Under the pieces are notes generated by a model, which saw only the letters and a program-made list of their open reading frames with translations, did not search any database and had not been told where the DNA came from. A program made the position numbers and the translations under genes. Below are positions 1 through 64,000 of a stretch of DNA of 64,000 nt, one piece after another. The stretch comes from Candidatus Uhrbacteria bacterium (GTDB lineage Bacteria; Patescibacteriota; Patescibacteriia; UBA9934), in the NCBI GenBank assembly GCA_943350635.1, contig CALRAI010000001.1, positions 4,051 to 68,050 of the forward strand, read 5' to 3'. How positions within the stretch are numbered: position 1 is the stretch's first letter; every line of letters starts with the position of its first letter.

Positions 1-2
1 CA

Positions 3-434
3 ATTCTCGGAGACATATTAAGTTTTGCGCTTGGACGAAAGGGAATAGATCCCGCAAAACGATTTCCTCGCCTTTTTGCACAGGATACAGTGGACCGTGC
101 CGAAAAGTTTATGAAAGAGTACGGAGTGGCTGGAGTATTTTTTGGAAGATTTATTGGACCATTACGTCCATTCGTGCCGTTTATTGCTGGAGTATTTCGT
201 ATGCGTTTGCGATCGTTTATGGCGATGAACGTGTCGAGCGCGGTGGTGTGGGCAACCGCATATTTGGCGATTGGATTTTTCTTTGGACAATTTTGGACAT
301 CGATCCATCGCGGTTTGCGTTGGGTAGGCTTGGGGATTGTGATGATTGTTGTTGCATACATCGGACTGCGTATTGCGCGACGGGATCGTGAAAAGGGCAT
401 CGGCACACCAAGTGCCACAGAAAAATCAGAGTAG
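3..434 (+). CDS. DedA/SNARE-associated family membrane protein (N-terminus lies outside window)
   Basis: The frame is open from base 3. Motifs ILGDILSFALGRKGID and GVFFGRFIGPLRPFVPFIAG are typical of DedA. Hydrophobic C-terminus. Confidence 0.55.
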   Translation: MLGDILSFALGRKGIDPAKRFPRLFAQDTVDRAEKFMKEYGVAGVFFGRFIGPLRPFVPFIAGVFRMRLRSFMAMNVSSAVVWATAYLAIGFFFGQFWTSIHRGLRWVGLGIVMIVVAYIGLRIARRDREKGIGTPSATEKSE

Positions 435-475
435 CATGAAGGGCGATCCGTGAGGACCGCCCTTCCGTTATTCCG

Positions 476-1723
476 TCAGTTTTCGCCGAGGTCGTCGGTT
501 GTGGTATTACGCAGCCATTCGACGTCGTCCTGCACATCGTGATCTATGGCGCGAATCCGTTCGTGTTCCCGTTGCGTAAGATCGCGACGAACCACGGGTA
601 CCACGAGCGCGAGCAGGTCGTACATGCGCACCACGGCACGAGCTACGGATCCTGATGCAAACGGGGAATCTTCATTCCCGATAAGCCCGGATCGGCGTGC
701 GTCGATGGCGTGAGCAAGAAATCCGGTAATCCGGTCCAGTGCGCGAGCGATTGCTCGGTCGAACACCATACGAATCTTCCGTTGTTCAAGCATGTGCACC
801 ATTTCTGCGAACAGTCCGAGTTGTTGGTTACGCCAGTGCTGTAAATCCTCCCGAAGGAGAATTTCGAGCTGCCGTGCCGACATGTTCGCTTCGCCAATCG
901 CGCGATTCAGCCAGTACCGCAGCTCATCAGCGGATGCACGTTCCTTGTGATACCGCTCCAACGCCAAGGCGCTAGAATACGGAATTTTCCCTTCGCTCAC
1001 TGCGCCTTGAATGAACTCCGGAAGCCTTGTGTAGCGTAATGCCGCACGAACACGTTCCGGATTGTGTCCGATACGTTGCGCGAACGTGGCTACGGGAAGC
1101 TGAGGTTCTCGGACGCGCATGAGTTCGTAGAATACGCGGAAGCCCACCGCTTCTTCGTCCGGTTTGGGACGATGATGCGTGTTCTCCGCGAATTGGTCCG
1201 TGAGCGCATCGTAGGGCGTGAACCCTACCTTCAGATTGACGGGAACGACTGCGTGCGCGAAATGCCGCACGAAACAGATACCCGCGGGTTCCTGTTCGAT
1301 GGTCTCGCAACATGTACTACAGCCGTGTTCCCACAGCCTTTTGAGCGCACGAAATCGTCGTTCGCCGGCAATGAGCACGAAGAACATGGGCTCTCCCCGC
1401 AGTGCGCCTTCGGGGAGGTCGTTCACCGTGTGCTCGGTTCCCCACATTGCGTTCACCGCTCGCACGTAGCGCTCGGTAACCGCACGAGGGAACGCATACA
1501 CCGTTTGGGGATTCAACATGCCGCGCGCCGCGATGTCGTCGGCCAAATGCGGAATGTCCTGAAACGTTTTCCGCACCTGCGCAAGCGGGGCATACGTGCC
1601 CCACGAAATTGCCTGCACCGTGGTGTACGGACGAACCGCCTGATCAGAGAAGATGTCCTTCAGCTCACTCGGATCCAACGCATGGATCCGGCGAGCGTGT
1701 GCTATTGCCAGTTCCTGCGCCAT
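476..1723 (-). CDS. ParB/sulfiredoxin-like nuclease domain protein (415 aa)
   Basis: N-terminal ParB-N motifs (…LNPQTVYAF…FFVLIAGERRFRAL). Long C-terminal region has no recognised domain. GC is higher than neighbours. Confidence 0.55.
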   Translation of the reverse strand: MAQELAIAHARRIHALDPSELKDIFSDQAVRPYTTVQAISWGTYAPLAQVRKTFQDIPHLADDIAARGMLNPQTVYAFPRAVTERYVRAVNAMWGTEHTVNDLPEGALRGEPMFFVLIAGERRFRALKRLWEHGCSTCCETIEQEPAGICFVRHFAHAVVPVNLKVGFTPYDALTDQFAENTHHRPKPDEEAVGFRVFYELMRVREPQLPVATFAQRIGHNPERVRAALRYTRLPEFIQGAVSEGKIPYSSALALERYHKERASADELRYWLNRAIGEANMSARQLEILLREDLQHWRNQQLGLFAEMVHMLEQRKIRMVFDRAIARALDRITGFLAHAIDARRSGLIGNEDSPFASGSVARAVVRMYDLLALVVPVVRRDLTQREHERIRAIDHDVQDDVEWLRNTTTDDLGEN

Positions 1724-1850
1724 GATTCCTCCGTGGCTTTGCTGATTGTGGCACGAGGGTTCGCTGGGGGGAATTCACAGGTGTGGATGGCGGAGATGCG
1801 CGCTTCGAAAATGACATCGAGGCGCTTTTTGTGTAGGATATGCCAATCCT

Positions 1851-2861
1851 ATGGAAAATAATGTTCTCGAGCAAAACCTCCGCGATATCATCACTAAAGC
1901 ATTTCGTCTCGATCTCTCGCATCCATCGATGCTGGTTTTCGACGATCATTCTCCGCTTTCTTGTCGTCTTGCCGAGGCGTATAAAAACGTACTCACGAAC
2001 GCAATCGTCATCAATTTCGACGAAACCACACCGGAAGCCGTTCGTGCGGCAATCGACACGTTGGCTCCGGGAAATCTTGTGGTACTGGTGCAATCCGGGA
2101 GTTTTCGTTTGAACGAGTTCCGATTTCGCTTGGAACTCTTCAACCGCAATCTTGCCGTTATCGAACACCCACATCTTGGCCGCATGCCGGAGGAAGAACA
2201 CGAAATTTATCTCGATTCGCTGGCATACGACGAGGCGTATTATCACAGCGTTGGTCATTGGCTTAAGAAAAAGATTGATAGCGCCAAACAGATTATCGTG
2301 CGATGTGATGGGACGGAGTTGGTGTACGACGGCCCGTTCGAAGACGCGAAGCTGAACATTGGAGACTACACTGGCATGAAAAATATCGGAGGGATGTTTC
2401 CTATTGGGGAAGTATTTACGGAGGCGGGTGATTTTTCCCATGCCAACGGTACGGTGAAATTATTTGCGTACGCCGACGCAGATTTTCATGTGATCGTTCC
2501 GCCAGAGCCGGTAACCGTTCGTATAGAAAACGGCATTATTGTGGAGGCTATCAATCCGCCAGAATCTTTTACTGCGGTGCTGGATCAGATTCGTGCGGAC
2601 GAATTACTTTGGGTTCGCGAACTCGGGTTTGGCATGAATCGTGCCATGACGAAACATCGTCGGCTCACCGATATTGGAAGCTACGAGCGCATGTGTGGCA
2701 TTCATCTTTCCCTCGGGCAAAAGCATTCGGTCTATACCAAGGAAGGTTTCCCAAAACGCTCAAGTAAATACCACGTAGACGTCTTCGCGGACATCACCAC
2801 GGTGGAAATTGATGGGGAAGTCGTGTTTGAAAATGGGGGGTATACGAAAAATATTGCCTAA
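1851..2861 (+). CDS. hypothetical protein, possibly M29 (aminopeptidase T)-like
   Basis: Long clean ORF. The segment GGMFPIGEVFTEAG…GIHLSLG loosely resembles the aminopeptidase T family. Weak evidence. Confidence 0.35.
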   Translation: MENNVLEQNLRDIITKAFRLDLSHPSMLVFDDHSPLSCRLAEAYKNVLTNAIVINFDETTPEAVRAAIDTLAPGNLVVLVQSGSFRLNEFRFRLELFNRNLAVIEHPHLGRMPEEEHEIYLDSLAYDEAYYHSVGHWLKKKIDSAKQIIVRCDGTELVYDGPFEDAKLNIGDYTGMKNIGGMFPIGEVFTEAGDFSHANGTVKLFAYADADFHVIVPPEPVTVRIENGIIVEAINPPESFTAVLDQIRADELLWVRELGFGMNRAMTKHRRLTDIGSYERMCGIHLSLGQKHSVYTKEGFPKRSSKYHVDVFADITTVEIDGEVVFENGGYTKNIA

Positions 2862-2887
2862 TTTTAACTCTCACCCGCTGATGATTC

Positions 2888-3197
2888 GGTTCCTCCCTCC
2901 GCTTCGTGGCGACTCGGGTAAAAGTTTTTCTGCTGCGTCACAAGTCGTTACGCCACAACGGCTTGCTTCGCTCGCCTGTGGCTGGACTCCTGGAAGCCTC
3001 GCTGAAAAACTTTCACCACTCGTCCCCACTACGCTTCGGTCGATCGGTGAGCCTCATCCGATTCACTTGCGCTAGTGGCGAGGGTACATTTTTCCAACGA
3101 GCACGGGCCCTCCCAGCTGCAGGTGAGCAAAGCGAACCGTCGCAGCGTGAGGGATTCGCGCGGAGTGCAGAATAATGTACCCGAGCCACCAGCGAGT
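2888..3197. repeat. MITE-like palindromic intergenic repeat, copy A (full length)
   Basis: Terminal inverted repeats (…GTGGCGACTCGGGTAAA… / …TACCCGAGCCACCAGCG…). The internal halves are reverse complements of each other. About 85-90% identical to copies at 4262-4393 and 28645-28864. Confidence 0.6.
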
Positions 3198-3203
3198 GAT
3201 GTA

Positions 3204-3803
3204 CTACGCCTTCGATCTCCCCGTCATTGCGCTTGCGAGTGTTACCTCGTCCGCATACTCAATGTCGGCGCCCATCGGGAGTCCACGAGCTAGACGCGTC
3301 ATCGATTTCCCGAACGTCGAGAGCTGACGCTGTAGATACATAATCGTCGTTTCGCCGTGAACGTCGGGGGAGAACGCAAGAATGAATTCAGAAAGCGTTG
3401 GGGTATTTTTTACATGATCAAGTAGCGCCTTCACGTTGAGCGTTTCTGGCGTGCGGCCGTCGATAGGATTCAGCGTGCCGCCAAGCACAAAATAGCGGCC
3501 TTTATATACGCCTGTGGCTTCGATCGTAGAAATATCTCGCGCTTCGGCAACAACGCAAAGTTTTGTGGCGTCGCGATTGGGATCGCTACAAATTTCGCAC
3601 AGTTCCGTTTCTGCAAACGTAAAACACGTTTGGCAATGCGTAATATTGCCAAGCTCGACAATTGCTCTTCCAATACTCGCCAGTTCAAGTTTGCTGAAAT
3701 GTAAAAGAGAAAACGCGTAACGGAGTGCGGTTTTCGGCCCCACTCCCGGAAGGCGACCAAGTGCGGCCGCGGCATTATGAATGGGAGTGGGGAATCGTCG
3801 CAT
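3204..3803 (-). CDS. recR: recombination protein RecR
   Basis: HhH motif (LPGVGPKTALRYAF), C4 zinc finger (HCQTCFTFAETELCEIC) and Toprim region. Classic ybaB-recR pair. Confidence 0.9.
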   Translation of the reverse strand: MRRFPTPIHNAAAALGRLPGVGPKTALRYAFSLLHFSKLELASIGRAIVELGNITHCQTCFTFAETELCEICSDPNRDATKLCVVAEARDISTIEATGVYKGRYFVLGGTLNPIDGRTPETLNVKALLDHVKNTPTLSEFILAFSPDVHGETTIMYLQRQLSTFGKSMTRLARGLPMGADIEYADEVTLASAMTGRSKA

Positions 3804-3806
3804 GTG

Positions 3807-4100
3807 TTACAGTCCGAGATTTTTAAACGCATCAAGCCCACCCATCTCTTTCATTTTTTTCATGAGCTCTACTTGCAGCTTGCTGTTCACGTCATTGAGC
3901 GCTTCTTTTACGCCAGCTTCAATTTTCGATCGATCCAAGTCTTCATCGATTTTTACGCCAAGTGTTTCGTGACTGCCGTTTACGGTAATCATCACCTTTC
4001 CACCCGCACCAACACCAACAATAATTACCTCATCAAGCATTGCCTTCATTGCCTTACTCTGATCGCGCATGTCCTTGATCTGCTTTATTTTGTTGAACAT
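3807..4100 (-). CDS. ybaB: nucleoid-associated protein YbaB/EbfC
   Basis: MFNKIKQIKDMRDQ…GVGAGGKVMITVNGSHE… matches the YbaB family. Likely start at the Met at 4100 (the ORF is open further upstream). Confidence 0.8.
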   Translation of the reverse strand: MFNKIKQIKDMRDQSKAMKAMLDEVIIVGVGAGGKVMITVNGSHETLGVKIDEDLDRSKIEAGVKEALNDVNSKLQVELMKKMKEMGGLDAFKNLGL

Positions 4101-4120
4101 AGAGGGGTGAACGTCCGCAT

Positions 4121-4215
4121 TTGGTCGATTTTGGGCTTGCACCATCGAAAACTTTCTCAACGTACCAGGAGTACGTCTCAAAAGCTTTTCTCGATGCGCG
4201 CCCAAACTCGCCGCA
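4121..4215 (-). promoter_or_regulatory. conserved upstream element with ACGTAC…GTACGT hairpin (copy 1, upstream of ybaB)
   Basis: Shares TTTCGGTGCGC…TGAGACGTAC-N6-GTACGTTGA…GCAAGCC(G/C)AAAAT with the copies at 20086-20197 and 49300-49396. All three lie 60-100 nt upstream of minus-strand, highly expressed genes. Confidence 0.45.
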
Positions 4216-4261
4216 AATGTGAACGTTCAGTATTAGTAATGATTATTAATCATGGACGAGC

Positions 4262-4393
4262 GTTAGTGGCGAGGATGCATTGTTCCAACGAGCACGCGCC
4301 CCACAACTGCAGTCGAGCGTAGCGAGACGTTGCAGCGTAGGGGATTCGCGCGGAGTGCAGAACGATGTATCCAAGCCACCAGCGAGTACAGAT
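4262..4393. repeat. MITE-like repeat, copy B (partial, 3' half)
   Basis: About 130 nt, roughly 88% identical to 3064-3197 of copy A. Ends in the same …CCAAGCCACCAGCGAGT terminus. Confidence 0.55.
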
Positions 4394-4402
4394 AAAATAG
4401 TA

Positions 4403-5913
4403 TCAATATTGCTTCTTCGGCGGAAGGCCGACGCCTTTTGGAGGAATACCTGGTGGCAAGCCAACGTTATTCGGTTTTGGTTCCGTTGATCCATCGCTGG
4501 ACGACGATGCGCTGCTCGACGACATCATCGGCGCGCGTTGTCCTTCTAGGTTTTTAAACGACGCATGCGTTGCATCCCAGTACAGCGGCACCATGCCGGT
4601 TGGTCCGTTACGATGTTTAGCGATATGTACTTCCGCGCGGGTTTTTTCCTCCGGCGTGAGTTCTTCTGGTTGATAGTTTCTATCCGCAGCTTTGCGATAC
4701 AAGAACATGACGACGTCCGCATCCTGCTCAATACTTCCCGAGTCGCGAAGGTGAGCGAGCTTTGGAATAGCAGGCTTTGTCATTTCCACCGCACGAGAAA
4801 GCTGCGCCAACGCGAGCACAGGAACATTGAGCTCACGCGCAATCTGCTTTAACCCGCGAGAAATCTCCGCAACTTCCTGCACACGATTGTCCGTTTTCTT
4901 TCGCGCTTCCATAAGCTGCAAGTAGTCGATAACAATCATCGAAAGTCCGTGCTCGCTTTGGAGCCGACGAGCCTTGGTGCGAATACTCATGATGGTTGCA
5001 ATCGGCGAGTCGTCAATAAAGATCGGTGCTTCCGAAAGTTTGCCGAGCGCCTCGCCGATACGCGGAAAATCATCAGCGCTTTCGCTCAATCGACCAGTAC
5101 GCAGCTTCCACAAATCCACATTCGCTTCCGCGGAAATCATACGATCGACGAGCTGCTCCTTGCTCATTTCCAAACTGAAGAATCCCACCGGTTTTCCGGT
5201 TCGTAAGGCTACATTGCGAATAATGTCCATAGCAAACGACGTTTTTCCCACGGAAGGTCGCGCAGCCAAAATAATCAGATCGGAGTTCTGAAGCCCAGCA
5301 AGAAGATTATCGATTCCCACGAATCCCGTTGCAACACCACGAAGCTTTCCCTTTTCTTTGTGAAGCTCATCGATTCTGTCGAATGCTTCTGTGAGTAATG
5401 TATGCAACGGCGTGAACGATTGCTTAATGAAATTTTGTGACACGTTGAATAGCCGACGTTCTGCCTCGTCGAGTAACACGTCAACGTCTTGCGATTCGTC
5501 GAATCCAAGATCGGTAATGTCACTTGCGGCACGAAGTAACCGACGTAGCGCCGCTTTCTTTGCAATAATATCGGCGTGGTGAGCGACGTGTGCGGCGGTA
5601 GTCGTTACGTTCGTGAGTTCGACAAGCGCCGTTCGTCCACCAATTTGTTTGAGCACGCCTTTTTCCTCGAGTCTGTTTCCCAGCGTCAACACATCGATCG
5701 GCTCATGACGGTCGACGAGCTCGAGCATCACCTCGTACAAAATGCGATGGGAATCTTTATAGAAATCCTCCGATCGTAACGCGTCGCCAATCTTGAGTAG
5801 CACATCCTGATCCAACAAAAGCGAGCCCAGCAGCGAACGCTCGGCTTCAAGATTGTGAGGAGGAATGCGCCCAACGTCGGCCATAGATAGCGCTATGGTA
5901 ACCGACTCTGGCA
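4403..5913 (-). CDS. dnaB: replicative DNA helicase DnaB
   Basis: DnaB N-domain (NLEAERSLLGSLLLD), Walker A (ARPSVGKTSFAMD), Walker B (IVIDYLQLM) and an arginine finger region. Start chosen at MPESV (5913). Unusual ~50-aa Ser/Pro-rich C-terminal tail. Confidence 0.9.
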
Positions 5914-5998
5914 TGCGCAGAAAGTAAAAAACGGGGGTAACGTGTGAAGAAGATGTGTGCGAGTGGGGGATAAGCAAGAATGCTATAATGTTCGCACT

Positions 5999-7132
5999 AT
6001 GCAAAGCGATGGTTCTCGCGTGTGGTGTGCGGCAAGGCCGTTGATTGGCACCATGATCGGTGTGGGAATGTTGGGGTTACCGTTTGCGGTGGTTCGTGTG
6101 GGAGTATGGTTTGGTATGGTGGAACTCGTGCTTTCGGCGCTCGTTTGTTACTTGGTGCTGCGGTTATACGGCGATCTTATTGTGCTTCGTGGCGGAAAAG
6201 CGCGGTTTATCCAGGTGATCGATAAGGAACTTGGTCATTTTGGAACCGGCGTTGCATCCATTGCCTACATTGGCGCCACATTCGGCGCTTTGCTTGCATT
6301 TCTTCTTTTTGGCGGACAATTTTTGCGAACCGTAACGTTTGGAATTTTTCCAATGACGCCCACTGAATCGAGCATGGCGTTCTTTTTTCTGGCATCAATA
6401 CTCACCATTGGCGGATCGCTGTTCATTGCCCGAGTACAGCGCGTCCTTATCCCGATCTTTTTATTTTGTATCTGTTGTTTGGTGGTGGTGGCAGCTCCGA
6501 ACGCCACCGCAGCACACTTCGCTCTTCCGGCTTCGATGGATGGCCTTGGATTAACGTTTGGTGTGATGCTCTTTTCCTTTCATGGCATGTCTGCACTACC
6601 AGAGATGCGCGATATTCTTGGAAAGAAGGTTTCGTTGCTCTCCCGATCTATCGGGGTTGGTACGATGGTAGTTACTGCAGTGTATGCCGCATTCATTCTT
6701 GCAGTTATTGGTGTTACCGGCGCGCAAACCACGGAGAACGCTATTCGCGGCCTGAGCGTGCTCGGATCGTCCTTCGTTCTCTTTGCAAGCGGCATTGCGC
6801 TTCTGGTGACGTTCACGGTGTACACCAATGTCGCAAGCGCATTAACCAACACGTTTCTGTACGATTTGCGCATGCGGTTTGCTCACGCCTGGTTGCTTAC
6901 GGCGGGGATTCCACTCGTTGCATTTTTTGCTGGCGCACAAAAGATTTCCTCTGTTCTCTCAATTACCGGTGGTGTCCTTGGATCGCTCACGGGAATTATG
7001 ATGCTCATTGCGTACGAGCGTGCCCGAGTGAGCGCGGAACTTCCCAAAAACTCCCTCAATATTTCCCAGTGGGCAATTGCTCTCACATTCGTCATTTTCG
7101 TGAGCACGATGGTTTCGACGACACTGAGATGA
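5999..7132 (+). CDS. amino acid permease family transporter (about 11 TM)
   Basis: Polytopic membrane protein with an N-terminal LIGTMIGVGMLGLPFAV motif typical of amino-acid (aromatic/AAAP-like) permeases. Start taken at MQSDG. Confidence 0.6.
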   Translation: MQSDGSRVWCAARPLIGTMIGVGMLGLPFAVVRVGVWFGMVELVLSALVCYLVLRLYGDLIVLRGGKARFIQVIDKELGHFGTGVASIAYIGATFGALLAFLLFGGQFLRTVTFGIFPMTPTESSMAFFFLASILTIGGSLFIARVQRVLIPIFLFCICCLVVVAAPNATAAHFALPASMDGLGLTFGVMLFSFHGMSALPEMRDILGKKVSLLSRSIGVGTMVVTAVYAAFILAVIGVTGAQTTENAIRGLSVLGSSFVLFASGIALLVTFTVYTNVASALTNTFLYDLRMRFAHAWLLTAGIPLVAFFAGAQKISSVLSITGGVLGSLTGIMMLIAYERARVSAELPKNSLNISQWAIALTFVIFVSTMVSTTLR

Positions 7133-7312
7133 TGTACCTGGTATAACTGTCATCTCCGCGCAGAGCTTGTCCTCGACCTGATCGGGGACGGGGATCCAGA
7201 GCGCAACATCAGGGATGGATCCCCGCATACGCGGGGATGACGGAAGAGGACGTGATGGAAAAGAAGATTTCCAAAAACATCATATTTCGTTATTGTGTGT
7301 GCTGGAGGTTTT

Positions 7313-7682
7313 CATGGCTACTCGCCGTCAACAGATTCGCACCACTGCAGAAATGCTCATCGTCGATTTCTTGCGGCAGCACGTGCCGCTCAACCAACAA
7401 CGCTCCGAATGGCGTTTCACATTCGCAGACATCGACGTGGCGTTTCATCGCTATTACCACGCAAGGAAAGACGCTCACAACGCTGCATGCGCGGCATGCA
7501 AAAGCGAGCATCACTGCGTGCTCGTGGACGCGCTCCAGGCGCTGTGCCCAAATCCCGTGAGCGGAGTTTCCATGATCTTCCGTGCCCACATCCTCGCGAT
7601 TGGCGAGTTCGACACCTTCACCGACTCCGGTACGCTCTTCCCCCCGGCCTTCGGCCCCTTCCGTCCGCCAGACGACTCGTAG
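7313..7682 (+). CDS. hypothetical protein (GC-rich insert)
   Basis: Only protein-like frame in the GC-rich block. The opposite-strand ORF is Arg-rich antisense-looking. No domains recognised. Confidence 0.25.
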
Positions 7683-7880
7683 AGACTGCGCGCCAACCGT
7701 CACCTGCCACGTCTTCAACGGAAGCCGTCGCGCAAGTGACGGTTTTCTGTTTGTGTCTGATTTGAGGGAGTGATGGATTGAAAAAGCGAAACGCACCCGG
7801 AGGCGGCACGTTTGCCGCGCGGGTGCGCAAGTTATCACTCAATGAACTGGACGGTGGACTGGTCGACGCACGACTGTTGG

Positions 7881-8360
7881 CTACGGTCGCTTGCTGATGA
7901 CGATCTCATTGCCCGTGATCTCGACGATGCACGTCGCCGGCCGGCAGGTCGAGTTGTCGTCGATCTCGAACTGCGACTGCGAGTCGATGCTGTCCTGGAT
8001 ACGGCAGTCGAGCAGCTGAGCCTGCTCGATGAGTGCGACCATCTTGGGGTCGGCCTTCGGCAGGTTAAAGTCCATCACGTGATAGGTTTCCTGGTTGTCA
8101 AACATCGACCCACCACGGCCGTAGATAGTGTACTGGGTGGTGGAGTTTCTTTTCCGATCCCAGATCGTTTTGTCGCGACAGTCGTACGCCTCAAGGAAAC
8201 CCTGCTCGGCATTTCCACCGCCGACGATGTTGCACGGCTTGGCGGCGTAGCCACAGTCGAGCTCGGACACCAAGCCGATGTGGAAGAGCTCAAGGTCTTC
8301 GCCAGGGGCGATTTCGCCAGCGCAGGCGGAGAGAAGCAGGAACGGAAGGACGAAACGCAT
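7881..8360 (-). CDS. hypothetical lipoprotein
   Basis: Signal peptide with lipobox (MRFVLPFLLLSAC). Cys-containing secreted domain. GC-rich relative to backbone. Confidence 0.5.
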   Translation of the reverse strand: MRFVLPFLLLSACAGEIAPGEDLELFHIGLVSELDCGYAAKPCNIVGGGNAEQGFLEAYDCRDKTIWDRKRNSTTQYTIYGRGGSMFDNQETYHVMDFNLPKADPKMVALIEQAQLLDCRIQDSIDSQSQFEIDDNSTCRPATCIVEITGNEIVISKRP

Positions 8361-8608
8361 GGTGGACTCCAGTGCATTAGCACAGGGGGCGGAAATGCCC
8401 GTCTATTGGCACCACTGTATAGTGATGACTATGGACGGACATCGCTCTTTCAGTCTTCATCGTAACTAGTAATGATAGCGCAAAAATGGGCTTTTGTCAA
8501 CCAGAAATATGAAGAAAAGCCAATAAATACAGATATTTTACTGGAAATCGCCTGTGTACAAGTTTTGGGGAATTTTTGTAAAAGATTCGACGTTCCTGGC
8601 GGTGAGAT

Positions 8609-8932
8609 ATGTTAGAATTTAGCAAATACATTATGGAACTTCTCTTGTGGGATATTTACGAAATTCAATCTCAGTCCTCGCTTCACGGCGTGATGCTTCG
8701 AGGAAGACTGAGGAAATTTGCGAATCAACAAAGTATAAATCTCCTAACAGAAAATGAAGAAAACGGTGCGAGTGTACGCTTTGCAGTCCTTGCAGAATCT
8801 GATCCAGCTATCGTGACTACTTTTATCACGTCACTTGTTCCCGACGCTCACATCGAACGCGTTCGTGAGAAGGTATCGAATCCTGTTCTCTCTAAACTGC
8901 AAGTGAACGTCGATGACCGATATACGATTTAA
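8609..8932 (+). CDS. hypothetical protein
   Basis: Isolated AT-rich ORF just left of the island junction. No motifs recognised. Confidence 0.25.
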   Translation: MLEFSKYIMELLLWDIYEIQSQSSLHGVMLRGRLRKFANQQSINLLTENEENGASVRFAVLAESDPAIVTTFITSLVPDAHIERVREKVSNPVLSKLQVNVDDRYTI

Positions 8933-9012
8933 ATAGTAATATACAAAGCTTGGGCAACCAGTGGGCAACGAGAAAGAGAGAACAATAAAAATATCCAACA
9001 ACTGTTGGATAT

Positions 9013-9042
9013 TTTTGGTGCGCCGAGCGGGGATCGAACCCG
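9013..9042. repeat. distal att direct repeat (30 bp copy of tRNA-Lys 3' end)
   Basis: TTTTGGTGCGCCGAGCGGGGATCGAACCCG is identical to 19984-20013, which includes the 3' 27 nt of tRNA-Lys. Confidence 0.75.
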
Positions 9043-9400
9043 ATGATGGCAATTTACGAAAGATGAGCAATAACAGGCAAAAACGCAGGAAAAGCCATTG
9101 GCTGTTGCTGTTTCTCAATTCTCATAGTTACACATTGTTACTCGACAAAATACACAATCCATCACTTTATGGGCAACGGGTGGGCAACACCTCCGGGGAG
9201 TGATGGAATTTTGGCTCATCTGATTCGATGCTATCAATGACGATCAGATGCGATCTGGATTATGGAATCCGTTTGTTTATTTTAATTTCTCAATTCTCCT
9301 TATTTCAGTGGATGGAGCCTCTCCTCAAGAAAAGGGCAGCATGCATATCGGGTGATATACTTTGCAGAAGGATTGGCCCATTTAATTACTAAATACCCAT

Positions 9401-10105
9401 ATGGGCGATATAGAAGTGAAATACTCCTCCAGAGGGAAACAACCCCTAACCGCACAGAACCTTAAAACGAAGGGGTGGTGGAGATTCGCGCAAGTTATTT
9501 TTGTACTTGGATCAATTTTGCTGTTTGCCTTGACCCTCCTCTTTGCTGGTGCCGCGATTAGTGAAACCACTCCTCTCGTTCCCAGTGAAAGCTCGATTAC
9601 TTGCAACAATGGCCAGGTTTTTAACCTGAAGAGCTTTGATGAAAGTCTTAACATATACACGTACGGCTTCAGTCCTGTAGATAGTAATGGTCGATTCACA
9701 GACTATTCCGATGACGCAACAGCAAAAATGTTCTGCACAGCGTTGAACCGTGATCGCTTCGAACTCTCTCCTTTACCGGAAGGAAGCTCAATAACACCCG
9801 CGCGCAAGGCTGAACTTGATGCCATCATAATCAAGCAGCTTCAGAGTCAAACGCAAGAAGAGTGGGCTGCAAACATGACGAAAAATTCCGTCAGAAAGGC
9901 TAGTTATTCAGACCTCGAGGATATTCACTCTCGTGAGACTAGTAAGCAAGGTGAGAACATGGGCTATTCTATTGACGCAAAAAAGGATTATTCTGAGGTA
10001 TTCGTTATACTAGGCTTCTTCGTTTTAGCGTTGATCATCGAAGCAGGGCTTTTGTTTGTAGTAAGAGGAATTGTTCGGTACACACTTATTAGTAAGTTCT
10101 TTTAG
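9401..10105 (+). CDS. hypothetical membrane protein (N- and C-terminal TM)
   Basis: Two hydrophobic helices flank a Ser/Thr-rich extracellular region. Confidence 0.4.
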   Translation: MGDIEVKYSSRGKQPLTAQNLKTKGWWRFAQVIFVLGSILLFALTLLFAGAAISETTPLVPSESSITCNNGQVFNLKSFDESLNIYTYGFSPVDSNGRFTDYSDDATAKMFCTALNRDRFELSPLPEGSSITPARKAELDAIIIKQLQSQTQEEWAANMTKNSVRKASYSDLEDIHSRETSKQGENMGYSIDAKKDYSEVFVILGFFVLALIIEAGLLFVVRGIVRYTLISKFF

Positions 10106-10251
10106 CATTTTTCACGAATCGGGCCAGAAAGGAGCGTCATGAGAGCAAACTACAGCATTGCAAGAATGTATTACTCACGAATCTTTACCTTTTCCTTTTA
10201 CACGAACCATAAATTGGGCTGCGTGTGAGAAGGATTTCGTGTTTAGCGGAA

Positions 10252-10842
10252 CTATGAACTTCTGTTCTGTTCCGATTCATTGAGTACAAAACTAGCCCAT
10301 TGCGCTTTCATTTCTTGTTCTAAGAAATAATGACATGACCCAAAATAGCCGCGACAATACTTTTCGGTCAACCGAAGAAACAGAGGAGCTTTTACCTCGA
10401 TCATGAAACGACGGGCTTCTGGCGAAAGACCCTTAGATTGACGGAGGTTATCAGTCAAATCAGCCAGTTTTATACGCCAAGCATCTTCATCGTCCGCTTC
10501 GATCAATTTCGCCGTCATCAGCATCCAGCGCTCAGTGGAGTTTTCTATATCGAGCGGATGAGTGCCGAGTGCCACAAAGTGAATGGTTCGGTCAGTGAAT
10601 CCCATATCTCTAAGTTCCTGAAAGGAAACACCTCCATCTTCGACGACATCATGGAGTAATGCAGCAAGAAACAAGTCATCGTCGCAATCGTCACAATGGT
10701 GGCACGAAATAACGAGATCTCTCACTCGAAAGGAATGCAGATAGTTCGGTTCGTCTGGTAAGCTTTTACGAGTACCCTGAATACGCTCGCGAACGAGCGT
10801 CTCTGCCCTCCCTTTCAATTCTAAATACTGTGTGAGTTCCAT
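10252..10842 (-). CDS. HD-domain small alarmone hydrolase-like protein (SpoT/Mesh1-type HD)
   Basis: HSFRVRD…AALLHDVVEDGG…FG matches the (p)ppGpp hydrolase HD motifs H…HD…D of RelA/SpoT. 196 aa with no synthetase domain. Confidence 0.55.
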   Translation of the reverse strand: MELTQYLELKGRAETLVRERIQGTRKSLPDEPNYLHSFRVRDLVISCHHCDDCDDDLFLAALLHDVVEDGGVSFQELRDMGFTDRTIHFVALGTHPLDIENSTERWMLMTAKLIEADDEDAWRIKLADLTDNLRQSKGLSPEARRFMIEVKAPLFLRLTEKYCRGYFGSCHYFLEQEMKAQWASFVLNESEQNRSS

Positions 10843-11134
10843 ACAAAATACGTGAAGAATAAACGCAAAAGCGATTGAGAGATATGACCCAGATTGCTCT
10901 GGATGAAATCTCCCAACCGCTTAATGCAGTCAGTTCTCACATCGCTTGTGGCTCTCAGCAGATTTCCCTGATTGCCTACCCTCTTGGAGGGAGTGATGTG
11001 GGTGTTCGTCTTTACGACGGACGCACCTCTTTGCTCTTACTTCTTCACTATAACTGAAAAATGGGGTTTGGTCAAAGCATCCCAGTAAGCTAGAGTGATG
11101 TTTCGCTAATTTTATTCAGAGACTTTGTACTGGA

Positions 11135-12583
11135 TTATTCAATGCTTCCAGATGGTAGCTTTGTAAGATCTGTATTCGTTATACCCAAACCAAGCTCGCG
11201 CATGATTGAATACGCAGCTGAACCATCTTTCATGTAAACGCGAGTGCAAGTAGCCGGATCAACGTACCAAGCCTCTCCATGTTGCTCTACCTGAAGAAGA
11301 ATTGTTCCCCTCACTTGATTCGCGATTTTATTAGTTAGGCACACGTTTGGAGCATCTTTAATATCGGCAGCTTCCTCGACCGAGGGAATTGTTTCTAGAT
11401 CTTTATTGGTAATACCAAGGCCGAAGGATCGCATCATGTTATACGCGGTGGTTCCATCTTTCATATAATAACGTAGCGAATCTGATGGATAGATGTACCA
11501 TGCCTCGCCATGCTCTTCTACCTGGAGCAATATTGATCCTGAGAGGCGCTCAACTAAAGCCGTATCTAACTTTTCTGGGTCATAAGCTCCTGCAAGATCT
11601 ATATCTGTTGACGATGAGGAATCTATCGATTCGGTGTCAGTAGTATCTGTACTGACAGTCGCTGATGGTGTCGGAATGGAATAACTATACGTCCAGTAAT
11701 AATAACTGCTTCTATTTCCGTAGAGGTCTACTGCAGAGACATTAAGATAGTAGGTTCCTGGGCCATAAAGGGTCGCGAGACTGCCATTTGTGGTTTGATA
11801 TGTTCCGTACGTATAGGGATCTTGAGCGCTTGTTCCGAGATAAACATAATAGCCTGCAACCCCGCTCGCGTCTGATACCCCCTGCCAAGTGAAAAAGGGA
11901 GTCGAATCAGTTCCTGACTGCCAAGAACCAAGAGTTGACGCTGATGAATCTGCATAAACAGAAGCCGTGGCACTCGAAAAATCGGGTGCAGTAATGTCGG
12001 AATATGTATATGAAGAAGATGTGCTAGTCGAGATTGAATCAGAACTCCAGACCCGACATTCATCGTCCGAGTCAAAAAGATAGATTGTGTCGGAAATACC
12101 ATCAAGCGAATAACCTCCAATATCAATATAAATGTATTTATTTTCGTATCGCCACATGCTTAAACATCCAATCCCATACTCTACAAGGTAGTCATAACCT
12201 GATGTATCTTCAACTAAAATTTGATCAGATCCGATATCACTGAGTATGAAATATTTTTTTAAGTTTAGGGAATCAACCGAATTCACCGTACAGGCCTTTG
12301 TATCAAACATACCTTGAACAAGAATCGTATTTCCATATCCCGGAGAATAATAGGTATCAATCCAAAATGTCTCTCCAGTAGAGAAGTCAGAACTTGAGCA
12401 ATCCCAGGAATAGCCGATTTTATAATAAGATCCGTAACCGTCAGCGATAACTAGATCGTTGTAGGAGCTGCTCAATACTACAAAACCCTTAAGATTAGAT
12501 GCGAAAACATTCTTAATAGGCGCCAATATTGTAACCAGAATGCAGACAACGACTATCTGTAACTTAAAATTATTCATATACAT
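11135..12583 (-). CDS. secreted repeat protein with two C-terminal ~50-aa tandem repeats
   Basis: Signal peptide. Ser/Thr/Tyr-rich FN3-like middle region. C-terminal repeats SILLQVEEHGEAWYIYP…LGITNKDL and TILLQVEQHGEAWYVDP…LGITNTDL. Confidence 0.55.
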   Translation of the reverse strand: MYMNNFKLQIVVVCILVTILAPIKNVFASNLKGFVVLSSSYNDLVIADGYGSYYKIGYSWDCSSSDFSTGETFWIDTYYSPGYGNTILVQGMFDTKACTVNSVDSLNLKKYFILSDIGSDQILVEDTSGYDYLVEYGIGCLSMWRYENKYIYIDIGGYSLDGISDTIYLFDSDDECRVWSSDSISTSTSSSYTYSDITAPDFSSATASVYADSSASTLGSWQSGTDSTPFFTWQGVSDASGVAGYYVYLGTSAQDPYTYGTYQTTNGSLATLYGPGTYYLNVSAVDLYGNRSSYYYWTYSYSIPTPSATVSTDTTDTESIDSSSSTDIDLAGAYDPEKLDTALVERLSGSILLQVEEHGEAWYIYPSDSLRYYMKDGTTAYNMMRSFGLGITNKDLETIPSVEEAADIKDAPNVCLTNKIANQVRGTILLQVEQHGEAWYVDPATCTRVYMKDGSAAYSIMRELGLGITNTDLTKLPSGSIE

Positions 12584-12976
12584 AATTTAAATCTCTAGTA
12601 ACTCTTATCCAAAGTTTTTTAACCAATCATGAAAGTCTCGAATGATGGGTTTTCGCTTTCCAAGCTGTATAAACAAATGATCCTGACGAGCATCTTCTTC
12701 CTTTTGTTTTTGATCCCTTTCTTCTACAGTTTTCCGATATTCGATTTCACCGCGCAATAAAGCACGTCTCTCGGAACGGCAATGACCAGGTTTTATATAA
12801 AGAGTGCGTAAAACTTCTCAGGAAAAGAAATTTTCACACTCACGACATCCTATTTCTTTTGGGATTTTTCCCTCAGAAAACCACATCTGTGATTCATCAA
12901 TCTCATCATTACAAGCCGGACAGAGATATGTTGCGACTTGGAAAATAACCATATATAGGCTGGCGTAATTGATCGT

Positions 12977-13231
12977 TTATAAATTGTTGAAAAATCTTAC
13001 AACGATTGAGCCAAGATGGCTTGCAATAACGAATGCAATAATCATGCTTCCAAATCCAACAATCAAAACTAGCGCACTTTTTAAAACATTTGGCTTCTCT
13101 CCCTCAATAACAAGTCCTTCTATTTGTTTTTCAGAAGTCGGTTTCGCTTCTACTCCACAAGATGAACAGAATCTTGCGTTATCTATAGTTTTCTCTCCAC
13201 AATTCCTACAAAACATATATTTTACAAGCAA
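12977..13231 (-). CDS. zinc-ribbon membrane protein (small)
   Basis: CRNCGEKTIDNARFCSSCG double CxxC motif followed by a TM helix. Confidence 0.45.
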   Translation of the reverse strand: MLVKYMFCRNCGEKTIDNARFCSSCGVEAKPTSEKQIEGLVIEGEKPNVLKSALVLIVGFGSMIIAFVIASHLGSIVVRFFNNL

Positions 13232-13758
13232 TCAGCTTTACTAAATGATGCAAAATAACTTTGTCCCGTTTCACTGACCACATATGAATATTCCATATTT
13301 ATATCTCGGTTCAAAAGACTTTTTGTGTCACTATTTTGACAGAGACTTGTTCCAAGATAATTTTTCAAATATGCGTTTGAAAGACTGCTCGTATCCGCGC
13401 CAGTAAGGGTGTAATGATAACGAATAGCCCCGGGCTCTGCTGTAATGTCAGTAAGTGTTGTTAATTCATCCGTATGATACGGCAATGGCATGCTAGCCTT
13501 TGTTTGCCTAACTGTCTCGCTAATGAGTTCAGCTTTTGATGTGTTGCTTATGGAAGACGAAGAGATTCCTTGTGTTAAATAACGACCTACGCCGATTGCC
13601 AATATAGAAACGATAACAGAAATTACGCTAATAAACGTGGATTTTCTTTTTGTTCTTTCGACAGAGATGGCGGTTGATCCAGTAACAACTTTTTCTCCAC
13701 ATTTATTACAGAATTTTGCACCATCCTCAAGTTTATTGCCGCATTTTTTGCAATTCAT
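13222..13758 (-). CDS. zinc-ribbon membrane protein with extracytoplasmic domain
   Basis: MNCKKCGNKLEDGAKFCNKCGEKV, then a TM helix and a ~110-aa outside domain. Overlaps its neighbours, so operon-like. Confidence 0.5.
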   Translation of the reverse strand: MNCKKCGNKLEDGAKFCNKCGEKVVTGSTAISVERTKRKSTFISVISVIVSILAIGVGRYLTQGISSSSISNTSKAELISETVRQTKASMPLPYHTDELTTLTDITAEPGAIRYHYTLTGADTSSLSNAYLKNYLGTSLCQNSDTKSLLNRDINMEYSYVVSETGQSYFASFSKADCL

Positions 13759-13767
13759 AAAATATTG

Positions 13768-14088
13768 TTAGTAATCAAATGTTTCTTCGCAAACATACAA
13801 TCCGTTAGAACTATCGGGTACTTTACAATTCTTTCCGCACTCAAAGTCGTCGCTCGAATTATTTCGTTGCTGTTTTAGATTTGTAGCCCAGGAAAGACAT
13901 GAGGCGCGATCATCAAATTGCGGACTGTAAATGTATTGGTCTGTGCAAGCCAAGCAGCCATCAGGATAATAAAAACCGAGCCACGTTTCTTTTTGGGAAA
14001 GACAGCCTGCGCCAGACAAAAGCAAGGTGAGAATGAAGAGGGGCACGATTAGCGATCTTTTCATACTACTTCGATATATAGCTTCCAA
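13768..14088 (-). CDS. small secreted Cys-rich protein
   Basis: Signal peptide and 6 Cys residues. 106 aa. Confidence 0.4.
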   Translation of the reverse strand: MEAIYRSSMKRSLIVPLFILTLLLSGAGCLSQKETWLGFYYPDGCLACTDQYIYSPQFDDRASCLSWATNLKQQRNNSSDDFECGKNCKVPDSSNGLYVCEETFDY

Positions 14089-14992
14089 TAGCGGACTGTA
14101 GGAATGCGACGGCCTGCACGATGACGAAAATAAGCACCGGATTAATATCGACGAATAAACTTATAAACCAAGATATCACGAAAGTGAGGAGGAGGGATTT
14201 TATGATAGTTTGCATCGTCCAGCCCCCGCTGTGCTCTACTTTTGGCTTCTCCCTCTGATCGAGCAAGAATTCCAGATGCTTCAGTATTTCCGAACTGTTT
14301 CTGAATTCAAATTGGGAAATTCCGCAAAACTCTTGAGAACCCTGCTCAAAGAGCAGATCGTCAAAATTCTTTTTTACAAAATCAGCCTTTTCTTCTCGTT
14401 CACTATCTGAAAGATCTTCAGTTTTCTTGAACCAAATATTCTTTCCGTATTCGCTTTCCACGATTTGTAAGTCTGAGTCTGTGGCGTCCTTCACTTTATC
14501 CTCTATTCTATTTAAACCCATCTTTATCCTTTCGACCGTCTGCCTTAAATACTTTCTATAATCCTCTCGCGAGAGAGAATCCGAATGAAGAGAAAGGATG
14601 AAAAAGATCTCAGCATAAGACACGGCTAGATTTAACTTTTGCCATTCGATCTCCTTATTCAATCGCTCGAGAAGTTCTTTGCGATGGTACTCGGAGGGTG
14701 CCTCCAAGATGGACTCTAGCACTACGCCGTCTTTCACTTCTTCCTTTAGGGGCGGCTCGATGGATTTGTATTTTAAGCGAACGAAGACCTCAATCGGGTT
14801 TGTGTTTATTTTGTATTCGTAAATCTCGTTTATATAAAAACAGTCGTCATTTATGCTCCTGTGAGAATCGAATTCTTTCCTTTCTGGATAAAAGGTTAGG
14901 GTCAATGAGCTCCAATCATCATCAATTGAAATAGTCCTGTCTTCATCCATGACTTCAATGTTTGGAATGCTCATATTTATTTTGCAGTGCAA
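14066..14992 (-). CDS. hypothetical protein with C-terminal membrane anchor
   Basis: Charged coiled-coil-rich soluble region with a double TM at the C-terminus. Overlaps the flanking genes. Confidence 0.45.
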   Translation of the reverse strand: MHCKINMSIPNIEVMDEDRTISIDDDWSSLTLTFYPERKEFDSHRSINDDCFYINEIYEYKINTNPIEVFVRLKYKSIEPPLKEEVKDGVVLESILEAPSEYHRKELLERLNKEIEWQKLNLAVSYAEIFFILSLHSDSLSREDYRKYLRQTVERIKMGLNRIEDKVKDATDSDLQIVESEYGKNIWFKKTEDLSDSEREEKADFVKKNFDDLLFEQGSQEFCGISQFEFRNSSEILKHLEFLLDQREKPKVEHSGGWTMQTIIKSLLLTFVISWFISLFVDINPVLIFVIVQAVAFLQSAIGSYISK

Positions 14993-15873
14993 TGCTCGCT
15001 TAAGTAGTCATTGTACTTTTCAATTTGCTTATTATAAACGTCTATTTTGATCCGAAGAATATTTTCATCAGCTTGGTATAATCTCAAATCACCATTATAT
15101 TTGTCGACGAGTGAATTGTGCATTTCTATTTCAAAATCATCCGTCGAATCATAAATGTCATTTTCTATTTGTTTACGGAAAATATTCAAGTCAGCATCCT
15201 TTTGATCAAGAGACTTTCTTTCCAAAGATAACTCGGTACGCACAGTTTCTATTGGGGCCAGAATATCGGATTGTTCTGCGAAATAATTCGTACAATTATA
15301 TTCTCCTACCGTTACCATATCGTCATTCAGAATAGGATTAGAATTCACGGAATCAGTGCTGATTCCCGATAGACCGCCACCGAAAGATATCAAAGCGATT
15401 GCATAAATAGCGTCGAACCAGAAAATGCGCAATTTGTTCGCGATCCAGATCAAGACGACTAAAGGAAATGCGAGATAGTATAGGGGGCTTCCCCCGTTTT
15501 TGATCGCATTTTTACTAGAGCTATGAATATGCTCCATATCGTGATCACTTGGAAAGGAATGCATTCCCACCGAGATCGCTAGCCAAAGCAAAAAATACCA
15601 AAGGCCGCTTCCTGAAATTGCATTAGCTGCGATGAAGCTCAAGGCTACTGTACCTATTGAGTTCACCAATAACGGTCCGACAGAGATCCAGAAAGTCTGC
15701 TTGTATGTCTTTGGTTCTTCGTGTGAAACGTATCCTGCTGGATTTCCAAATTGAAAATAAACGACTTTATGGACACGAACGCCAAGATGATCGCAGAATA
15801 TTTTATGCGCCCATTCATGAACAACCACACCCGGGAACGTCAATAAAGAAATGAGCCAGCCAGGTATAAACAT
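14977..15873 (-). CDS. membrane zincin-like protein (HExxH in first TM; DUF3267/M50-like) with C-terminal coiled coil
   Basis: VVVHEWAHKIF motif inside the N-terminal hydrophobic region. At least 4 TM helices. Asp/His-rich loop. Coiled-coil tail. Confidence 0.45.
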   Translation of the reverse strand: MFIPGWLISLLTFPGVVVHEWAHKIFCDHLGVRVHKVVYFQFGNPAGYVSHEEPKTYKQTFWISVGPLLVNSIGTVALSFIAANAISGSGLWYFLLWLAISVGMHSFPSDHDMEHIHSSSKNAIKNGGSPLYYLAFPLVVLIWIANKLRIFWFDAIYAIALISFGGGLSGISTDSVNSNPILNDDMVTVGEYNCTNYFAEQSDILAPIETVRTELSLERKSLDQKDADLNIFRKQIENDIYDSTDDFEIEMHNSLVDKYNGDLRLYQADENILRIKIDVYNKQIEKYNDYLSEHCTAK

Positions 15874-15901
15874 ATTTTATTAACCTTACAATAACAGAAA
15901 A

Positions 15902-16042
15902 CACAAAGCCCGCCGCTAGCCGACACCTTGCGGTGTCCATACCCCTTTCGAGATATGACCATACAAAGGAAGCTGAACGACGGGTTCAGTACTTTGTATG
16001 GGTTTACTGCCATACCTCACGGTTGATCCGAGAGGGTTAGGC
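15902..16042. ncRNA. conserved structured element, copy 1 (nested hairpin CCATACAAAG…CTGAACGACGGGTTCAG…CTTTGTATGG)
   Basis: About 140 nt, alignable to 40373-40516 with compensatory changes in the outer stem. Lies in a divergent intergenic region of the island. Strand and function unknown. Confidence 0.4.
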
Positions 16043-16098
16043 AAATTCAATTTTCGAACGTTGTTATTATGGAATTTTTCGGCTAACGTTGTCAAAGA

Positions 16099-17010
16099 GT
16101 GAGGTTTATCGAAAGCTGTTTCGCGAACAAAGAATGCGTATTTATGAAGAATGCAAAAATAGTAATTGATGATTATTCCATTAGCCTATACACATCTCAT
16201 CTTAAGAGAGGAAATTACCGTGTCGGGGAAGTGATGCAGATATTGCTCTTGAGAAGCGACTTTAATGATTTTATATTGCGGTTAGAGTTGAGTGGACTTA
16301 CCCAGGTGGTGCCAAGTTCCGAAAATGAAGACAGTTGGATACATAACGGCATAATTACGCATAAACGTGTCGATGGCTATCTAGCGATAATATTGCAAAC
16401 TGATTTCTTTAAAAATCGTACAGAAATTTGGTTAATGAACTTTACCTCCATCGCAAAAAGAATACTCATAGAGTCCTACGCACGAGGAAGTGCTATGAAA
16501 TTGAGTCACAATGCGGAAGAAAAAATTGTTATTTCAAGCGATGATATTAACTACCCGAATATTTTATATTCATTGATTGAGATAGATGACGGCTTTCGTA
16601 AGATTCTAGATACGAATAAATTTGAGCAGGAACCGGATATGATGCCCATTTTTATAGAGAATGGTCGATTTTTTGAAATCAGCATCAATGCTCAAGTTAC
16701 GAAACCAGAGCTTATAAGTTTTATCGAAAAAAACTGGAGTGAAATAGAAAGAGATGTAAGGGGACGAAATCCTTCAGAAAAGAAAGAGAGAGCATCAAGT
16801 TCTTCAAATTTCTTACGTGATATTAAAATACTTAATAAATATAATGATTTTAAGAATGAAGGTTTTAAAAATCCGGATGTAAAAGTATTTTCCTGGTTAT
16901 TAAAAGAGGATCAGATAGAAATTGAGCCGAATACTGTGCGAAAAATAGTATCGAATCTTAATAAATCAATAAGAATGTTAAATAGCGATTCTTTAAAGGA
17001 TAAAATCTGA
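16099..17010 (+). CDS. hypothetical protein
   Basis: 303-aa ORF with a GTG start (an ATG at 16144 is an alternative). No motif recognised. Confidence 0.45.
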   Translation: MRFIESCFANKECVFMKNAKIVIDDYSISLYTSHLKRGNYRVGEVMQILLLRSDFNDFILRLELSGLTQVVPSSENEDSWIHNGIITHKRVDGYLAIILQTDFFKNRTEIWLMNFTSIAKRILIESYARGSAMKLSHNAEEKIVISSDDINYPNILYSLIEIDDGFRKILDTNKFEQEPDMMPIFIENGRFFEISINAQVTKPELISFIEKNWSEIERDVRGRNPSEKKERASSSSNFLRDIKILNKYNDFKNEGFKNPDVKVFSWLLKEDQIEIEPNTVRKIVSNLNKSIRMLNSDSLKDKI

Positions 17011-17133
17011 TACTCAACATTTTGTGCTAAATAAAATCGGCTATCTTTTCACGATTTCGTGAATTAATCTGGCTGCTTAAATTCGAACGACGTTCTATTT
17101 TTATAAAAGTACTCTCTCAAAGTACTTTTAATT

Positions 17134-17403
17134 TTGTTTATGCGTATGCAAGCAATATCGACAAATGACACGTTTCCTTCCCGCGATTGGGTACTTATCG
17201 CAACCCTCTCCTCCCTCGGCTTCCCGATTGAAGCCGTGGAGCAAGACTCACAGGCTCGGACAATCTTTCACATACAGCGCTCCGACAGCCTGGACGACGT
17301 TATACAGCGATTCTGGAGGCGTGAGCTGCGTGTTGAGCCTCAGGAGTTCAACCAGCACATGAAGCTCGTGAAGGCTCGCATGTATGACGCTAAGATTTTC
17401 TAA
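17134..17403 (+). CDS. hypothetical small protein
   Basis: 89-aa ORF preceded by the palindrome AAAAGTACT-N7-AGTACTTTT at 17096-17121. Confidence 0.35.
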   Translation: MFMRMQAISTNDTFPSRDWVLIATLSSLGFPIEAVEQDSQARTIFHIQRSDSLDDVIQRFWRRELRVEPQEFNQHMKLVKARMYDAKIF

Positions 17404-17427
17404 GACATTCAAAATTAATGCGTATAT

Positions 17428-17979
17428 ATGGCGAGAAAAAGAATGCTTCACGCAAAGATCTGGGACAGCAATCAATTCAACTCATTAAAACCACTACTTC
17501 GTTTACTTTACATAGGTTTGGTCACTATCGCGGATGACTATGGCTGTTTTCGTGCAGAGGGCACGTTTCTCAGGCGAAAGCTGTTACATTCAGACAGGAT
17601 TAGCCCGGCACAAATTGATGCAATGTTGCAGAAAATTAACGAAGTTGGATTGATTGAATATCGTCAAACAGAATTCGGTTCCATCGGCATTCATCCGAAG
17701 TGGGACACGTATCAGAAGCTCCGTAAGGACATTGCTAGGTCTAGCGACTTTCCTGACCTCGACGTATACGCCATGGATCTGCCATGGCTACGTGACGTCA
17801 ACATAAGAGAAGACAAGATAAATAAAGAAAGCTCAGAATCAGGGGAAGAAAAGAGAATTGAAATTAGTGAAAGAGAACTTGCGCCGATCTTCTCCGGAAG
17901 AGAGCAGACAGAGCGGGCTCTGGCTGCATTCAAGAAGAAACAGAAAGAGAAACTGAATCCATTCTCTGATCTTCTATGA
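17428..17979 (+). CDS. hypothetical protein (possible winged-helix DNA-binding/replication-associated)
   Basis: ORF immediately upstream of the xis/int module. The assignment is speculative. Confidence 0.4.
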   Translation: MARKRMLHAKIWDSNQFNSLKPLLRLLYIGLVTIADDYGCFRAEGTFLRRKLLHSDRISPAQIDAMLQKINEVGLIEYRQTEFGSIGIHPKWDTYQKLRKDIARSSDFPDLDVYAMDLPWLRDVNIREDKINKESSESGEEKRIEISERELAPIFSGREQTERALAAFKKKQKEKLNPFSDLL

Positions 17980-18533
17980 GTAAAAACTCTTGTGACGATT
18001 ATCAGAAATTATCAGTGTATCGGCTTCGGGATTTTGGATGCTTTTCATACTCTTCTTCGCATGATCTCTCCTGGGGGAAAGGTGAAAATCGGAGCAGTAT
18101 CGGCCTCACCACCTTCCTTGAAGACGATCCTATAAGAATGAGGCTCAGCTATATCTACTCCAGCCGATACAGTGATCGAAAGCTATCGGTGGACGATGAT
18201 GTTCTACTATCAAAAACTCAATGTCATTTCGGTGGCGTTCGTTGGTGGATGCATTGCCCGGTGCTTCGTAATAGCCTGCCATGTAATCGACGTACCGCAA
18301 TTCTTTTCATGGTTGGTGGCCGATTTGGATGCAGAGATTGCCATGATCTTACCTATGAAAGCCGAAAGATCAGGCCATCGCTACGGCCGTATCTCTCACT
18401 TCTTATACCAATGACCCTCGATCAAAAGTATGCACGTTCCCGATACTGGAAAGGGCGAAAAACCAAGCGAACTCGAAGAATAGATGCAAAGTGGGATGCG
18501 TGGGAAGAACCAACGGGATTAATGAACTTCTAA
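17976..18533 (+). CDS. hypothetical Cys-rich (zinc-binding?) protein
   Basis: CHFGGVRWWMHCP…CNRR…CRDCHD cysteine/histidine cluster. Overlaps the upstream gene by 4 nt. Confidence 0.4.
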   Translation: MSKNSCDDYQKLSVYRLRDFGCFSYSSSHDLSWGKGENRSSIGLTTFLEDDPIRMRLSYIYSSRYSDRKLSVDDDVLLSKTQCHFGGVRWWMHCPVLRNSLPCNRRTAILFMVGGRFGCRDCHDLTYESRKIRPSLRPYLSLLIPMTLDQKYARSRYWKGRKTKRTRRIDAKWDAWEEPTGLMNF

Positions 18534-18614
18534 TTATTTCGATCGTGTAGAATGGGAGCGTTGCTCATTGAGGAAGAAATTCCTCCCTGGAACGTCGCTC
18601 CTTAACAACTAAAT

Positions 18615-18863
18615 ATGACCAAAGATGAAAATCTCGCTTCTGAGAGTAGTTTTCTGAATCCACTTGAACTCGCTGAACTGCTACGACTCTCGCGTGCTAG
18701 CGTGTACCGCCTCGTGGAAAGGCGAAAGATCAGCTTCCATCGATTACCGAGAGGATTGCGGTTTAGTAGAAGAGATATTGATGGCTACTTACAGAAATGC
18801 AGGGTTGAATCTTTGGAGGATGTATATGAGCGCGAGAAAAATAAGACAAAGCTGGTGGGTTGA
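18615..18863 (+). CDS. xis: excisionase/AlpA-family HTH DNA-binding protein
   Basis: LELAELLRLSRASVYRLVERRKISFHRLPRGLRFSRRDIDGYL is a typical Xis/AlpA HTH_17. Directly precedes the integrase. Confidence 0.6.
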   Translation: MTKDENLASESSFLNPLELAELLRLSRASVYRLVERRKISFHRLPRGLRFSRRDIDGYLQKCRVESLEDVYEREKNKTKLVG

Positions 18864-19953
18864 TTTCCGCTTCGGATTTCAACGCTACCGTATACGCAGT
18901 CCAGAATGCAGTCGTGCTGGAGCGCAAGCATATGAAGCAACGCTTCGAAAGATGCTCGCCGCTGGGGAGAGTATTGATGAAGGTCAGAAAAAGTTAGTGA
19001 AGTTTCAAGACTTTGCCGCCGATTGGTTCCGGGTGTATGTGATGAACAATAACAAGTTATCAGTACAGCTAACACAACGAGGCATACTCGATATCCATCT
19101 ACTCCCACACTTCGGTAAGTACGGACTCCCGGAGATCACATCACAGGTGGTTGAACGTTATAAGGCAAAGAAGACCAACGAAGGACTTGCGCCAAAGTCG
19201 ATTAACAATCAACTTGGAGTACTCCGACGATGCTTGCAGATTGCTATGGAATGGGGCTCGCTTGATAAGCTCCCTATGATCAAGATGCTCAAAACTCCAC
19301 CACCTGTCGTTATATTCCTCAACGAGGCTGAATGTAAGGCTCTCTTAGCGGATCATATGGAACCAATGGCGAATCTGATGATTCTGACTGCGTTGCGCAC
19401 TGGGATGCGTTTGGGTGAGCTGTGTGGCCTATCGTGGGAGGATATCGACTTCAAGAGCGGGATTCTTACCGTAAGGCATTCGTTCGTTCGGGGTGAAATG
19501 AACTCCCCCAAAAGTAATAAGATCCGACATATTCCGATAACAGCCGATTTAACCGAAGCTTTGAAGAAGAGCGCAAAACCCTGTGGCCTTGTCTTCCACA
19601 TCGATAAGAAGCCGATCACGGGCTATGCAGGCTCGGAAATACTCGGTCGTGCATGTATTCGTACGGGTATAAAACACATCGGTTGGCACAAACTCCGTCA
19701 TACCTTCGCTTCACAGCTTGTGGCGCGTGGAGCGAACCTGAGGGCTGTTCAAGAGCTCCTTGGGCACTCAACGATTCAAATGACGGAACGATACGTGCAT
19801 CTCGCTCCTTCGTCGCTCCGACAGGCGATGTCAGTATTGGAAGAAACACCAAAGGGAGAAAGTTTGGGCAACCCGTGGGCAACGGCACTTATTCAACAAG
19901 TACGTTATGAAGCGTTACCAAAGCTCAAAATGACCATGAATGTTGGGAAATAA
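18826..19953 (+). CDS. int: tyrosine-type site-specific integrase
   Basis: N-terminal SAM-like domain. Catalytic R…HKLRHTFAS…LGHSTIQMTERYVHL (R-H-R-Y). Adjacent to tRNA-Lys. Start taken at MSARKIRQSWW. Confidence 0.9.
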   Translation: MSARKIRQSWWVDFRFGFQRYRIRSPECSRAGAQAYEATLRKMLAAGESIDEGQKKLVKFQDFAADWFRVYVMNNNKLSVQLTQRGILDIHLLPHFGKYGLPEITSQVVERYKAKKTNEGLAPKSINNQLGVLRRCLQIAMEWGSLDKLPMIKMLKTPPPVVIFLNEAECKALLADHMEPMANLMILTALRTGMRLGELCGLSWEDIDFKSGILTVRHSFVRGEMNSPKSNKIRHIPITADLTEALKKSAKPCGLVFHIDKKPITGYAGSEILGRACIRTGIKHIGWHKLRHTFASQLVARGANLRAVQELLGHSTIQMTERYVHLAPSSLRQAMSVLEETPKGESLGNPWATALIQQVRYEALPKLKMTMNVGK

Positions 19954-19986
19954 AAAGATTCCGATGCCATTAACATCAGAATCTTT

Positions 19987-20061
19987 TGGTGCGCCGAGCG
20001 GGGATCGAACCCGCGACCACGAGCTTAAAAGGCTCTTGCTCTACCACTGAGCTACCAGCGC
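19987..20061 (-). tRNA. tRNA-Lys (anticodon TTT)
   Basis: Folded by hand as a cloverleaf: acceptor GCGCTGG/TCGGCGC, anticodon loop CTTTTAA, T-arm GGTTCGATCC, encoded CCA. Confidence 0.85.
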
Positions 20062-20085
20062 ATGGGAGAGCTTCCTCGTTTTGTC

Positions 20086-20197
20086 TATTTTCGGCTTGCC
20101 ACGTCGTTCGCGAACGACGTGGCTTGCTGCGTCGCACATTCGTTCAACGTACTAAGAAGTACGTCTCACGAATTGTGCTCCTGGCGCACCGAAACTA
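20086..20197 (-). promoter_or_regulatory. conserved upstream element (copy upstream of tRNA-Lys) with an extra 24-bp perfect palindrome
   Basis: Same GTTTCGGTGCGC…GAGACGTAC-N6-GTACGTTGA…GCAAGCCGAAAAT as the ybaB and HU copies. CCACGTCGTTCGCGAACGACGTGG is inserted at 20098-20121. Confidence 0.45.
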
Positions 20198-20278
20198 GCC
20201 TAAAACGCGAAAGCTCTCATATAAATCTCGAACAAATAACGTGCGCAGGATATCAGATTCGGGGGAATCTGTGAAGGT

Positions 20279-22900
20279 TTGATGGGGTATACTTCTGGAA
20301 TGTCTCCTCTTTTGCCGTTTCACGCTATTGAAAAGCAGGACGCGCTTTTGTCGTTGAAGTCCTCGACGCATGGTCTTACGAGTGGTGAAGCTCGGAAGCG
20401 ACTTACTAGCGCTGACGTTTGGCGTGTGGTTCCACCAAAACCGCAGAGTGTGTTGCGATTGCTATGGAAACAGTGTGAGAGCCCGTTCACGGTGATTTTG
20501 TGTTTTGCTATTGGGGTTTCGTGGTTTACAGGGGAATTGTTGGATGCTGCCATTACAACTGTGATTGTTGTTGCGGATATTGCATTGGGATTCTTTCAGG
20601 AGTTTCACGCAGACCGCGAATTCTTTGCCTTGCAGAATTATCTTCCAAAAAAGGTAACCGTTCGGCGGGACGATACGTCAATAACGATTCCCGTTGATGA
20701 AGTTGTTCCTGGCGACATTGCAATATTTCGTGCAGGGCAAAATATTGTGTGCGATGGGCGCATTTTGGAATCTACCAATTGTTTTGTGAGCGAAGCGGCA
20801 TTATCGGGAGAATCGGTTCCGGTGGAAAAAACTACGGAGATATGCATAGCCACTATTGGTATTTTTGGAAGAACAAATATGGTGTATGCCGGGACGGCTA
20901 TACTTTCCGGGCAGGTAACGGTGCTGGTTACTGCGCTTGGCTTGCAAACAGAATTTGGAAAGATTGGAACGCTCACCACGAGCGTGGTGGATCAGCAAAC
21001 CCCACTTGAGGGAGAGATGAATCGGGTTTCACGTTTTCTTACGTATGTGATCTTAGTTCTTGCGACAGTGGTGTTTATTGCTGCGCTTTTGCGTGGAGAT
21101 TCGATTATTCTTGCGTGTTCTCTGGCTGCGGCGCTTGCGATTGCCGCAATTCCGGAAGGCTTGCCGATGACGTTAACCGTATTGCTTTCTACGGCGATGA
21201 GGAGAATGTTTAAGCGTGGCGTGCTGGTTCGTCATTTGAATGCCACAGAAACGCTTGGCTGTGTGAATGTGCTTTGCGTAGACAAGACGGGAACCATGAC
21301 CACGGGGGTGATGTCTGTGGTGGAAGTCCGAGCTCCGCTAGTGGTGGTTTCCGACGAAGAGCTTCTGCAACATGAGCTTTTTAGAGCGTTGGGGTGTTTT
21401 GCAAGCGTCCATGCCCAAACGGGAGAAGCTGCCTTTGCTGGTGCCGCAACGGCTGATGCGGTAATGCAATATGTTCGTGGAATCGAGCACAAGCATTCAT
21501 TGAAAAACTCATCCTTAGAAAAACAAAAGGGTGATGTTGTCTCTACAATTCCATTCGATCCGACGTATCGGCTGAGTGCGTGTCTGCCTTCTGGAGCAGA
21601 TCGAACAGTGTACGTGATGGGTGCCCCGAACGTGTTACTTGAACGCTGTGCTACGAGCGAAGAAGAACGTGTGTCGATTGCGAATGCCATCGATGAGATG
21701 GCGGCTCGTGGATTGCGAGTGGTGATGATTTCTGCAATGGCTCTTGGCGTTCGTCCACTTTCCGTCGATGCAATTGTGGACGGTAGAGTTCTTGGATTGC
21801 TGGGGATCGAGGATCCGCTTCGTGAAAGCGTTCCTGGTGCAATTCTTCATGCAAGCAAGGCGGGGATTCGTACAATTATGATGACGGGAGACCATCCAGA
21901 AACCGCGCGGCACATTGCCGCGGAAGCATTTGGTTCAACGGCGATATCCGTGATGCTCGGCGCAGATTTCGCGGAACAATCAGCAACGGACCGTCTTCGA
22001 TCGGTAATGTCGGTGAACGTGTTTGCTCGCATGCTTCCAGAACACAAGCTCTTGGTGGTGGCCGCGCTTCATGCAAATAATCTCCGTGTTGCTATGACGG
22101 GCGACGGTGTAAACGACGCTCCGGCATTAAAGGCGGCCGACGTGGGAATTGCCGTTGGTCATGCGACGGAAGTCGCAAAGGAGTCGTCGGACATCGTGCT
22201 CCTTGATGGAGATTTCGGAAGTATTACGGCTGCAATTGCAGAGGGGCGAACCGTGTTTACGAATGCACGAAATGTAACAATCTTTTTGCTAGCGCTTGGT
22301 TTGGGTGAGACGATGGGCGTTCTTGGTGCGTTCTTGTTTCATTTGCCACCGTTCCTGTCTCCACTTCTTATTTTGTGGTTGAATGTGATTACTGACGGAA
22401 TCCCAGGGTTATTCTTTGCCTTTGAGGGAGCAGACAAAGATGCGATGACCGAGGCGCCACGTTCGCAGCATGACGGCTTGGTTTCTCGTGAGGTGCGTAC
22501 GTTCCTTGTTCTGTCTACTTCAATTCTCGCCTTGGTTCTCTGTGGAATGTTGTATATGTATCAGCAACTTGGCGAAGACTCGTCAACGATTCTTACAACG
22601 GGGTATCTTTTTATTGGCTTGCTTGGTGTGCTATTTCTCTTTGTTACCCGATCGCTTCGAGCATCGTTCTTTACGAATATGTTCTCAAAAACCCCACTGT
22701 GGCTTGGAGTTGTTCTCGGGTTTGTCTTCTTGTCGATTCCGCTCTTTGTTCCAATATTCCGATCGTTCTTCGGCCTCGTGCCGTTGTCATTATCGATCGT
22801 AAGAGTTGTGGTAATCGCGATCTGTTGCGTGCTTATTCCCCTTGATTTCGCAAAACGAAAACTGGTTCATCGTACGCCGGTCGTTGATTTGATATCATAG
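20279..22900 (+). CDS. P-type cation-transporting ATPase (type II, Ca2+/Mg2+-like)
   Basis: DKTGTMT phosphorylation site, TGDHPETA, TGDGVNDAPALKAADVGIA hinge, and about 10 TM helices. Confidence 0.9.
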   Translation: MMGYTSGMSPLLPFHAIEKQDALLSLKSSTHGLTSGEARKRLTSADVWRVVPPKPQSVLRLLWKQCESPFTVILCFAIGVSWFTGELLDAAITTVIVVADIALGFFQEFHADREFFALQNYLPKKVTVRRDDTSITIPVDEVVPGDIAIFRAGQNIVCDGRILESTNCFVSEAALSGESVPVEKTTEICIATIGIFGRTNMVYAGTAILSGQVTVLVTALGLQTEFGKIGTLTTSVVDQQTPLEGEMNRVSRFLTYVILVLATVVFIAALLRGDSIILACSLAAALAIAAIPEGLPMTLTVLLSTAMRRMFKRGVLVRHLNATETLGCVNVLCVDKTGTMTTGVMSVVEVRAPLVVVSDEELLQHELFRALGCFASVHAQTGEAAFAGAATADAVMQYVRGIEHKHSLKNSSLEKQKGDVVSTIPFDPTYRLSACLPSGADRTVYVMGAPNVLLERCATSEEERVSIANAIDEMAARGLRVVMISAMALGVRPLSVDAIVDGRVLGLLGIEDPLRESVPGAILHASKAGIRTIMMTGDHPETARHIAAEAFGSTAISVMLGADFAEQSATDRLRSVMSVNVFARMLPEHKLLVVAALHANNLRVAMTGDGVNDAPALKAADVGIAVGHATEVAKESSDIVLLDGDFGSITAAIAEGRTVFTNARNVTIFLLALGLGETMGVLGAFLFHLPPFLSPLLILWLNVITDGIPGLFFAFEGADKDAMTEAPRSQHDGLVSREVRTFLVLSTSILALVLCGMLYMYQQLGEDSSTILTTGYLFIGLLGVLFLFVTRSLRASFFTNMFSKTPLWLGVVLGFVFLSIPLFVPIFRSFFGLVPLSLSIVRVVVIAICCVLIPLDFAKRKLVHRTPVVDLIS

Positions 22901-22906
22901 CCCTAT

Positions 22907-24367
22907 ATGGATTTATCAAGCATCCACAATTTTCAAGACGCCGTGGTAACCGTGATGGGATTAGGGCGCTACAAACGGGGGAGCGGCATGGGCGCAACCA
23001 AATGGTTGGTGCGACATGGAGCGCAGACGGTGATTACGGATTTGAAGAATGCGGAAGAACTGCATGAATCCGTCACGATGATTATGGATTGGTATCGACG
23101 ATACCGGGAACTGTACCCAGATCGTACGCTGTATCAGCCAGTATTTGTGCTGGGGGAGCATCGAAAAGATGATTTTATTGGTGTGGAATGTGTGGTGCAG
23201 AATCCTGGCGTGCCGAGTGAATCGGAATACATCGTGGCCGCCAAGGAACAACACGTGCCAATTGAATCCGACGTTAGCCTCTTCTTCCGCTTTTATCAGC
23301 ATCCCATTATTGCGGTGACGGGAACAAAGGGAAAAACCACATCAACGTTATTGCTTGGGGAAATGCTCAAGCGCAAGGACGAGAAAGCGGTAACAGCGGG
23401 AAATATTAAAGTGTCGCCACTCGAACATCTTGATGAGCTCATCGAAGAACCGAATGCAATCCCGGTGGTGCTCGAGCTTTCGTCGTGGATGTTAGAATCG
23501 TTGCCGCAAGCATTTACCGATCTGAAGCGCGGACCAGCGATCGCTATTTTGACGAATGTGTACCCGGATCACCTCGATCGATACCCATCCTTCGAAGCGT
23601 ACACGGCAAGCAAGCGCATTATCTTTGAACATCAATCACCGGATCAATTCACGCTGCTGAATGCAGATCATGATTTGGTGCGCTCGATGGAACCGTTGGT
23701 GAAAGGAAAGCTCTTCTGGTTCTCCAAAACGCCTCGCACAGAAAACGGATGTTATTACAAAGACGGCAACGTGGTGTTCCGTCGCGACGGTGTGGAAACG
23801 GTTATTCTTCCAGTTGCCGACGTTGCGCTGAAAGGCGATCACAACATCGAAAATATTTTGTCGGCTGCGTGTGGCGCAATGTTGGCAGATGTTGTGGTGG
23901 GGGACATTGCCGATGTGCTTCGGCATTTTGAGGGAGTAACGGACAGGCAAGAGATGGTACGCGAAGTAGATGAAATTACGTACATCAACGATACTGCCGC
24001 TACTGGGCCGGATGCCGTTACTGCCGCGCTCAAGCGATTTAATACGGAGGGAAAGAAGGAAATTGTGCTGCTCGCCGGTGGTGTGAATAAAAAGCTTGCA
24101 TACACAGCATTGGGGGAGGACATTGTAACGGCGTGTAAGGCGGTGTTCTTGTTCCCGGGGGACGCATCGGATTTGCTGGCAACGGCAATCCACGATCGTG
24201 TGCCAGTAACACGGGTGCAGAGCATGAAAGAAGCGGTACAGGGTGCTCGTGCAGTCGCGGTTCGCGGGGATACGGTATTGCTTTCTCCTGGCGCGGCAAG
24301 TTTCAACCTCTTCCGCAACGAATTTGAACGCGGGGAACAGTTTCGTGAGGAAGTGAGAAATTTGTAA
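22907..24367 (+). CDS. murD: UDP-N-acetylmuramoylalanine--D-glutamate ligase
   Basis: N-terminal Rossmann motif (VTVMGLGRYKRGSG), P-loop VTGTKGKTTST, GDHNIEN, and a Mur ligase C-domain. Confidence 0.8.
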   Translation: MDLSSIHNFQDAVVTVMGLGRYKRGSGMGATKWLVRHGAQTVITDLKNAEELHESVTMIMDWYRRYRELYPDRTLYQPVFVLGEHRKDDFIGVECVVQNPGVPSESEYIVAAKEQHVPIESDVSLFFRFYQHPIIAVTGTKGKTTSTLLLGEMLKRKDEKAVTAGNIKVSPLEHLDELIEEPNAIPVVLELSSWMLESLPQAFTDLKRGPAIAILTNVYPDHLDRYPSFEAYTASKRIIFEHQSPDQFTLLNADHDLVRSMEPLVKGKLFWFSKTPRTENGCYYKDGNVVFRRDGVETVILPVADVALKGDHNIENILSAACGAMLADVVVGDIADVLRHFEGVTDRQEMVREVDEITYINDTAATGPDAVTAALKRFNTEGKKEIVLLAGGVNKKLAYTALGEDIVTACKAVFLFPGDASDLLATAIHDRVPVTRVQSMKEAVQGARAVAVRGDTVLLSPGAASFNLFRNEFERGEQFREEVRNL

Positions 24368-24373
24368 TCGCCC

Positions 24374-25702
24374 ATGTCCTTCCTCTCCTCCATAAAATCT
24401 TTGGTGCCATCGTCCGTAATCACGAAGTATCATCACGTGCTTGCTTCAGTTGCAGAAATTGCCTACAGCCATCCGTCGAACGCAATGATCGTGATTGGTA
24501 TTACGGGAACCAATGGCAAGTCGTCGACGGTAAATTTTTTTGCGCAAATACTTACGAACCTTGGGTACGTTGTGGGATACACCTCAACAGCCGGGTTCAA
24601 TATTGCCGGCAAAGAAGTAGTGAACGCCATGAAGATGACGATGCCAGGGCGATTCACATTACAGCGCTTGTTGCGGAGCATGGTGAACGCCGGATGCACG
24701 GTGGCGATTGTGGAAACGTCGTCCCAGGGCCTTATTCAACACCGGCATGTTGGGGTGAATTACGACGCTGCGCTGTTCACGAATCTCACGCCGGAACATA
24801 TCGAAGCACACGGCGGATTTGAAAATTACAAACGTGCGAAGGGAATACTGTTCAAACATTTGACTGCGCGACAAAAGAAAACGATCGACGGGAAGAGGAT
24901 TCCCAAAGTAAATGTGGTGAATTCCGACGACGAACACAGTATGTACTACGGCGCATTCTCGGCAGATCGTCATGTGCGATTTGGTTTTTCTGGAGTCCCA
25001 TCGCCGGATCAGTTGGTTGCATACGTTGAGCGCGCCGATCGTGAAAAAGGCGTAACGCTTTCCGTGAACGGTACAGAAACGTCGTTACAACTTTCAGCAG
25101 ACTTTGAACACAAGAACGTGCTTGCTGCGATTGCTGGCGCGGTGGCAATTGGTATTCCGCTACATGATGTCATGAAGGCGGCATCCACGTTGCATTCGGT
25201 TGCTGGGAGATTCGAGCGTATCGACTGCGGGCAACCATTCACCGTTATTGTCGACTATGCGTATGAACCGTTTGCGCTGCTTGCGCTGTATCGATCGCTT
25301 CCGTCTGCTACGTCCGGTCGCATCATCGGTGTTCATGGATCAGCGGGTGGTGGTCGCGACGTTGCACGGCGCACGGAAATTGGGCGCGTCGCCGCAGAAC
25401 ATGAGGATATTGTTATCGTGACGAATGAGGATCCGTACGAGGAAGATCCGCGAAGCATTATTGATGCAGTAGCCGATGGTGCACGACGCGCAGGAAAAAT
25501 TGATGACGATACGTTGATTATTCGGGACGACCGACGAGAAGCAATTCAGTACGCTATGCACATTGCTCGAGCCGACGACGTTGTATTGATCACTGGAAAA
25601 GGATCGGAGCCGGTGATGGCTGTGGCGGGTGGAAAAATTCCGTGGGACGATCGTGAGGAAGCTCGTGAGGCACTAGCAAAACTTGGGTACACGAACCTAT
25701 GA
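24374..25702 (+). CDS. Mur ligase family protein lacking the N-terminal UDP-binding domain
   Basis: P-loop IGITGTNGKSST sits at residue ~44. Central TNLTPEHIEAHG motif and C-terminal KGSE motif are present. Specific substrate not assignable. Confidence 0.7.
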   Translation: MSFLSSIKSLVPSSVITKYHHVLASVAEIAYSHPSNAMIVIGITGTNGKSSTVNFFAQILTNLGYVVGYTSTAGFNIAGKEVVNAMKMTMPGRFTLQRLLRSMVNAGCTVAIVETSSQGLIQHRHVGVNYDAALFTNLTPEHIEAHGGFENYKRAKGILFKHLTARQKKTIDGKRIPKVNVVNSDDEHSMYYGAFSADRHVRFGFSGVPSPDQLVAYVERADREKGVTLSVNGTETSLQLSADFEHKNVLAAIAGAVAIGIPLHDVMKAASTLHSVAGRFERIDCGQPFTVIVDYAYEPFALLALYRSLPSATSGRIIGVHGSAGGGRDVARRTEIGRVAAEHEDIVIVTNEDPYEEDPRSIIDAVADGARRAGKIDDDTLIIRDDRREAIQYAMHIARADDVVLITGKGSEPVMAVAGGKIPWDDREEAREALAKLGYTNL

Positions 25703-26175
25703 CGCGAAAGTTTTTTACGCTCGAGCCCGAGGAGGAGTTTCTTGGTGTGTTGCGCCCAAGCTTGTGGACGTTGCTTCCACGGATTTTTGCCGCGTTGGTA
25801 TTGGTAGCGTTTCCGTTTGCCTTCTGGTCATCGTTGTTAAGCGCGGGACTGATATTTGGGGGATGTATCGCTGCAGCGTCGTTGTTCATTGGCATGCGGA
25901 GTCTTCGCGATACACGGCGATCGTATTTAGAAAATGGTGTGTACATTACGTCTCGTCGCGCCATCGATGTATTTGCGGGCCGCAGTGCATTTCGGGTAAC
26001 AGAAATACTGTGGAGCGACGTTGATCATATTCGTGTAGCACGAAAAGGGATTTCGTCCATGATCGGCTATGGCCATGTGCATATTCGTGGCACAAACGAC
26101 GATGGGTTTTCTTTAGTGGCAGGCCCCTTGTGGAAACCTGATCTCGTCGTTACAGCCTTGCCTAGAGTACAATAG
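25699..26175 (+). CDS. hypothetical membrane protein (bacterial PH-like)
   Basis: Two TM helices followed by a small soluble domain. Overlaps the upstream stop codon. Confidence 0.4.
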   Translation: MTRKFFTLEPEEEFLGVLRPSLWTLLPRIFAALVLVAFPFAFWSSLLSAGLIFGGCIAAASLFIGMRSLRDTRRSYLENGVYITSRRAIDVFAGRSAFRVTEILWSDVDHIRVARKGISSMIGYGHVHIRGTNDDGFSLVAGPLWKPDLVVTALPRVQ

Positions 26176-26183
26176 CTGCATCT

Positions 26184-26591
26184 ATGGTGAATGATCGTCC
26201 AAAACGTCGTCACTCAAAGCTTCGTATTGCTGCCGTGATTCACATCGTGCTTTTTTTGCTGATCGGTTTTGGTTTTGGGGAAGAGTATTTGCGGAACAAG
26301 GATATTGAGGATCAAATCGCTCGCATGCAGGCAGAAAACGCAGAGCTTGATGCGGATCGTCTTTCGTCGCTTAAGCTGATCGATACGCTTTCAAGCTCGT
26401 ATTACGTGGAAAGCGAAGCACGACAAAGCGGCATGGGAAAGCCTGGTGAACAGCTGATTATTGTGCAGGAGGGTGTGTTGAATGGATCAACAACAACGAC
26501 GACATCCACGCACAGCGATGTTCCAAATCCATTACGATGGTATCAATACTTTTTTGATCATGATGCGTTTGCTGAGCTTACGAACGTATGA
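26184..26591 (+). CDS. FtsB/DivIC-like septum formation protein
   Basis: Single N-terminal TM followed by a coiled coil (DIEDQIARMQAENAELDADRLS). Sits in a cell-division/cell-wall gene context. Confidence 0.45.
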   Translation: MVNDRPKRRHSKLRIAAVIHIVLFLLIGFGFGEEYLRNKDIEDQIARMQAENAELDADRLSSLKLIDTLSSSYYVESEARQSGMGKPGEQLIIVQEGVLNGSTTTTTSTHSDVPNPLRWYQYFFDHDAFAELTNV

Positions 26592-27481
26592 CCGTGGTGT
26601 GGCACCACGAACACCACGTGCATGAACGACGAGTCGCCCCACACCGCTCGCGAATGCTGTGGTGGATAGCTCTTTCGATATTGGTGTTGTGTGGAATTGG
26701 TGGAGGCAGTTGGTTTTTGTGGAAGGGTTGGCGGTGCGGAACATTACCGGTAATTGTTGAGCGCATGACATACGTGCCTATTGGGTACGAGGATGGCCAT
26801 GCGTTGTGGTTTCCGTCAATCGCGCGATTAGCACATGGCATTGCTGCGGCAGATGGACGCACCATGTTAACGGAGGCCGACTACGCACAGGCAATCGACG
26901 CGACCGTTCGGAGAAATGCATTGGAGGACATTGCGCGTGAAGAACATATTGTAGTATCCGACGCGGATGTGCGGGCAGCGGTGGAATGGTCCGACGACAT
27001 TCGCGCATTCATAACCATGGCCGGATGGAACGACAGCGAATATCTTGCGTACGTTGAACGATCGTTTGTGGTGTCGACTCGGGTAAATGCCGCAGTACTT
27101 GATGATGAGCAATACCAAGAAAAGTCTCACGAACGCATGGCGAATATTCAATCAAAGCTTGCCTTGGGCATTGCGTTTGCGGACGTCGCGCAAGAATATT
27201 CGGAGGATCCTGCCACAGCGCAGTCCAGGGGAAGTTTTGGCTACGTGCTGCCAAGGGATGTGGATCCGGCATTTGCGTCAGTATTTCTTTTGCCATCACA
27301 AACAGCTTCAGAGGTGATTACTACGGCAGATGCATACTGGATTCTTCGCACAGAGGACTCGGTAGTAGATGAAAGTGGCACGCGAGTGCTGCTCCGTGGA
27401 ATTGCGATCAAGAAACAATCACTCGCCGAAGTGCTCGACGCCAAAGCCTCGGCAATTGTGCCAAGGTTGTGGGTGAGATAA
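26588..27481 (+). CDS. parvulin-type peptidyl-prolyl cis-trans isomerase (SurA/PrsA-like)
   Basis: N-terminal TM, chaperone-like region and a PpiC rotamase domain (IAFADVAQEYSEDPATAQSRGSFGYV). Confidence 0.65.
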   Translation: MTVVWHHEHHVHERRVAPHRSRMLWWIALSILVLCGIGGGSWFLWKGWRCGTLPVIVERMTYVPIGYEDGHALWFPSIARLAHGIAAADGRTMLTEADYAQAIDATVRRNALEDIAREEHIVVSDADVRAAVEWSDDIRAFITMAGWNDSEYLAYVERSFVVSTRVNAAVLDDEQYQEKSHERMANIQSKLALGIAFADVAQEYSEDPATAQSRGSFGYVLPRDVDPAFASVFLLPSQTASEVITTADAYWILRTEDSVVDESGTRVLLRGIAIKKQSLAEVLDAKASAIVPRLWVR

Positions 27482-27512
27482 CAAAAAGTCCCCGAGAGAA
27501 TCGAGGACGTTT

Positions 27513-27588
27513 TGGAGCCATTTCCGGGAATCGAACCCGGGACCTCTGCTTTACGAAAGCATTGCTCTACCAGCTGAGCTAAAATGGC
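27513..27588 (-). tRNA. tRNA-Thr (anticodon CGT)
   Basis: Hand-folded: acceptor GCCATTT/AAATGGC, anticodon loop TTCGTAA, T-loop GGTTCGATTCC, CCA encoded. Confidence 0.8.
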
Positions 27589-27604
27589 GAAAATGGATGT
27601 TTCA

Positions 27605-27681
27605 TGGAGCAGGAAACGGGGATCGAACCCGCGACCTTCTGCTTGGGAAGCAGACGTTCTACCACTGAACTACTCCTGCCC
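27605..27681 (-). tRNA. tRNA-Gly (anticodon CCC)
   Basis: Hand-folded: acceptor GGGCAGG/CCTGCTC, anticodon stem TCTGC/GCAGA with loop TTCCCAA, T-loop GGTTCGATCC, CCA encoded. Confidence 0.8.
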
Positions 27682-27764
27682 AGTGGGCGAATGTATACCA
27701 TTCTTGAGGGAACTCGTCTAGATTCTTTTGTGAATGCTTTGAGTGTGAGATTATAGAGATAACT

Positions 27765-28616
27765 ATGAAAAAATCCTTTCGCTCACGCTTCTCAAGCCGA
27801 TACGTCGCGCTGCTTATTCCTTGCCTACTTATTGCGGTAGCCGTGACGTGGCGAGTGTATACATCGGAGGCGAACGTTACGGGACAAGTGGTGCTTTCAA
27901 GCGCCGCGCAACGTCATGTGGAGAACGTACAATGTACTGGAGCCTGCGAGAATATATTGCTGGTGAGCAACCAAGAACCAGGAGTTCGCTATTACGCGGG
28001 TGGCGATTGTCCCACATGTATCGAGGCGAATATTTGGGCAGGGCAAACGCGTGAAGGGGAAATCACCATCAACGGCTACGCGTTCTATGACGGCGTACAA
28101 GTAAACCTTGCACCACAAATTTTTGACGCAGAAGTGCTCGATGGACGACCTCTTGGGTGGGTGTTGCCATTATACCCACCAGGAACAGTATTTCCGTCGG
28201 ACGGACCGGATCCATTTATGGACCCATCATTTACTATTCGCCTGAAGGACACAGGTGATGAAAACGTGATCGACACGTTTGAATTTATTCCAACACCAGA
28301 ATCGTCGGCGGAGAATATTACCATCGTAACAGACCACGCTTCTGGGCGCGTTACAGCATTTGATACGTGCACGCAAACGAATAAGGATACGGATATTTAC
28401 GCGCTGTACCAGGCGCCAAACCTGCATGGTCCGCAAAATTCCGATTCGTACGCTGTGAACATTGAACATCGGGAATCGTTAGCTACCGGAACAATTACCG
28501 GAGGAACAAGCGTATTTCAAAAAGAATTTATCTTTGAAGAGCTTAGCGAACAAAAGCTTCATGTTACTGCAACCATCGGCGACGCAACGTTTACGTTCGA
28601 TCTTGTAAAGGATTAG
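27765..28616 (+). CDS. secreted hypothetical protein
   Basis: Signal peptide (MKKSFRSRFSSRYVALLIPCLLIAVAV). No known domain recognised. Confidence 0.5.
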   Translation: MKKSFRSRFSSRYVALLIPCLLIAVAVTWRVYTSEANVTGQVVLSSAAQRHVENVQCTGACENILLVSNQEPGVRYYAGGDCPTCIEANIWAGQTREGEITINGYAFYDGVQVNLAPQIFDAEVLDGRPLGWVLPLYPPGTVFPSDGPDPFMDPSFTIRLKDTGDENVIDTFEFIPTPESSAENITIVTDHASGRVTAFDTCTQTNKDTDIYALYQAPNLHGPQNSDSYAVNIEHRESLATGTITGGTSVFQKEFIFEELSEQKLHVTATIGDATFTFDLVKD

Positions 28617-28644
28617 TACTCCGCTCCACTCCTCAACGGGTCCT

Positions 28645-28864
28645 GTTCTTATTACTCACTCACCGGTGGCTCGGGTGAATCAGATGAGTCTCACTGATCG
28701 ACCAGAGCGGAGTGGGGACGAGCGGTGAACATTTTTCAGCGAGGCTTCGTGAATGCACAGCTGCAGTCGAGCTGAAAGCGAGACGTCGCAGCGTAGCGTT
28801 GTGTGACGCAGCAGAAAAATGTTTACCCGAGTCGCCACGAAGCGGCGGGAGGAGCCCGAGCCAT
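28645..28864. repeat. MITE-like repeat, copy C (inverted orientation)
   Basis: Its reverse complement aligns with copy A, including both terminal inverted repeats. Lies in the 5' region previously included in the ftsE ORF. Confidence 0.55.
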
Positions 28865-28879
28865 GCTATACTTCACTCT

Positions 28880-29563
28880 ATGATCACGTTCAAAAACGTG
28901 ACAAAAGAATATCCACCAAAAACACACGCGCTCGCGGGTGTAAGTTTTCGTATCAACGCGGGTGAGTTTGTTTCTATTACGGGGCAAAGCGGTTCCGGAA
29001 AATCCACGGTAGCAAAAATGATTTTTGCGGAGGAGCGACCTACGAGTGGTCAAATTCTTATTGGCGACTGGGACATTTCAAAAATTGGTCGTGCGGATAT
29101 TCCAATATTGCGGCGTCAGATTGGTGTAGTGTTTCAGGACTTTAAATTGCTACCGAAAAAAACTGCGTTCGAAAATGTTGCATTTGCGCTGCATGTGGCA
29201 GGTGAATCGGGTAAGCGCATTCGTGAGGTGGTCCCACATGTACTCAAAATTGTCGGGCTTGCTGAAAAGGGACATCGGTATCCCCGTCAGCTTTCCGGAG
29301 GTGAACAGCAGCGTGTTTCTATTGCACGAGCCCTTGTTCATCGTCCCAAAATTATTGTTGCAGACGAGCCAACGGGAAATCTTGACGCCATTACAGCGCG
29401 GGAAATTATGGAGTTGTTTACGCGTATTAACGACTTTGGAACCACGGTGCTTCTTGTTACCCACGATCGGGACATTGTGAACGGCCTGCATAAAAGAGTT
29501 ATTACATTACGCGATGGTAAGGTCTCGTCGGACGCAGAAAAGGGAAAATATCTTCTCACGTAA
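28880..29563 (+). CDS. ftsE: cell division ATP-binding protein FtsE
   Basis: Walker A (GQSGSGKST), ABC signature (LSGGEQQRVSIARAL), Walker B (IIVADEPTGNLD). Followed by ftsX. Start at MITFKNV; the upstream ORF extension overlaps the MITE. Confidence 0.9.
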   Translation: MITFKNVTKEYPPKTHALAGVSFRINAGEFVSITGQSGSGKSTVAKMIFAEERPTSGQILIGDWDISKIGRADIPILRRQIGVVFQDFKLLPKKTAFENVAFALHVAGESGKRIREVVPHVLKIVGLAEKGHRYPRQLSGGEQQRVSIARALVHRPKIIVADEPTGNLDAITAREIMELFTRINDFGTTVLLVTHDRDIVNGLHKRVITLRDGKVSSDAEKGKYLLT

Positions 29564-29565
29564 TT

Positions 29566-30477
29566 ATGCGAACATTCTTCCGCATTATTCGGTTCGCGAT
29601 GCAGAGTATGCTACGGAATTTTTGGTTGTCGTTTGTAACAGTTTCCGTGTTTGTCCTTACATTGATCACGGTGAACGCGGTGATTATTTTGAACGTGCTC
29701 GCGAATGCATCGGTGAAAAGTGTGGAAGGTCGCGTGCAAGTAACGGTATATTTCACGTCCGACGCTTCGGTAGATACAGTAAAGAGTACACAAAGCTACT
29801 TGCTCGGATTATCCCAGGTGAAAGACGTTTCGTACGTTACGGCGGAGGACGCGTTGATAGCGTTCAAGGAAACGCACAAAAGCGATCCCGTCATTCTTGG
29901 GGCGTTGGACGAAGTGGATGGGAATCCGCTCGGTCAGGCGCTCAAGATTCGTGCATACAATGCCGCAGACTTTCCGTTTATTTTAGAGGCGTTGGAAACT
30001 CCAGAGTACGCGCCGTTTATTAAGGACAAAAATTACAACAACTACGAATCGGCGCTGAAGGTGTTGGGAAATTTCTCGGAAAAGATCCGTATCGGCTTTT
30101 TGGTACTTGCGTTGTTCTTTGGATTTATTGCCATGCTCATCGTCTTCAATACCATTCGCGTAGCCATTTACGTTCATCGTGAGGAAATTGGTGTGATGAA
30201 GCTTGTGGGTGCCAACGACTGGTTTATTCGCGGGCCATTTTTGTTGGAGTCGATATTTTACGCATTCATCGCCACGGGAATCATGGCAGGAATTATTGCC
30301 ACAACGCTGCGCTTTGCGAATCCGTACATCGTAGCCTTCTTCCAGGGTGTGGACGTAGATTTGGTGGCATACTACTCCACCAACGCGTTGCCAATGTTCG
30401 GTGCTCAATTTGGCATTCTTGCGTTCCTTGGGCTTGCAACTACAGCCTTTGCCATGCGCCGGTACTTGAGAGTGTAA
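29566..30477 (+). CDS. ftsX: cell division permease FtsX
   Basis: 4 TM helices with a large periplasmic loop between TM1 and TM2. Lies 3 nt after ftsE. Confidence 0.85.
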   Translation: MRTFFRIIRFAMQSMLRNFWLSFVTVSVFVLTLITVNAVIILNVLANASVKSVEGRVQVTVYFTSDASVDTVKSTQSYLLGLSQVKDVSYVTAEDALIAFKETHKSDPVILGALDEVDGNPLGQALKIRAYNAADFPFILEALETPEYAPFIKDKNYNNYESALKVLGNFSEKIRIGFLVLALFFGFIAMLIVFNTIRVAIYVHREEIGVMKLVGANDWFIRGPFLLESIFYAFIATGIMAGIIATTLRFANPYIVAFFQGVDVDLVAYYSTNALPMFGAQFGILAFLGLATTAFAMRRYLRV

Positions 30478-30546
30478 AGAGCCTGATGCTTTGAGCGTGT
30501 TGGGCGTTACGAAGATTGATGGGTTCGGGTGTCTCGAATGTGCTCG

Positions 30547-30590
30547 TGTAAGACAATGTAAGACACTGACTTACACAAGATTGTAAGCAC
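30547..30590. promoter_or_regulatory. iteron/operator-like array of TGTAAG(A/C) half-sites
   Basis: TGTAAGACA (x2, 10-bp spacing), inverted CTTACA, then TTGTAAGCA. Immediately upstream of the GC-rich insert. Confidence 0.35.
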
Positions 30591-30668
30591 CCCCTCACTC
30601 CCGCTCAACCCTTCAAAAGAATCAGTTTCTGTGCTACCTTCGTTCCGCCAATATCGGCAGGAGTTCCC

Positions 30669-31289
30669 ATGATTCGCGACATTCAACTCATCGTTCTCGA
30701 CGGTCAACCTGGTGGCGGGAAGGACTTTTTCCTTCAAATGCTGGAGGCGGATCCGTGGTTCATGCGGAACGCCGTCATCGAAACGGAAGCCGCGGCGCTA
30801 CTGTACACCGCCCACAAGGTGCAGCCGGGGGAGTTCGGCACCGTTTCCCAGGACACGATCGACGCGTTTCAGAACGCCATTGCGAGCCTGTGCATGTTCA
30901 AGCGCTCGCTTGCCGTGGACCGTGCAGTGCGCGACGGCAAGAAGCTCGTGGTGTTCAACCGCTTCATACCGAGTGGTGCGGCGTATCTGCAGTGGGGGAT
31001 TGTGGATCTGATGGCAATCACGAATTTGTCCGAGGTCGAGATGAACAGCGGCATCGACCACGTGATCTGCCCTGGCCCGCCGCCGGAGGAGCACTACGTC
31101 ACCAACGAATATCGGTTCGAGACGTATGCAGAAGCGTGCGTGCTCGGTGCTCGGGCTCGTCAGGCGTACATCGACTTGGGCTTCGTACCAGGCACCACAC
31201 TGCACGACATCCCCGGCGGCGACGACTTCGACGCCAAGTGCGCGCTGTTCATGGCCACGATCCGCCAACTCACCGGTGCCGAGCACTAG
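30669..31289 (+). CDS. P-loop protein (nucleotide kinase-like), GC-rich foreign gene
   Basis: LIVLDGQPGGGKDF Walker-A-like motif ending in GKD, as in phage dNMP kinases. About 65% GC versus roughly 50% backbone. Confidence 0.4.
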   Translation: MIRDIQLIVLDGQPGGGKDFFLQMLEADPWFMRNAVIETEAAALLYTAHKVQPGEFGTVSQDTIDAFQNAIASLCMFKRSLAVDRAVRDGKKLVVFNRFIPSGAAYLQWGIVDLMAITNLSEVEMNSGIDHVICPGPPPEEHYVTNEYRFETYAEACVLGARARQAYIDLGFVPGTTLHDIPGGDDFDAKCALFMATIRQLTGAEH

Positions 31290-31333
31290 CCACGATCGGC
31301 AATCAGCTCAGCACAACACCCACGAAAACACGA

Positions 31334-31367
31334 CGCCCTGCCAACTCTTTCGAGCTGACAGGGCGTT
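31334..31367. terminator. GC-rich hairpin terminator (bidirectional)
   Basis: CGCCCTG-N17-CAGGGCG followed by TTT. Lies between convergent genes. Confidence 0.5.
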
Positions 31368-31403
31368 TGCGTGCGTACTGCGGTCACCGTGTCGAACAGT
31401 GAG

Positions 31404-32318
31404 CTACTTCTTGATCTTGGCCATGGCCGTCTCGCACGCGGCGATGAACGGCAGCATGTCCTCCTTCTTGAAGTAGTAGCTGTACTGGGTCGCGAGCTCG
31501 ACCATGCGGTCGACGCTCGACCAGGTCTTCCGAATGCCGACCACGTCTCGGTGGAGCCGTGTGACGACGCCGGGGCACAGGTTGCGGATGCGGGCGATGA
31601 ACGCCTGCTCTTCCGCGCGCCGTGCATCCGCCGCGATCTCCCATTCGTTCTTCGGCGCATTGCTGTGCTTCGGAACGTACTGGATCGTCTCCACCGGCTT
31701 GGGGGCCGGAACGCGCTGGATCATCGGCGGGGCGATCACGATCGGGGCCACGGCCATCGCACGGAGCTGCTCCAGGGACACGCCCTGTCCGGGCTTGCGA
31801 CGGGAGCTCGGGGCATCGATCTTGCGATCGACGACCACGGGCTTCGGAGCGGCGTAGCGTTGCAGCCACGCGAGGCGGTCGGCTTCGTTGGCCTTCCGCA
31901 CGTCCTCGAGCCAACGGAGGTTCTCTTCCACGCGAGCGGCTTCGGCAGCGGCTTCGGCACGCTCGTTCTCCAGACGCATCGCCTCGGCCCTCGCTGCGGC
32001 GGCGCGACGCTGCTCGGCGGCCTTGCGCGCGGCCTCGATGGCCACGGCAGGATCCGGCTTGACCACCACCGTCTTGGCGACGATGACGACGGGCGCGATG
32101 ATGTCGTTGGAGGGGCGGATGCGCCGCTTGGGCTGCGCGACCGGTTCGGGCCGCTTGGCCTCAACCTCGACGGCGATCTGGTCCTCGCGCCGCCAGACGG
32201 TGGGCGTGCGGCCGTTGTAGCCGGTGTCGAGGGTCGAGACGGCGCCGCGGGTGGCGCTGAGGCGGTGGCCGATGAGGTTGAGAAACTGGTCTTCGATGCG
32301 ATTGGCGGAAGCGGTCAT
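31404..32318 (-). CDS. hypothetical Ala/Arg/Glu-rich coiled-coil protein (GC-rich insert)
   Basis: The long minus ORF is the most protein-like of several overlapping GC-rich frames. Start chosen at MTASANRIEDQ. Confidence 0.35.
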   Translation of the reverse strand: MTASANRIEDQFLNLIGHRLSATRGAVSTLDTGYNGRTPTVWRREDQIAVEVEAKRPEPVAQPKRRIRPSNDIIAPVVIVAKTVVVKPDPAVAIEAARKAAEQRRAAAARAEAMRLENERAEAAAEAARVEENLRWLEDVRKANEADRLAWLQRYAAPKPVVVDRKIDAPSSRRKPGQGVSLEQLRAMAVAPIVIAPPMIQRVPAPKPVETIQYVPKHSNAPKNEWEIAADARRAEEQAFIARIRNLCPGVVTRLHRDVVGIRKTWSSVDRMVELATQYSYYFKKEDMLPFIAACETAMAKIKK

Positions 32319-32467
32319 GTGAAGATCTCCGGGGATTGGGGAAGCGAACGGGGGTGGTGAACAAAGAGCAATCAGTAACAAAATATGATAGCACAATTTG
32401 TGCCTTTTGTAAAGGGGAATGTACCGGTAAAATAGCGAATATTAGCGAAAAAAGATGAAGATTTTCC

Positions 32468-33397
32468 CTATTTAAACGTTGTTTCTTGTGCCTGTTCGGT
32501 TGTATGTTCTCGACCCTCTTGCATAAACTCTAAAATCTTCTCACTACGCATCTCCTCTTCGGTTTCGTATATTCCAGATCTGGCAATATCTGCTGCAAGT
32601 ATTGACTCGTCTATTCCGAATTCCACAGGAAACACTGTTTGTGAAAGAATAAAAGCTGCTTGTCCCATGCACCATTCGTCCTTATTCTCCATGGTAAGTA
32701 ATTCCTTGAAGAGCTTGAGCGCATCGCGTCCATCGCCTTGTTCGCGAGACTCCCTTGCTTCCGCGAGAGCATCAGCTCGCTCCTGATCCAAAGACACAAT
32801 AAGCGAGCTTGGTCCAAAGCGTAGTCCACTATCCGAATATGGAAGATCTTCGTGTTCGCGGATTGTTTGGGCAACCTTGATATTTCCGTAGTTGAGATCC
32901 TCAATTGCTAAAAGATCACTTTCTATAGTGGAATCATGAAAGGCTTTGAAATGTGTTACTTCATGTCCGAGTAGCTCGGCGCTCCAGTCTTCTTCGACGT
33001 CGCTATTTAATACAATAAAATTATCAAGACGTTGAGACGGGGTAAGGTCTTGCGGCGAATGATACCCAATAGCATTCGCGTCTCCGCCAATCATTGCAGA
33101 CGTTGGCCCAGCAAAAAAACGATCGTGTTCAATATAGAATCGCAAATCATCTCGCGATCCTTCTATTTCAGCAACCATGAGCTCCGGGTCGTTTACTGCT
33201 CCGTTTCTATCAACCCACCCACCGTCCATGGAGCGTACCATTTCAAGAACAAGAGGCGTTGCACGATCCGCAACGTCCGCTAAATATTCAACGTTTTCTC
33301 GTTGCGCATCTGTGAGTCTACTCGTGCCCGGTGGCAATGCTCCGCAACCCGTTGTGGCCGCAAGACCGGTGACGATGAGCGCTTTTGGAAAGGTCAT
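32468..33397 (-). CDS. putative secreted zinc metalloprotease lipoprotein
   Basis: Lipobox (LAATTGC) and an HExxH motif (LLGHEVTHF). Confidence 0.5.
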   Translation of the reverse strand: MTFPKALIVTGLAATTGCGALPPGTSRLTDAQRENVEYLADVADRATPLVLEMVRSMDGGWVDRNGAVNDPELMVAEIEGSRDDLRFYIEHDRFFAGPTSAMIGGDANAIGYHSPQDLTPSQRLDNFIVLNSDVEEDWSAELLGHEVTHFKAFHDSTIESDLLAIEDLNYGNIKVAQTIREHEDLPYSDSGLRFGPSSLIVSLDQERADALAEARESREQGDGRDALKLFKELLTMENKDEWCMGQAAFILSQTVFPVEFGIDESILAADIARSGIYETEEEMRSEKILEFMQEGREHTTEQAQETTFK

Positions 33398-33406
33398 ACC
33401 TCGTGA

Positions 33407-33798
33407 CTATTTAAACGATGGACACGGCGTCGTAACGAACACAGAACCAGCAAGGAGGCTGCCTTCTGGCCAAACAAGTTGAGTGCTGTCAAAAACAAGG
33501 CGCGTACCGTCCACGAGCACCACGGCGCCGTCCTCCAAAGTTCCCGGACCGGTTGATGGCGGTTCAATATCCTTACCATCGCGTCGTTCAAGAATGGTAA
33601 TAGATGCATTCGGTGAAGTGTCCTCTATAGCGACATATGTTTGTATGCCGTTCTGCTCCAATACGAAGCATCGTTGAACGACAGAGGAGCTGTGTTGCCA
33701 CAAAGGAATGATAATGAAAAGGAGAACGGTAACAAAAGATACAGCGACGACTCCATACAGAACGGGATGTGCCTTGATGCGGTTGAGAAAGGTAGTCA
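33407..33798 (-). CDS. membrane-anchored hypothetical protein
   Basis: N-terminal TM (VLYGVVAVSFVTVLLFIIIPLW) followed by a small outside domain. Start at MTTFLN. Confidence 0.4.
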
Positions 33799-33861
33799 TA
33801 TAGCGAGAATTGTGCAGAAGAGGGGATGAGTCTTTTATGGATATATGCGTACATAATAGCA

Positions 33862-33898
33862 CTATGGTCCGGGAAATGTATGGTAATTCGCGTGTGGC
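33862..33898. repeat. degenerate att-like repeat (tRNA-Gln 3'-end-like plus GGTAATTCGCGTGTGGCGA)
   Basis: TGGTCCGGGAAATGTATGGTAATTCGCGTGTGGCGA versus TGGTTCCGGGACATGGATGGTAATTCGCGTGTGGCGA at 35121. Confidence 0.4.
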
Positions 33899-33901
33899 GA
33901 A

Positions 33902-34744
33902 ATGATACGTGTGTACACAGGACAAATATGGAATAAAGATAGTATAATTATACATATGCCTATTGAATCACAAGAGAATTCGCAAAACAGTGTCGAGGTG
34001 AAGGACGATGGATATAACTACGAGCGATGGGAAGTTCGACTTGGCGGGCTTTTTACTCAACTTGGTATTGTTCGTGCGTTGGCTGAGGGAGATTTTTCTG
34101 ACGAAGAAAAAGAGCGAATTATTAGGGCAAATGCTGATGAATGGAAGGATATTGTTGCGAAGTTTGGGGAGAACGATCGAGTGGTGCTTCAGAAAGCAAT
34201 AGATGAACTCGGTACGCACACAAAAATCGCCGCACGAGAAATTTGTGACAAACTTGCTGAAGCGATTCGTTTTGCGGGGAAGATGATTCGTCAAACGGCA
34301 CCGTCCGTACAGCAACGCGATGCTATCGATGCTGAGCGAGAACTTGAGGGAGATGCTGCTCATCCTACGCATGAATGGCTGAAAGGAATGGAGGGGGCAT
34401 ACCTTGCGTCACATCTTTCAGATATTACTGCAGAAATAGAGCATAATCATGGAGAAGCGCACATGCTGTATTACGAAATCGGCTCTATTCAGCGCATTGG
34501 TGTACTTATCGAAAACCTACGAGAAAAGATTGATGAAGGAAGGATTGATATTGGAGATCGTGGAGCGGAAGATTGCGCCGATGCAATTCTTGCTGCACGG
34601 AATATGGTGGTGCGCGCAATTATCGCACCGCTTCCGTCTAAACGCTGTCCAGAAATCGATCTTACAAAAATTGATATCGCGATGTTGGATGAAGTTGCAG
34701 ACATTGGCGGCTGGCTTGGCGTGGTAAAAGGGTGGAGTGCATAG
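33902..34744 (+). CDS. hypothetical protein
   Basis: 280-aa acidic, helical protein. No motif recognised. Confidence 0.45.
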   Translation: MIRVYTGQIWNKDSIIIHMPIESQENSQNSVEVKDDGYNYERWEVRLGGLFTQLGIVRALAEGDFSDEEKERIIRANADEWKDIVAKFGENDRVVLQKAIDELGTHTKIAAREICDKLAEAIRFAGKMIRQTAPSVQQRDAIDAERELEGDAAHPTHEWLKGMEGAYLASHLSDITAEIEHNHGEAHMLYYEIGSIQRIGVLIENLREKIDEGRIDIGDRGAEDCADAILAARNMVVRAIIAPLPSKRCPEIDLTKIDIAMLDEVADIGGWLGVVKGWSA

Positions 34745-34756
34745 TGCGAGGTATTA

Positions 34757-35057
34757 TGAAAACGCTGTTTTCATTCCGGGCGAAAGTATGGCTGTATTCC
34801 GGAATGGCGGCGTGGCATTTTGTTACCTTGCCTAAGGATATTGCTCACGACATTGCGGAGCGGTTCTCTCCGCTAAAAAAAAGGGTGGGGATCGATTCGG
34901 GTTGAAATGACCCTTGGCGAAACACGGTGGAAAACATCAATTTTTCCGGACAAAAAAAGAGGAAGCTATGTGCTTCCGCTTAAAGCAAGTATACGAAAGA
35001 AAGAACACGTTTTTGCAGAGGACACAGTGGCACTCGAGTTGAAAATCATTCTATAAC
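34757..35057 (+). pseudogene. DUF1905-family gene disrupted by a frameshift at an A8 homopolymer
   Basis: MKTLFSFRAKVWLYSGMAAWHFVTLPKDIAHDI… continues in another frame after A8 (34872-34879) as …TLGETRWKTSIFPDKKRGSYVLPLKASIRKK…VALELKII. Together these match the DUF1905 pattern. Confidence 0.5.
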
Positions 35058-35120
35058 CATCCTTTCCTACATTCTTTAATAAAACCAACAAAAATCCCCA
35101 GCGTGTGCTGAGGATTTTTG

Positions 35121-35138
35121 TGGTTCCGGGACATGGAT
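35121..35138. repeat. 18-bp exact copy of the tRNA-Gln 3' end (att-like)
   Basis: TGGTTCCGGGACATGGAT is identical to 43494-43511 (tRNA-Gln 3' end). Confidence 0.6.
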
Positions 35139-35228
35139 GGTAATTCGCGTGTGGCGAGCGAGCTCGCCGCGCGAATGACATCCGTATCCCGTACGCCGCG
35201 GTGCGGCTGGCCAGCGTGCGCTGGCGAA

Positions 35229-35266
35229 CCATAAAAATACCAGCCGTGGGGCTGGTATTTTTATGG
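35229..35266. terminator. perfect 17-bp-arm palindrome (bidirectional terminator-like)
   Basis: CCATAAAAATACCAGCC-GTGG-GGCTGGTATTTTTATGG. Confidence 0.55.
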
Positions 35267-35620
35267 TTCTGCGGCCCGGTCTAGATTGAAGCCTTTAAGG
35301 GGACTTTGGGGCACCCTTCTCCCTGCTCACCAACCCTGTTCCGGTCGCATAGAACTGGAGAGTGAAACTGGCAAAAAATGGAATATAGGCCGGAGGGTAA
35401 AATGAGACAAATGAGACACTACATGGGCTGTTTCAAACGACTGTCTCACACACTAACTTTTCGGCTTATGTTCGCCTAATTCTGACGGTAAAGTGGTTTA
35501 TTTTTGACTGTCTCATCTTCCAATTGAATAAAGTCGAATTTCGCCAGTCTCTGCGTCCTGCGCCACGTTGTCGATTAGGCGCTTCATTCCGTCGAGATAG
35601 ATAGTTGGCACTCACTGATC

Positions 35621-36574
35621 CTATTTAAATGGCTTTTGAAGTTTTGATTGCACAACTTCGCTTATTTTATGGGCATCCCCGTGGCTCAACATGCCAAGAT
35701 ACGAGGATACGGATTCCTCTTTGCTCTCTGTTCCAAGATTATTCATCATTCTGCGTTTGGTGGTCGTACGAAGAACCCGATGATGCGGAAAATGCACCCA
35801 GCCTAGGAAATCAATTCCCGAGGCGATTGTGGCAATGGAGACTTTGTTTGGGTGCAACGCGAGGTGTAACCGTGACTCTAAAAATTCAGCGATCTGCGGC
35901 AGGAGATGTTCTAAATATTCTCTGCCTTCATGCAGGACGACAAAATCGTCGGCGTAGCGGATGTAATGTGCTGCCTTCAAATTGCGCTTTATGAAGTGAT
36001 CAAACACGTTCATGTAGATATTGACCAAAAGTTGGCTCGTAAGGTTACCGAGCGGAAGTCCGACGCCGGGCCTGCCGTCCGTGTGAAAACTCCCGATCAC
36101 TTCCGCGAGGAGCCAAAGAATATCTGTGTCGTTGACATGCCTTTTGATGACGTCGAGGAGAATCGCATGATCGATGTTGGCAAAGAACTTTCGTATGTCG
36201 CATTTCAACACCCAAGCGGTACGGGTGTGGTTTTTGGAAACCTTGGCGGCAAATTCTCGAAGACGATTGATTGCGCGATGCGTACCCCTCCCCTCGCGAC
36301 AGGAGTACGAATCAAAAATGAATTTACGATCGAAGAATGGATATAGGATTCGATAGATTGCGTGATGCAGGAGCCGATCACGGACGGTCGCTTTATGAAT
36401 ATCCCTTGGCTTCGGGTCGTTAATCTTAAAGGCATGGTATCCGCCGTGCCGGTAGGACCTATTGGCGAGGTCGCCGTGCAACGCGACGAGATTATCCATG
36501 AGGCTTGCCGCGAAGAGGGCAACGTCTTCCCGTTTCCTTTTTCCAGACAAAAACTCCTGCCAGGCGGCAAGCAA
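35621..36574 (-). CDS. diversity-generating retroelement reverse transcriptase
   Basis: RT motifs including YADDFVVL, and the DGR-specific LGNLTSQLLVNIY (GxxxSQ in place of group II QGxxxSP). 317 aa. TR/VR pair nearby. Confidence 0.85.
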   Translation of the reverse strand: MLAAWQEFLSGKRKREDVALFAASLMDNLVALHGDLANRSYRHGGYHAFKINDPKPRDIHKATVRDRLLHHAIYRILYPFFDRKFIFDSYSCREGRGTHRAINRLREFAAKVSKNHTRTAWVLKCDIRKFFANIDHAILLDVIKRHVNDTDILWLLAEVIGSFHTDGRPGVGLPLGNLTSQLLVNIYMNVFDHFIKRNLKAAHYIRYADDFVVLHEGREYLEHLLPQIAEFLESRLHLALHPNKVSIATIASGIDFLGWVHFPHHRVLRTTTKRRMMNNLGTESKEESVSSYLGMLSHGDAHKISEVVQSKLQKPFK

Positions 36575-36622
36575 ATTTTCAACAGAAATGATATCCTGAT
36601 ACGTACTATGGAGCCGCGCCCT

Positions 36623-36667
<45 letters not shown>

Positions 36668-36708
36668 CCGGAAGCGCGTCGATTCTCCAGCGCGTCAAAG
36701 AGGGATAT

Positions 36709-37032
36709 TTGGTTTGGATGAACATTGCGCCGCATATTGCAAAGGGTGCGCGTTTTACGATTGGCGCCAGGATTGAAAGTAAGTTTCTCGACCTGTTGGA
36801 GTTGAGTTACGCCGCCTATTTTACCGACAAAGAAAAGAAGGTTGCAAAGATTGCCGAGTGTGTCTTCGTGCTCGATACGCTCAAGTTTCTCATCACCACA
36901 GCATGGGAAGGAAGACTGATAGCCAATAAGCAGTGCGAGGACGTTGCCAAAAAGCTGGACGAGATCGGCAAGATGTTCGGGGGCTGGAAGAAGAATCTCG
37001 AAAACCCTGAACGAAAAAACCGCGCCATGTAA
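36709..37032 (+). CDS. Avd-like four-helix-bundle protein (accessory variability determinant / 23S rRNA IVS protein family)
   Basis: …KFLDLLELSYAAY…LKFLITTAWEGRLI…EDVAKKLDEIGKMFGGW resembles the C-terminal two-thirds of TIGR02436-type proteins. TTG start in the ORF track (an ATG lies at 36718). Opposite strand to RT, TR and target. Confidence 0.45.
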   Translation: MVWMNIAPHIAKGARFTIGARIESKFLDLLELSYAAYFTDKEKKVAKIAECVFVLDTLKFLITTAWEGRLIANKQCEDVAKKLDEIGKMFGGWKKNLENPERKNRAM

Positions 37033-37046
37033 GCGCGGAATCAAGC

Positions 37047-37183
37047 ACTTTCGAAGACGGAAGACGAACTCATTGTTCGCATTCCACTTGTTCGTCGGCT
37101 TCGCCCAATTGTTGTTGAGCCACGACCCATCGTCATTGCGTTCCACGTTGAAGACGTTCGGGTTGCCGTCCGAGTCGGATTGC
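37047..37183 (-). repeat. DGR template repeat (TR)
   Basis: About 135 nt that aligns to 37507-37640. Every one of the ~17 mismatches is an A in TR (coding strand) versus C/G/T/A-change in VR. AAC/AAT-rich (NNNWAKPTNKWNANNEF). Confidence 0.85.
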
Positions 37184-37482
37184 ATGGCGTGCCGCCCTTG
37201 CCACTGCCCGCCTATCTAGGAAAGAGGTCGAGCTGTATTTTATGCGTGATCGAAAATCACCAAGCGCGCCATACCAAGTACTTCATTTTTGTTTGGACAC
37301 TCTACGCATCCTCCGAAAGAAGCCGTAGCCACCTTCGTTCTCAACACGCAGGTGCCGAAAGGGTCTCGATAAGCCGTGGCCGACCGATGTAACCAATCTG
37401 CACTCCAGAATACCAAAAATTTTCCGATCCGCCTACGGCGGAAAGCATCAAAGGGTCAAAGAAACAAAGTTTCAAGAAGTAA

Positions 37483-39693
37483 CTAAGGCCTCAAGGGTTT
37501 CTTGCGAAGACGGAAGACGAACTCATAGCTCGCATCCCACACGTCCGCCGGCTTCGCCCAATCGTCGCGGAGCCACGACCCATCGTCATTGCGTCCCACG
37601 TAGAAGACGCCCGGGCTGCCGCCCGAGTCGGAAATTTGCTTCATGCCAACGTACACATATTCGTTCATTGGTTGATTTGTGTACTGCAAACGGAATTGCG
37701 GACCGACCTCTGGCGGACAAAGCTCGAGACCCAGCTCTTCAGCTCGGGCGTAAATTTGATCTGTCGTTGCACCGCTTGGGAAACCCAAATCTTCTACGCG
37801 AAGGCGGATAAGCTTCGCTTCCTCTGGAGATTTGAGTTTCCACTTTTTCCAATCTGGTTGCTTTGGGTCGGGCTCGCGAAGGGAACGCTTGAAGTCATCG
37901 TGTTCCATCATTGATTTGGCGTATCCGTAAATTTGGAATCCGCTACGTTCAAGAAGATTTTCAAGTTCCTGTTCGTCCTTGCCACCGATCTCAATGCTTT
38001 GACGGCGAATGCGGCTCTCAGGGAATTTGGTGTAAACATGCTCTACGCCTTCCGGTAGCTGATCGAAAATGCCAGGCTCAAGCTTGCCGACGTAGGCTTT
38101 AGTCGATTCGTTGATCTGATCAACCGAACGGGCAATTTGGCTTTCATCGCACTCAAAGACGACAAGCATGTCCTCATCAGGATTACGCTCACGGTGCAGT
38201 TCGACAACACGAGGATCCTTGTCGTAGCCGAAACCCTCGATAGGAGCATTGATTTCGTAGAGGAAAAGAAGGTCTTGTTTTGTGAGCGGCTTACCGGCAA
38301 CGGTCTTTTGTTCGACGAGGGTCAAGAGTCTCATGTCGCCGGCTTTCTTCTCGTAAGCCGTGCCATCTGGAAATTCTTTCATCTTTGCTCCGACAACTGG
38401 CGCGATATGCGGATCGAGGTTCTGATCGGGCGCGATACCACGAACCTCGGCAATCTTATCGCCTTCCATACGAATAGCGGCACGGGGAATGCTGCTTGCG
38501 CCGGATTCATCTTGCGAATAGTAAACATAAAAGTCGCCACGGGAGAGCTGGGACTTTGCCACCTCTTCTCCGGCGGTACACCAACCGGTCTTGTGGCGCT
38601 CGATGGATTGGACGAGCAGGGTTGGCTCGGAGCCTTGGGCATACTTCACCCATTGTCCCGTAGTGTTATGCAAGAGCGTTTCGCTGGTCGGGATGAGCTT
38701 GGCAAATTCAAGGGCATAGAGTCTGGCAAAATCCTTGGCATCCAAAGCCGATTGAACTTCCGGTTCGAGATTTCGTTCGTCGACAGGCGTTGCAATTTCA
38801 AACGTTGACGGATCAAACGGAGCCATGTCAAGTTCCGCGATGATTCGTTCGCGGTCAACGGGCGCGGCTGGGTTTTGTTTCTTGGCTTCGGCAATCTTTT
38901 GTCCGATAACAAGCTGGCGTTCCTTGTTGTGCTTTTTTTCTGCTCGTTCCAGCTCCTGCCGTGACGCTGCAAGCTGTTCCTTGTAAATACGATCATGTTC
39001 AACGTGATCGCGAACCTTTCCAAGAACTGCCTGGTCCAATTCGGGGAACGGATTCATGGTCTCTTCGTCCCTGGAGGGAAAGGTTTTGGTGTCCTTATCA
39101 AAACTCGAGAGTCCGGTGACGCTTCTCATTGCCCAGTACCTGAACCAGTCTGGGTAGGCGGCTCCGGCATCATCGGTTGCAAGATAGTCGATCCACTTGT
39201 CCAGTGATCGCTTTTGGTCTTCGATCTTGGCGACGATTTCCTCGGCCATCTGCTTTTGTTCGTTCGGAAGTTCCTGAAGCTCTTCCCCGATGTCTGATCC
39301 TTTGGCGATAGCCTGTACCGCGCGCGTAATCTGATCGTGGACATCATCGGGAATGTCCGTGTCGCCATGTCCTAGGGCACGCGCCTGTTTTTGTTGGTGC
39401 CCCAAATATTCCTCGGTGGCGACGTCAGGTTTCACGATCAGGGCTTCGTGCATGAAGCGCTTCATCATGGAGAGGTTGCGTGCCTTGCGGTCAAAGCTCT
39501 CGTGGCCCTTGATCGGCGGCGGATTGAGCACCACGTCCAGGCGGTCTAGATATGCCTGTATACGTTCCGCTGGGATATTCCGAACACGCTCGCGTGTTCG
39601 AGATTCTTTGCGCGCAACAGCCCTCTCCGCTTCCGGCGATTTCTCAAGCTGGTATTTCTGTCGAAGAAATTCGGGGTTTGATCCTTTTTCCAT
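37483..39693 (-). CDS. DGR target protein with C-terminal C-type lectin/FGE-sulfatase-like variable domain
   Basis: 737-aa soluble protein with no signal peptide. C-terminus fits the CLec VR pattern (G-x-x-x-GSW…W…FVFRL) and contains the VR. Start taken at MEKGSN. Confidence 0.75.
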   Translation of the reverse strand: MEKGSNPEFLRQKYQLEKSPEAERAVARKESRTRERVRNIPAERIQAYLDRLDVVLNPPPIKGHESFDRKARNLSMMKRFMHEALIVKPDVATEEYLGHQQKQARALGHGDTDIPDDVHDQITRAVQAIAKGSDIGEELQELPNEQKQMAEEIVAKIEDQKRSLDKWIDYLATDDAGAAYPDWFRYWAMRSVTGLSSFDKDTKTFPSRDEETMNPFPELDQAVLGKVRDHVEHDRIYKEQLAASRQELERAEKKHNKERQLVIGQKIAEAKKQNPAAPVDRERIIAELDMAPFDPSTFEIATPVDERNLEPEVQSALDAKDFARLYALEFAKLIPTSETLLHNTTGQWVKYAQGSEPTLLVQSIERHKTGWCTAGEEVAKSQLSRGDFYVYYSQDESGASSIPRAAIRMEGDKIAEVRGIAPDQNLDPHIAPVVGAKMKEFPDGTAYEKKAGDMRLLTLVEQKTVAGKPLTKQDLLFLYEINAPIEGFGYDKDPRVVELHRERNPDEDMLVVFECDESQIARSVDQINESTKAYVGKLEPGIFDQLPEGVEHVYTKFPESRIRRQSIEIGGKDEQELENLLERSGFQIYGYAKSMMEHDDFKRSLREPDPKQPDWKKWKLKSPEEAKLIRLRVEDLGFPSGATTDQIYARAEELGLELCPPEVGPQFRLQYTNQPMNEYVYVGMKQISDSGGSPGVFYVGRNDDGSWLRDDWAKPADVWDASYEFVFRLRKKPLRP
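37507..37640 (-). repeat. DGR variable repeat (VR) at the 3' end of the target gene
   Basis: Encodes …GRNDDGSWLRDDWAKPADVWDASYEFVFRLRK. Differs from TR only at TR-adenine positions. Confidence 0.85.
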
Positions 39694-39833
39694 ATGCGGG
39701 AATGGTAGCAAAAACAGCCCAGAATTGGTAGCGCACGTCCACACCTATTTAGGTGGCCTTGAGTTACTACATCTTTTTTGCCCCATTCAAAACGCCACCC
39801 CAGATGGATGGCGTTTTATCTTGTAATTTCTCC

Positions 39834-40313
39834 CTACTTCGTCACGAGCGTGCAGTCCTTCACGAGCACGTTCCCAAGAAGTCCGTTCACGCGTCCTTGC
39901 ATGGTCACCTTGGTGCCCTCTGCCAATGCGCTTGCTTCCGCGATCGCATCGTCGTCGAGCATGCATTGCACGGAGCCGATAATGTCGCCGGTCTTAAGCG
40001 AGATGTATGGCTTGTCGAGAATGTCTTTGCCGATGTTGTCGACTGTACCGCTCACTTCCACGAGCTTACCCTTGTAGGTATTATCGGCGGAAATTTCGTT
40101 CGCCTTATAGTCGGAATAAAGCTTCGTCGACGTGACGACGATCGCTTCTTCCGCCGGCGCGGTATTGGCCTGATTCGATCCTGACGAACTGGTACCCGAC
40201 GAACCACTACCACCGCCAGATGAGGCGATGACAATGACGACGATAATGGCGAGGAGCCAGAACCACCACTTTTTATAAATCGGACGCTTCACCTTGGTTG
40301 GATTGTCACTCAT
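39834..40313 (-). CDS. membrane-anchored OB-fold (tRNA_anti-like/BOF) protein
   Basis: KKWWFWLLAIIVVIVI TM helix, Gly/Ser linker, and C-terminal …YKGKLVEVSGTVDNI… fold. Start at MSDNPTK. Confidence 0.45.
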   Translation of the reverse strand: MSDNPTKVKRPIYKKWWFWLLAIIVVIVIASSGGGSGSSGTSSSGSNQANTAPAEEAIVVTSTKLYSDYKANEISADNTYKGKLVEVSGTVDNIGKDILDKPYISLKTGDIIGSVQCMLDDDAIAEASALAEGTKVTMQGRVNGLLGNVLVKDCTLVTK

Positions 40314-40372
40314 ACGAATATGAATGTTAATAATAAGCGAACTTTCGAGTGATGCTGGGTGAGGCTTTATAG

Positions 40373-40516
40373 CACAAAGCCCGCCGCCAGCATTGTGACT
40401 TTCATCACCGCACCCCTTTCGGAGTACGACCAACCAAGGCTTTGCTGAACGACGGGTTCAGTGCCTTGGTTGGGTTTAGCACCATGCCATGGTCGATGTC
40501 CGATCATGGTTTAGGC
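40373..40516. ncRNA. conserved structured element, copy 2
   Basis: Aligns with 15902-16042. Inner hairpin CTGAACGACGGGTTCAG is identical. Outer stem CCAACCAAGGC/GCCTTGGTTGG covaries with CCATACAAAG/CTTTGTATGG in copy 1. Confidence 0.4.
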
Positions 40517-40606
40517 GACTCTAAGTTGTACGCACATAGTAGCTTATTGCAGAAAACTACTCAAATTGAGTTGCCTACAGTTTGCTTTAGGGATTTTTGA
40601 GGAGAT

Positions 40607-41386
40607 TTGATAGTATTTACAGTAAATATGTCGTTTCGCTTTGATAACCAACTACCAAAAAAGGATGTTTTATCGACCAGCGCATTCCCCGCACTGGAGA
40701 AGCTTTTGGATAATAAAGTATTCTTCCAAGCGATTGAAAATATTGCTAAGGTCGCCGAGCAAATCAATGAGCCAATGAGAAAGTTGGCCGAAATCACGGA
40801 GAAACTCAACGAACCCATGAGGCACATCACTCGTGCAGTCGAGCAAATGCAAACCTCCTTTGGGTTTGATGAGATGCAAAAGTTGGCATCACGTTTTGCC
40901 GATCTTCATACGAACCTCCTTCCAAATTGGGGCGAGGTCATTCGGGCGTACGACGTCCTCAAGCCACCAGTCACGGATGAAGAGTTGGTTGACCTACCTG
41001 CCGAGTCAGAAATAGTGAAGACGGAGATGGTTCGCGATGCGATCATAGCCGTGGGCGTCGAGGCAACGCTGCGATTGGAAAAGACGCTTCCCAAACGAAA
41101 GTTGCGACTCGGTGTGAATCATCGACTGTATGATCGTCAAAATCTCGAAGTGTACGTCGATCTGTCCGATCCGATGTTTGGCCTTGCGAACACACTGAGA
41201 AAGCGTCTTACTCCAACACCAGTGCTTACGGAGGCGTCAAAGTACAAAAATGACACAACCACTCGACGAGGGATACAGCGATTTAATCAGTTGGGTTATA
41301 CTAAGTTTAATCTCGCAGGCAGTATCGTCGTCGAAGACAAAGACTCTGGCTACCGCTTTGCCAAATTCGTGAACGTCAAACTATAA
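40607..41386 (+). CDS. hypothetical protein
   Basis: 259-aa ORF with no motif recognised. Followed by a terminator hairpin. Confidence 0.45.
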   Translation: MIVFTVNMSFRFDNQLPKKDVLSTSAFPALEKLLDNKVFFQAIENIAKVAEQINEPMRKLAEITEKLNEPMRHITRAVEQMQTSFGFDEMQKLASRFADLHTNLLPNWGEVIRAYDVLKPPVTDEELVDLPAESEIVKTEMVRDAIIAVGVEATLRLEKTLPKRKLRLGVNHRLYDRQNLEVYVDLSDPMFGLANTLRKRLTPTPVLTEASKYKNDTTTRRGIQRFNQLGYTKFNLAGSIVVEDKDSGYRFAKFVNVKL

Positions 41387-41424
41387 ATTTGCCAGTGGAT
41401 AAATAAAATTGCCAGTAGGTAGTC

Positions 41425-41455
41425 AAAAACAGGGCTAAGAAAAGCCCTGTTTTTG
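41425..41455 (+). terminator. rho-independent terminator
   Basis: AAAAACAGGGCT-AAGAAA-AGCCCTGTTTTT. Confidence 0.5.
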
Positions 41456-41460
41456 TATGG

Positions 41461-42825
41461 TTGGGTGTAGCAGGGCGACTATCGGGTGTAGCGGCGTGGG
41501 TGATGCAATATCCCCATAACTCTTCACCAACACCTATGCCAAAAGACATAGAACAAACAGCAAAGATCGCCGTTCAATACGTCCCGATAGATTCACTCAA
41601 AAACACAAAATACAACCCGAGAAAACATGATGCGGCCGCAGCGGAAAAGCTGAAAGACAGCATCCGTCGTTACGGTCTCGTCGACCCTATCCTTGTAAAC
41701 AGCGCGCCGAAACGCAAAGGCGTCATCATCAACAAACATTTTCGTTGGAAGGTCGCCAAGGAACTTGGTATTGAGCAAGTACCCGTCGTGTTCCTCAACA
41801 TTCCAAATCCTGAACGCGAGAAGGAACTTAACCTTCGCCTCAATCGGAACACTGGCGAATGGGACTGGAATTTGCTGAAGGACTTTGATCTCGACCTCCT
41901 TCTTGATGTCGGGTTCGATGACGTCGATCTGAGCCATGTGTGGGATGACTCACTCGAAACCGAGGACGATGACTTCAATATCAAAAAAAAACTGGCCAAG
42001 ATTAAGAAGCCAACGACAAAACCTGGCGACATATTTCAGCTCGGCGTGCATCGGCTTATTTACAGCGACTCCACGGATGCAAATGTCGTGAAGAAGCTTG
42101 TAGGGAAAGTTGGTATCGACATGATTTATTCTGACCCTCCGTACAACATCGCCCTCGACTACTCCAAGGGCGTGAGTACTTCCGGTAAGTACGGCGGAAA
42201 AACGAACGATAAAAAAACCACCGTCGATTACCGCGCATTCCTCAGGTCGGCAATGGAGAATGGCCTCGCCGTTGCCAAGTCGGACGCACACGTCTTCTTT
42301 TGGTGCGACGAAAACTACATTGGCGTCGTGCAAAGTCTTTACCAAGAGGTTGGTGTCGCGAACAAGCGCGTGTGTTTGTGGGTGAAGAATAACTTCAACA
42401 TGACGCCGCAAGTGGCTTTCAACAAAGCCTATGAGCCCTGTGTCTACGGCACACGCGGTAAACCGTACCTTGCGCCGAAGATTCAGAACTTGAACGAGCT
42501 GATGAATAAAGAGATCGGCAACGGCAATCGCGTAGCCGATGACATCTTGGATCTTATGAGTATTTGGTTGGCGAAGCGACTGCCCGCGCAAGAATACGAA
42601 CATCCGACGGAAAAGCCGCCCACCCTGCACGAGAAAGCTCTCCGACGCTGCACGAAACCGGGCGACGCAGTTCTCGACCTGTTCGGCGGCTCGGGTTCGA
42701 CGCTCATCGCTTGCGAGCAGTTAAAACGACGCGCGTTCCTGGTTGAGATTGAACCAATATTCTGTGACTTAATCATTCGTCGATATGAAGCCCTCACCAA
42801 AACAAAAGCCAAGCGCATCAATTAA
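41461..42825 (+). CDS. ParB-like nuclease domain fused to DNA N4/N6 methyltransferase
   Basis: N-terminal ParB-N (VQYVPIDSLKNTKYNPRKHD…GLVDPILVN). MTase motifs IYSDPPYNI and EHPTEKP with a C-terminal SAM-binding region. Start may be MPKDIEQ (41536). Confidence 0.7.
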   Translation: MGVAGRLSGVAAWVMQYPHNSSPTPMPKDIEQTAKIAVQYVPIDSLKNTKYNPRKHDAAAAEKLKDSIRRYGLVDPILVNSAPKRKGVIINKHFRWKVAKELGIEQVPVVFLNIPNPEREKELNLRLNRNTGEWDWNLLKDFDLDLLLDVGFDDVDLSHVWDDSLETEDDDFNIKKKLAKIKKPTTKPGDIFQLGVHRLIYSDSTDANVVKKLVGKVGIDMIYSDPPYNIALDYSKGVSTSGKYGGKTNDKKTTVDYRAFLRSAMENGLAVAKSDAHVFFWCDENYIGVVQSLYQEVGVANKRVCLWVKNNFNMTPQVAFNKAYEPCVYGTRGKPYLAPKIQNLNELMNKEIGNGNRVADDILDLMSIWLAKRLPAQEYEHPTEKPPTLHEKALRRCTKPGDAVLDLFGGSGSTLIACEQLKRRAFLVEIEPIFCDLIIRRYEALTKTKAKRIN

Positions 42826-43393
42826 GTTAGGCGACATTTTTCTCCTCGGTGAGCATCGCCTCATGTGCGGGGACGCGCGCGACGCGGATGCAGTCGTGAA
42901 GTTCGTCGGGAAGGAGCGTGTCGCTGCCATTGTTTCCGACCCTCCATACGGTGTGGCCTATGTTGAGAGCAAAGCGGGGTTCAAGCAGAAGCTCGGTAAA
43001 GAGAAAATTATCGTCAACGATCACGAACAATCCGAGGACGAATATCGCATCTTCACCAAAGACTGGATGCTCGCCATTCGGCCATTGCTCGCGCGACACA
43101 ATAGCCTCTATGTGTTTAACGCCGACAAGATGATCTTCGCCCTACGTGAAGGCATGCGTGACGCAGGCTATGTGTTTACTCAACTCCTCATTTGGGCAAA
43201 GACGCACGCAGTTGTCGGTCGCATGGATTATCTGCCACAGCACGAACTTATTGCCTACGGCTGGTACGGACGGCACCAATTCCAGAAGGCAAAGGACAAA
43301 TCGATCTTGGTTTATCCTAAGCCTTCATCGAGCAAGATGCATCCGACCATGAAGGGAGGCAAGCTGATCGTTGAAAAGACCAAGAAAACCTAA
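42785..43393 (+). CDS. DNA N4/N6 methyltransferase (short paralogue)
   Basis: LGDIFLLGEHRLMCGD (the same N-terminal motif as the upstream MTase domain), SDPPYGVAY, and HPTMKGGK. Confidence 0.65.
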   Translation: MKPSPKQKPSASIKLGDIFLLGEHRLMCGDARDADAVVKFVGKERVAAIVSDPPYGVAYVESKAGFKQKLGKEKIIVNDHEQSEDEYRIFTKDWMLAIRPLLARHNSLYVFNADKMIFALREGMRDAGYVFTQLLIWAKTHAVVGRMDYLPQHELIAYGWYGRHQFQKAKDKSILVYPKPSSSKMHPTMKGGKLIVEKTKKT

Positions 43394-43418
43394 GGGTCGC
43401 CAAACAATCAGCCCAAAC

Positions 43419-43452
43419 GAAAACCCGCACTCAATGAAGAATGCGGGTTTTC
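43419..43452. terminator. bidirectional terminator hairpin
   Basis: AAAACCCGCA-N12-TGCGGGTTTT lies between the MTase and tRNA-Gln. Confidence 0.55.
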
Positions 43453-43493
43453 TTGGTCACCCCCTGTCCCGGTCTGTAGGAACAGGTCGTGAT

Positions 43494-43566
43494 GGTTCCG
43501 GGACATGGATTCGAACCATGGTTCACGGCTTCAAAGGCCGCTGTCCTGCCGTTAGACGATCCCGGA
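43494..43566 (-). tRNA. tRNA-Gln (anticodon TTG)
   Basis: Hand-folded: acceptor TCCGGGA/TCCCGGA, anticodon stem GCGGC/GCCGT with loop CTTTGAA, T-arm CATGG-TTCGAAT-CCATG, CCA encoded. Confidence 0.8.
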
Positions 43567-43645
43567 GCGGTTACGACGCATTGCTGATCGAGGAGAAGTG
43601 TAGCGCAAAGGACGAAGGGAATCAATAACGGTATACTCTCTGTGC

Positions 43646-44440
43646 ATGAGTAAAGTGTCTGTGATTCAAGGGGATCAGCGACGAAAGGCGGTGTACGAAT
43701 CGCTGTATGGTTTGGGTATGGAGTTTGTGGACCGAATCAAAGCGACGAAATCCATACTTGTGGTGCCGAATATTTCATCGGCGGATAGTGCTTTTGCCAT
43801 ACACGCCGACGCACTTCGGGGAACAATCGATGCCATTCGTGTGCATTCTCGGGCTCCTATCAGTATCGGTGCTGCGGGAATGTATGGAACGAAAGCGGTG
43901 TTTCAACGCTTGGGATACGATCGACTGCTCCGTGAATACGATCATCTCCGATGTGTTGATTTTTACGACGACTCGCTCATCGAAAGTTTTATCGACGACG
44001 GAGCAATGATGATTCGTCGTCCAGCAACGGCGATGTCGAGAAGTTTCGTGATCTCTATAGCGCCGATTATTCCAAGTCGCACAGAATACATTTCTTTTTG
44101 CATCGAAAACTGGATCCGTAACTCATGGATCGTGCCGCCACGCTCGAGTGCCACGGGAATGGTGTGGAATCATGAGCCGTGGCTGGAAGGAAAGCGGGAT
44201 CGAGTTATCGGAGAGTTGTACCATCAGAAGCCATGCGACCTCGCGATTATCGACGGGATCGAGACACGAAGCATTGTTCTTGCGGGATTCGATCCTGTGG
44301 CGGTGGATACGGTTGGCGCTTCGCTTACTGGAATTGATGTTGCATCGGATTCTTACCTTTCTCTGCTTTCCGAACGGGGACACGGAGAATGCGCGTTATC
44401 CAAGATTGATGTTCCCTTGGGGATTGTTTCGCCTCGATAA
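43646..44440 (+). CDS. hypothetical protein (possibly DUF362-like)
   Basis: 264-aa ORF. The family assignment is tentative. Confidence 0.4.
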   Translation: MSKVSVIQGDQRRKAVYESLYGLGMEFVDRIKATKSILVVPNISSADSAFAIHADALRGTIDAIRVHSRAPISIGAAGMYGTKAVFQRLGYDRLLREYDHLRCVDFYDDSLIESFIDDGAMMIRRPATAMSRSFVISIAPIIPSRTEYISFCIENWIRNSWIVPPRSSATGMVWNHEPWLEGKRDRVIGELYHQKPCDLAIIDGIETRSIVLAGFDPVAVDTVGASLTGIDVASDSYLSLLSERGHGECALSKIDVPLGIVSPR

Positions 44441-44470
44441 TCGGGAATCATTCGTGTATCATTTCCCCAT

Positions 44471-44959
44471 ATGCCTACCTGTATTTTTCCTGGTCGATTT
44501 CAGCCGTTTCACGAAGGTCATATGCTCGTGGTGCAGGGGATGATGAAAATTCACGGAAATGCCGTTATTGCCATTTGCGATGGAAAGTCGGAGCACGGAG
44601 CAGATACTCCGTTTACGGTGGCACAGCGTCATGAAATGATCAGTGCCGCGCTTTTGGCCGCAGATATTACCGAAGCAACGATTGTGGACGTGATCGACAA
44701 GCCGTCGGACGAGCAATGGGTGGACGCAGTTATCGATGCTGCAGGGAGTCCTCGTGAGCCTTTAGTGTGGAGTGGTCGTGAGGAGATTCGCGCAATGTTT
44801 GAGGAAAAAAAGATTGAAACAAAAAAGATTGTTCCGGTTCCCGGTATCGACGGTGCCGCAATCCGATCAGCGATCGTCGCCGGAAAAGTAGATGAATGGC
44901 GAAAGAAAATTCCTGCGGGGGCATTAGATGTGGTGATGGAGATTACCCGCCTTTCTTAA
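44471..44959 (+). CDS. nicotinamide-nucleotide adenylyltransferase (archaeal NadM-type cytidylyltransferase)
   Basis: CIFPGRFQPFHEGH (HxGH nucleotidyltransferase motif). 162 aa. Confidence 0.7.
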   Translation: MPTCIFPGRFQPFHEGHMLVVQGMMKIHGNAVIAICDGKSEHGADTPFTVAQRHEMISAALLAADITEATIVDVIDKPSDEQWVDAVIDAAGSPREPLVWSGREEIRAMFEEKKIETKKIVPVPGIDGAAIRSAIVAGKVDEWRKKIPAGALDVVMEITRLS

Positions 44960-45743
44960 ATCCATCAATCGCCTTCAGCACTTCCAATGGCACCGCAAAT
45001 ACTACAGTGTTCGACGCATCGGACGAGATGTCATTGATCGAATTCAGCGTGCGAAGATGCAAGGCTCCTGGCGCTGCAGAGAGCGTAGCTGCGGCGCGTG
45101 CAAGATTTTCTGCGGCAGCGACTTCACCTTCAGAGTTAATGATCACGGCACGTCGTTCGCGTTCTGCTTCCGCCTGTTTCGCGATAGTACGCACCATGTC
45201 TGGCGGCAAGTTAATGTCTTTCAATTCTACTGCGGTTACTTCCACGCCCCATCCGCCAGTTGCTGCTTCTACAAGTTGCTCAATGCGGCTTGAGATTTGC
45301 TGACGCTGGGAGAGGAGTTCATCCAAAGTAACTTCACCAACTACATTACGCATGGTCGTTTGCGCAAGTTGGAGTACAGCCCAGTGCACGTGTTCAACTT
45401 CTATAACGGACTTTTGCGCATCAATAATTTTGTAATAAATCACGGCGGTAATTTTTGCGGAAACGTTGTCCTTGGTAATTGCATCCTGTGGGGGAACCTC
45501 AACCGCTTTCAAGCGAAGATCCACTTTGGTCATGGATTGGAACACCGGAAGAACCAAGCGCCATCCTGGATTGATCATGCTGGTGTAGCGGCCCATGGTG
45601 AATTTTACGCCACGTTCAAACTGGTTGATCTGACGGAGGGAAACAAGACACACCACCGCAACCACGAGAAGAAGAAAATAAAACATACAGAGGAATAAAG
45701 AATCGATGCATATATCATTACGCCGAAAGGCCTCTATCCGCAA
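44943..45743 (-). CDS. SPFH/band-7 (stomatin-like) membrane protein
   Basis: N-terminal TM, then an SPFH core (…KDNVSAKITAVIYYKIID…) and a coiled-coil Ala/Glu-rich tail. Confidence 0.75.
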   Translation of the reverse strand: MRIEAFRRNDICIDSLFLCMFYFLLLVVAVVCLVSLRQINQFERGVKFTMGRYTSMINPGWRLVLPVFQSMTKVDLRLKAVEVPPQDAITKDNVSAKITAVIYYKIIDAQKSVIEVEHVHWAVLQLAQTTMRNVVGEVTLDELLSQRQQISSRIEQLVEAATGGWGVEVTAVELKDINLPPDMVRTIAKQAEAERERRAVIINSEGEVAAAENLARAAATLSAAPGALHLRTLNSINDISSDASNTVVFAVPLEVLKAIDGFKKGG

Positions 45744-46659
45744 GATGTGACTGGTGGTGTTCTAGGAAAAGCAGCACCTGGAGCATTTCCTTGTGTGGAT
45801 CATTTTTCTGTACGACGGCACGATAAATGGCTTGAAGAAACGGAAATTCTGGCAAGGAAAGATTGGGAATGTTTACAACACACGGCAGTGTATTCATTAC
45901 CTCGCTTCCTCGATGTGGGGGAAGGCCTTGGGCCAAAAGATTTCCCGTCATGTAATTCGTCGAGTTTGTACTTTGTGCCGTTGCGACCAAATCCCCAAGT
46001 CCCGCAGGTCCTAATGCGGTTTCTCGTCGTCCACCTTGCTGTTCAACAATCATCATCATTTCTTCAACGGCTTGAGAAACAAGGGATCCATGAATATTGC
46101 TTCCCATGTGTAATCCGTCGCACATTCCTAAACCAAGCGCGTAGATATTTTTGAGCGCCGCCGAAAGCACCGTTCCAGCAATATCGTCCGTTTAACGAAC
46201 CACAAGCGGTGTATGCCGAAACAGCATGGCAACCGTATTGCGTGCCGTTGTATTCAAGCTCGCAGCAACGCCGGTGGCCGGAAGCCCGTTGAGCAATTCC
46301 TCGGAGATCATTGGTCCGCCAAGAAACACAAAGGGATTGTGTTGAGGAAGGTGCTGAGGAAAGAGTGTGTCCACACGTTGGCACGTTTCCTTCTCAAATC
46401 CCTTGGACACACTGACGATGATCGTTTTCTCCTGAAGGTACGGATGGATTTCTTGCAGAACCGATCGTGTCGTCCACGTAGGAACACATGCAATAAGCAC
46501 ATCGCAGGAGGGAAGAATCGATTGCAGTGGTGATTGATGGGGGAGAATGTCGCTATTCTTATCCCAACACGTTACCGTAAGATTCGGCTGTGGTTTGAGG
46601 ACATGGTGCAATGCCTTGCCCATTTCTCCGTATCCAAGAATAACAACATGTGTGACCAT
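45718..46659 (-). pseudogene. gpsA: glycerol-3-phosphate dehydrogenase [NAD(P)+] interrupted by a single in-frame TAA
   Basis: N-terminal NAD-binding part (VVILGYGEMGKAL) in ORF 46192-46659 and C-terminal part (AGTVLSAALKNIYALGLG…) in ORF 45718-46170 are in the same frame, separated only by TAA at 46189-46191. Confidence 0.6.
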
Positions 46660-46781
46660 AGATACAGTAAGTATACTCGAGCGCCGTACGATAATGAAAA
46701 AAAAGTGAAGGAATCCGTTGAGTGTAGGCATCGACTGATTTATACTGTTGCGGTATCGCAATATTCTTTATTGGACACTCT

Positions 46782-48026
46782 ATGCAAAAGGATTTGCTCA
46801 AGCAACACTATCCTGCGTTCGTTATCGGTTTTGTCGGTGCGTTATTGTGTCAGATTGTCATTATCGGCATCGCGGCAGGATTGTATGTTGGTACGCCGCT
46901 CAAACAGGTAGTTCGTGAAAAACTTCAATCGATCGTAGAAAAAGCAGTAACCGATAAAAATCTTACAGATTCTGCTGGGCAACATTCGGATGTTATCGAC
47001 GTGGTGGACGCGGTGAACCCCGCTGTTGTTTCTATAGTGATCAGCAAAGACGTGCCAAAAATGGAACAGATTTTTAACCAAGGAAATCCATCAAGTCCAT
47101 TTGGAATGTTTGGATTAAATTTCCCGCAGTACCAACAAAATGGTACGGAAGAAAAAGAAATTGGCGGCGGAAGTGGATTTATTGTGTCTGAAGACGGATA
47201 CATCGTCACGAACGCTCACGTGGTAAGCGATAAAGACGCGAAATACACCGTACTTTTAAACGACGAAACCAAACACGACGCCACGGTGGTTGCTGCAGAT
47301 GCCACGCTCGACATTGCTGTACTCAAAATTGATTCCACGGGATTGCCGTTCCTTGAGTTTGGTGATTCGGACACGGTGAAAGTCGGTCAATCTGTGGTGG
47401 CTATTGGAAATGCGTTAGGGCAATTCCGCAACACGGTTTCGGTAGGAGTTATTTCCGGACTTGCGCGATCAATTACCGCCGGAGACAATAATGGATCGGA
47501 ATTCTTGTCCGACGTGTTGCAAACAGACGCCGCAATTAATCCTGGAAATTCCGGTGGTCCGTTACTCGATTTATCAGGGAAGGTGATTGGTGTGAACGTA
47601 GCCACGAGCAGTGGAGGGGAAAATATTTCCTTCTCGTTGCCAAGTAATTTGGTTCGCGCCACCGTAGAGTCCATTGAAAAAAATGGGAAAGTCGTTACCG
47701 CATACCTTGGTGTGCGATATGTGATGATCGATGCGGAATATGCAAAGGCGAACACCATCGCTGTTGATCATGGCGCTCTAGTGCAGCGTGGCGATGACGG
47801 AAAGACAGTTGCGGTGATTCCAGGATCCCCGGCAGACAAAGCGGGTATTGAGGAGAACGATATTATCATCACTGTCGACGACGTAACACTCGACGAAAAT
47901 CACCCGTTGCACGTGGTACTTCGTCAAAAAACCGTTGGCGATGTGATTACCATGAAGGTATTACACGACGGCGTTGAAAAAACGGTTACTGCAACGCTTG
48001 CCGAACGACCAGCAGAAACGGAATAA
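46782..48026 (+). CDS. htrA: HtrA/DegP-family serine protease with PDZ domain
   Basis: N-terminal TM. Catalytic triad context (TNAHVV…D…GNSGGPLLD). C-terminal PDZ domain. Confidence 0.85.
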   Translation: MQKDLLKQHYPAFVIGFVGALLCQIVIIGIAAGLYVGTPLKQVVREKLQSIVEKAVTDKNLTDSAGQHSDVIDVVDAVNPAVVSIVISKDVPKMEQIFNQGNPSSPFGMFGLNFPQYQQNGTEEKEIGGGSGFIVSEDGYIVTNAHVVSDKDAKYTVLLNDETKHDATVVAADATLDIAVLKIDSTGLPFLEFGDSDTVKVGQSVVAIGNALGQFRNTVSVGVISGLARSITAGDNNGSEFLSDVLQTDAAINPGNSGGPLLDLSGKVIGVNVATSSGGENISFSLPSNLVRATVESIEKNGKVVTAYLGVRYVMIDAEYAKANTIAVDHGALVQRGDDGKTVAVIPGSPADKAGIEENDIIITVDDVTLDENHPLHVVLRQKTVGDVITMKVLHDGVEKTVTATLAERPAETE

Positions 48027-48040
48027 GTAGTGTACGATGG

Positions 48041-48934
48041 GTGCATATGAAACACCCCATCTCCATTGCACTGTTCAGCTTGGCGGGCATTCTTGGCATA
48101 ATGTTGATATGTTTATTCATTTTTCGACCCTGGAATGGTGCGGTGATTCCAAAAGATTGGACAACAAATGGCGACGAGAACGTTCCCCCTATCGTTCCAG
48201 GCAACGGAGGCGATGCGGTAGTGGTACCTACGGAGATAGTGTCAACGTCTGGAAATATTGCAGTATCGAGCCCTGCCGCGAACGCAACAATTGGCTTACC
48301 ATTGGTATTTGTTGGAAAAGCTCGAGTATTTGAAAGTGTCTTCAATTATCGACTGCTCGACACAAACGGGGACGAGCTTGTTACCGGACATGCCATGAGC
48401 AATGCGCCAGATATGGGGGAGTTTGGATACTTCACCGTGACAACGAGCTACAACAAGCCAAACGGAACCACAGGAACGCTCGAAGTATTCGCATATAGCG
48501 CAAAAGATGGTTCTGTCATTGATTTGGTTTCTGTGCCGGTAGTCTTTCCTGTGGTTGAGTCGATGGTGGTGAAGACGTATTGGCTGGAAAGCGGTGAAAC
48601 GGATTGCGACACCGTTGTTGCAACAAAACGACGTGTGCCAAAAACAGTCGCCACTGCTCATGCGGCACTTACGGAATTACTTTCTGGCCCAGGTGGCACA
48701 GAATCCGCGCAGAATCTCACTACATCCATTCCTTCCGGCGTCACCATTACATCACTGTCCATTACGGACGGTGTTGCAACAGTAGTCTTCTCGAGCGGCC
48801 TTGAAACCGGCGGTTCGTGTCGTGTGACATCGATTCGTGCGCAGATCGAAGCGACATTGAAGCAATTTTCAACCGTCACGTCGGTGGTGATCTCGACGGC
48901 TGGAAAAACACCAGAGGAATCATTGCAGCCGTAA
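48041..48934 (+). CDS. secreted protein with Ig-like (Gmad2) and GerMN-like domains
   Basis: Signal anchor, Ig-like beta-rich region, and a GerMN-type C-terminal region. Domain calls are tentative. Confidence 0.4.
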   Translation: MHMKHPISIALFSLAGILGIMLICLFIFRPWNGAVIPKDWTTNGDENVPPIVPGNGGDAVVVPTEIVSTSGNIAVSSPAANATIGLPLVFVGKARVFESVFNYRLLDTNGDELVTGHAMSNAPDMGEFGYFTVTTSYNKPNGTTGTLEVFAYSAKDGSVIDLVSVPVVFPVVESMVVKTYWLESGETDCDTVVATKRRVPKTVATAHAALTELLSGPGGTESAQNLTTSIPSGVTITSLSITDGVATVVFSSGLETGGSCRVTSIRAQIEATLKQFSTVTSVVISTAGKTPEESLQP

Positions 48935-48948
48935 TAATAAATCACAAA

Positions 48949-48982
48949 CAAAAAAACTCCCCGATTGCTCGGGGAGTTTTTT
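48949..48982. terminator. bidirectional rho-independent terminator
   Basis: AAAAAA-CTCCCCGATTGCTCGGGGAG-TTTTTT lies between convergent genes. Confidence 0.6.
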
Positions 48983-48993
48983 GAATGAACTGT

Positions 48994-49284
48994 TTAGAGA
49001 AGAGCTTCCTTTGCAGCCTTGCTCACGCCGAACTTGAGAACGGTGCGTGCAGGGATCTTGATGGTTGCACCCGTTGCTGGGTTGCGACCCATACGTGCGG
49101 CACGCTGCTTCTTGACCATCTTTCCAAGGCCTGGGAATGCAACTTCACCAGCGCGCTTGATTTCTCCGTAGATGAGTGCAACGAAGCTGTCGTACATTTC
49201 ACCAGCTTGCTTCTTGCTTACTCCCCAACGTTCTGAAAGTTCTGCCATGATCTGAGACTTGGTCAAACGCTTTGCTGCTGCCAT
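48994..49284 (-). CDS. hup: DNA-binding protein HU
   Basis: MAAAKRLTKSQIMAELSERWGVSKKQAGE…GKMVKKQRAARMGRNPATGATIKIPA matches the HU/IHF family. 96 aa. Confidence 0.9.
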   Translation of the reverse strand: MAAAKRLTKSQIMAELSERWGVSKKQAGEMYDSFVALIYGEIKRAGEVAFPGLGKMVKKQRAARMGRNPATGATIKIPARTVLKFGVSKAAKEALL

Positions 49285-49299
49285 AGAATGTTGGGCTTC

Positions 49300-49396
49300 C
49301 TTATTTCGCCCATTTTCGGCTTGCACCGTCGAAAATTTTTTCAACGTACAACGAAGTACGTCTCAAACATTTTCTTGATGCGCACCGAAACTGGTC
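49300..49396 (-). promoter_or_regulatory. conserved upstream element (copy upstream of HU)
   Basis: Same motif set and hairpin (TGAGACGTAC-TTCGTT-GTACGTTGA) as the ybaB and tRNA-Lys copies. GCAAGCCGAAAAT lies about 34 nt before the ATG. Confidence 0.45.
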
Positions 49397-49545
49397 TGAA
49401 ATAAGAAACCCCAGTTAGTAAATTAAATGATTACGTCGGAAAGCTTAGCAATTTTCACACTTCACCGAAAGCAGGTTATTCACAGGGGGAAAATGGTTGC
49501 GTGAATATCTCATTTCAGATATGAAGAGAGTAAGAAAATTTTTAT

Positions 49546-50757
49546 ATGTCCTTTTGGCAATTTTGGCAACGCGAAAAACGAGGAATAACTATGCTTGTGT
49601 TTGCGTTGAGCGGCACGGCAATTGCGTGTACGTATTTCTGGTTCCGTTCAGTACCGCTTTCTGTTTCTGCGGTGACACCACGAGTGAATAGCGCAGTGGA
49701 CGCGGTGCTTGCAGCGCGAAACGCAGTAGCGCTTTCTCAAGACGATGTGCAATTTGGGAACGATCAAACGGTGAATATTCTGGTGCTCGGAATGGATTCA
49801 CGCAAAGAAGGAATTGAACAACACTGTGACGCGATCCACATGGTGTCCGTCAACACGAAAGATTGGACGGTGCTAGTGACGAGTGTGCCGCGAGGAACCT
49901 ACGCGTACATTCCTCCGGGAAATTATAACGACAACGAATATTATCTTTCGAACGCCTGTGCGTTTGCGGGGATTGATTACGGCGTGAGTCAGATTGAACG
50001 CGTTGTTGGTGTGAAAGCAGACTATGTGGCAACGGTAGGATTTTCTCAGCTCCTTGGTATTCTCCGAACCATCGAATTGCCAACCACCGAAAGTTTGCAG
50101 TGGCTTCGTACTCGTCAGGCGTACAAAATTGGGGATCCACAACGGAGCAAGAACCAAGCAGTATTTTTGAAGGATGTTGCATTGAAGCTGCTGGAGGGTG
50201 ATGGTATTCCCGACGTAGTATTCCGCATGCTGTACCGTTTCGTGGATACGGATATGAGCGAGTCAACGGCACGAGCCTTGTACGACGGATTGCTCTTACA
50301 CACGATTCGCGATCGCCCACACGACATCGCGCTTGTGATGAAGCCGCATTACGACGTAAAAGAGATTCATTTCGATCCTGAGAACGCCAGTGAGCAAATT
50401 GACGCCTTGCTTGCAAAACTTCGTGGGCGTTTAAACTCGTTCGATCTGGCGAATCGCACCATCGACGACGTGCAACACGATTTGGGAGTGTATTTGGAGA
50501 ATGTTCTGGACGGTAAGGAAGGATCCATCAGCGACGTCGTCAGTCAGCAATTGTGGTTGCAGGTGGAAGACGAAGGCCAGCGAGAGGCGTTCCAGTATCG
50601 ATATACTGAGGCGTATGCTTTGAAGCTGAACGAGTCGAATAATGCTGCTGCAGTGCAATATGTTGCGGACTACATTCTAGAGAAACACACGCTCGGATTG
50701 TTGGTGTGGGAAATGAAGGGGAGAGCGTTGTTGGAAGGATTCGTGGGTAAGAAATAA
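49546..50757 (+). CDS. LytR-CpsA-Psr (LCP) family cell-envelope phosphotransferase
   Basis: TM anchor, then the LCP core (NILVLGMDSRKEG…DAIHMVSVN…). The alternative start at 49591 is also plausible. Confidence 0.65.
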   Translation: MSFWQFWQREKRGITMLVFALSGTAIACTYFWFRSVPLSVSAVTPRVNSAVDAVLAARNAVALSQDDVQFGNDQTVNILVLGMDSRKEGIEQHCDAIHMVSVNTKDWTVLVTSVPRGTYAYIPPGNYNDNEYYLSNACAFAGIDYGVSQIERVVGVKADYVATVGFSQLLGILRTIELPTTESLQWLRTRQAYKIGDPQRSKNQAVFLKDVALKLLEGDGIPDVVFRMLYRFVDTDMSESTARALYDGLLLHTIRDRPHDIALVMKPHYDVKEIHFDPENASEQIDALLAKLRGRLNSFDLANRTIDDVQHDLGVYLENVLDGKEGSISDVVSQQLWLQVEDEGQREAFQYRYTEAYALKLNESNNAAAVQYVADYILEKHTLGLLVWEMKGRALLEGFVGKK

Positions 50758-50767
50758 GAGAAGAAAC

Positions 50768-50799
50768 AAAAAACTCCTCGATCGCTCGAGGAGTTTTTT
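50768..50799. terminator. bidirectional rho-independent terminator
   Basis: AAAAAA-CTCCTCGATCGCTCGAGGAG-TTTTTT. Near-identical to the terminator at 48949. Confidence 0.6.
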
Positions 50800-50809
50800 G
50801 ATGAATTGA

Positions 50810-51040
50810 TTATTCAATGAAGTAGCGAAGATCAAGTTTGCTTCCGGCCGCGACCCATTTTGCAAGGGTACGGATACCACGGCTGCTCACCATGAGCACA
50901 ACAGGCTTGCCCGTTGCTGGATTGATCACGGTTTTCTTTTGCAAATTTGGCATCTGGCGACGCTTCGATTTGACGTTGGAATGGCTGACGTTGTTTCCCG
51001 TCAGTGGCGTTTTGCCAGTAATCATGCAGACTTTGCTCAT
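50810..51040 (-). CDS. rpmB: 50S ribosomal protein L28
   Basis: MSKVCMITGKTPLTGNNVSHSNVKSKRRQMPNLQKK… matches L28. Confidence 0.85.
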   Translation of the reverse strand: MSKVCMITGKTPLTGNNVSHSNVKSKRRQMPNLQKKTVINPATGKPVVLMVSSRGIRTLAKWVAAGSKLDLRYFIE

Positions 51041-51105
51041 AGAAAATACTTGGTTTCGAATGCCGGAATGCTACCTGAACCCCAAGAATTTGGCAAGGAC
51101 TAGCC

Positions 51106-52479
51106 ATGCTATACTGTGAACAATGTATGGAGGAACATACGTCAAAATCCAAGGCGCTGGCGCATGTTGTCGCGGTGAATATGGGGTATGGCCACGAGCG
51201 GGCGGCGTTTGCGTTGCGACATTTGGCGCCCGGGGGAAATATTACGGTAGCGAATGATTATCCGGGGATTCCGGATCGGGAACGCAGGCTATGGAGTGCA
51301 GGGAAGGGATTCTATGAGTTTGTATCGCGATTCAAGAATGTGCCGTTGCTGGGGACTGCAGCATTTGGAATTTTAGACGGCATGCAGCGTATTCCGGAGT
51401 TTTATCCAAAGTGCGATTTATCCAAGCCAAGTTTACAGGTTCGGCAAACGTACGCGCTCATTCGATCGCAGGGCATGTGTCGGGATCTCATCAGCCGATT
51501 CGCCGAGCGACCATTACCGATAGTATCGACATTTTTTACTCCCGCATTTGCCGCGGAAGAATTTGGATATCCGGAAGACATTTACATCGTGCTTTGCGAC
51601 GCCGATGTGAGCCGAGCATGGGTTCCGCTTAATCCAAAGAAAAGTAGAATCAAATATCTTGCGCCAACAGGACGAGTGGTTGAACGATTAAAACTGTACG
51701 GTGTCAAAGAAAAAAATATTACGTTGACGGGATTTCCGTTGCCGTACGAATCGGTGGGCGGCTCGCATTCGCCGGAATATGTTCGCGCCGATTTGTGCAG
51801 ACGCATGTGTAATTTGGATCCTCACGGGAATTTTGTTGCTAAAGCACAAACACTGCTTGATGCAACATTTGGTGGAAGACATTGTGCAATGAAGCCAAGC
51901 ACGCCGAGTATCACCTTTGCCGTGGGTGGTGCAGGAACGCAGCGAGAGCTTGTTGCATTGGCACTGCGATCGTTGGCGGAAAGTATTCGCAAGAATCGAA
52001 TAACCGTAAATCTCGTTGCGGGAACCAGACCCGAAGTGAATGAATATTTTGAACGTGAAGTACGATTATGCGGTTTGGTTGCGGCGCAGCGTGCAGGAAA
52101 GGTGTCGATTCTTTTTGAAACGGATCGTCCAAAATACTTTTCGTCGTTTACCAAACTCATGCGCAAGACGGACATGTTGTGGACGAAGCCTTCCGAACTT
52201 TCATTTTACACAGGGCTTGCACTTCCGATTATTATGGCGCCAACGGTGGGAAGTCAGGAAGATTTTAATCGCGCGTGGCTTACCTATGTTGGCGGGGGAG
52301 CCGATGGCTTAGCGCCGCAATACATGAACGAGTGGTTGTTCGACTGGATAGCGAGTGGCGCATTGGCACGCATGGCATGGAGTGGATTTACGAACGCACC
52401 AACACATGGCGCGTATCGCATTGAATCGCTGCTTCGTGGTGACGAAAGCGTGTGGCGAAGTTTACCGATTGTTGTTTGA
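51106..52479 (+). CDS. putative glycosyltransferase (MGDG synthase/UgtP-like N-terminus)
   Basis: ALAHVVAVNMGYGHERAAFAL resembles the GT28 N-terminal motif (…G.GH…A). The remainder is unassigned. Confidence 0.4.
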   Translation: MLYCEQCMEEHTSKSKALAHVVAVNMGYGHERAAFALRHLAPGGNITVANDYPGIPDRERRLWSAGKGFYEFVSRFKNVPLLGTAAFGILDGMQRIPEFYPKCDLSKPSLQVRQTYALIRSQGMCRDLISRFAERPLPIVSTFFTPAFAAEEFGYPEDIYIVLCDADVSRAWVPLNPKKSRIKYLAPTGRVVERLKLYGVKEKNITLTGFPLPYESVGGSHSPEYVRADLCRRMCNLDPHGNFVAKAQTLLDATFGGRHCAMKPSTPSITFAVGGAGTQRELVALALRSLAESIRKNRITVNLVAGTRPEVNEYFEREVRLCGLVAAQRAGKVSILFETDRPKYFSSFTKLMRKTDMLWTKPSELSFYTGLALPIIMAPTVGSQEDFNRAWLTYVGGGADGLAPQYMNEWLFDWIASGALARMAWSGFTNAPTHGAYRIESLLRGDESVWRSLPIVV

Positions 52480-52480
52480 T

Positions 52481-53887
52481 ATGCCAGCAAAAAAGATTGC
52501 ACGCAAAACCGGATTTGATGTGGTGATTATCGGCGGGGGATCCGCCGGGCTTTCGGCGGCGTTCGCTGCGCGTCAAGAAGACGCGAGTGTTGCGATTGTT
52601 TCAATGGAGAAGCTTGGAGGGAGTTGTCCGAACTACGCATGCGTGCCGACGAAATCGATGTTGGCTGCCGCGGTGCGATACGACGATATTCGGAGAAATG
52701 CATCGATGTTTGGTATCGATGTGAAAGGCATACGGTTCAATCTTGCGGCGATGATGGAGCGAAAAGATGCGGTGGTGAATGCCATGACCGGACATCGTCG
52801 GTTAGAAAAGATTTTAGAAAGCGAGAAGGTGACGATTTTTCGCGGCGCAGCAAGTTTTATCGACGACGAATCGATTCGTGTGGGGACGCATATTGTGAGC
52901 GCAAAAACATTCGTGATTGCAACAGGAACCGTGCCAAGAATTCCGCCAATTGCGGGAATTGACACGGTGCCATACTGGACACCGCGTGACGCAACACAAA
53001 TCACAGAGCTTCCTGAGTCGATTGCAATTTTGGGGAGTGGCCCGATCGGGTGTGAATTTGCCACATTTTTTTCCTTGCTTGGCATTCCGGTGATTGTGTT
53101 CGATATTGCAAGCAGGCCAATGCCTCGTGAAGATGCGGAAACTGCGGCACTTGCCACAAAAGCGCTTATGCATCGCGGCGTGGTGTTTCATGAAGATACT
53201 CGCGTGCTCGGCGTCGCAAAGAGTGGAGATCATCTTCGGCTCACGTATCAGACAGGATCCGCAATGCGGAAGACGATTCGTGTGGAAAAACTTCTCGTTG
53301 CTTCTGGCTGCGCACCAAACATCGAATCATTGAATCTCGACGCTGCGGGAGTAAAACGAAAGACGATGCATGGGATAACAATCGAAACAACGATGAAGGT
53401 GAAGGGAAAGCCGATCTTTTTTGCGGGCGATGTGACGGGACTTATTGCGTATACGCACACCGCGCACCACGAAGGAGTCGTTGCTGGAAAGAATGCGGCG
53501 CTGTTGGCGCGAGGCGTAAAGAAGCTGGAAAGCGTGGATCTTCGTGTGGTGCCACGTGCGGTGTTTGTTTCGCCAGAACTGGCATCCGTTGGAGTAATGA
53601 TCGATGATCTCGTCGCACAGAAAAAACAATTCACCATTTGGAAGTTTCCGGTTGGCGCACTCGGCCGATCTGTTATTGAAGGCGAACGGACTGGTTTGCT
53701 CAAGGTGTTCGTGGAGAAGAAGTCGAATTTGGTGCTTGGGGCTTCAATGCTTGGCGATCGTGCTGGGGAAGTGATTCACGAGCTGGCGCTGGCAATGTAT
53801 GCCGGCATTCCGTTTGACGATGTGCAACGCATGATCCACGCCTATCCAACGATGAACGAAGCGATTCCTGGACTGATTCCTGCCTAG
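52481..53887 (+). CDS. FAD-dependent pyridine nucleotide-disulfide oxidoreductase (dihydrolipoamide dehydrogenase-like)
   Basis: GGGSAGLSAA FAD-binding motif, redox disulfide (GGSCPNYACVPTK), NAD-binding motif (ILGSGPIGCEFA), and a dimerisation domain. Confidence 0.75.
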   Translation: MPAKKIARKTGFDVVIIGGGSAGLSAAFAARQEDASVAIVSMEKLGGSCPNYACVPTKSMLAAAVRYDDIRRNASMFGIDVKGIRFNLAAMMERKDAVVNAMTGHRRLEKILESEKVTIFRGAASFIDDESIRVGTHIVSAKTFVIATGTVPRIPPIAGIDTVPYWTPRDATQITELPESIAILGSGPIGCEFATFFSLLGIPVIVFDIASRPMPREDAETAALATKALMHRGVVFHEDTRVLGVAKSGDHLRLTYQTGSAMRKTIRVEKLLVASGCAPNIESLNLDAAGVKRKTMHGITIETTMKVKGKPIFFAGDVTGLIAYTHTAHHEGVVAGKNAALLARGVKKLESVDLRVVPRAVFVSPELASVGVMIDDLVAQKKQFTIWKFPVGALGRSVIEGERTGLLKVFVEKKSNLVLGASMLGDRAGEVIHELALAMYAGIPFDDVQRMIHAYPTMNEAIPGLIPA

Positions 53888-53906
53888 TGGTTACGCTGGT
53901 TGGTAT

Positions 53907-54950
53907 ATGCCTTTGTGGTGGCCTGTTCCTGTTGCTGTTGCGTTTCTCCTCTCCGCGTGGCTTACGCCGGCAGCGCGATTGATTGCGTTGCGACTTGGGG
54001 TGGTGGATTCACCGGATGGCGGCAGAAAATTGCATCGTGGGCCAACGCCACTTCTTGGTGGTTTGGCGATTATTACGAGCTTTATTCTTGTGACGGTTAT
54101 TGTCCTGCTCTCATCATCCGAGCTTACAAGCGGCGCGATCACCTTCAAACATTTCATCGGATTCTTCCTTGGAATCGGTATTCTCACGATTGGTGGGGTC
54201 GTGGACGATCGATTTTCGACTTCCGCAAAATACTCCATGGCGCTATTTATTCTTGCTTCTTTTGTTGCAGTTCTTGGAGGAATCAATGTTGCGAAGCTCA
54301 CGAATCCGTTTGGCGGCGTCATTATTCTAGCGCCGATTGTTGCATCGGCTGTGGCATTCATTTGGATTCTTGCCATGACGATGACGACGAAGCTTCTCGA
54401 CGGTGTTGATGGCTTAGCATCGAGCGTTGCGCTTGTGGGTTCAGTTATGATTGCTGCGCTCGCACTGACTCCTACGTACTTTCAGTCCGACGTTGCATTA
54501 CTTTCCCTGATCTTTGCGGCGTCGATTCTTGGTTTCTTACTCTGGAATTGGTACCCGGCGCATATTTTCTTGGGGGAATCGGGGAGCACGGTGCTTGGAT
54601 TCACGGTGGGCGTGCTCTCGGTGATTGCGGGAAGCAAAATGGCAACGGCACTCCTTGTGCTTGGTATTCCAGCTATTGATGTGGGTGTTGTGGCATTTCG
54701 CAGGTGGCGCAAGGGAAAGAATCCGTTTACCACAGCAGACAGAACGCACTTCCATTTGATGCTCCGCGATGCGGGGCTGTTACCGTGGCAAGTGGCGCTG
54801 CTGTATGCGGTGATTGCCTGTGTTTTTGGAGTAACGAGTCTGGTTTTTGCTAGCTGGCAGAAGGTGATTGCGCTGGGAATTTTAGGAATATTGGCCATTT
54901 TTGGCATGATGCTGTTGGCAAAACACCTTGACGATTCGCGGGCTTCCTGA
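53907..54950 (+). CDS. glycosyltransferase family 4 (WecA/TagO/MraY-family polyprenyl-phosphate sugar-1-phosphate transferase)
   Basis: About 10 TM helices. GVVDSPDGGRKLHRGPTPLLGGLA loop typical of WecA-like enzymes. Confidence 0.65.
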   Translation: MPLWWPVPVAVAFLLSAWLTPAARLIALRLGVVDSPDGGRKLHRGPTPLLGGLAIITSFILVTVIVLLSSSELTSGAITFKHFIGFFLGIGILTIGGVVDDRFSTSAKYSMALFILASFVAVLGGINVAKLTNPFGGVIILAPIVASAVAFIWILAMTMTTKLLDGVDGLASSVALVGSVMIAALALTPTYFQSDVALLSLIFAASILGFLLWNWYPAHIFLGESGSTVLGFTVGVLSVIAGSKMATALLVLGIPAIDVGVVAFRRWRKGKNPFTTADRTHFHLMLRDAGLLPWQVALLYAVIACVFGVTSLVFASWQKVIALGILGILAIFGMMLLAKHLDDSRAS

Positions 54951-55029
54951 TAGGATTTTGGCACATTTTGGCTTGCAACAGGCAAAAAAGCGTAAGGGTT
55001 TCCTTACCGCCTTCGCAGCACAACCGCAT

Positions 55030-55341
55030 ATGTTTGCAGTAATTACCGCAGGTGGAAAACAGCACATCGTCCGCGAGGGCCAGGTGCTCAGCGTAGAAAA
55101 GATCGACATGGAAGTTGGTTCGCCACTTTCTTTCGACGTATTGCTCCTTGCTTCGGACGACGGAGCGACAGTAAAAGTTGGTACGCCAACCGTGAAGGAT
55201 GCAAAGGTAACCGCGGTTATTTCCGAGCACGGTCGTGCAGAGAAAATCTCGGTTATTAAGTACAAGCCAAAGACGCGTTATCGCCGCAACGTCGGTCATC
55301 GTCAGCCTTGGACAAAAATCACCATTCAAACCGTCGCGTAA
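55030..55341 (+). CDS. rplU: 50S ribosomal protein L21
   Basis: MFAVITAGGKQHIVREGQVLSVEKI…VIKYKPKTRYRRNVGHRQ matches L21. Confidence 0.85.
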   Translation: MFAVITAGGKQHIVREGQVLSVEKIDMEVGSPLSFDVLLLASDDGATVKVGTPTVKDAKVTAVISEHGRAEKISVIKYKPKTRYRRNVGHRQPWTKITIQTVA

Positions 55342-55349
55342 TTGCGATC

Positions 55350-55380
55350 AAAAGCTCCAGGCATTGCGCCTGGAGCTTTT
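55350..55380 (+). terminator. rho-independent terminator after rplU
   Basis: AAAAGCTCCAGGC-ATTGC-GCCTGGAGCTTTT. Confidence 0.55.
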
Positions 55381-55548
55381 GTGTTATTCCGATTCTTCCT
55401 CCTGTGGTATTTCAACCGTCACCCAGGAATCATCACGCGTGCAGCGATACGCTTCCCGAACGTATCGCTTTCGTCTATCTCCGGTGCTTGTGTCTTTCTT
55501 GGTGAGTCGCATGGATCGATGGCATTTTGGACATTCCATATGTGAAAA

Positions 55549-56172
55549 CTATAGCACAGCATTCGGCCATTCCTCGATCTCCGTCATTCTCGCTTCAATG
55601 GAGTCAGCGTTTCGCAGCCGCGCAATCTGCGATCGATTCAGAATCGGCGTATGTGCAATCGTCGTTAAATACTCGGGAATATACCAAATCGGTTCCTCGC
55701 CCGTCTCCCATTCTTCTCGATCAAACCGAGAAAGATCGACAGGTTTTGAAAAACTTCTCAACGTTTTCTTTCGATTCGATTGGAGAAAATACTCATGAAA
55801 GTAGCTCATAACGAGCTCACGAATTGACCGGTATACCGGCTCACGATACCGCAATACTCCATGATTCGTCTTCGATATTGCACCCCAGTAGCCGCCAATC
55901 TGAAATACGGCAATCACATGGTCTTGGTCCTGGTTTGTGGAAACAAGATCCACAATGAGCGGTCGATATCCATGAAATCGTAATACCGCCGCAGCAAACA
56001 CCGCTCCTTCAACACACTGTGCTTCTCGATCATGCAACACGCGTCGTGGAGAAGAACATGTCTCGTTGCTGCCAACAATCCGAAATCGCAATGCATTCAC
56101 AAAATCCTGAATCTTCGCCGGCGAATTCAGCGTCTTCAATATTCGTCGTTCTTCCGTGGTCCACGATGCCAT
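55549..56172 (-). CDS. hypothetical protein, possibly papain-like/transglutaminase-like cysteine peptidase fold
   Basis: EAQCVEGAVFAAAVL (Q…C) and a downstream His (DHVIAVFQIGGYWG) suggest a Cys-His fold. Tentative. Confidence 0.3.
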   Translation of the reverse strand: MASWTTEERRILKTLNSPAKIQDFVNALRFRIVGSNETCSSPRRVLHDREAQCVEGAVFAAAVLRFHGYRPLIVDLVSTNQDQDHVIAVFQIGGYWGAISKTNHGVLRYREPVYRSIRELVMSYFHEYFLQSNRKKTLRSFSKPVDLSRFDREEWETGEEPIWYIPEYLTTIAHTPILNRSQIARLRNADSIEARMTEIEEWPNAVL

Positions 56173-56196
56173 AGAACTACAGTGTATCGCGATTCA

Positions 56197-56232
56197 AAAC
56201 ACCCACCAATTTCTTGGTGGGTGTTCTTTGGA
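56197..56232. terminator. bidirectional terminator hairpin
   Basis: AACACCCACCAA-TTTC-TTGGTGGGTGTT. Confidence 0.5.
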
Positions 56233-56420
56233 ACTACGCTGCTGGTTCCTCTGCAGGAGCTGCAGTCTCTACTGGCTCAGCTTCCACTGGCTCTGCTGCT
56301 GGAGGAACGGTTGTGGTGGTATCGTCGGTCATACGGTTCGAGGTTTGGAGCCATAAAGCAGGCCGCCATATCTGAGTACGCACCATAGCAGCTTAGGGGA
56401 ATAATAGATAGGGCACGATG

Positions 56421-59147
56421 TCATTCCTGTGCGTCTGCGACCTCGATACCCGTCATCCATCCCGAGGAAATAGGGAGCCCGATAGTGATACTGGGATCAT
56501 GATTGTGCCACACCTTATGCTCCACTTGGCGAAATGTTTCGAGGGTGATGGGTTTTTCAGGATTGTGTTCGCTGACCGTACTCAGAAACTTGCTGTCAAC
56601 ATTTTCGACGCCACCACCAAATGCCAATGCATCGTCGTTCGCGGCAGTAATAAGAATCATTCCTGCTGTATCAACATTGCTCATGCGGAGAAAACGAAGA
56701 AGATGTTCGGCAAAATCATATCCAGAACATCCTCCAAGAAATAGTCGAAGATTCGGTGCGTTCTGAGAGCGACGAAGTGCTTCTCCAAGTTCTGCTGCGC
56801 TAATAAAGGAGTCGTCGTCAAGATAAAATTTATCGGTTGTTCCATGTCCATCAAGCACAATGGTCGCGCTTCCGGTATGCACGCGACTGATCGCGTCGAG
56901 AAGTGCGCGTTTCTGTACTGATCCCTTGCCGGAATACAAAACATTTTTTGCATCTCCTCCATGCCGAACAAGGAGCTGATCGATGATCGCTTGGGTATTG
57001 AATCGCGTTTCTTCGCCAGCGCCAACAATGAGCTTGGTGTTTGGGCCAAAGATTTCTGTATGTTTTACGGCATTCCACTGTGAGTCGATGTCCCGTATTG
57101 CTCTTGCAATATTTTCATCAGTGACGAGGAGCTGGAGGTCGATCAGTCGTCGAAACGTGGCTTGTGCCATCGAACACAGATTGACGAATGAAACGGTGCC
57201 GTCGGCATGCGAATCAATATATGTATTGAACGATGGCGATGTCACGATGGTTTCGAACGCAAGCATGGGAATCGTAATGAATTGCTCACCCGAAATTGCG
57301 GGTTTTTTGTCGGTTGCAGCCACGGCGGTTTTCAGTTGATGATGGTAATTCATCCCATGCACATCCTCAAGAATTTCCGGCGTAAATCGCATGCCCTTGT
57401 GCGCCATCGATTCAGCAGTTTTTGCATAGGTCACTGTGTCTTGTTCAATATTCGTTGCATGCACCTTGAGGGCATCCCATTGCTCCGGTGTCACTGCAGT
57501 TTTCCAAGTGGAGAGGGTGGATTCCGATGTATTTTCATTATCACGAACCCATGTTGCATACGCATACGGTTGCGCCTCTTCCAGGGTATAGAGCAGAAAA
57601 TATGCATCGACGTTATGCGTACGTCGCAAAAGATCACCAAGACTCAGTGCATCGGCAAAATTGTCCTTGGCGAGTGTGGAAAGAACGAGTCGGTTATCGT
57701 CTTGTGTAAAATGCTCTAATGGAAAATCCTTGTACGGCAGTATCTTTCCGTTGTGTGCTTGCGCAAACATCAACGCTTGCTTTTTGAGGGGTATAGACCG
57801 ATCGAAGGAGGAACTGCGTTTTTCAAAAATGAGCGAGAGTGCAGCCGAAGAATAGGAAGGATCGGTAACGGTGCCCAATATCCATTGGAGCTTAAGCTCA
57901 TCTTCATCGGGCAATCCTTTAAATAAAGAATGGGTGAACCGCGCATCCTGCCAGGAATTGTTGGCAGTTACTGGTCGGGTCCACATTCTTCTTGCAATGA
58001 TATTGCGTGCGGCAGTCTCGCGGTACGGCAGAAGTTCTGGGGAAGAATACTCATTAAAAACTTCTAAAAAAACGAGCGGATTATATTCGGAGGAATAGGC
58101 AAGTCCTCGACGAATGCCAGAAAATTGCTGAATATTTTCTGGTGTAAGAATTCGAGGATTGATTTCGGTAAGATTATTGGTAAGTATTTCAAAATACGCA
58201 TCATTCACGAGTATCTTGAGCTCGGTACGTTCGGCGCTGGTGAAGGGAATCTCCAGTTCGTCCGACTGTTTCCAATAGCCAATAGTCCAGAGTGGGGCTT
58301 TTATGGAAGCATGTCGAAGAAGCTCCATACGCTTCTTTCCAGAAGTGAAGGATGAAAAAATGGTTGTTTCCGATTGTATACTTCGTAAAGCATATTCAGG
58401 AATTTCCGCGGCACAGGTATCAAGGAAACGATCCCATCCGTATGCCTGCGCGATGACTTTTTGCATGGTCGACGAGGTATGAGCAATATCCGCGACGCCT
58501 TGTAGCGATTCTGGGGATTCGGTGATTGCATGAACGGTGGCATCGATAAGAATGCGTTCACGTTCTTTTGGGTTGGAGATAGCAAGGCTGAATGATTCTT
58601 GCGTGCGCCACCATGCTTCCAGGAATTTGAGAGGATGCTCGGTGGATTCAAGAAGAATTGCTTGTCGAAGCAGTGTTTCCGTTTCAGGCATGAGCGCACC
58701 TTGATACCAATAGTGTTCAAATACATTGTGATGCATCGTATCCATCGATGCTTCGATTGCGGAAAAAACATACGGATCAGTAACGTCGAGGTCAACAAAA
58801 ATATCGCGAGACGTAGAATTGGGATCCATGGACTGTATCGCGCTGGAGAGCGCGGGTTGCCCCCAAAAAATATCGGCACGCAAGAAATCGGACGTGTGAT
58901 GAATGAAATCGTGGGGAAATTTTTTCGCAAGAAACTGTGCAATCTTTTCTGCTTCGGGATCCATTGCCCATTCCGGTATATGTTCAAGAAGCTGTTGCGT
59001 GGCGTATGCGTCGTGCTTCTGTGCCTCCTGAAAATACAATGCCGTGGGAAACGTGCTTGCTTCAGCGGGGTGCGACGCTATGCCAACATTGATTCCTAAG
59101 CCAACGGCGGCGCCCATTATAGTGTTGCGAAGCTTCATATTGGCCAA
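56421..59147 (-). CDS. large secreted protein (908 aa) with C-terminal clan CD (C11/caspase-like) cysteine peptidase-like domain
   Basis: Signal peptide. C-terminal IVLDGHG…FLGGCSGYDF resembles the His-Gly / Cys dyad of clostripain/gingipain-type peptidases. Confidence 0.5.
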   Translation of the reverse strand: MANMKLRNTIMGAAVGLGINVGIASHPAEASTFPTALYFQEAQKHDAYATQQLLEHIPEWAMDPEAEKIAQFLAKKFPHDFIHHTSDFLRADIFWGQPALSSAIQSMDPNSTSRDIFVDLDVTDPYVFSAIEASMDTMHHNVFEHYWYQGALMPETETLLRQAILLESTEHPLKFLEAWWRTQESFSLAISNPKERERILIDATVHAITESPESLQGVADIAHTSSTMQKVIAQAYGWDRFLDTCAAEIPEYALRSIQSETTIFSSFTSGKKRMELLRHASIKAPLWTIGYWKQSDELEIPFTSAERTELKILVNDAYFEILTNNLTEINPRILTPENIQQFSGIRRGLAYSSEYNPLVFLEVFNEYSSPELLPYRETAARNIIARRMWTRPVTANNSWQDARFTHSLFKGLPDEDELKLQWILGTVTDPSYSSAALSLIFEKRSSSFDRSIPLKKQALMFAQAHNGKILPYKDFPLEHFTQDDNRLVLSTLAKDNFADALSLGDLLRRTHNVDAYFLLYTLEEAQPYAYATWVRDNENTSESTLSTWKTAVTPEQWDALKVHATNIEQDTVTYAKTAESMAHKGMRFTPEILEDVHGMNYHHQLKTAVAATDKKPAISGEQFITIPMLAFETIVTSPSFNTYIDSHADGTVSFVNLCSMAQATFRRLIDLQLLVTDENIARAIRDIDSQWNAVKHTEIFGPNTKLIVGAGEETRFNTQAIIDQLLVRHGGDAKNVLYSGKGSVQKRALLDAISRVHTGSATIVLDGHGTTDKFYLDDDSFISAAELGEALRRSQNAPNLRLFLGGCSGYDFAEHLLRFLRMSNVDTAGMILITAANDDALAFGGGVENVDSKFLSTVSEHNPEKPITLETFRQVEHKVWHNHDPSITIGLPISSGWMTGIEVADAQE

Positions 59148-59155
59148 AATTCTCC

Positions 59156-59884
59156 TTACAGTGTTTTACTCACTAACGTTCCAACACTTTCTCCATTCAC
59201 AATCCGTTGAATATTTCCCTTGGTGAGCAAGTCGAACACGCGAATCGGCAATCCGTTATCCATTGCAAGGGAAACGGCGGCGTTGTCCATAACGCAAATA
59301 TTTTCGTCGCGAATGGCGTCGAGATGCGAGATGGATTCGAGCTTTACAGCATCGGTATGTTTGTTGGGATCTTTGGAATACACGCCATCGACTTTCGTGG
59401 CTTTTAACACGATGCCGCATCCCAGCTCCAGCGCCGTCGATACTGCAGCAGTGTCGGTTGTTACGTATGGATTCCCTGTGCCACCACCAACAATAACAAT
59501 GCGACCTTTCTCCAAATGACGAATTGCACGACGACGGATAAACGGTTCGGCAACCACATCAATCTTGATTCGTGTCTGCAGACGCGCCGGTTGGCCAAAA
59601 TGCTCAAGAATGTCCACGAGCGCCATACCATTCATGACTGTGGCGAGCATTCCCATGTAATCTGCAGTTGCACGTTCAATCATCACTTCATTTTTCGACA
59701 GCGTTGCACCACGAAGAAAGTTTCCTCCACCAACAACGATCACAATCTGTGCGCCAGTGGTTTTGACCACGGTGTGAAGCTCCTCGGCAAGTCCAAGAAG
59801 AAAATCCGTATCTATGCCAAATTTTTGTGCGCCCGCGAACTGCTCACCGGAAAGTTTGAGGAGAATACGTTGGGGGGATTTCAT
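59156..59884 (-). CDS. pyrH: uridylate kinase
   Basis: RILLKLSGEQFAG…VIVVGGGNFLRG…ATKVDGVYSKDP match the UMP kinase motifs. Confidence 0.85.
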   Translation of the reverse strand: MKSPQRILLKLSGEQFAGAQKFGIDTDFLLGLAEELHTVVKTTGAQIVIVVGGGNFLRGATLSKNEVMIERATADYMGMLATVMNGMALVDILEHFGQPARLQTRIKIDVVAEPFIRRRAIRHLEKGRIVIVGGGTGNPYVTTDTAAVSTALELGCGIVLKATKVDGVYSKDPNKHTDAVKLESISHLDAIRDENICVMDNAAVSLAMDNGLPIRVFDLLTKGNIQRIVNGESVGTLVSKTL

Positions 59885-59951
59885 AGCAAAAGTGTAGCAT
59901 AAAAACCGAATCGGCTGCGCTTTTGGCGCAGCCGTCGTGTAGCCCGTATGG

Positions 59952-60605
59952 CTAGTTCGCAAGGAGGATTACGATGGTGTCGTCCGGAATGACGGCGCCA
60001 AGCGTTGGTTTCCCAACCGGCAGCTCTGCCAAAGGCGGGCTTCCCATACGTTCATGCGTTTCTGCGGTAACCCGTACAAAGCACATTTCTCCCTGCATTC
60101 TGCAACCACCCACGTTGCGCTCGCGAGGTACCCCCGTTTTCTGTATGGGGCAGCAACACGTTGCCTCCCACACGTGTTGGGGGAGCTGGTTGTACCGAAC
60201 GGGTTTCATGTTCGCTCGCCAGCCCACAGTCATTGCTGCGCCGTTGATGGTGGTGGCGAGAATATTCTTTTCGCGGTGGTGCCCGAGAATCGCGCGGTAC
60301 AGACGGAGTCCCACATGAGGATGGCTTCCGTTTCCCGCCTGGGCCGATCCTCGAACGCTGGGGTGCACCCATACCGCTCCGAACTCGTACCAGTTGTCGG
60401 CAGTGAGTGGCTCGATTGCGCCGTGACCGACGATCTCATCGCCACGAAGCGCGATGGCAGAGAGTCCCTGTTCCCAGAAGCTGAAGAGCTCGTCCACGGT
60501 TTTGGGGAGAAGCGGCTGCATCGTCGTTCCGTTCACGACGATGTGTGACGACGATGTGGCTGCAGCAACCACAGAGAGAAGTTCGCGAATGTGAATGCTG
60601 TTCAT
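59952..60605 (-). CDS. possible GNAT-family acetyltransferase
   Basis: Weak GNAT-like core (…GHGAIEP…VHPSVRGSAQAG…). The region is GC-rich with competing frames. Confidence 0.3.
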   Translation of the reverse strand: MNSIHIRELLSVVAAATSSSHIVVNGTTMQPLLPKTVDELFSFWEQGLSAIALRGDEIVGHGAIEPLTADNWYEFGAVWVHPSVRGSAQAGNGSHPHVGLRLYRAILGHHREKNILATTINGAAMTVGWRANMKPVRYNQLPQHVWEATCCCPIQKTGVPRERNVGGCRMQGEMCFVRVTAETHERMGSPPLAELPVGKPTLGAVIPDDTIVILLAN

Positions 60606-60793
60606 TGTGCCTCGTAAGGAGAAATGGGGGTTATGAATCTTTGCACAAACAAAAAAGCGACCAAGGTTTCCCGTAGTCGCTCTGCTGCAATACGCAACGT
60701 TAAGCGCTAAGGGAAATTCCCTTGCACTTCTTTCCGTCGAAACGTATTACGCTATTGTTCATACGCATCAAATAAACCATATCAAGAATTCTT

Positions 60794-61705
60794 GTGTCAA
60801 GTGTTTCTGTGCGTTATGGTTGTTCATATATGATCTCGAACGAGGAACGTATTCTCAAAATTCATGGAGTGCTCCCGGCGCCATCGGTGACGATTATTGG
60901 TGGCACGCATGGGAATGAACGAACGGGAATTGAGGTTGTGCGCAAGCTTCAGGATGAAATTTCTTCTGGCAAACGGGTCGTTGCTGGTGGAACACTTACG
61001 CTTATTCTTGGAAATCCGCTTGCGATTGAAAAAAATGTTCGCGCAATTGATGGACGTGATTTGAATCGATATTTTTCTGCAACGATGCTCGCTGCGGACG
61101 ACGGAAGCGAAGAATTTCGTCGCGCAGGAATTCTCGCAAGCCACATTCGAACTTCCGATATTGTTATTGATATTCATGCAACGAACAAACCATCTGTTCC
61201 ATTCGTGGCATCAAAGAACGACGAAGCACATCGCAACGTATTTCGATGGTTCCATCCGCAATGCGTGCTCACGGACCCGCACTATATTTTTGGCGGGGGA
61301 GTGCCGGTAACAATTGACGAGTACGCCGACAGTCTTGGAAAGATTGGCTTGTGTTTTGAAACGGGTTGGGTGGGAGACGAAACAATGATTCCAGCGGTAT
61401 ACGATTCTGTGGTTCGGTATTGCACTTCGATTGGAATCTTTGCTCCTGCTGAAGACGCTGCTCCAACAATAGACTCAGTGATCTACGAAATTACTGCAGC
61501 AGTTCTGCGTAACGATCTTCCATTTGTGTTCGCTGAAGGTCGTGGGTTGCGGTCATTTGAAAAAATTAGTGCAACTGAAGTTGTGGGATATCACGGAAAC
61601 GATCCGGTGTATGCGGAGAGCGACGGTGTGATTATTTTTCCAAAACTTCCTGAGCATCAACACGTTGGGAAGCCGGTGTGTTACGTGGCAAAAAAAATCA
61701 CTTAG
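60794..61705 (+). CDS. succinylglutamate desuccinylase/aspartoacylase (AstE/AspA) family zinc hydrolase
   Basis: VTIIGGTHGNERTG zinc-binding motif and overall family architecture. Confidence 0.6.
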   Translation: MSSVSVRYGCSYMISNEERILKIHGVLPAPSVTIIGGTHGNERTGIEVVRKLQDEISSGKRVVAGGTLTLILGNPLAIEKNVRAIDGRDLNRYFSATMLAADDGSEEFRRAGILASHIRTSDIVIDIHATNKPSVPFVASKNDEAHRNVFRWFHPQCVLTDPHYIFGGGVPVTIDEYADSLGKIGLCFETGWVGDETMIPAVYDSVVRYCTSIGIFAPAEDAAPTIDSVIYEITAAVLRNDLPFVFAEGRGLRSFEKISATEVVGYHGNDPVYAESDGVIIFPKLPEHQHVGKPVCYVAKKIT

Positions 61706-62661
61706 GACAAAACGCGCATGGACGGCACTGCCCAGCCGTAGCGAGATTCCAATACTTCGAGTTCACGGATTGGAGTGTGTGTTCCATGTGGTCCGGAGGA
61801 AACCCAGCCCTCGTCCTCAAGCGCGCGCATACGCTTCCATGGTTTGCGCAAATCAGCATTGGAAGCAAGAAGGGGAACATCAAAATCATGACAGCCAAGC
61901 TCTTCCGGAACATCGGCGTCATAAATATTCCCAGCAGTCAGGCAACGCCACTTTGCGGATGCGCAGAGCTGCTCGTAGAGCCGACCTTCGTTGGAATGTT
62001 TTTTGAAATACGGTTCGTCTTTCCAGCCAGCATCGGCGGAGGTTGTACGACCAACTCCGTATGAAAGCCGAACGGTGATAGGAAGAAATGGTTCGTGAAG
62101 CTTTGCCTTTTCTTGTAAGAATGCGCGGGTGGCAGTGGCATCTTTTTCCGACGGCGCAACACCGAACGAAATGCTTTTCCCTTTTTTGGTCATGCCGTGC
62201 AAATGCCAATGTGGTGGAAGCTGGGAAGCGCGCGCATAGCCAGCGCCATTTCCCATAACCACAACGGGAAATTCCTTAGTGACACGGAAACCAATCCAGG
62301 TACTGATTGGGAATCGCTGATATATCCATGGAAAACGTACGCCCCAAGAAATAGAAATATCTCCAGTAGTTTGATCAAGGCGAATAACACGTGGGCGGTA
62401 GGCAATACCAAATGAGAGGGCGGCGATAACTGCACACCATAGGGTAGGTAGTAGCACGAATCGTTCTTGCGCGAGAAGAAAAATAACAGGAAGACCGAGC
62501 GCCATGAGTCCAATAGCCAAGAACGGCATGAAGACGGGGACGATAATTCGCGTGCTCAGAATACGGGTATTTTTCACAGCGACGTTGTATGATGTTGTAA
62601 TTTTTTTATTGTGCGCACCGTTTGCACAATGAACACCACCGCATACCCGATCCACACGCAA
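61702..62661 (-). CDS. hypothetical membrane protein
   Basis: N-terminal TM helices and a soluble C-terminal domain with no confident assignment. Confidence 0.35.
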   Translation of the reverse strand: MRVDRVCGGVHCANGAHNKKITTSYNVAVKNTRILSTRIIVPVFMPFLAIGLMALGLPVIFLLAQERFVLLPTLWCAVIAALSFGIAYRPRVIRLDQTTGDISISWGVRFPWIYQRFPISTWIGFRVTKEFPVVVMGNGAGYARASQLPPHWHLHGMTKKGKSISFGVAPSEKDATATRAFLQEKAKLHEPFLPITVRLSYGVGRTTSADAGWKDEPYFKKHSNEGRLYEQLCASAKWRCLTAGNIYDADVPEELGCHDFDVPLLASNADLRKPWKRMRALEDEGWVSSGPHGTHTPIRELEVLESRYGWAVPSMRVLS

Positions 62662-62843
62662 TAGCGAATATCCAAACTGACAGGAATACTCGTTCCCTCC
62701 GCGAATGCCCGAACGCCTTCATACAGCAAAAGTATGCCGATAAAAACCGGAAGGGAATAGAATATTCCATACACATAGGACCTGACGAGAGCGGTGACGA
62801 CATGCCTGAACGTCTTCATAGGTCATTCTCCGGGAAAAATCGC

Positions 62844-63308
62844 CTAGGATGATGCGAGCGCATTGTTCAGCGCATCAGCGAATGGTTGTCCATAAAGCAC
62901 TTTTCCATTGTCGCCGCGATATCCAAAGCCAACGCCCATACCTTGCGGGCTCTTCCCAATGTGATAATCGATGATGCAGTTACTGGTTCGGTGCCCAACC
63001 ACGATTCTGGCGCGTTCATTGCCATTGCGAGTTATGAACACTGGTGTTCCGTGGTTGGACGCAATGCCGATCTTTTCGGTGGTAATGGTGATGCGTGTGA
63101 CAATGGGAATCGTAAGTCCCAATACGCCAAAGCCAATGAACACGAGACCGAGAACAGTCAAACAGAGCATAACGATGATGGAGCCGAGCTCGTTGGTAAC
63201 TGAGGTAATAGTGAGAACGATACCTCCGATTCCAGCGGGAATGAGAAAAATTGCCGGCAGAAGCCGATGGCTCCAATATTCCCGTGGCGAGCGAGTGAAT
63301 GTCGTCAT
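62844..63308 (-). CDS. hypothetical membrane protein (2 TM)
   Basis: Two hydrophobic helices with a soluble domain between and after them. Confidence 0.35.
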   Translation of the reverse strand: MTTFTRSPREYWSHRLLPAIFLIPAGIGGIVLTITSVTNELGSIIVMLCLTVLGLVFIGFGVLGLTIPIVTRITITTEKIGIASNHGTPVFITRNGNERARIVVGHRTSNCIIDYHIGKSPQGMGVGFGYRGDNGKVLYGQPFADALNNALASS

Positions 63309-63314
63309 ACGCGA

Positions 63315-64000
63315 TTATTTCGCATAGCCAGAAACATAGACCATAAGATATGTTCCGTCTGCGAGTTTTGCTACGGTAGAGTCTTGAAGATATCCGCTTC
63401 CGTCTGTTGCAGTCGGCGATGCATCGAGCGCAACGTCCGATGCGGTCCACGTTGATCCATCAACGCTCGTGAAAGACCGAATATTCTTTTCGCTCATGAG
63501 GGAAAAGCCGAACATACGCCAAATGGAATTTTCGATGAGTGGATTGGAGAGGAAATAGCCTGAGCGATTGAGTGATATTGGTGTTGATGCGGAAAGGGTA
63601 AATGTTGCCCCATCAAGCGACGTGGCATGGTATTGGGAAGGTTTACTTGGATCAGCATTAATCACGATCATGTGCCAGACGCCATCAACAAGCATGGTTG
63701 TAGAGTCGATGACGCTGATTGCGCTGGCGAGCGCATGACCCTTGTAGGTGAATGTGATTCCATCGGTGCTGTCTGCATATGAAATGCCAAGAGTCTGAGA
63801 CTTCTGAGGAACGTTATCGGTAAAATACATTCGAATCGTTCCGTCGTCGCGGATCACTACATCCGGATCGCTTGGAGGACGAGTAGATGGCCAGTTTTTG
63901 TAGGTAAGGAATTGATAGGTCCATGTGGCACCATTGTCCTGAGACACGGCCACCGCGGTGGTTTCTTTTCCGGTTTCTATTCCTTGCCCGATGTAATACA
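63315..64000 (-). CDS. beta-propeller glycoside-hydrolase/sialidase-like protein (partial; N-terminus outside window)
   Basis: Repeated D-x-(S/T)-x-W-like and DGTIRMYF… beta-propeller-like segments. The ORF remains open at the window edge. Confidence 0.35.
   Translation of the reverse strand, partial: YYIGQGIETGKETTAVAVSQDNGATWTYQFLTYKNWPSTRPPSDPDVVIRDDGTIRMYFTDNVPQKSQTLGISYADSTDGITFTYKGHALASAISVIDSTTMLVDGVWHMIVINADPSKPSQYHATSLDGATFTLSASTPISLNRSGYFLSNPLIENSIWRMFGFSLMSEKNIRSFTSVDGSTWTASDVALDASPTATDGSGYLQDSTVAKLADGTYLMVYVSGYAK

Follow-up and report, generated by a model that had tools for sequence, protein, structure and literature searches.

Non-coding structured repeats, probably ERIC/REPIN-like, in Candidatus Uhrbacteria

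Four full-length units of a non-coding repeat, about 135 bases each (nhmmer, E = 4e-37 to 1e-34), were identified in the 64,000-nucleotide stretch of a Candidatus Uhrbacteria contig analyzed here (the window). We consider it probable (roughly 0.6) that they belong to a family of Uhrbacteria-specific (Patescibacteria/CPR) interspersed structured repeats, comparable to ERIC/IRU elements and REPINs and propagated via a single-stranded intermediate. The family would be a new one, and it would join the ERIC/REPIN kind rather than the classical transposon-derived MITEs.

Repeat units in the window

HMM search and pattern scan confirm that a multi-copy, non-coding palindromic repeat family occupies intergenic spacers far beyond chance, as the first-pass annotation had proposed. 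That annotation had counted three copies, with copy A as one element and copy B as half-length; the units are in fact four, designated X, Y, B and C. An HMM built from them found nothing further above noise in the window, and a degenerate pattern of the apical hairpin (29-31 nt) matched four times, against 0.00 expected from 100 shuffles.

Copy A consists of two diverged units that stand head-to-head, X (2900-3037, minus strand; nhmmer E = 2e-35; CM 133.9 bits) and Y (3064-3198, plus strand; E = 4e-37; CM 137.5 bits), which are only 58% identical in the aligned core. Their 5' ends are joined by a 26-nt linker (3038-3063, no strand), as indicated by inverted repeat I1 (2993-3082 with 28659-28748, 82% complementary) and by alignment. 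The linker is part of a 5' extension of about 45 nt (GTGAATCnGATGAGnCTCACnGATCGACC) common to X and C, which in C lies at 28659-28703 on the plus strand, as placed by I1. Unit X, whose sense strand is the minus strand, has "type 2" ends (GAAGCG-N-AGTGGGGACGAG ... CCCGAGTCGCCAC-GAAGCG) and folds at -57.9 kcal/mol on that strand (z = -5.7) versus -48.2 on the plus strand. Unit Y has "type 1" ends (GCTAGTGGCGAG ... CCCGAGCCACCAG) and its own outermost helix, P0 (CACTTGC/GCGAGTG, duplex -11.1 kcal/mol), folds at -59.5 kcal/mol (z = -6.5) and stops 5 nt short of the recR stop codon. Each unit by itself makes a full hairpin. The whole of copy A also folds into one hairpin in silico on the plus strand (-138.7 kcal/mol, z = -4.9, versus about -108 to -121 for two separate hairpins, depending on span).

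Unit B (4256-4387, plus strand; E = 1e-34; CM 136.6 bits; -55.9 kcal/mol, z = -5.4) is a complete single unit. Unit C (28704-28844, plus strand; E = 2.5e-35; CM 134.9 bits) is full-length with type 2 ends and folds at -57.4 kcal/mol, versus -43.0 for the opposite strand; it had been called inverted, which holds relative to X but not to Y and B, whose orientation it shares. Two subfamilies are present: X and C share 78% identity, Y and B 81%. A repeat search likewise returned inverted repeats of 81-90 nt and 82-84% complementarity at 2888-2968/28776-28856 and 2993-3082/28659-28748, and direct repeats (82-88% identical) at 3069-3197/4260-4387.

The terminal inverted repeats quoted previously do occur, at 2906-2920 (GTGGCGACTCGGGTA) and 3179-3191 (TACCCGAGCCACC), but they form only the outer stretch of a hairpin whose pairing runs the full length of the unit. 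What had been taken for the left terminal repeat of copy C is a 12-nt fragment, GGTGGCTCGGGT (28665-28676), inside the 5' extension of C. A weak nhmmer match to model positions 109-134 was found at 28656-28681 on the minus strand, and the fragment resembles an inverted end from a further unit; a comparable end fragment adjoins the copy in genome L037.

Flanking genes and transcription signals

Copies are typically located 5-60 nt from the flanking genes, in short spacers of compact genomes. Unit B occupies the gap between the dnaB stop codon and ybaB and is antisense to both of these genes. On the minus strand, the dnaB stop codon is overlapped by an extended -10-like motif, TGATACTAT (4397-4405), which is kept directly after dnaB in all five genomes whose dnaB-ybaB spacers were aligned (window, L055, L056, L057 and L058). 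Read along the minus strand, unit B starts about 10 nt downstream of this motif. This arrangement suggests that TGATACTAT may be the ybaB promoter, with B directly downstream, so that the ybaB transcript would carry B at its 5' end.

Unit C lies between a gene for a 283-aa hypothetical protein (hyp283) and ftsE, co-oriented with both. The ftsE open reading frame (28712-29563) had rightly been described as over-extended, the gene in public assemblies encoding 227 aa from an ATG at 28880. Another extended -10-like motif, TGCTATACT (28864-28872, plus strand), is located 7 nt ahead of this true start codon and outside the repeat (context 28864-28882), and its TGnTAnnnT-ATG arrangement recurs in orthologous spacers. 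Although a generic sigma-70 scan did not call it, we read TGCTATACT as the probable ftsE promoter. Since both the motif and the true start are downstream of C, unit C would lie upstream of the ftsE promoter and not within ftsE. No conserved promoter-like motif was found within 90 nt upstream of the copies and no U-tract downstream of them, and generic scans for such signals returned nothing above shuffle expectation.

Conserved fold and one-strand constraint

The four window units are each predicted to fold into a rod-like hairpin, with energies from -55 to -60 kcal/mol and z from -5 to -6.5, and unit length is about 135-140 nt across the family. Several helices are set apart by conserved purine-rich internal loops, with recurrent 5'-CGAG-3'/3'-GAGC-5' blocks that constitute tandem G.A mismatches, and the apical stem-loop has the consensus GCnGC-A-Gnn-GAGC-loop-AGCGA-nnC-GTn-GCnGC. 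The alignment also contains long invariant unpaired blocks.

The hairpin structure is conserved by covariation. Of the 29 pairs predicted by RNAalifold, 22 show compensatory double changes. In a MAFFT alignment of 28 copies, pairing holds in 95.5% of base-pair cells and both sides have changed in 24 of 31 pairs, while slid controls gave 26-49% pairing and only 4-6 pairs changed on both sides; the covariation score (0.487 versus 0.215 in shuffles) was reached by none of 500 shuffles. Conservation is highest in the core and not at the ends. P0 (5-10 bp) is the most variable part, its sequence differing from copy to copy (16 distinct 7-mers in 18 copies) with complementarity kept: the mean duplex energy is -10.9 kcal/mol with its own partner versus -5.7 with a non-partner (0 of 2000 permutations). 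In the L056 copy, the outer stem has Watson-Crick pairs where others have tandem G.A.

The fold is constrained on a single strand only, whatever the direction of the flanking genes. Across the 28 copies there are 53 G.U/U.G cells versus 6 A.C/C.A cells, an excess which indicates that one strand is under selection to fold. The sense strand is the more stable in 25 of the 28 (mean gap 8.7 kcal/mol, Wilcoxon p = 5e-7), and the advantage is kept in 10 of 11 copies that are antisense to both neighbours (mean -6.3 kcal/mol).

Distribution and turnover of the copies

The apical-hairpin pattern was scanned against 185,579 species genomes and returned 41 loci, about 24 of which, in eight MAGs, hold approximately 27 full-length copies (nhmmer and covariance model, 108-158 bits). 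These MAGs are mostly Uhrbacteria, together with one "Patescibacteria group" MAG and mislabelled MAGs, and the pattern scan gave 1-11 copies per genome. The genome that holds the window is itself assigned to Uhrbacteria by its RecR. Only five loci were found in metagenomes, none in the viral, phage and plasmid collections scanned, and unit C had no blastn match in 5,426 E. coli genomes. The window copies are identical in independent NCBI, ENA and Logan assemblies; the short-read contigs L003 and L004 end within repeats. Subfamilies cross species boundaries, with unit B 90% identical to a copy of Ike-50m-33 (L027). End types have been swapped by recombination and mosaic copies exist, near-identical cores carrying differing ends in L041 and L039 versus L008 and L037a.

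Copies have been gained, lost, truncated, nested and recombined among close relatives. The dnaB-ybaB spacer is occupied in the window and, at the same position and orientation as unit B, in L056 (RecR 90% identical), and is empty (92 nt) in L055 (RecR 91% identical). The atpA-atpG junction contains a copy in L037; in L028 and L016, atpA and atpG are separated by 1-3 nt. Copies of different subfamilies occupy the atpD-atpC spacer in four species, one sense and three antisense, and opposite orientations occur at two more orthologous sites. The hyp283-ftsE spacer has a copy in the orientation of unit C in the Uhrbacteria MAG TrH-25oct19-103 (L036) and none in Ike-50m-33. Truncated copies occur in L047, L035 (3121-3204) and L055, one L035 copy has an internal insertion, and nested copies and end fragments also occur. 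Relative to co-directional neighbours, well-resolved sites include five sense and eight antisense copies. Among near-identical genomes, no clean filled-versus-empty pair was alignable at nucleotide resolution and no insertion event was captured directly; part of the presence/absence pattern could therefore reflect deletion or gene conversion.

Target-site duplication analysis found no copy-specific direct repeat flanking the copies: the longest averages 5.07 nt versus 4.69 in the permuted null, and this slight excess stems from motifs belonging to the element. The flanks do show significant inverted complementarity (5.43 versus 4.55, reached in 0 of 300 permutations). In about 350 kb of these genomes, no transposase, RAYT, IS200-like gene or other candidate mobilizing enzyme was found, nor any IS carrying these ends. 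The sole integrase in the window is part of an unrelated tRNA-Lys island. A direct duplication of 7-8 bp surrounds a separate 20-nt palindrome found in these genomes, which indicates that duplicative insertion of small palindromes occurs in them.

Propagation of the repeats and alternative explanations

A sense-strand single-stranded intermediate (ssDNA or RNA) may spread and homogenize the copies. Recognition of it, by the conserved core, would fall to a putative trans-acting enzyme whose gene lies elsewhere in the genome, and insertion would take place in the few permissive spacers of the compact genomes. Resident copies would be passively co-transcribed in either orientation, and the long hairpin formed from either strand could influence mRNA processing, stability or read-through. 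Besides the negative searches for an enzyme and for an insertion event, two observations sit less easily with this explanation. Copy number (about 5-11 per genome in the pattern scan) is low compared with typical REPIN or MITE bursts. Cross-species identity reaches 88-90%, above what we would expect of neutral spacer DNA, which, together with the compensated, locus-specific P0 helices, would also fit selection on resident copies and hence a host function.

Such a function is the core of the alternative that survives best, though we regard it as unlikely: the repeats would be structured RNAs kept by the host, either cis-elements of the neighbouring mRNAs or a multi-copy small RNA, in which the rod, through its recurring CGAG tandem-G.A loops, would serve as a protein-binding or processing platform and repeat behaviour is secondary. 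Strong covariation with G.U far above A.C is what an RNA read from one strand should display, and the invariant unpaired blocks, the between-species identity and P0 point the same way, as do the partly kept sites (hyp283-ftsE, co-oriented in two species; atpD-atpC in four). The mixed orientation, even within one spacer across species, argues against it, as do the lack of a promoter or terminator conserved at a fixed distance, the close relatives without copies, and the truncated and nested copies. Nor did any of 4227 Rfam families, a set that would include SRP RNA and RNase P RNA, match at gathering thresholds or at E <= 10.

Improbable, in our estimate, is a DNA-level site that acts as a folded chromosomal single strand with no need of mobility, such as an attC- or Xer-type recombination site or a hairpin for lagging-strand priming or protein loading. 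Tandem G.A blocks and GCGAAGC-type mini-hairpin loops are very stable in DNA too, folding here is strand-specific independently of transcription direction, and the Watson-Crick replacement in L056 is as palindrome-templated DNA repair would give. There are, however, no cassette arrays and no consistent neighbour gene, the tRNA-Lys island integrase is unrelated, and in a conserved operon orthologous sites carry oppositely oriented copies, which speaks against a fixed relation to replication direction, although locus inversions are possible.

The description of the repeats as MITE-like is supported by their turnover, which resembles that of mobile or turn-over elements, but not by their anatomy. 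A classical MITE, that is, a deletion derivative of a DDE-transposase IS moved by cut-and-paste, with only its terminal repeats functional and a duplication at each insertion, is very improbable. Short non-coding multi-copy units with inverted-repeat ends fit it, as does the duplication around the 20-nt palindrome; but the copies themselves have inverted flank complementarity in place of a duplication, constraint extends over the whole length with the outermost stem least conserved, one-strand asymmetry is unexpected of a double-stranded substrate, and no IS with these ends was found. Chance resemblance or assembly artefact is ruled out by E-values to 1e-37, the independent assemblies and the approximately 27 further copies.

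Comparison with known systems

Integron attC sites, imperfect palindromes of 57-141 nt, act when folded in single-stranded form; they are strand-selective and contain bases that are unpaired or extrahelical. The Uhrbacteria repeats share the imperfect palindrome, the strand selectivity and the unpaired bases, but they lie outside cassette arrays, within housekeeping operons and in mixed orientation, with no integron integrase nearby, and their core is conserved whereas attC centres are variable. Motifs in ssDNA and RNA are indistinguishable by comparative analysis (PMC5737381).

Stem-loop repeat families have been surveyed (PMC2267715, PMC3049150). Like Correia/NEMIS (Neisseria), RUP and BOX (Streptococcus) and RPE (Rickettsia), the Uhrbacteria repeats are short, non-coding and interspersed, have inverted ends, adjoin genes and can form stem-loops in transcripts. 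Unlike these MITEs, they show full-length covariation on a single strand, without target-site duplication or a related IS.

A single-stranded hairpin intermediate has been proposed for the movement of REPINs (PMC3116915). REPINs and the Uhrbacteria repeats are both non-autonomous extragenic hairpins (about 70-110 nt or more in REPINs), predicted to fold in ssDNA or mRNA and kept by compensatory changes, with singlets and decayed copies beside full units. REPINs, which are mobilized by RAYT, have invariant ends (REPs) and a variable spacer, in contrast to the invariant core and variable outermost stem found here, and number hundreds of copies versus about 5-11 per genome here; no RAYT or IS200-like gene was seen in the sampled DNA, and in place of a conserved GTAG-type tetranucleotide the end position is variable.

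The Uhrbacteria repeats, which belong to a different phylum (CPR), have no sequence similarity to ERIC (blastn of unit C against E. coli genomes) and no TA-type duplication, and to our knowledge neither recurrent CGAG tandem-G.A blocks nor a hypervariable outer helix has been described for ERIC. ERIC/IRU elements are imperfect palindromes of about 130 nt, paired along their whole length and present in low to moderate copy number. They occur in either orientation in short intergenic or untranslated regions in or beside operons, are conserved across species at differing locations, include internal-insertion variants, and have no known mobilizing enzyme. Of these reported properties, the Uhrbacteria repeats share length, full-length pairing, copy number, placement, orientation, high cross-species conservation at differing locations and insertion variants.

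Repeat units and their gene neighbourhood

Repeat detection paired positions 2888-3082 of the window with 28659-28856 as inverted repeats, through arms of 81 and 90 nt with 82-84% complementarity, and found that 3069-3197 repeats 4260-4387 directly with 82-88% identity; the stretches 2700-4600 and 28400-29100 were also read directly. Both alignment and an HMM scan resolved these similarities into a basic unit of ~135 nt occurring four times: unit X (2900-3037, sense on the minus strand, "sense" denoting the better-folding strand), unit Y (3064-3198, +), unit B (4256-4387, +) and unit C (28704-28844, +). These units, here called family 1, are 132-141 nt long and gave HMM E-values of 4e-37 to 1e-34, the rest of the 64 kb being at noise level. 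A degenerate apical-hairpin pattern matched four times in the window versus 0.00 expected. X and C (78% identical, with a common ~45-nt 5' extension) form one subfamily and Y and B (81%) another, with 56-60% identity between the two. The first-pass annotation had recognized the repeat similarity at these places but counted three copies; since the ~135-nt unit occurs four times, its copy A consists of X and Y joined head-to-head. As that annotation proposed, copy A can also fold as one hairpin (~300 nt, plus strand, -138.7 kcal/mol, z = -4.9, in silico).

Genes around the units include a 336-aa gene without Pfam match (1851-2861, +), recR (3204-3803, -), ybaB (-, ATG near 4100), dnaB (from 4403, -), a 283-aa hypothetical gene, hyp283 (27765-28616, +), ftsE and ftsX. 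The units are non-coding, and ORFs running across them are spurious over-extensions. The earlier observation that copy C had been absorbed into ftsE in this way was borne out: the called ftsE product (227 aa) starts at the ATG at 28880 and the long ORF (28712-29563) is over-extended. In practice, the repeats create over-extended ORFs in MAG annotation, ftsE being an example. Family-1 repeats also break short-read assemblies. A ParB-HTH protein is encoded near copy A (476-1723, -), with no link to the repeats seen.

Secondary structure, covariation and strand asymmetry

Each of the four units folds into a single irregular hairpin (-55.9 to -59.5 kcal/mol, z = -5.1 to -6.5), and for X and C the opposite strand is 10-14 kcal/mol weaker. 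The unit ends, GTGGCGAGGGT... and ...ACCCGAGCCAC, are mutually complementary, as had been noted, but they are only the outer part of the full-length hairpin. In a MAFFT alignment of 28 copies, RNAalifold predicted 29 pairs, 22 with compensatory double substitutions. When two outer pairs were added, standard pairs occupied 95.5% of 859 cells and 24 of 31 pairs had changed on both sides. The covariation score was 0.487, compared with 0.215 +/- 0.012 for shuffled alignments, none of 500 shuffles reaching the observed value, and a shift of the 3' partners by 1-3 columns lowered pairing to 26-49% and left 4-6 pairs changing on both sides. Strongly conserved unpaired parts, such as CAGCGAG, GAGC-loop-AGCGA and CAGCAGAAAAA, contain multiple 5'-CGAG/3'-GAGC blocks of tandem G.A mismatches.

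Among the paired cells of the 28 copies, G.U/U.G combinations (53) far outnumber A.C/C.A (6), and in 25 of 28 copies the sense strand folds more stably, the mean difference being 8.7 kcal/mol (p = 5e-7). Therefore, the fold is under selection on one specific strand, and not as a double-stranded palindrome. The G.U bias also favours the main rival explanation, that the repeats are structured RNAs selected by the host. The folding advantage of the sense strand is kept in 10 of 11 copies in antisense context. A dependence of the asymmetry on transcription direction was considered and was not shown (mean sense-strand advantage -10.3 kcal/mol for five co-oriented copies, -6.3 for 11 antisense copies, Mann-Whitney p = 0.18).

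Outer helix and end types

Type 1 copies carry, just outside their conserved ends, an outermost helix (P0) whose sequence is nearly unique to each copy, with 16 distinct 7-mers among 18 copies. The two sides of P0 match each other within a copy: duplexes with the own partner average -10.9 kcal/mol versus -5.7 for non-partners, and none of 2000 permutations reached the observed mean. Type 2 copies, among them X and C, have a conserved purine-rich GAAGCG...GAAGCG motif at their ends instead. P0 may possibly have arisen by local compensatory evolution while conversion homogenises the cores, by palindrome-templated repair that lengthened the stem into the neighbouring DNA, or by acquisition at insertion. 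The proposal that P0 is target DNA, the element having inserted in the loop of a pre-existing hairpin such as a terminator, was rejected because orthologous spacers with different copies differ in P0 (loci L013b and L038 of other genomes), because many copies keep ATCG...CGAT bases beyond the variable part, and because U-tracts are absent after the copies.

Transcription context

No upstream promoter-like motif at constant spacing and no downstream terminator was found in the 28 copies; independent small-RNA genes were rejected on this ground, and the missing signals also weaken the host-selected RNA reading. Extended -10-like TGnTAnnnT motifs conserved between species lie 6-9 nt before start codons or directly past the preceding stop, at 28864-28882 (+) and 4397-4405 (-) in the window and in the spacers of four loci of other genomes (L023, L027, L035 and L036); a generic sigma-70 scan did not detect them. 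Their position suggests that mRNAs in these genomes may be leaderless or have very short leaders. If these conserved motifs are read as promoters, B would be antisense and located at the extreme 5' end of the ybaB transcript, and C would lie upstream of a leaderless ftsE promoter.

Genomic placement, turnover and mosaicism

Copies occur one at a time between housekeeping genes (recR, dnaB/ybaB, ftsE, the atp operon) and nearly fill short spacers, 5-60 nt off the flanking genes and often directly past a stop codon. Orientation is mixed: at well-resolved sites with co-directional neighbours, five copies are sense and eight antisense, and this mixture is a point against host-selected RNA. The same spacer may be used differently in several species, as at atpD-atpC, where the copy is sense in one and antisense and of other subfamilies in three; two further syntenic sites hold copies in opposite orientations.

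Copies are also gained and lost. At hyp283-ftsE, the window and TrH-25oct19-103 both have a sense copy and Ike-50m-33 has none; at atpA-atpG, one species has a copy, whereas in two more the genes are separated by 1-3 nt. Close relatives with RecR 90-91% identical differ at dnaB-ybaB: the spacer is filled in locus L056, by a copy with the position and orientation of B but of a different subfamily, and empty (92 nt) in L055; at the nucleotide level the dnaB-ybaB spacers are too diverged for exact insertion borders. Such presence/absence polymorphism again weighs against selection by the host as an RNA.

Damaged copies include truncated ones, one with an internal palindromic insertion, one with a replaced apex, and end fragments. 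Near-identical cores bear different end types, and subfamilies are common to several species, which indicates that copies recombine or undergo gene conversion.

More small repeated hairpin modules, for example GGATCCCCGCCTGCGCGGGGATGAC, CAACGGGTCCTGTCGCCTCGGACCCCGTT and a GAATCAACGGGTG motif, adjoin family-1 copies and give mosaic, BIME-like spacers (downstream flanks of L016 and L043; L027 spacer 3005-3254; L034; L018 and L037). The window has part of one such module at 28630-28650.

Distribution outside the window

The window has matches in a MAG contig, GCA_943349025.1, and in assemblies of the same organism from ENA and Logan, and its RecR shares 70% identity with the protein of Candidatus Uhrbacteria GW2011_GWD2_52_7. 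The apical-hairpin pattern, run against 185,579 species with one genome each, hit 41 loci, among which nhmmer and a covariance model confirmed ~27 full-length copies (108-158 bits); the remaining matches, in high-GC genomes, are attributed to chance. The largest count in one MAG was 10 loci, with 11 copies, 10 of these 11 known copies being caught by the pattern. Confirmed copies occur in the Uhrbacteria MAG TrH-25oct19-103 (11, one truncated), Ike-50m-33 (5), LJ-3-15m_bin-0684 (4), TrH-25oct19-208, a Patescibacteria MAG from Hainich groundwater and three MAGs labelled "Gammaproteobacteria". The copy count called for by the first-pass annotation came, from this pattern scan, to 1-11 per genome in eight other MAGs, and the accompanying analysis of target-site duplications was negative. 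Conservation across species is in line with host-selected RNA.

The "uncultured Gammaproteobacteria" MAGs that bear this Uhrbacteria repeat are SRP192515_co2_1, SRP192515_co2_178 and SRP062349_co6_358 (loci L017, L035, L038, L046 and L048). Their label is probably wrong, because at least one of them, SRP192515_co2_1, has loci that are gene-for-gene syntenic with Uhrbacteria/Patescibacteria loci (L035 with L023, L038 with L013).

A metagenome scan added only three new copies and did not widen the host range, and collections of viral contigs, phages, plasmids and E. coli gave no family-1 match. Rfam 15, applied to the whole window at gathering thresholds, assigned no family to any unit, and at E <= 10 on 2800-4500 it returned noise only (e.g. 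snoZ6, E = 8.7); the earlier statement that a match to a known ncRNA gene would refute the repeat reading was therefore followed up with a negative outcome. The literature searched held no account of repeats of this interspersed, structured sort in Uhrbacteria or CPR bacteria.

Other elements in the window

A second, unrelated repeat family (family 2, ~125-140 nt), also a long hairpin, has copies at 4097-4237, 20056-20226 and 49281-49421, all on the minus strand, directly upstream of and co-oriented with ybaB, tRNA-Lys and an HU gene. RNAalifold predicted 44 pairs, 27 with compensatory changes, and at least 17 copies were found in Uhrbacteria loci. Rfam has no match for family 2, and close relatives lack it in the ybaB leader; it may be a mobile promoter/5'-UTR module or a cis-regulatory RNA. 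Its architecture, a conserved core with a variable closing stem, is like that of family 1, and the existence of two such rod-hairpin families shows that the phenomenon is not isolated and suggests that a general mechanism operates in these genomes.

A perfect 20-nt palindrome, ACGTCGTTCGCGAACGACGT, lies inside a family-2 copy (20101-20120), flanked by the direct repeat GCAAGCC, and also inside a family-1 copy of another genome (L035, 2982-3001), flanked by GCACAGCC. To judge from these flanks, it resembles a very small insertion that duplicated 7-8 bp of its target at a GCA(C)AGCC site.

An integrated island of ~11 kb (9013-20061) is bounded by identical 30-nt direct repeats (9013-9042 and 19984-20013), the second being the 3' end of tRNA-Lys (19987-20061). 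It encodes a tyrosine integrase (18664-19953; Pfam Phage_integrase, E = 2.8e-33), and most of the genes in the island lack a Pfam match. LOOT RNA motifs (Rfam RF03000) lie at 15922-16043 (-, 91.5 bits), within the island and directly upstream of a DUF3267 zincin-peptidase gene, and at 40395-40517 (-, 77.7 bits), directly upstream of a tRNA_anti-like OB-fold gene; a literature search on LOOT matched only an author's name. A ParB-N-terminal-domain DNA methyltransferase (N6_N4_Mtase) followed by a shorter second methylase ORF is encoded at 41461-43393 (+), with no repeat link seen.

Interpretation

The data agree with a family of interspersed, structured repeats comparable to ERIC and REPINs. Such copies would propagate, or be homogenised by conversion, via a single-stranded, folded intermediate that a trans-acting enzyme would recognise, and resident copies would be no more than passive hairpins in transcripts. 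A further-reaching reading, to which we assign a probability of roughly one in five, is that family 1 is not a passive MITE-like relic but a new strand-specific structured element type of CPR bacteria, in either of two forms that this estimate covers jointly. In a mobile form, the element would travel as a folded single strand, and an enzyme with no known repeat family would read the CGAG tandem-G.A blocks. In a domesticated form, it would serve as an RNA/ssDNA platform whose outer helix is kept closed by locus-specific compensatory evolution. The repeats would be of greater interest if the single-strand, transcription-independent constraint represented a new mobilisation mechanism or host function.

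Host-selected structured RNA is kept alive as the main rival. The MITE reading of the first-pass annotation agrees with short (< ~600 bp), non-coding, multi-copy elements with terminal inverted repeats, but a classical MITE (TIR plus TSD, IS-derived, DDE transposase) was rejected, because the target-site duplication is missing and the conservation pattern is wrong for an element defined by its terminal inverted repeats only. No copy-specific duplication was found at unit borders, where flanks are inverted-complementary instead; the longest flank direct repeat averaged 5.07 nt versus 4.69 for the null, the excess being the element's own motifs. No autonomous IS with the same ends was present in the window or ~290 kb of related loci, and tblastn with an IS200 TnpA sequence gave nothing at E < 0.1 in the ~350 kb sampled. 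Among 20 window proteins and the called genes of loci L001, L005 and L049, the sole mobility enzyme detected by Pfam was the tyrosine integrase of the tRNA island.

Comparison with known repeat systems

Integron attC sites form arrays between promoterless cassettes beside intI, whereas family-1 copies are single and the only integrase found sits at the tRNA-Lys island. Family 1 resembles REPINs, for which a single-strand intermediate has been proposed (PMC3116915), in that the hairpin is kept by compensatory changes. However, REPINs have conserved ends (REPs) and a less conserved spacer, whereas in family 1 the long core blocks are invariant and the outermost helix is hypervariable; and REPINs reach tens to hundreds of copies per genome, compared with at most 11. 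REP systems include a single-copy RAYT gene (IS200-like Y1 transposase) flanked by the repeats; no RAYT turned up in the ~350 kb sampled.

ERIC/IRU elements are similar in size (ERIC ~127 bp), in being imperfect palindromes over their whole length, in occupying transcribed intergenic/UTR sites in either orientation at locations that differ between species, and in their low copy number with a mobiliser likewise still to be found. E. coli genomes carry ERIC copies, and unit C had no blastn match in 5,426 complete E. coli genomes; the resemblance is one of kind, not of homology. CPR/Patescibacteria genomes are ~1 Mb and tightly packed, and at least two hairpin-repeat families persist there with structure intact, one of which folds on a single strand whatever the transcription direction. 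Family 1 thus offers a tractable case for the question that REP and ERIC pose, whether such repeats are single-strand parasites or host-recruited RNA/DNA structures.

Follow-up and report, generated by a model that had tools for sequence, protein, structure and literature searches.

The three related minus-strand elements that precede ybaB, tRNA-Lys, and HU in the window (the whole 64,000-nt stretch of Candidatus Uhrbacteria DNA analyzed here) are copies of a dispersed repeat, an imperfect palindrome of ~125 nt that is predicted to fold into a long, rod-like hairpin of ~55 bp. Given that it is multicopy in many phyla and that no family in Rfam 15 matches it, we regard it as a dispersed structured repeat rather than as a lineage-specific promoter; the restriction to one lineage proposed in the initial annotation does not hold, with homologous hairpins in so many phyla. 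As to its role, the explanation that we favor, at about even confidence, is that the repeat works at the RNA level, as a hairpin in leaders or trailers that changes how transcripts are processed or how stable they are. The positions of the copies and of the associated features are listed in Table 1.

Table 1. Repeat copies and associated features in the window
Feature	Position	Strand	Remark
recR	3204-3803	-	Follows ybaB
ybaB (YbaB/EbfC family)	3807-4100	-	Gene 3' of copy 1
Hairpin repeat copy 1	4103-4230	-	~125 nt; ends 3 nt before ybaB ATG (4100-4098)
Apical helix, copy 1	4157-4179	-	GAGACGUAC-loop-GUACGUUGA: tandem G.A, then G.U, then 6 Watson-Crick pairs
tRNA-Lys(UUU)	19987-20061	-	Gene 3' of copy 2
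Hairpin repeat copy 2	20062-20218	-	157 nt including nested 28-nt insertion; ends 4 nt (CCAT) before tRNA-Lys
Nested perfect 24-nt palindrome CCACGTCGTTCGCGAACGACGTGG	20099-20122	.	Inside copy 2, between duplicated GCAAGCC
Apical helix, copy 2	20144-20167	-	Hairpin-core motif match
Sigma-70-like promoter of tRNA-Lys unit	20247-20275	-	TTCACA-17-TATCCT, TG upstream
HU (Bac_DNA_binding)	48994-49284	-	Gene 3' of copy 3
Hairpin repeat copy 3	49287-49414	-	~125 nt; ends 7 nt before HU start codon
Apical helix, copy 3	49341-49364	-	Hairpin-core motif match
Candidate HU extended -10 (TGCTAAGCT)	49442-49450	-	~28 nt upstream of hairpin base, outside repeat

A covariance model (CM R1) trained on copies in relatives was run over the 64-kb window. 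It scored copies 1, 2, and 3 at 121.8, 127.1, and 122.3 bits (E about 1e-26) and detected no fourth copy, the best other match reaching 15.9 bits, which confirms the three minus-strand copies noted at the outset. On the canonical strand the copies thus score 122 to 127 bits, versus 29 to 47 bits for their reverse complements (39.5 bits for copy 1). As first described, all three contain the hairpin core TGAGACGTAC-N5/6-GTACGTTGA; its N6 form has two matches in the window versus 0.01 expected, GCAAGCC(G/C)AAAAT has three versus 0.30 expected, and AGTTTSGGYGCGC matches at the three copies and at one chance site in a coding region (41702). The unit had been put at ~100 nt and placed 60 to 100 nt upstream of the genes, but it is longer (about 125 to 129 nt, more in copy 2), and its copies stop 3 to 8 nt short of the gene (start codon or 5' end of the tRNA). 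A fixed spacing of ~34 nt had been given for two cases; the equality stands, the ATG of both HU and ybaB following 27 nt after ...AAAAT. The palindrome inside copy 2 is indeed perfect, one base away from where it had been placed. It is a recurrent nested insertion: CCACGTCGTTCGCGAACGACGTGG occurs once in the window, the L193 ortholog of copy 2 lacks it, and L109 carries a different nested hairpin at the identical GCAAG^CC site. Two further readings were rejected, namely, AAGGAAGCCC as an SD-like sequence, since it is the 3' half of the outer stem and pairs with GGGTTTCTT, and GTTTGGGCGCGC/GCCCAAAAT in the ybaB copy as a mismatch, since it is a compensatory change.

The individual copies fold stably. 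The inner 95 nt of copy 1 have a minimum free energy of -45.8 kcal/mol (z -7.0), and the stem GUUUGGG/CCCAAAA covaries with the other copies; copy 2 folds into a three-way junction (-57.7 kcal/mol, z -6.5) and copy 3 reaches -37.4 kcal/mol (z -4.8). Across the family, tandem G.A motifs recur three times in the hairpin and the apical helix, GA-R-N-Y-GUAC/GUAC-R-N'-Y-GA, is nearly invariant, with the G.A motifs and the apical helix GAGNCGUAC/GUACGN'UGA conserved. In 21 type A copies from relatives, 95.4% of the cells are paired, versus 78% in shuffles and ~40% in slid controls, and changes on both sides compensate at 30 of 45 pairs. G.U/U.G outnumber A.C/C.A by about 3:1 in 63 copies (129 versus 39). 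The internal loops are conserved, the apical loop ranges from 3 to 8 nt, and the outer arms contain phased A/T tracts; the apex is conserved across phyla, while the stems drift. When copies lie inverted at the 3' ends of genes, their canonical strand still folds better by 5 to 23 kcal/mol, indicating that the strand asymmetry belongs to the element and is not an adaptation to the neighboring transcript.

The apex was found atop ~125-nt hairpins in Patescibacteria, Nitrospira, Desulfobacterota, Treponema, Sporomusa, and others, with more than 117 matches spread over many phyla and a hairpin length of 120 to 130 nt in 50 of 120. Treponema vincentii OMZ 806, Sporomusa silvacetica DSM 10669, and Uliginosibacterium sp. 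H1 are among the carriers. A second search, which used the flanking motifs only and left the apex unconstrained, retrieved 53 metagenome loci whose apexes match the same consensus and covary. Contigs of CPR bacteria are dense in copies (L125 has six within 11 kb), and viral contigs, phages, and plasmids contain almost none. In compact genomes the repeat occupies, in both orientations, 5' leaders, spacers between cistrons, and 3' trailers. In agreement with the initial annotation, it directly precedes highly expressed genes, not only in the window but also in relatives, where tRNAs, tmRNA, 5S rRNA, and the ribosomal proteins L27, L28, and L35 follow it, as do HU and YbaB genes. It also precedes glycosyltransferase, PGI-like, Mur ligase, ndk, ccmF, and malic enzyme genes, and no protein family is enriched beside the copies, the majority of which adjoin protein genes or have no tRNA-like neighbor. 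Copies unrelated to gene starts, named at the outset as what would refute the proposed module, do occur, in the form of the inverted copies at 3' ends. The tRNA contexts are upstream and in sense in 22 of 59, and in 26 of 27 cases it is the end of the 3' arm that is turned toward the tRNA, whichever way the tRNA is transcribed, with gaps of 0 to 7 nt on the tRNA 5' side and 1 to 2 nt on the 3' side; in L125, one hairpin ends 1 nt before tmRNA. This polarity, being independent of transcription direction, points to a DNA-level cause, e.g., the insertion mechanism.

The repeat is preceded by promoter-like boxes. The tRNA-Lys promoter, outside the repeat and ~25 nt ahead of the hairpin base, is common to L191, which lacks the hairpin, and L193, which bears it. 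TGCTAAGCT is a candidate extended -10 box of HU, and it is kept as TGCTAAGAT or TGTTACGCT in hairpin-free HU orthologs. TTGACA-N17-TATCCT/TATCAT/TAAACT precedes the repeat in L156, L158, L056, and L133, -10-like boxes are often found 1 to 10 nt before the hairpin base, and genes begin 0 to 8 nt past it in the window and in relatives (the ybaB-recR region is matched by identical loci, L187 to L190, with PF02575 and RecR domains). Given this arrangement, the repeat should be transcribed as a leader. Of the strong-promoter/leader module first proposed, the leader is therefore retained, as it is almost certainly transcribed, but the promoter is not, its boxes lying outside and upstream.

Genomes can do without the element, and close relatives differ in having gained or lost it. 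L174 and L175 both encode an HU protein identical to that of the window, yet at the HU locus L174 has no hairpin and L175 has just its basal stem; L175 also has an insertion in reverse orientation after the HU stop codon, ahead of the terminator. HU orthologs at 68 to 87% identity likewise lack the hairpin. The tRNA-Lys copy is absent from a relative at 90% identity but kept in one at 70% (L193), where it is 90% identical to the window copy and differs by two compensatory double changes, while the adjoining 28-nt leader is ~50% identical and the neighboring ATPase 70% (protein). The repeat is thus not a fixed feature of these genes. The ATPase/Mur junction is also polymorphic, near-identical paralogues (L053a and L105b) coexist in one MAG, and center-deleted remnants occur.

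Such polymorphism would also be expected of a selfish mobile DNA palindrome, in which the apical hairpin would be the single-stranded DNA site of a putative transposase or recombinase, the RNA hairpin a functionless by-product, and insertions would survive only in the few nonessential bases of compact intergenic regions. We consider this possible but rather doubtful. The reverse insertion 3' of HU in L175, the near-identical paralogues, the nested insertions and remnants, the tRNA-end polarity, the strand asymmetry of copies antisense to their neighbors, and the lack of an enriched protein family all agree with it. However, no cognate transposase was found near the copies: Y1 transposase genes are nearby in L098/L144, L171, and L012, and neither the L098 gene, which has its own 23-bp TIRs, nor the L171 gene, which has its own REPs, is cognate. 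The termini vary and the center is conserved, the opposite of MITEs, and target-site duplication is not consistent, with one possible TA..TA junction. Contig L144 carries both orientations in a span of 300 nt, which argues against lagging-strand-specific single-strand transposition. The near absence from viral contigs, phages, and plasmids and the compensatory conservation of the tRNA-Lys copy beside a decayed flank also speak against a purely selfish element.

It is unlikely that the product is itself an abundant ~125-nt, multilocus hairpin RNA whose apex binds or sequesters a conserved protein and whose 3' end is released when RNase P cleaves the neighboring tRNA, tmRNA, or mirror-image tRNA. 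The close abutment of the 3' arm to tRNAs in either orientation and to tmRNA in L125, the asymmetry kept everywhere, the -10-like boxes near the hairpin base, and the conserved apex on drifting stems would fit, but most copies have no such neighbor, RNase P cleavage of mirror tRNAs is an assumption, and transcription of the canonical strand of inverted copies is a supposition, with spacers of only 23 to 40 nt. A cis-regulatory leader, an operator RNA through which a protein or ligand would coordinate translation-apparatus and nucleoid genes, appears less probable still: the enrichment of stable RNAs and ribosomal proteins downstream, the conserved internal loops, the strongly conserved tRNA-Lys copy, and the tRNA association of the middle-loop variant AGGAG (9 of 17 copies versus 3 of 26 for YCGAG) are set against the unrelated genes also preceded, the inverted copies at 3' ends, the absence from HU orthologs and very close strains, a rod-like helix with no obvious ligand pocket, and type A copies without alternative-structure or terminator logic. 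A DNA-level module (a lineage-specific strong promoter, UP element, operator, cruciform, or nucleoid-protein site) is largely refuted and very improbable, despite the fixed position directly upstream of highly expressed genes, the phased A/T tracts, and the DNA-binding nature of HU and YbaB, since the promoter hexamers lie outside the repeat and persist in orthologs without it, the window copies contain no -35/-10 pair suitably spaced from the 5' end of the tRNA, the variable loop length is incompatible with a dimeric operator, G.U and G.A conservation is strand specific, and the family spans phyla.

In population terms, and by analogy, the repeat behaves like REP/ERIC/Correia-type repeats. 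As in REP/BIME/REPIN elements (RAYT; Proteobacteria), it forms dispersed, multicopy intergenic palindromes with one-strand hairpins that are long-lived yet variable between strains and, in our case probably, cotranscribed with flanking genes, and REPINs are likewise hairpins of about 100 nt. REPs, however, are 20 to 40 nt long with a terminal GTAG or CGTC tag (PMC3733652). This tag is missing here; furthermore, REPINs conserve two stem-forming REPs, whereas our repeat conserves the tip, REP families are lineage specific, whereas this apex spans phyla, no flanked RAYT turned up (the Y1 genes close by carry TIRs or REPs of their own), and 5' leaders of stable-RNA genes are favored over 3' ends. 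ERIC/IRU (Enterobacteria) and Correia/NEMIS (Neisseria) are similar as imperfect palindromes of ~105 to 157 bp in transcribed intergenic regions, often near gene starts. They are insertion polymorphic and are cotranscribed as long RNA hairpins that affect mRNA stability, the Correia hairpin being cut by RNase III; Correia is not known to have a cognate transposase. Unlike our repeat, they are genus or family restricted, have conserved termini (26-bp TIRs and a TA duplication in Correia) rather than a conserved center, and lack the marked polarity toward tRNA, tmRNA, and 5S genes. TD-1/TD-2 of Treponema (Rfam clan CL00124) are also multicopy, ~100-nt structured intergenic motifs often 5' of genes, but they differ in sequence and structure, are confined to Treponema, and their models gave no score for the hairpin even at E ≤ 1. 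Separately, L080 and L116 have TD-2 copies next to the hairpin. The lower helix of group II intron domain V, GAGCCGUAU...GUACGGUUC, is resembled by apex variants GAGCCGUAC...GUACGGUGA, including its conserved G.U. We treat this as a lead only: the 2-nt bulge, upper helix, GNRA loop, and other intron domains are missing, the closing pairs are G.A/A.G instead of G-C/A-U, and the Rfam Intron_gpII model does not match the hairpin at E ≤ 10. Leader hairpins processed by RNase III (phage lambda N leader, T7 R1.1, and rRNA processing stalks) are single copy and form no sequence family; like our repeat, they are long imperfect duplexes with internal loops adjoining the 5' ends of functional RNAs, and they are a model for how it could work.

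Under the leader/trailer explanation, the repeat would sit in a short leader, with an independent sigma-70-type promoter on one side and the gene on the other, and, lying within a transcribed leader, would be made as RNA and fold into its rod-like hairpin. The hairpin may then alter the processing or stability of RNAs from heavily transcribed genes, either by blocking 5'-end-dependent decay or by giving RNase III or another double-strand-specific nuclease a place to enter. Since RNase III needs no conserved sequence, it does not explain the invariant apex, which is probably recognized by a putative conserved factor, with the apical helix and the G.A loops as its binding site. That very close relatives (L174 and L191) have lost the repeat shows any benefit to be small or conditional. 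Purifying selection nevertheless acts on one strand of the copies that persist, from which we infer that the repeat is more than junk.

Read on the minus strand and aligned, the three sites share the blocks AGTTT(C/G)GG(T/C)GCGC, TGAGACGTAC-loop-GTACGTTGA, and GCAAGCC(G/C)AAAAT, just as the initial annotation had described, and pattern searches showed that these blocks are far more frequent in the window than expected by chance; one extra match, at 41702, sits within a plus-strand ORF and was discarded as fortuitous. The perfect 24-nt palindrome reported for the tRNA-Lys copy is present as well, at 20099-20122 rather than 20098-20121. The similarity among the copies extends outward beyond the limits first assigned to them. 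The "SD-like" segments AAGGAAGCCC, GAGGAAGCTCTC, and GCGGACGTTC pair with the upstream segments GGGTTTCTT, GAGAGCTTTCGC, and GAACGTTCAC, respectively, showing that each unit is an imperfect palindrome of ∼125 nt (157 nt including the nested insertion). A covariance model run over the whole window with filters off retrieves these three copies and no others, scoring them at 122 to 127 bits on the given strand versus 29 to 47 bits on the reverse complement.

Nested small secondary palindromes are also found in hairpin copies on three of the related contigs from public genomes and metagenomes (designated L plus a three-digit number here). Those of the window and of L109 occupy the same GCAAG^CC site and show a short CAAG(CC) duplication, which suggests either slippage at the GCAAG^CC loop or another insertion-prone hairpin, smaller still. 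Gene callers have evidently been misled by the palindrome on the start of ybaB: the 132-amino-acid ORF reads through the hairpin, and the same call is found on one public contig (L190), while others give 87 or 112 amino acids. If the family is what it seems, annotators would have reason to treat "SD-like" motifs and long ORFs in such leaders, this ybaB ORF included, as palindrome artifacts.

Each window copy folds into a single long hairpin (z-scores of −4.8 to −7.0), with compensatory differences between copies, e.g., GUUUGGG/CCCAAAA versus GUUUCGG/CCGAAAA. When 18 copies taken from public genomes were added to those of the window in an alignment, RNAalifold yielded 45 pairs, 30 of which show changes on both sides; paired cells amounted to 95.4%, versus 78% in shuffles and 32 to 44% with the partner slid, and the covariation score was 0.49 versus 0.16. 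The apex of the helix has conserved G.U and tandem G.A/A.G pairs, below which lie a second tandem G.A mid-helix and further G.A pairs lower down. As in structured RNA motifs generally, a conserved structure is thus maintained by compensatory changes on one strand. The excess of G.U/U.G over A.C/C.A (129 versus 39 in 63 copies), together with the far higher model score on the given strand, indicates that one strand is constrained as a single-stranded hairpin, whether RNA or single-strand DNA.

The initial annotation regarded the element as specific to its lineage, a notion contradicted by the occurrence of apex-topped hairpins in many phyla. A scan of one genome per species gave at least 117 loci matching the apex GAGACGTAC-N3-8-GTACGTTGA. 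By our own arithmetic, about 100 matches to an 18-nt pattern with six spacings are expected by chance in 596 Gb, so that the count itself proves nothing and the hairpin context is the evidence. Of the 117 listed loci, ∼10 to 15 look like chance matches in coding sequence. Most matches lie right at the tip of a long hairpin with covarying arms, and 50 of 120 predicted hairpins are 120 to 130 nt long. Carriers include Patescibacteria (Uhrbacteria, Paceibacterota, and Saccharibacteria), many Nitrospira, Desulfobacterota, Omnitrophota, Acidobacteriota, Methylomirabilota, Syntrophomonas, Sporomusa silvacetica, Treponema vincentii, and Uliginosibacterium, and they include the cultured strains T. vincentii OMZ 806, S. 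silvacetica DSM 10669, and Uliginosibacterium sp. H1. Three subtypes have the apex and overall size in common and differ in their lower motifs. Type A, to which the window copies belong, is found in CPR, whose contigs are copy-dense (six copies in 11 kb in L125). A search with type-A flank motifs only, leaving the apex unconstrained, recovered 53 metagenome loci; their apexes fit GA-R-N-Y-GUAC / GUAC-R-N'-Y-GA and covary (GAGGUGUAC/GUACAUUGA, GAGCCGUAC/GUACGGUGA, and, in one case, GCGACC/GGUCGG).

Several loci hold additional conserved sequence beside the hairpin. A type-A subfamily (L121, L122, L123, L134, L160, and L171) has a conserved 3' extension (AGCCAAGARGCCRGCGG...) after ...GCAAGCCGAAAAT, which forms an additional hairpin and makes some members larger, multidomain elements. 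Three MAGs (L011, L016, and L069) share a conserved CTCAAGGCTGCGGACAAGAAGATACATACACGGCAACC just 3' of the hairpin; this sequence represents either an RNA not yet annotated or the beginning of a small basic protein (MPKIKNLP...) with its ATG inside the hairpin 3' arm. Treponema intergenic regions with TD-2 motifs clustered within ∼100 to 200 nt of the hairpin are hot spots for more than one repeat family, and a group I intron was detected alongside hairpin copies on a Patescibacteria contig.

Coordinates of hairpin copies and of features found with them in the window and on related contigs
Feature	Sequence	Position	Strand	Details
Hairpin copy before ybaB	Window	4103-4230	Minus	
Hairpin copy before tRNA-Lys	Window	20062-20218	Minus	
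Hairpin copy before HU gene	Window	49287-49414	Minus	
ybaB ORF, 132 amino acids	Window	3807-4205	Minus	Starts at TTG 4205
Putative tRNA-Lys promoter	Window	20275-20247		TTCACA-17-TATCCT
HU extended −10	Window	49442-49450		TGCTAAGCT
HU upstream region	Window	49285-49460		Compared with L176-L186
LOOT RNA	Window	15922-16043	Minus	RF03000, 91.5 bits (gathering score 46.4)
LOOT RNA	Window	40395-40517	Minus	RF03000, 77.7 bits (gathering score 46.4)
Nested palindrome in hairpin copy	L109	1278-1442		
Nested palindrome in hairpin copy	L175	1778-1959		
Nested palindrome in hairpin copy	L125	1445-1627		
smpB to rplT region	L125	5630-8343		Hairpin remnant at 7719-7790
Convergent copies with insert	L098	6598-7961		Same as L144:1206-2569
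tRNA-hairpin-hairpin-tRNA	L008	3785-4215		
tRNA-hairpin-hairpin-tRNA	L109	1617-2040		
tRNA-hairpin-hairpin-tRNA	L161	9421-9851		
TD-2 motifs with hairpin	L080	1052-1394	Both (TD-2)	RF03162
TD-2 motifs with hairpin	L116	7293-7607	Both (TD-2)	RF03162
Group I intron	L090	747-972	Minus	RF00028, 59.8 bits

The repeat is placed with a polarity relative to gene ends. A copy lies within 130 nt in 27 of 59 tRNA contexts (22 upstream in sense, 4 downstream in antisense, 1 upstream in antisense, and none downstream in sense orientation), meaning that the 3'-arm end faces the tRNA in 26 of the 27. The tRNA begins 0 to 7 nt past the hairpin base in 12 of 56 distinct type-A copies, and the apex-to-tRNA distance is 53 to 57 nt in seven loci from different phyla and 82 to 87 nt in two copies with a nested insertion. 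A tmRNA starts 1 nt after the hairpin in L125, and 5S rRNA lies downstream of a copy in the 23S-5S spacer of L086; ribosomal proteins L35, L28, and L27, HU, YbaB, and various enzymes are also encoded downstream of copies. Inverted copies adjoin the 3' ends of tRNAs (L008, L109, and L161), rpsI (L131), a pilin gene (L112), and the HU gene (L175) and likewise follow tmRNA (L125) and 16S rRNA (L014). They keep the canonical strand asymmetry, with their own strand folding 5 to 23 kcal/mol better. Both orientations occur at most 300 nt apart on one contig (L144), which counts against a replication-strand rule.

Two arrangements combine both orientations. One recurs at three loci and consists of a tRNA, 1 to 2 nt, an inverted hairpin, a spacer of 23 to 40 nt, and a sense hairpin located 2 to 4 nt before another tRNA; the paired hairpins belong to different subtypes and are mutually noncomplementary. 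The other brackets a stable RNA, the tmRNA of L125, with inverted copies, in the order smpB, sense hairpin, tmRNA, inverted hairpin ∼100 nt further on, infC, a remnant, rpmI, and rplT.

As for the strong-promoter/leader module originally proposed, the leader part finds support and the promoter part does not. Promoter-like boxes of the σ70 type are located outside the repeat, on its upstream side, in the window as well as in L156 and L158 (TTGACA-N17-TATCCT), L056 (TTGACA-N17-TATCAT), and L133 (TTGACT-N17-TAAACT), and orthologous loci lacking the repeat have such boxes too, the HU extended −10 being conserved there. Within the repeat, no promoter was called in the minus-strand copies, and no workable −35/−10 pair fits. 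Given that the boxes lie upstream, with the repeat between them and the highly expressed genes, the repeat is not the promoter and is probably located in the transcribed leader. HU genes of related Patescibacteria (L176-L186) share the extended −10 (TGCTAAGAT / TGTTACGCT) with the window and have, like it, short AU-rich leaders that lack a Shine-Dalgarno sequence, which suggests SD-independent initiation of this abundant protein.

The element is not fixed at these genes, as orthologous HU and tRNA-Lys loci of close relatives lack it. Among contigs with an identical HU, L173 has the arrangement of the window, L174 is identical over the upstream ∼200 nt, yet lacks the element, and L175 retains only a basal 15-bp stem with a CTGG cap and has a full reverse-orientation copy past the HU stop codon, ahead of the terminator. 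No copy was found at HU orthologs of 68 to 87% identity. Judged by its HU homologues, the window belongs to Patescibacteria. We compared the tRNA-Lys locus using the divergent P-type ATPase gene as an anchor. In a relative of 90% identity (L191), the promoter and tRNA-Lys lie 66 nt from the ATPase gene and the hairpin is absent; in one of 70% identity (L193/L194), the hairpin lies 4 nt upstream of tRNA-Lys. This last copy is 90% identical to that of the window, lacks the nested palindrome, and differs by two compensatory double changes, and the adjoining 28-nt leader is only ∼50% identical. In L192, a copy separates the ATPase gene from the Mur-ligase gene, a junction of 6 nt in the window. 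Taken together, these locus comparisons indicate that gain and loss of the element occur over short times, although it is strongly conserved where kept; if the family is what it seems, it would provide strain-level insertion markers.

Known RNA classes do not account for the hairpin. At the gathering score, the Rfam 15 matches in the whole window were limited to two LOOT RNAs and four tRNAs, none over the hairpins, and no match overlapped the hairpins in 48 related loci from several phyla; at an E value of ≤10, the hairpin copies gave only weak, generic miRNA-precursor-like matches, and at an E value of ≤1, no overlap was seen in 5 related loci. Searches of the searchable literature with apex and flank sequence strings and keywords gave nothing relevant. 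The LOOT RNAs lie within a Patescibacteria-like window; we know of reports of this family from human oral metagenomes only. No intrinsic terminator, with its G+C-rich stem and U-tract on the transcribed strand, was called for the minus-strand copies, and the type-A 3' arm is purine/A-rich; A-run/U-run outer stems are present in Nitrospira-type relatives, and terminator-likeness may vary with subtype. A kink-turn, in which a 3-nt bulge precedes tandem G.A pairs, does not fit, the tandem G.A lying within a continuous helix without a bulge in the window copies and relatives. A possible resemblance to domain V of group II introns, a 34-nt hairpin that combines an AGC triad with a 2-nt bulge and a GNRA loop, was rejected: there is no RF00029 match at an E value of ≤10, and the loop directly follows a 9-bp helix. 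Integron attC sites have basal R''/L''...L'/R' boxes (RYYYAAC...GTTRRRY) and a variable center; here, boxes are missing from the hairpin base and the center is the conserved portion. On inspection, the sequence features of a T-loop, box C/D, and hammerhead or hairpin ribozymes did not fit either.

Among mobile repeats, MITEs share with the element its multicopy, noncoding nature and its presence/absence polymorphism at orthologous sites. Unlike MITEs, which have conserved terminal inverted repeats bound by a transposase and a target-site duplication of fixed length, the repeat has variable termini and a conserved center: the outer 10 to 12 bp vary between copies, in contrast to a conserved inner part and apex. 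A single ambiguous TA..TA junction was seen, and comparison of empty with filled sites at HU and tRNA-Lys shows no clean target-site duplication. The 150 ORFs within 700 nt of copies included no autonomous insertion sequence with matching ends, and none of their 212 Pfam families occurred in more than 3 ORFs. A phage or plasmid origin was dismissed, with 2 matches in viral contigs and none in phage or plasmid collections. REPs are 20- to 40-nt palindromes tagged terminally with GTAG or CGTC, and the RAYT gene is flanked by the same repeats (PMC3733652); this tag is missing from both ends of the hairpin repeat. A REP-associated tyrosine transposase is encoded 75 nt from a copy in L098/L144, with homologues near copies in L171 and L012. 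The RAYT-like L098 gene (80.6 bits to NF047646) proved to be a TIRYT bearing 23-bp TIRs of its own (GGGGTCAGGTCTTGCATTGTGCA), and the Y1 gene of L171 is a RAYT with its own REPs (CAAGCCCCGACCTTG); since these ends and REPs are unrelated to the hairpin repeat, we rejected them as partners. No dispersed repeats are known for Y1 proteins of subclass 2.1 (PMC6006769). The adjacency of transposase and hairpin is suggestive at most.

In L098/L144, two convergent copies surround ∼170 nt that begin with CTGGAGG and end with CCTCCAG; this insert has no Rfam match, looks like an unannotated small RNA, and lies directly beside the TIRYT, which has a C-terminal HTH. The REP/BIME/REPIN, ERIC, and Correia families are, like the hairpin repeat, multicopy, intergenic, hairpin-forming, and strain-variable; they are also cotranscribed, as the hairpin repeat probably is, and some of them lack a known transposase. 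Given this behavior and the failure of the defining tests for MITEs and REP-RAYT, we class the hairpin repeat among the dispersed palindromic repeats, outside any named family.

If the element is transcribed along with the gene, as its position suggests, a very stable imperfect duplex, predicted at ∼55 bp and thus above the RNase III length requirement (at least ∼20 bp), would be placed at or near the RNA 5' end, stopping a few bases short of the start codon or mature 5' end. Judging by ERIC, Correia, and phage leader hairpins, it would most likely shield the RNA against 5'-end-dependent decay or, alternatively, let a double-strand-specific nuclease part the leader from the gene. That the tRNA-Lys copy is 90% conserved, internal loops included, and that the apex is invariant across phyla imply sequence-specific recognition by a putative conserved factor, serving either the host (processing) or the element (propagation). 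A bolder and less likely reading is that the ∼125-nt hairpins, with their near-invariant GUAC apex bracketed by G.A/G.U, are an unrecognized cross-phylum class that would form a REP-RAYT-like host-element system with a different partner, whose elements may target, or mature at, the ends of tRNA, tmRNA, 5S rRNA, and ribosomal protein genes, the hairpin possibly being an abundant small RNA released by RNase P or an RNA-processing "punctuation" signal (e.g., in Patescibacteria and Nitrospira).

A purely selfish single-strand DNA element would agree with the one-strand constraint and the frequent gain and loss, but with copies so well conserved where kept, we find it rather doubtful. A stand-alone small RNA freed by RNase P would suit the copies abutting tRNAs; with protein genes also downstream of copies, it is unlikely. 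A regulatory operator would fit a leader position but is quite improbable. An rRNA-helix mimic bound by a ribosomal protein was rejected, the apex motif being absent from the examined 16S and 23S sequences. A translational switch by SD sequestration was rejected as well: HU orthologs lacking the element have SD-less AU-rich leaders, and GGAAG (11 to 16 nt from the ATG) is probably not a functional SD. The promoter model, whose boxes lie outside the repeat, is very improbable.

The finding exceeds the module first described, pointing to a large structured-repeat family of many phyla, unannotated in Rfam 15, with a conserved apex and gene-end polarity. If the family is real, one structured element would occupy leaders of tRNA, tmRNA, 5S rRNA, ribosomal protein, and nucleoid protein genes across Patescibacteria, Nitrospira, Desulfobacterota, Spirochaetes, Negativicutes, and others, absent from Rfam and the searchable literature. 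It would be a widely spread addition to the few bacterial dispersed palindromes (REP, ERIC, Correia-type, and RPE), and its conserved hairpin tip, unlike those, would imply a recognition partner. The cultured carriers make the family directly testable. To our knowledge, almost nothing has been established experimentally about how CPR bacteria process their RNA and express their genes, and the element would offer a handle on both.

Follow-up and report, generated by a model that had tools for sequence, protein, structure and literature searches.

The locus raises the question of what kind of element occupies positions 9013-20013 of the window, the 64-kb stretch of DNA analysed here. This segment is very probably an integrative genomic island, inserted in the tRNA-Lys(UUU) gene of a Candidatus Uhrbacteria-like Patescibacteria genome. 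The island is ordinary in its mode of integration and unusual in carrying the LOOT RNA.

Target tRNA, repeats and integrase

The integration target, tRNA-Lys(UUU), lies on the minus strand at 19987-20061, where ARAGORN calls it tRNA-Lys(ttt), and its 75 nt are identical in the window and in the loci L057, L001, L003 and L004. The 30-mer TTTTGGTGCGCCGAGCGGGGATCGAACCCG is present in exactly two copies in the window, the distal att copy at 9013-9042 and the proximal att copy at 19984-20013 within the intact tRNA. This number remains two when three mismatches are allowed, and 0 matches are expected from shuffled sequences. Besides 4 nt 3' of the tRNA, the repeat takes in the CCA that the gene encodes, the discriminator base, the acceptor strand on the 3' side and most of the T arm. 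The island is 10,971 bp long from repeat start to repeat start, and the 10,941 bp between the repeats have a GC content of 0.419, compared with 0.519 in the flanks. Thus, the exact 30-bp duplication of the tRNA-Lys 3' end and the AT-rich insert of about 11 kb described in the initial annotation are both confirmed. That annotation would have been refuted by a dispersed 30-mer, or by relatives carrying the same genes without a tRNA or repeats. The 30-mer is unique to the two att copies within the window. Related elements likewise adjoin the 3' end of a tRNA or tmRNA gene. The complete islands L063 and L076 among them are bounded by 29- and 30-bp repeats of their own tRNA. Wherever a related locus retains the tRNA or tmRNA, it lies directly 3' of int on the opposite strand.

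The tyrosine integrase gene (18826-19953, plus strand) adjoins the intact tRNA, as had been claimed. It is an intact ORF that probably starts at ATG 18826, as in the 91%-identical P0001, and encodes a 375-aa protein with three domains like those of lambda Int. The protein matches PF00589 (2.8e-33) and PF14659. All of its catalytic residues are present: R195, K229, H288-x-x-R291, H314 and Y323 are invariant or nearly so across 36 homologs. In the AlphaFold model (pLDDT 86), an N-terminal part with strands 3-6, 9-16 and 19-24 and helix 30-45 is followed by a core-binding and then a catalytic domain. When this model is used as a Foldseek query, Tn1549 Int is matched at 7e-16 and full-length lambda Int is aligned across 348 columns. 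The gene immediately upstream (18615-18863, plus strand) overlaps the start of int and encodes a protein that matches PF12728 HTH_17 (1.6e-11) and the PHROG 'excisionase and transcriptional regulator'. An HTH_17 gene is located immediately 5' of int in 33 related loci. The earlier description of this gene as AlpA/Xis-like therefore stands for its excisionase type, but not for AlpA, because the AlpA family model is not matched. Its product is a likely excision directionality factor. A lambda-type heterobivalent Int would have joined the 30-bp 3' end of tRNA-Lys(UUU) to the core site, of identical sequence, that a circular form of the element carried, and this integration would have duplicated the core and rebuilt the tRNA.

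Candidate arm-type sites, terminators and relatives

The 8-mer TGGGCAAC is present in nine copies in the window, compared with 2.15 expected, and six of the nine form three pairs with a spacing of 11 bp. One pair, TGGGCAAC-N3-TGGGCAAC, is located inside the 3' end of int (19865-19883, plus strand), 101 bp before the core, and would represent the P arm. Another is located at 9170-9188 on the plus strand, 128 bp inside the distal att copy, and would represent the P' arm. L063 contains TGTCTACC twice and L076 contains TGGCCACA at the equivalent places of both arms, so that element-specific 8-mer pairs are found on both arms in all three complete islands, the P' pairs lying 125-139 bp inward of the distal att copy. 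Across the integrase family the arm motif is conserved at the DNA level whichever of the three reading frames it falls in (FGQPVGN, SLGNPWAT and FWATGGQ); it is not present in the related int of L001. From this co-variation, we infer that the paired 8-mers are arm-type integrase sites, and we propose that the N-terminal beta3-alpha domain of Int binds them on the P and P' arms. The match between the P' pair at the cargo end and the P-arm pair in int indicates that both island ends belong to the same integrase.

Both ends of the island also carry a terminator-like hairpin with a U-run on the minus strand. The hairpin right after the distal att copy (8987-9016; dG -14.2 kcal/mol, z = -6.1) has arms of 14 nt (8987-9000 and 9003-9016) that are 100% complementary. 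The palindrome noted earlier next to the distal repeat is therefore real, but the 9-bp arms assigned to it are too short. A hairpin follows CCA at the equivalent place in the empty site L003 and in the islands L057 and L001. The distal hairpin would terminate tRNA-Lys once the island is excised. A second hairpin, supplied by the island (19943-19987; dG -17.9, z -5.7), probably replaces the tRNA-Lys terminator, and it can presumably also terminate int on the plus strand, on which its dG is -12.4. It is found in L057 and L001 as well.

The third TGGGCAAC-N3-TGGGCAAC pair (8951-8969, plus strand) lies beyond the distal repeat, at a distance of 44 bp, within 542 bp of low GC content (8471-9012, GC 0.40), and its surroundings are identical to 19859-19884 at 24 of 26 positions. 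The order of site pair, stop codon, hairpin and att around it is that of intact islands. This pair is read as what is left of the P arm of a related island that is older and lay in tandem, to which the palindrome hairpin would also belong. The stretch 8471-9012 would then be the right-end leftover of that island, displaced outward by the present one.

The backbone at 17106-20063 is found with 85% DNA identity on L057/L058, by an identical tRNA-Lys, with other cargo and in another host flank. Its ORFs (int, xis and the other backbone genes) are undisrupted, and at the amino acid level they share 72-99% identity with those of that element (72% for the 185-aa backbone protein, 99% for Xis). These identities, together with the different host and wholly different cargo, suggest that the backbone was recently transferred as one block. 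The island may still be mobile today. A search of relatives for the empty site, proposed in the initial annotation, identifies one in L003, a close relative of the host of L057 (the flanking MurG of L057 is 87% identical to that of L003). In L003 the same tRNA-Lys is directly followed by the hairpin and an ATPase gene, with no island. The distance from region A (about 7215-7838 of the window) to the ATPase is about 0.7 kb in L003 and 12.4 kb in the window. This comparison is not a simple insertion, because the tRNA-plus-promoter unit of the window is inverted relative to L003 and L004. At this tRNA, L001 contains an int with 73% identity. In L004, 25 bp of the tRNA end recur about 180 bp further downstream and have the appearance of a scar. 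Neither a circular junction nor a same-strain empty site is found; in the public contigs inspected, the identical element is either integrated or breaks inside the tRNA. A scan of viral contigs for close integrase relatives gives no match.

The LOOT RNA and the genes of the island

The LOOT RNA (Rfam RF03000) is present at full length at 15922-16043 on the minus strand (91.5 bits compared with a gathering threshold of 46.4, E 7e-17), 48 nt upstream of the cargo operon and in the same orientation. It is 91% identical to the L057 copy, while the neighbouring genes diverge. Covariation supports its structure, with 94% of cells paired and double changes in 24 of 35 pairs, and a conserved 3' extension (GCTGGCG..GGGCTTTGTG plus a hairpin) continues beyond the Rfam model. 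Within the island, the sequence that best fits a sigma-70-like promoter (TTGACA-18-CATAAT, 11 of 12 matches; 16066-16095, minus strand) would begin the transcript about 15 nt before LOOT. Promoter-like hexamers, read by eye, are found at the same distance from LOOT in L057, L063, L143 and the second LOOT copy of the window, which lies in an island bounded by direct repeats at tRNA-Gln. LOOT is also found in six related integrase loci; among the 11 closest int loci with enough flank, about six carry it. It is not found in L076, L151 and L153, is absent from many related int loci, and gives 0 matches in 791 kb of control loci. Two IMG/VR viral contigs carry it, one with a large terminase and a ParB-methylase.

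In every case, LOOT points in the same direction as the gene that opens the variable operon, either beginning 17-55 nt upstream of this gene or overlapping its mechanically called start. This arrangement suggests that LOOT serves cargo expression, as a 5' leader or as an RNA at the start of the operon. The leader role is not established, because the T-rich stretch after the window LOOT could be a terminator and LOOT is entered in Rfam as a free sRNA. The LOOT motif dates from Weinberg et al. 2017 (PMC5737381) and is called a metagenome-based RNA in the Rfam 14 paper (PMC7779021). In the literature library searched, no paper reports LOOT on islands or phage-like DNA. The placement of this orphan RNA on mobile islands and phage-like DNA is a new result.

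The leftward half of the island is a variable cargo operon headed by the promoter and the conserved LOOT RNA. The first gene after LOOT (14977-15873, minus strand) encodes a 298-aa membrane protein with several TM segments and a DUF3267 putative zincin peptidase domain (HEWAH; PF11667, 3.4e-8). It is followed on the same strand by genes for a 308-aa protein with a TM region at its C-terminus (14066-14992) and a 106-aa signal-peptide protein (13768-14088), neither with family matches, and for two zinc-ribbon plus TM proteins of 84 aa (12977-13231) and 178 aa (13222-13758), which match PF13240 (1.5e-6 and 2e-7 for the two). The 482-aa secreted or surface protein (11135-12583, minus strand) has a signal-like N-terminus and a duplicated C-terminal domain common to cargo proteins of other islands; its C-terminus is 82% identical to that of the L057 S8 peptidase and 50% identical to L063 cargo. 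The 196-aa HD-domain phosphohydrolase (10252-10842, minus strand) matches phrog_990, a metal-dependent phosphohydrolase (1.3e-15), PF13328 HD_4 below the cutoff (4.9e-5) and, partially, TIGR00691 spoT_relA (6e-8). It resembles the RelA/SpoT hydrolase domain and is possibly a small alarmone hydrolase. The 234-aa protein (9401-10105, plus strand) has TM-like segments at both ends and no family above threshold. Membrane or signal-type segments are predicted in seven of the eight cargo products, the eighth being the HD hydrolase. The statement that all cargo is uncharacterised does not hold, since several genes (e.g. those with HD_4, PF13240 and DUF3267 matches) and one RNA, LOOT, are assignable.

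The backbone, which is completed by Xis and Int, begins with a 303-aa protein without family matches (16099-17010, plus strand; 288 aa from 16144 in the public gene call), which evolves fast and is 33% identical to its L057 counterpart. The DUF5659 protein (17134-17403, plus strand; PF18903, 8.7e-8) is 87.5% identical in L057. The next product (17428-17979, plus strand) matches phrog_1408 'replication initiation protein' (9e-14) and four more replication PHROGs, and is 26.5% identical to an Acinetobacter phage 'replisome organizer' (tblastn, 1e-6), but it covers only the N-terminal half of the phage initiator profiles. The excised element probably replicates by means of this replisome-organizer-like gene; a replication origin is not identified in the island. 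The gene for a 185-aa Cys/His zinc-finger protein (17976-18533, plus strand; invariant GGVRWW.CP..C.RR...FGC..CH.LTY.S) overlaps the stop of the replication-like gene. This protein has no PDB or fold match, and its homolog adjoins LOOT in L069.

Type of element and comparison with known systems

Virion, terminase, lysis and conjugation families are not found in the island with Pfam and PHROGs. The absence of virion, terminase and lysis families favours an island over a prophage. The canonical tRNA-targeted island/prophage architecture proposed in the initial annotation is therefore retained in its island half, as the unique repeat, intact int and foreign GC content indicate, and the prophage half is dropped. 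LOOT, the replication-type backbone, the paired arm sites, the older remnant to which the terminator palindrome belongs and the tRNA-Gln island had escaped that annotation. It is unlikely that the element is instead a phage satellite of the PICI/P4 type, which a helper phage infecting this Patescibacteria host would induce and package, with LOOT involved in helper-satellite cross-talk. Its size of about 11 kb, its int, xis and replication-organizer-like genes and the lack of structural genes are consistent with a satellite, as are the Prim-Pol/AAA_25 or AAA_25 replication genes of related LOOT islands, which are typical of satellites, and the occurrence of LOOT on the terminase-bearing IMG/VR contig. 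However, small terminase, capsid-remodelling, head-size and helper-interference genes are not recognised, neither a helper phage nor a cos or pac site is found, and envelope proteins, not packaging functions, make up most of the cargo.

A defective or cryptic prophage, immobile after loss of its structural genes and with the repeats kept merely as part of the tRNA, is very unlikely. It would account for the failure to detect an excised form or a same-strain empty site, the rep-like protein is of the replisome-organizer type known from phages, and the stretch 8471-9012 shows that such elements decay at the tRNA-Lys site. Yet the distal repeat, although free of tRNA selection, is still identical at 30 of 30 positions, including the four non-tRNA bases; the backbone ORFs, int and xis included, are as well preserved in another host background as described above; and virion genes are found between LOOT and int in none of L057, L063, L067, L069, L071, L072 and L078. 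Least probable of all is a composite, in which the cargo block and the int/rep block arrived separately and the 30-bp repeats delimit an array rather than one unit. Both tRNA sites of the window show tandem accretion, in the form of the remnant 8471-9012 and of a third att-like repeat at 33868-33900. In addition, the window and L057 share a backbone of 85% identity, yet their cargo on the left of LOOT is unrelated. Nevertheless, no internal att copy is found at three or fewer mismatches, the P' pair at the cargo end matches the P-arm pair in int, and the mosaic is explained just as well if recombination at the conserved LOOT/promoter block swapped the cargo. A single integrative island is thus preferred.

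The LOOT copy resembles the Rfam motif in its full-length covariance-model match, multi-hairpin form, GNRA-type loops and compensatory changes. It differs in its host lineage (Patescibacteria), in its location on tRNA-integrated islands and phage-like contigs, and in the promoter-like site before it. The HK022 put RNA and the EAR element are leaders of operons on mobile elements, where they license long transcripts. By analogy only, LOOT would likewise be a structured RNA right after a promoter, starting a long multi-gene unit of a mobile element; no sequence or structure similarity is claimed, and antitermination by LOOT is purely hypothetical.

PICI/P4-like satellites share with the island a size of about 10-15 kb, an int-xis-replication module at one end, the lack of virion genes and variable accessory genes. 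The island differs from them in that it has no recognisable packaging or helper-interference genes, no known helper and mostly membrane or secreted cargo, and its membership among them is not established. Islands and prophages with lambda-type heterobivalent Int (P4-like, P22/HP1-type integrases and Islander/TIGER-type islands) target tRNA or tmRNA 3' ends. The present island resembles those at tRNA genes in its int by the tRNA, gene-regenerating 3'-end repeat, Xis-type HTH gene upstream of int, three-domain Int with an N-terminal arm-binding-type domain, repeated candidate arm-type sites on both arms, foreign composition and tandem accretion at the same tRNA. Unlike them, it resides in an uncultured Patescibacteria host and carries no phage, conjugation or known defence genes, its putative arm sites overlap the 3' end of int and are kept in three reading frames, a replacement terminator is apparently supplied by the island itself, and LOOT heads the cargo operon.

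Repeats, integrase and candidate arm-type sites of the tRNA-Lys island

The main island (9013-20013) ends within a tRNA-Lys(UUU) gene, which is located by ARAGORN at 19987-20061 on the minus strand. The 30-mer TTTTGGTGCGCCGAGCGGGGATCGAACCCG is present in exactly two copies in the 64 kb, at 9013-9042 and 19984-20013, both by direct reading and by a pattern search with three mismatches allowed, and the number of occurrences expected from shuffled sequences is 0. Apart from 4 nt past the tRNA, this 30-bp repeat is tRNA sequence, and takes in most of the T arm, the 3' strand of the acceptor stem, the discriminator and the encoded CCA. Integrases that target tRNA genes usually cross over in this part of the tRNA. 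The proximal copy completes the intact tRNA, the other copy is distal, and the integrase gene (int) adjoins the tRNA. The DNA between the repeats (10,941 bp) has a GC content of 0.419, as compared with 0.519 in the flanks. Two complete relatives have a like arrangement, one bounded by 29-bp repeats at tRNA-Gly (L063) and the other by 30-bp repeats (L076). The initial annotation, which read this region as a tRNA-targeted integrative element with an exact duplication of the tRNA-Lys 3' end around about 11 kb of AT-rich DNA, is correct in these respects. Within the window, the repeat is not a common dispersed one, and related elements also adjoin a tRNA or tmRNA, two of them with flanking repeats.

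The tyrosine integrase consists of 375 aa (18826-19953) and matches PF00589 (2.8e-33) and PF14659. R195, K229, R291, H314 and Y323 of its catalytic R-K-H-R-H/W-Y set are invariant in an alignment of 36 homologs, and H288 is nearly so. The assignment of a tyrosine integrase beside the intact tRNA is thereby confirmed. In the AlphaFold model built from this alignment (pLDDT 86), residues 3-45 form a three-stranded sheet and a helix, which are followed by the core-binding and catalytic domains; the pLDDT of the predicted beta3-alpha region of the N-domain is 80-88. In Foldseek, the model matches Tn1549 Int (7e-16) and full-length lambda Int best, with 348 aligned columns for the latter. As judged from this model and its alignment with lambda Int, the predicted architecture of the integrase is the lambda-type three-domain architecture.

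The gene for an HTH_17 (MerR-like, excisionase-type) protein (18615-18863; PF12728, 1.6e-11; phrog_66 'excisionase and transcriptional regulator', 6.9e-7) overlaps the start of int. A metagenome profile scan gives 80 related int loci, and an HTH_17 gene is located directly upstream of int in 33 loci in total. When a tRNA or tmRNA gene is present within the locus, it immediately follows int and is encoded on the other strand (tRNA-Gly, tRNA-Glu and tRNA-Ser; tmRNA in L151). A small winged-helix HTH protein encoded beside int at a conserved position is a candidate for a Xis-type directionality factor. The AlpA family model does not match this protein in the Pfam scan.

The 8-mer TGGGCAAC occurs nine times in the window, as compared with 2.15 expected occurrences. 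Six of these copies form three pairs with a spacing of 11 bp, all on the plus strand, at 8951/8962, 9170/9181 and 19865/19876. The pair at 19865/19876 is located inside the 3' end of int, 101 bp ahead of the core, and that at 9170/9181 is located 128 bp inward from the far end of the island. In the circular form, these two pairs would flank the core as the P arm (int side) and the P' arm (cargo side) of attP. The C-terminal tail of the Int family, which is otherwise variable, carries FGQPVGN, SLGNPWAT or FWATGGQ. These peptides represent three frames of one DNA motif, indicating that the conservation is at the DNA level. L063 has its own 8-mer, TGTCTACC, paired on both arms at equivalent positions, and L076 has TGGCCACA, which is paired on the P arm and represented by one full and one partial copy on the P' arm. 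The P' sites of these two islands are located 125-139 bp inside the distal repeat. Element-specific 8-mer pairs with 11-bp spacing co-vary on both arms in all three complete islands. Conservation independent of the reading frame, and the presence of different 8-mers at the same positions in L063 and L076, suggest that the paired 8-mers are candidate arm-type sites to which Int would bind. A predicted N-terminal arm-binding domain is accordant with repeated sites on both attP arms, the combination that characterizes heterobivalent integrases.

Occupied and unoccupied tRNA-Lys sites

To the right of the tRNA, a stretch of 13 kb is syntenic with six Candidatus Uhrbacteria / Patescibacteria genomes, and the P-type ATPase encoded on this side shares 68-70% identity with homologues from Candidatus Uhrbacteria / Patescibacteria MAGs. 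A protein identical to the 185-aa protein of the island is found in NCBI GCA_964792595.1 and in ENA and Logan assemblies from several samples, and the contigs that encode it have the same integrated arrangement every time. In L057 and L058, an island with the same backbone (85% DNA identity) and a 91% identical integrase adjoins an identical tRNA-Lys, but differs in cargo (S8 and trypsin-like peptidases, TPR) and in host flank. The MurG encoded beside the L057 island shares 87% identity with its L003 counterpart, and the order in L003 is MurG, region A (about 7215-7838 in the window), tRNA-Lys, hairpin and ATPase without an island. This gene order and the MurG identity indicate that L003 is an empty-site counterpart of L057. 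The distance from region A to the ATPase is about 0.7 kb in L003 and 12.4 kb in the window. The search for an empty site, which the initial annotation proposed as a check, therefore gives an unoccupied tRNA-Lys in a related genome, but none for the same strain. Neither a same-strain empty site nor a circular junction is found among the contigs with the identical element, which are integrated or broken in the tRNA. A metagenome scan with the exact left flank and att, which catches both occupied and empty sites, gives no matches, and a scan of viral contigs with the integrase gives no close relatives.

An int with 73% identity is present at the same tRNA in L001. In L004, 25 bp of the tRNA-Lys 3' end are repeated about 180 bp downstream of the intact gene (8917-8941 and 9100-9124), with a hairpin after each copy. 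This duplicate is likely to be the scar of a lost island, which suggests that tRNA-Lys is a recurrent hotspot in the clade.

The palindrome that abuts the distal repeat is real, but its arms are 14 nt long (8987-9000 and 9003-9016) rather than 9 bp (8991-9012) as initially described. When 8987-9016 is folded on the tRNA strand, a hairpin of 13 bp forms ahead of a U-run (dG -14.2, z -6.1). The intact tRNA-Lys likewise has a hairpin of this type after its CCA (19943-19987, dG -17.9), and such a hairpin is also present in the L057 and L001 islands and at the unoccupied L003 site (dG -22.5). These results indicate that each island brings a replacement terminator for the tRNA that it interrupts. 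The left flank at 8471-9012 has a low GC content (0.40), and its order of features, the TGGGCAAC pair, a stop codon, the hairpin and att, is that of the right end of the intact island. Its TGGGCAAC pair is identical at 24 of 26 positions to the pair within int. The 8471-9012 region would be a remnant of an earlier related island, pushed outward when the present island entered the regenerated tRNA. A search to the left of 9013 gives no further att copies or remnants.

Logan contigs that carry the island (the ends of L146 and L147 and the start of L150) stop at the tRNA-Lys anticodon, not at the 30-bp repeat. They were considered as alternative junctions and discarded, because they stop with attR sequence and are uninformative on excision. 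These breaks may reflect a second tRNA-Lys gene or a strain with the same 3' half. In L003 and L004, which lack an island, tRNA-Lys and the promoter-like region upstream of it (TTCACA-17-TATCCT, 20275-20247 in the window) have the opposite orientation relative to the ATPase from that in the window and L001, which have an island. The inverted unit is located at 19987-20275 in the window, 9690-9958 in L003 and 8800-8937 in L004. Either an independent small inversion or an inversion of the tRNA together with the island would account for this difference. Region A is GC-rich and has long ORFs on both strands; the protein of the L057 flank matches its minus strand (44% identity), and L003 matches a plus-strand ORF (37%).

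LOOT RNA between backbone and cargo

The backbone to the left of xis encodes the 185-aa Cys/His zinc-finger protein, for which structure comparison gives no assignable fold match, a replication-initiator or replisome-organizer-like protein (phrog_1408, 9e-14; match to a phage 'replisome organizer'), a DUF5659 protein and a fast-evolving 303-aa protein. The eight proteins of the leftward cargo half are a DUF3267 putative zincin, two zinc-ribbon membrane proteins, a 482-aa secreted or surface protein with a C-terminal domain that recurs in the cargo of other islands, three proteins of 234, 106 and 308 aa with membrane- or signal-type segments, and an HD hydrolase that resembles the RelA/SpoT hydrolase domain. 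Transmembrane or signal-like segments are present in seven of these eight proteins and in none of the backbone proteins. The earlier statement that all cargo is uncharacterised does not hold, since a putative zincin, zinc-ribbon proteins, an HD hydrolase and an RNA, LOOT, can be assigned. Unrelated cargo proteins of three islands, namely the 482-aa surface protein (window 11098-11540), an S8 peptidase (L057 75-513) and one of 484 aa (L063 5910-6311), have in common a C-terminal domain that is duplicated, is about 70 aa long (GSILLQVE.HGEAWY..P....RYYMKDG..AY..MR) and has no Pfam family.

A full-length LOOT RNA (RF03000) is detected at 15922-16043 on the minus strand by the Rfam scan, with 91.5 bits as compared with a gathering threshold of 46.4. 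It lies where the cargo half adjoins the backbone half, with 48 nt between its end and the first cargo gene, and is preceded by TTGACA-18-CATAAT (16095-16066), the most promoter-like site in the region. The 185-bp LOOT block is 91% identical to that of L057, whereas the adjoining genes have either been replaced or show just 33% identity. Among the ten best metagenomic int loci, six contain LOOT. A covariance model of these six copies detects a second full-length copy in the window at 40395-40517 on the minus strand (69.2 bits; 77.7 bits with Rfam), no additional copies among the 80 int loci, and none in unrelated control loci totalling 791 kb. Two more copies, at 2421-2538 in L139 and at 2928-3050 in L143 (IMGVR_UViG_2708742991_000001), come from a pattern scan of IMG/VR. 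The latter contig (8.6 kb) has genes for a large terminase (Terminase_6C) and for a ParB-methylase that shares 33% identity with that of island 2.

The 35 modelled pairs of LOOT are standard in 94.1% of the cells for 11 sequences, and compensatory double changes occur at 24 of these pairs. None of 500 shuffles reaches the observed level, and slid controls give 31-41% pairing. The RNA thus scores above the gathering threshold over the full model, and compensatory changes preserve its structure. In 11 of 11 cases, the next gene has the same orientation as LOOT. This gene usually encodes a membrane or zinc-ribbon protein, and starts 17-55 nt downstream unless its mechanically called start overlaps the 3' end of LOOT. 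A conserved extension, GCTGGCG..GGGCTTTGTG with a hairpin, is located directly 3' of the Rfam model in the window (15880-15921, minus strand) and in 10 other loci, and an ACAAyTkAA-like motif is located just 5' of the model. The Rfam model may be shorter than the real RNA.

Copy 2 belongs to island 2 (35121-43510), which is about 8.4 kb long and is bounded by the 18-bp repeat TGGTTCCGGGACATGGAT of the tRNA-Gln(ttg) 3' end (35121-35138 and 43493-43510). In L001, tRNA-Gln is located 90 bp from a conserved neighbour gene. No integrase is found in island 2. This island encodes a ParB_N and N6_N4 methylase (41461-42825), a methylase fragment (42785-43393) and an OB-fold (tRNA_anti-like) protein (39834-40433), with LOOT copy 2 immediately upstream of the OB-fold gene and in the same orientation. 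It also contains a classical diversity-generating retroelement (DGR) on the minus strand (35621-39744). The reverse transcriptase (RT) of the DGR is encoded at 35621-36574 (phrog_1423, 3.5e-108), its TR of 132 nt is located at 37048-37179, and its VR is located at 37501-37632, at the 3' end of a 753-aa gene (37483-39744). TR and VR differ at 18 positions, all of which are adenines in TR. A 33-nt repeat at 33868-33900 is 94% identical to 35125-35157 and consists of a degenerate att copy and the first 19 bp of the left end of island 2. This third att-like copy suggests that tRNA-Gln, like tRNA-Lys, has tandem remnants, one of which (about 1.25 kb) would adjoin island 2.

Proposed role of LOOT and kind of element

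Rfam classes LOOT as an sRNA. Among the papers searched, none links LOOT to islands or CPR or gives it a context. A conserved protein partner is rejected, because the proteins encoded divergently beside LOOT lack homology between elements. A retron-like ncRNA, considered because an RT is encoded downstream in L078 and island 2, is rejected as a general reading, because the main island contains no RT and the RT of island 2 belongs to a classical DGR with its own TR and VR. The promoter position, the co-orientation in 11 of 11 cases and the maintenance of the block while neighbouring genes change lead us to hypothesize that LOOT is the promoter-proximal leader of a variable cargo operon on Patescibacteria mobile elements. 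A wider proposal is tentative, and we regard it as possible rather than probable: LOOT would not be a free-standing sRNA but a Patescibacteria mobile-element RNA, shared by tRNA islands and phage-like genomes, in which it would serve as a leader 'expression platform' between the conserved int/xis/replication backbone and the exchanged cargo, acting perhaps as a processive antiterminator, a riboregulator or a phage-island cross-talk signal. The exchanged cargo consists mostly of envelope proteins, and includes the DGR in island 2. If this proposal is true, LOOT and the arm sites embedded in int would define a distinct integrative-replicative island family of the Candidate Phyla Radiation.

Virion structural, terminase and lysis families are not detected among the 14 island proteins by Pfam, PHROG and NCBIfam, and family searches of the island proteins give no relaxase, T4CP or T4SS. 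These results indicate that the element is an integrative island, rather than a prophage or an ICE, and favour the first of the two initial alternatives, island and prophage. The island is probably replicative. PADLOC detects no known defence systems in 10 island proteins. The presence of int, xis and a rep-like gene would also suit a phage satellite (PICI/P4-like), for which packaging or helper-interference genes are not recognised. The element may, with lower probability, have a satellite lifestyle.

Mobile elements of Patescibacteria/CPR are poorly described, and the integrative island at tRNA-Lys is a clean and complete example, which covers both ends, arm sites, a replacement terminator, an empty-site comparator and relatives at other tRNAs and at tmRNA. 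These bacteria are thought to live attached to other cells, and a cargo composed almost entirely of envelope proteins is relevant to this lifestyle. The orphan LOOT RNA, located at the head of the cargo operon in both tRNA-associated islands of the window, can now be placed in a host lineage and in a genomic context, with a role that is open to testing. The CPR example, the frame-independent arm sites and, above all, the LOOT context are useful and directly testable. The island itself is unsurprising, since its mechanism of integration is a textbook one: it is a member of a well-known kind, with canonical integration biology.
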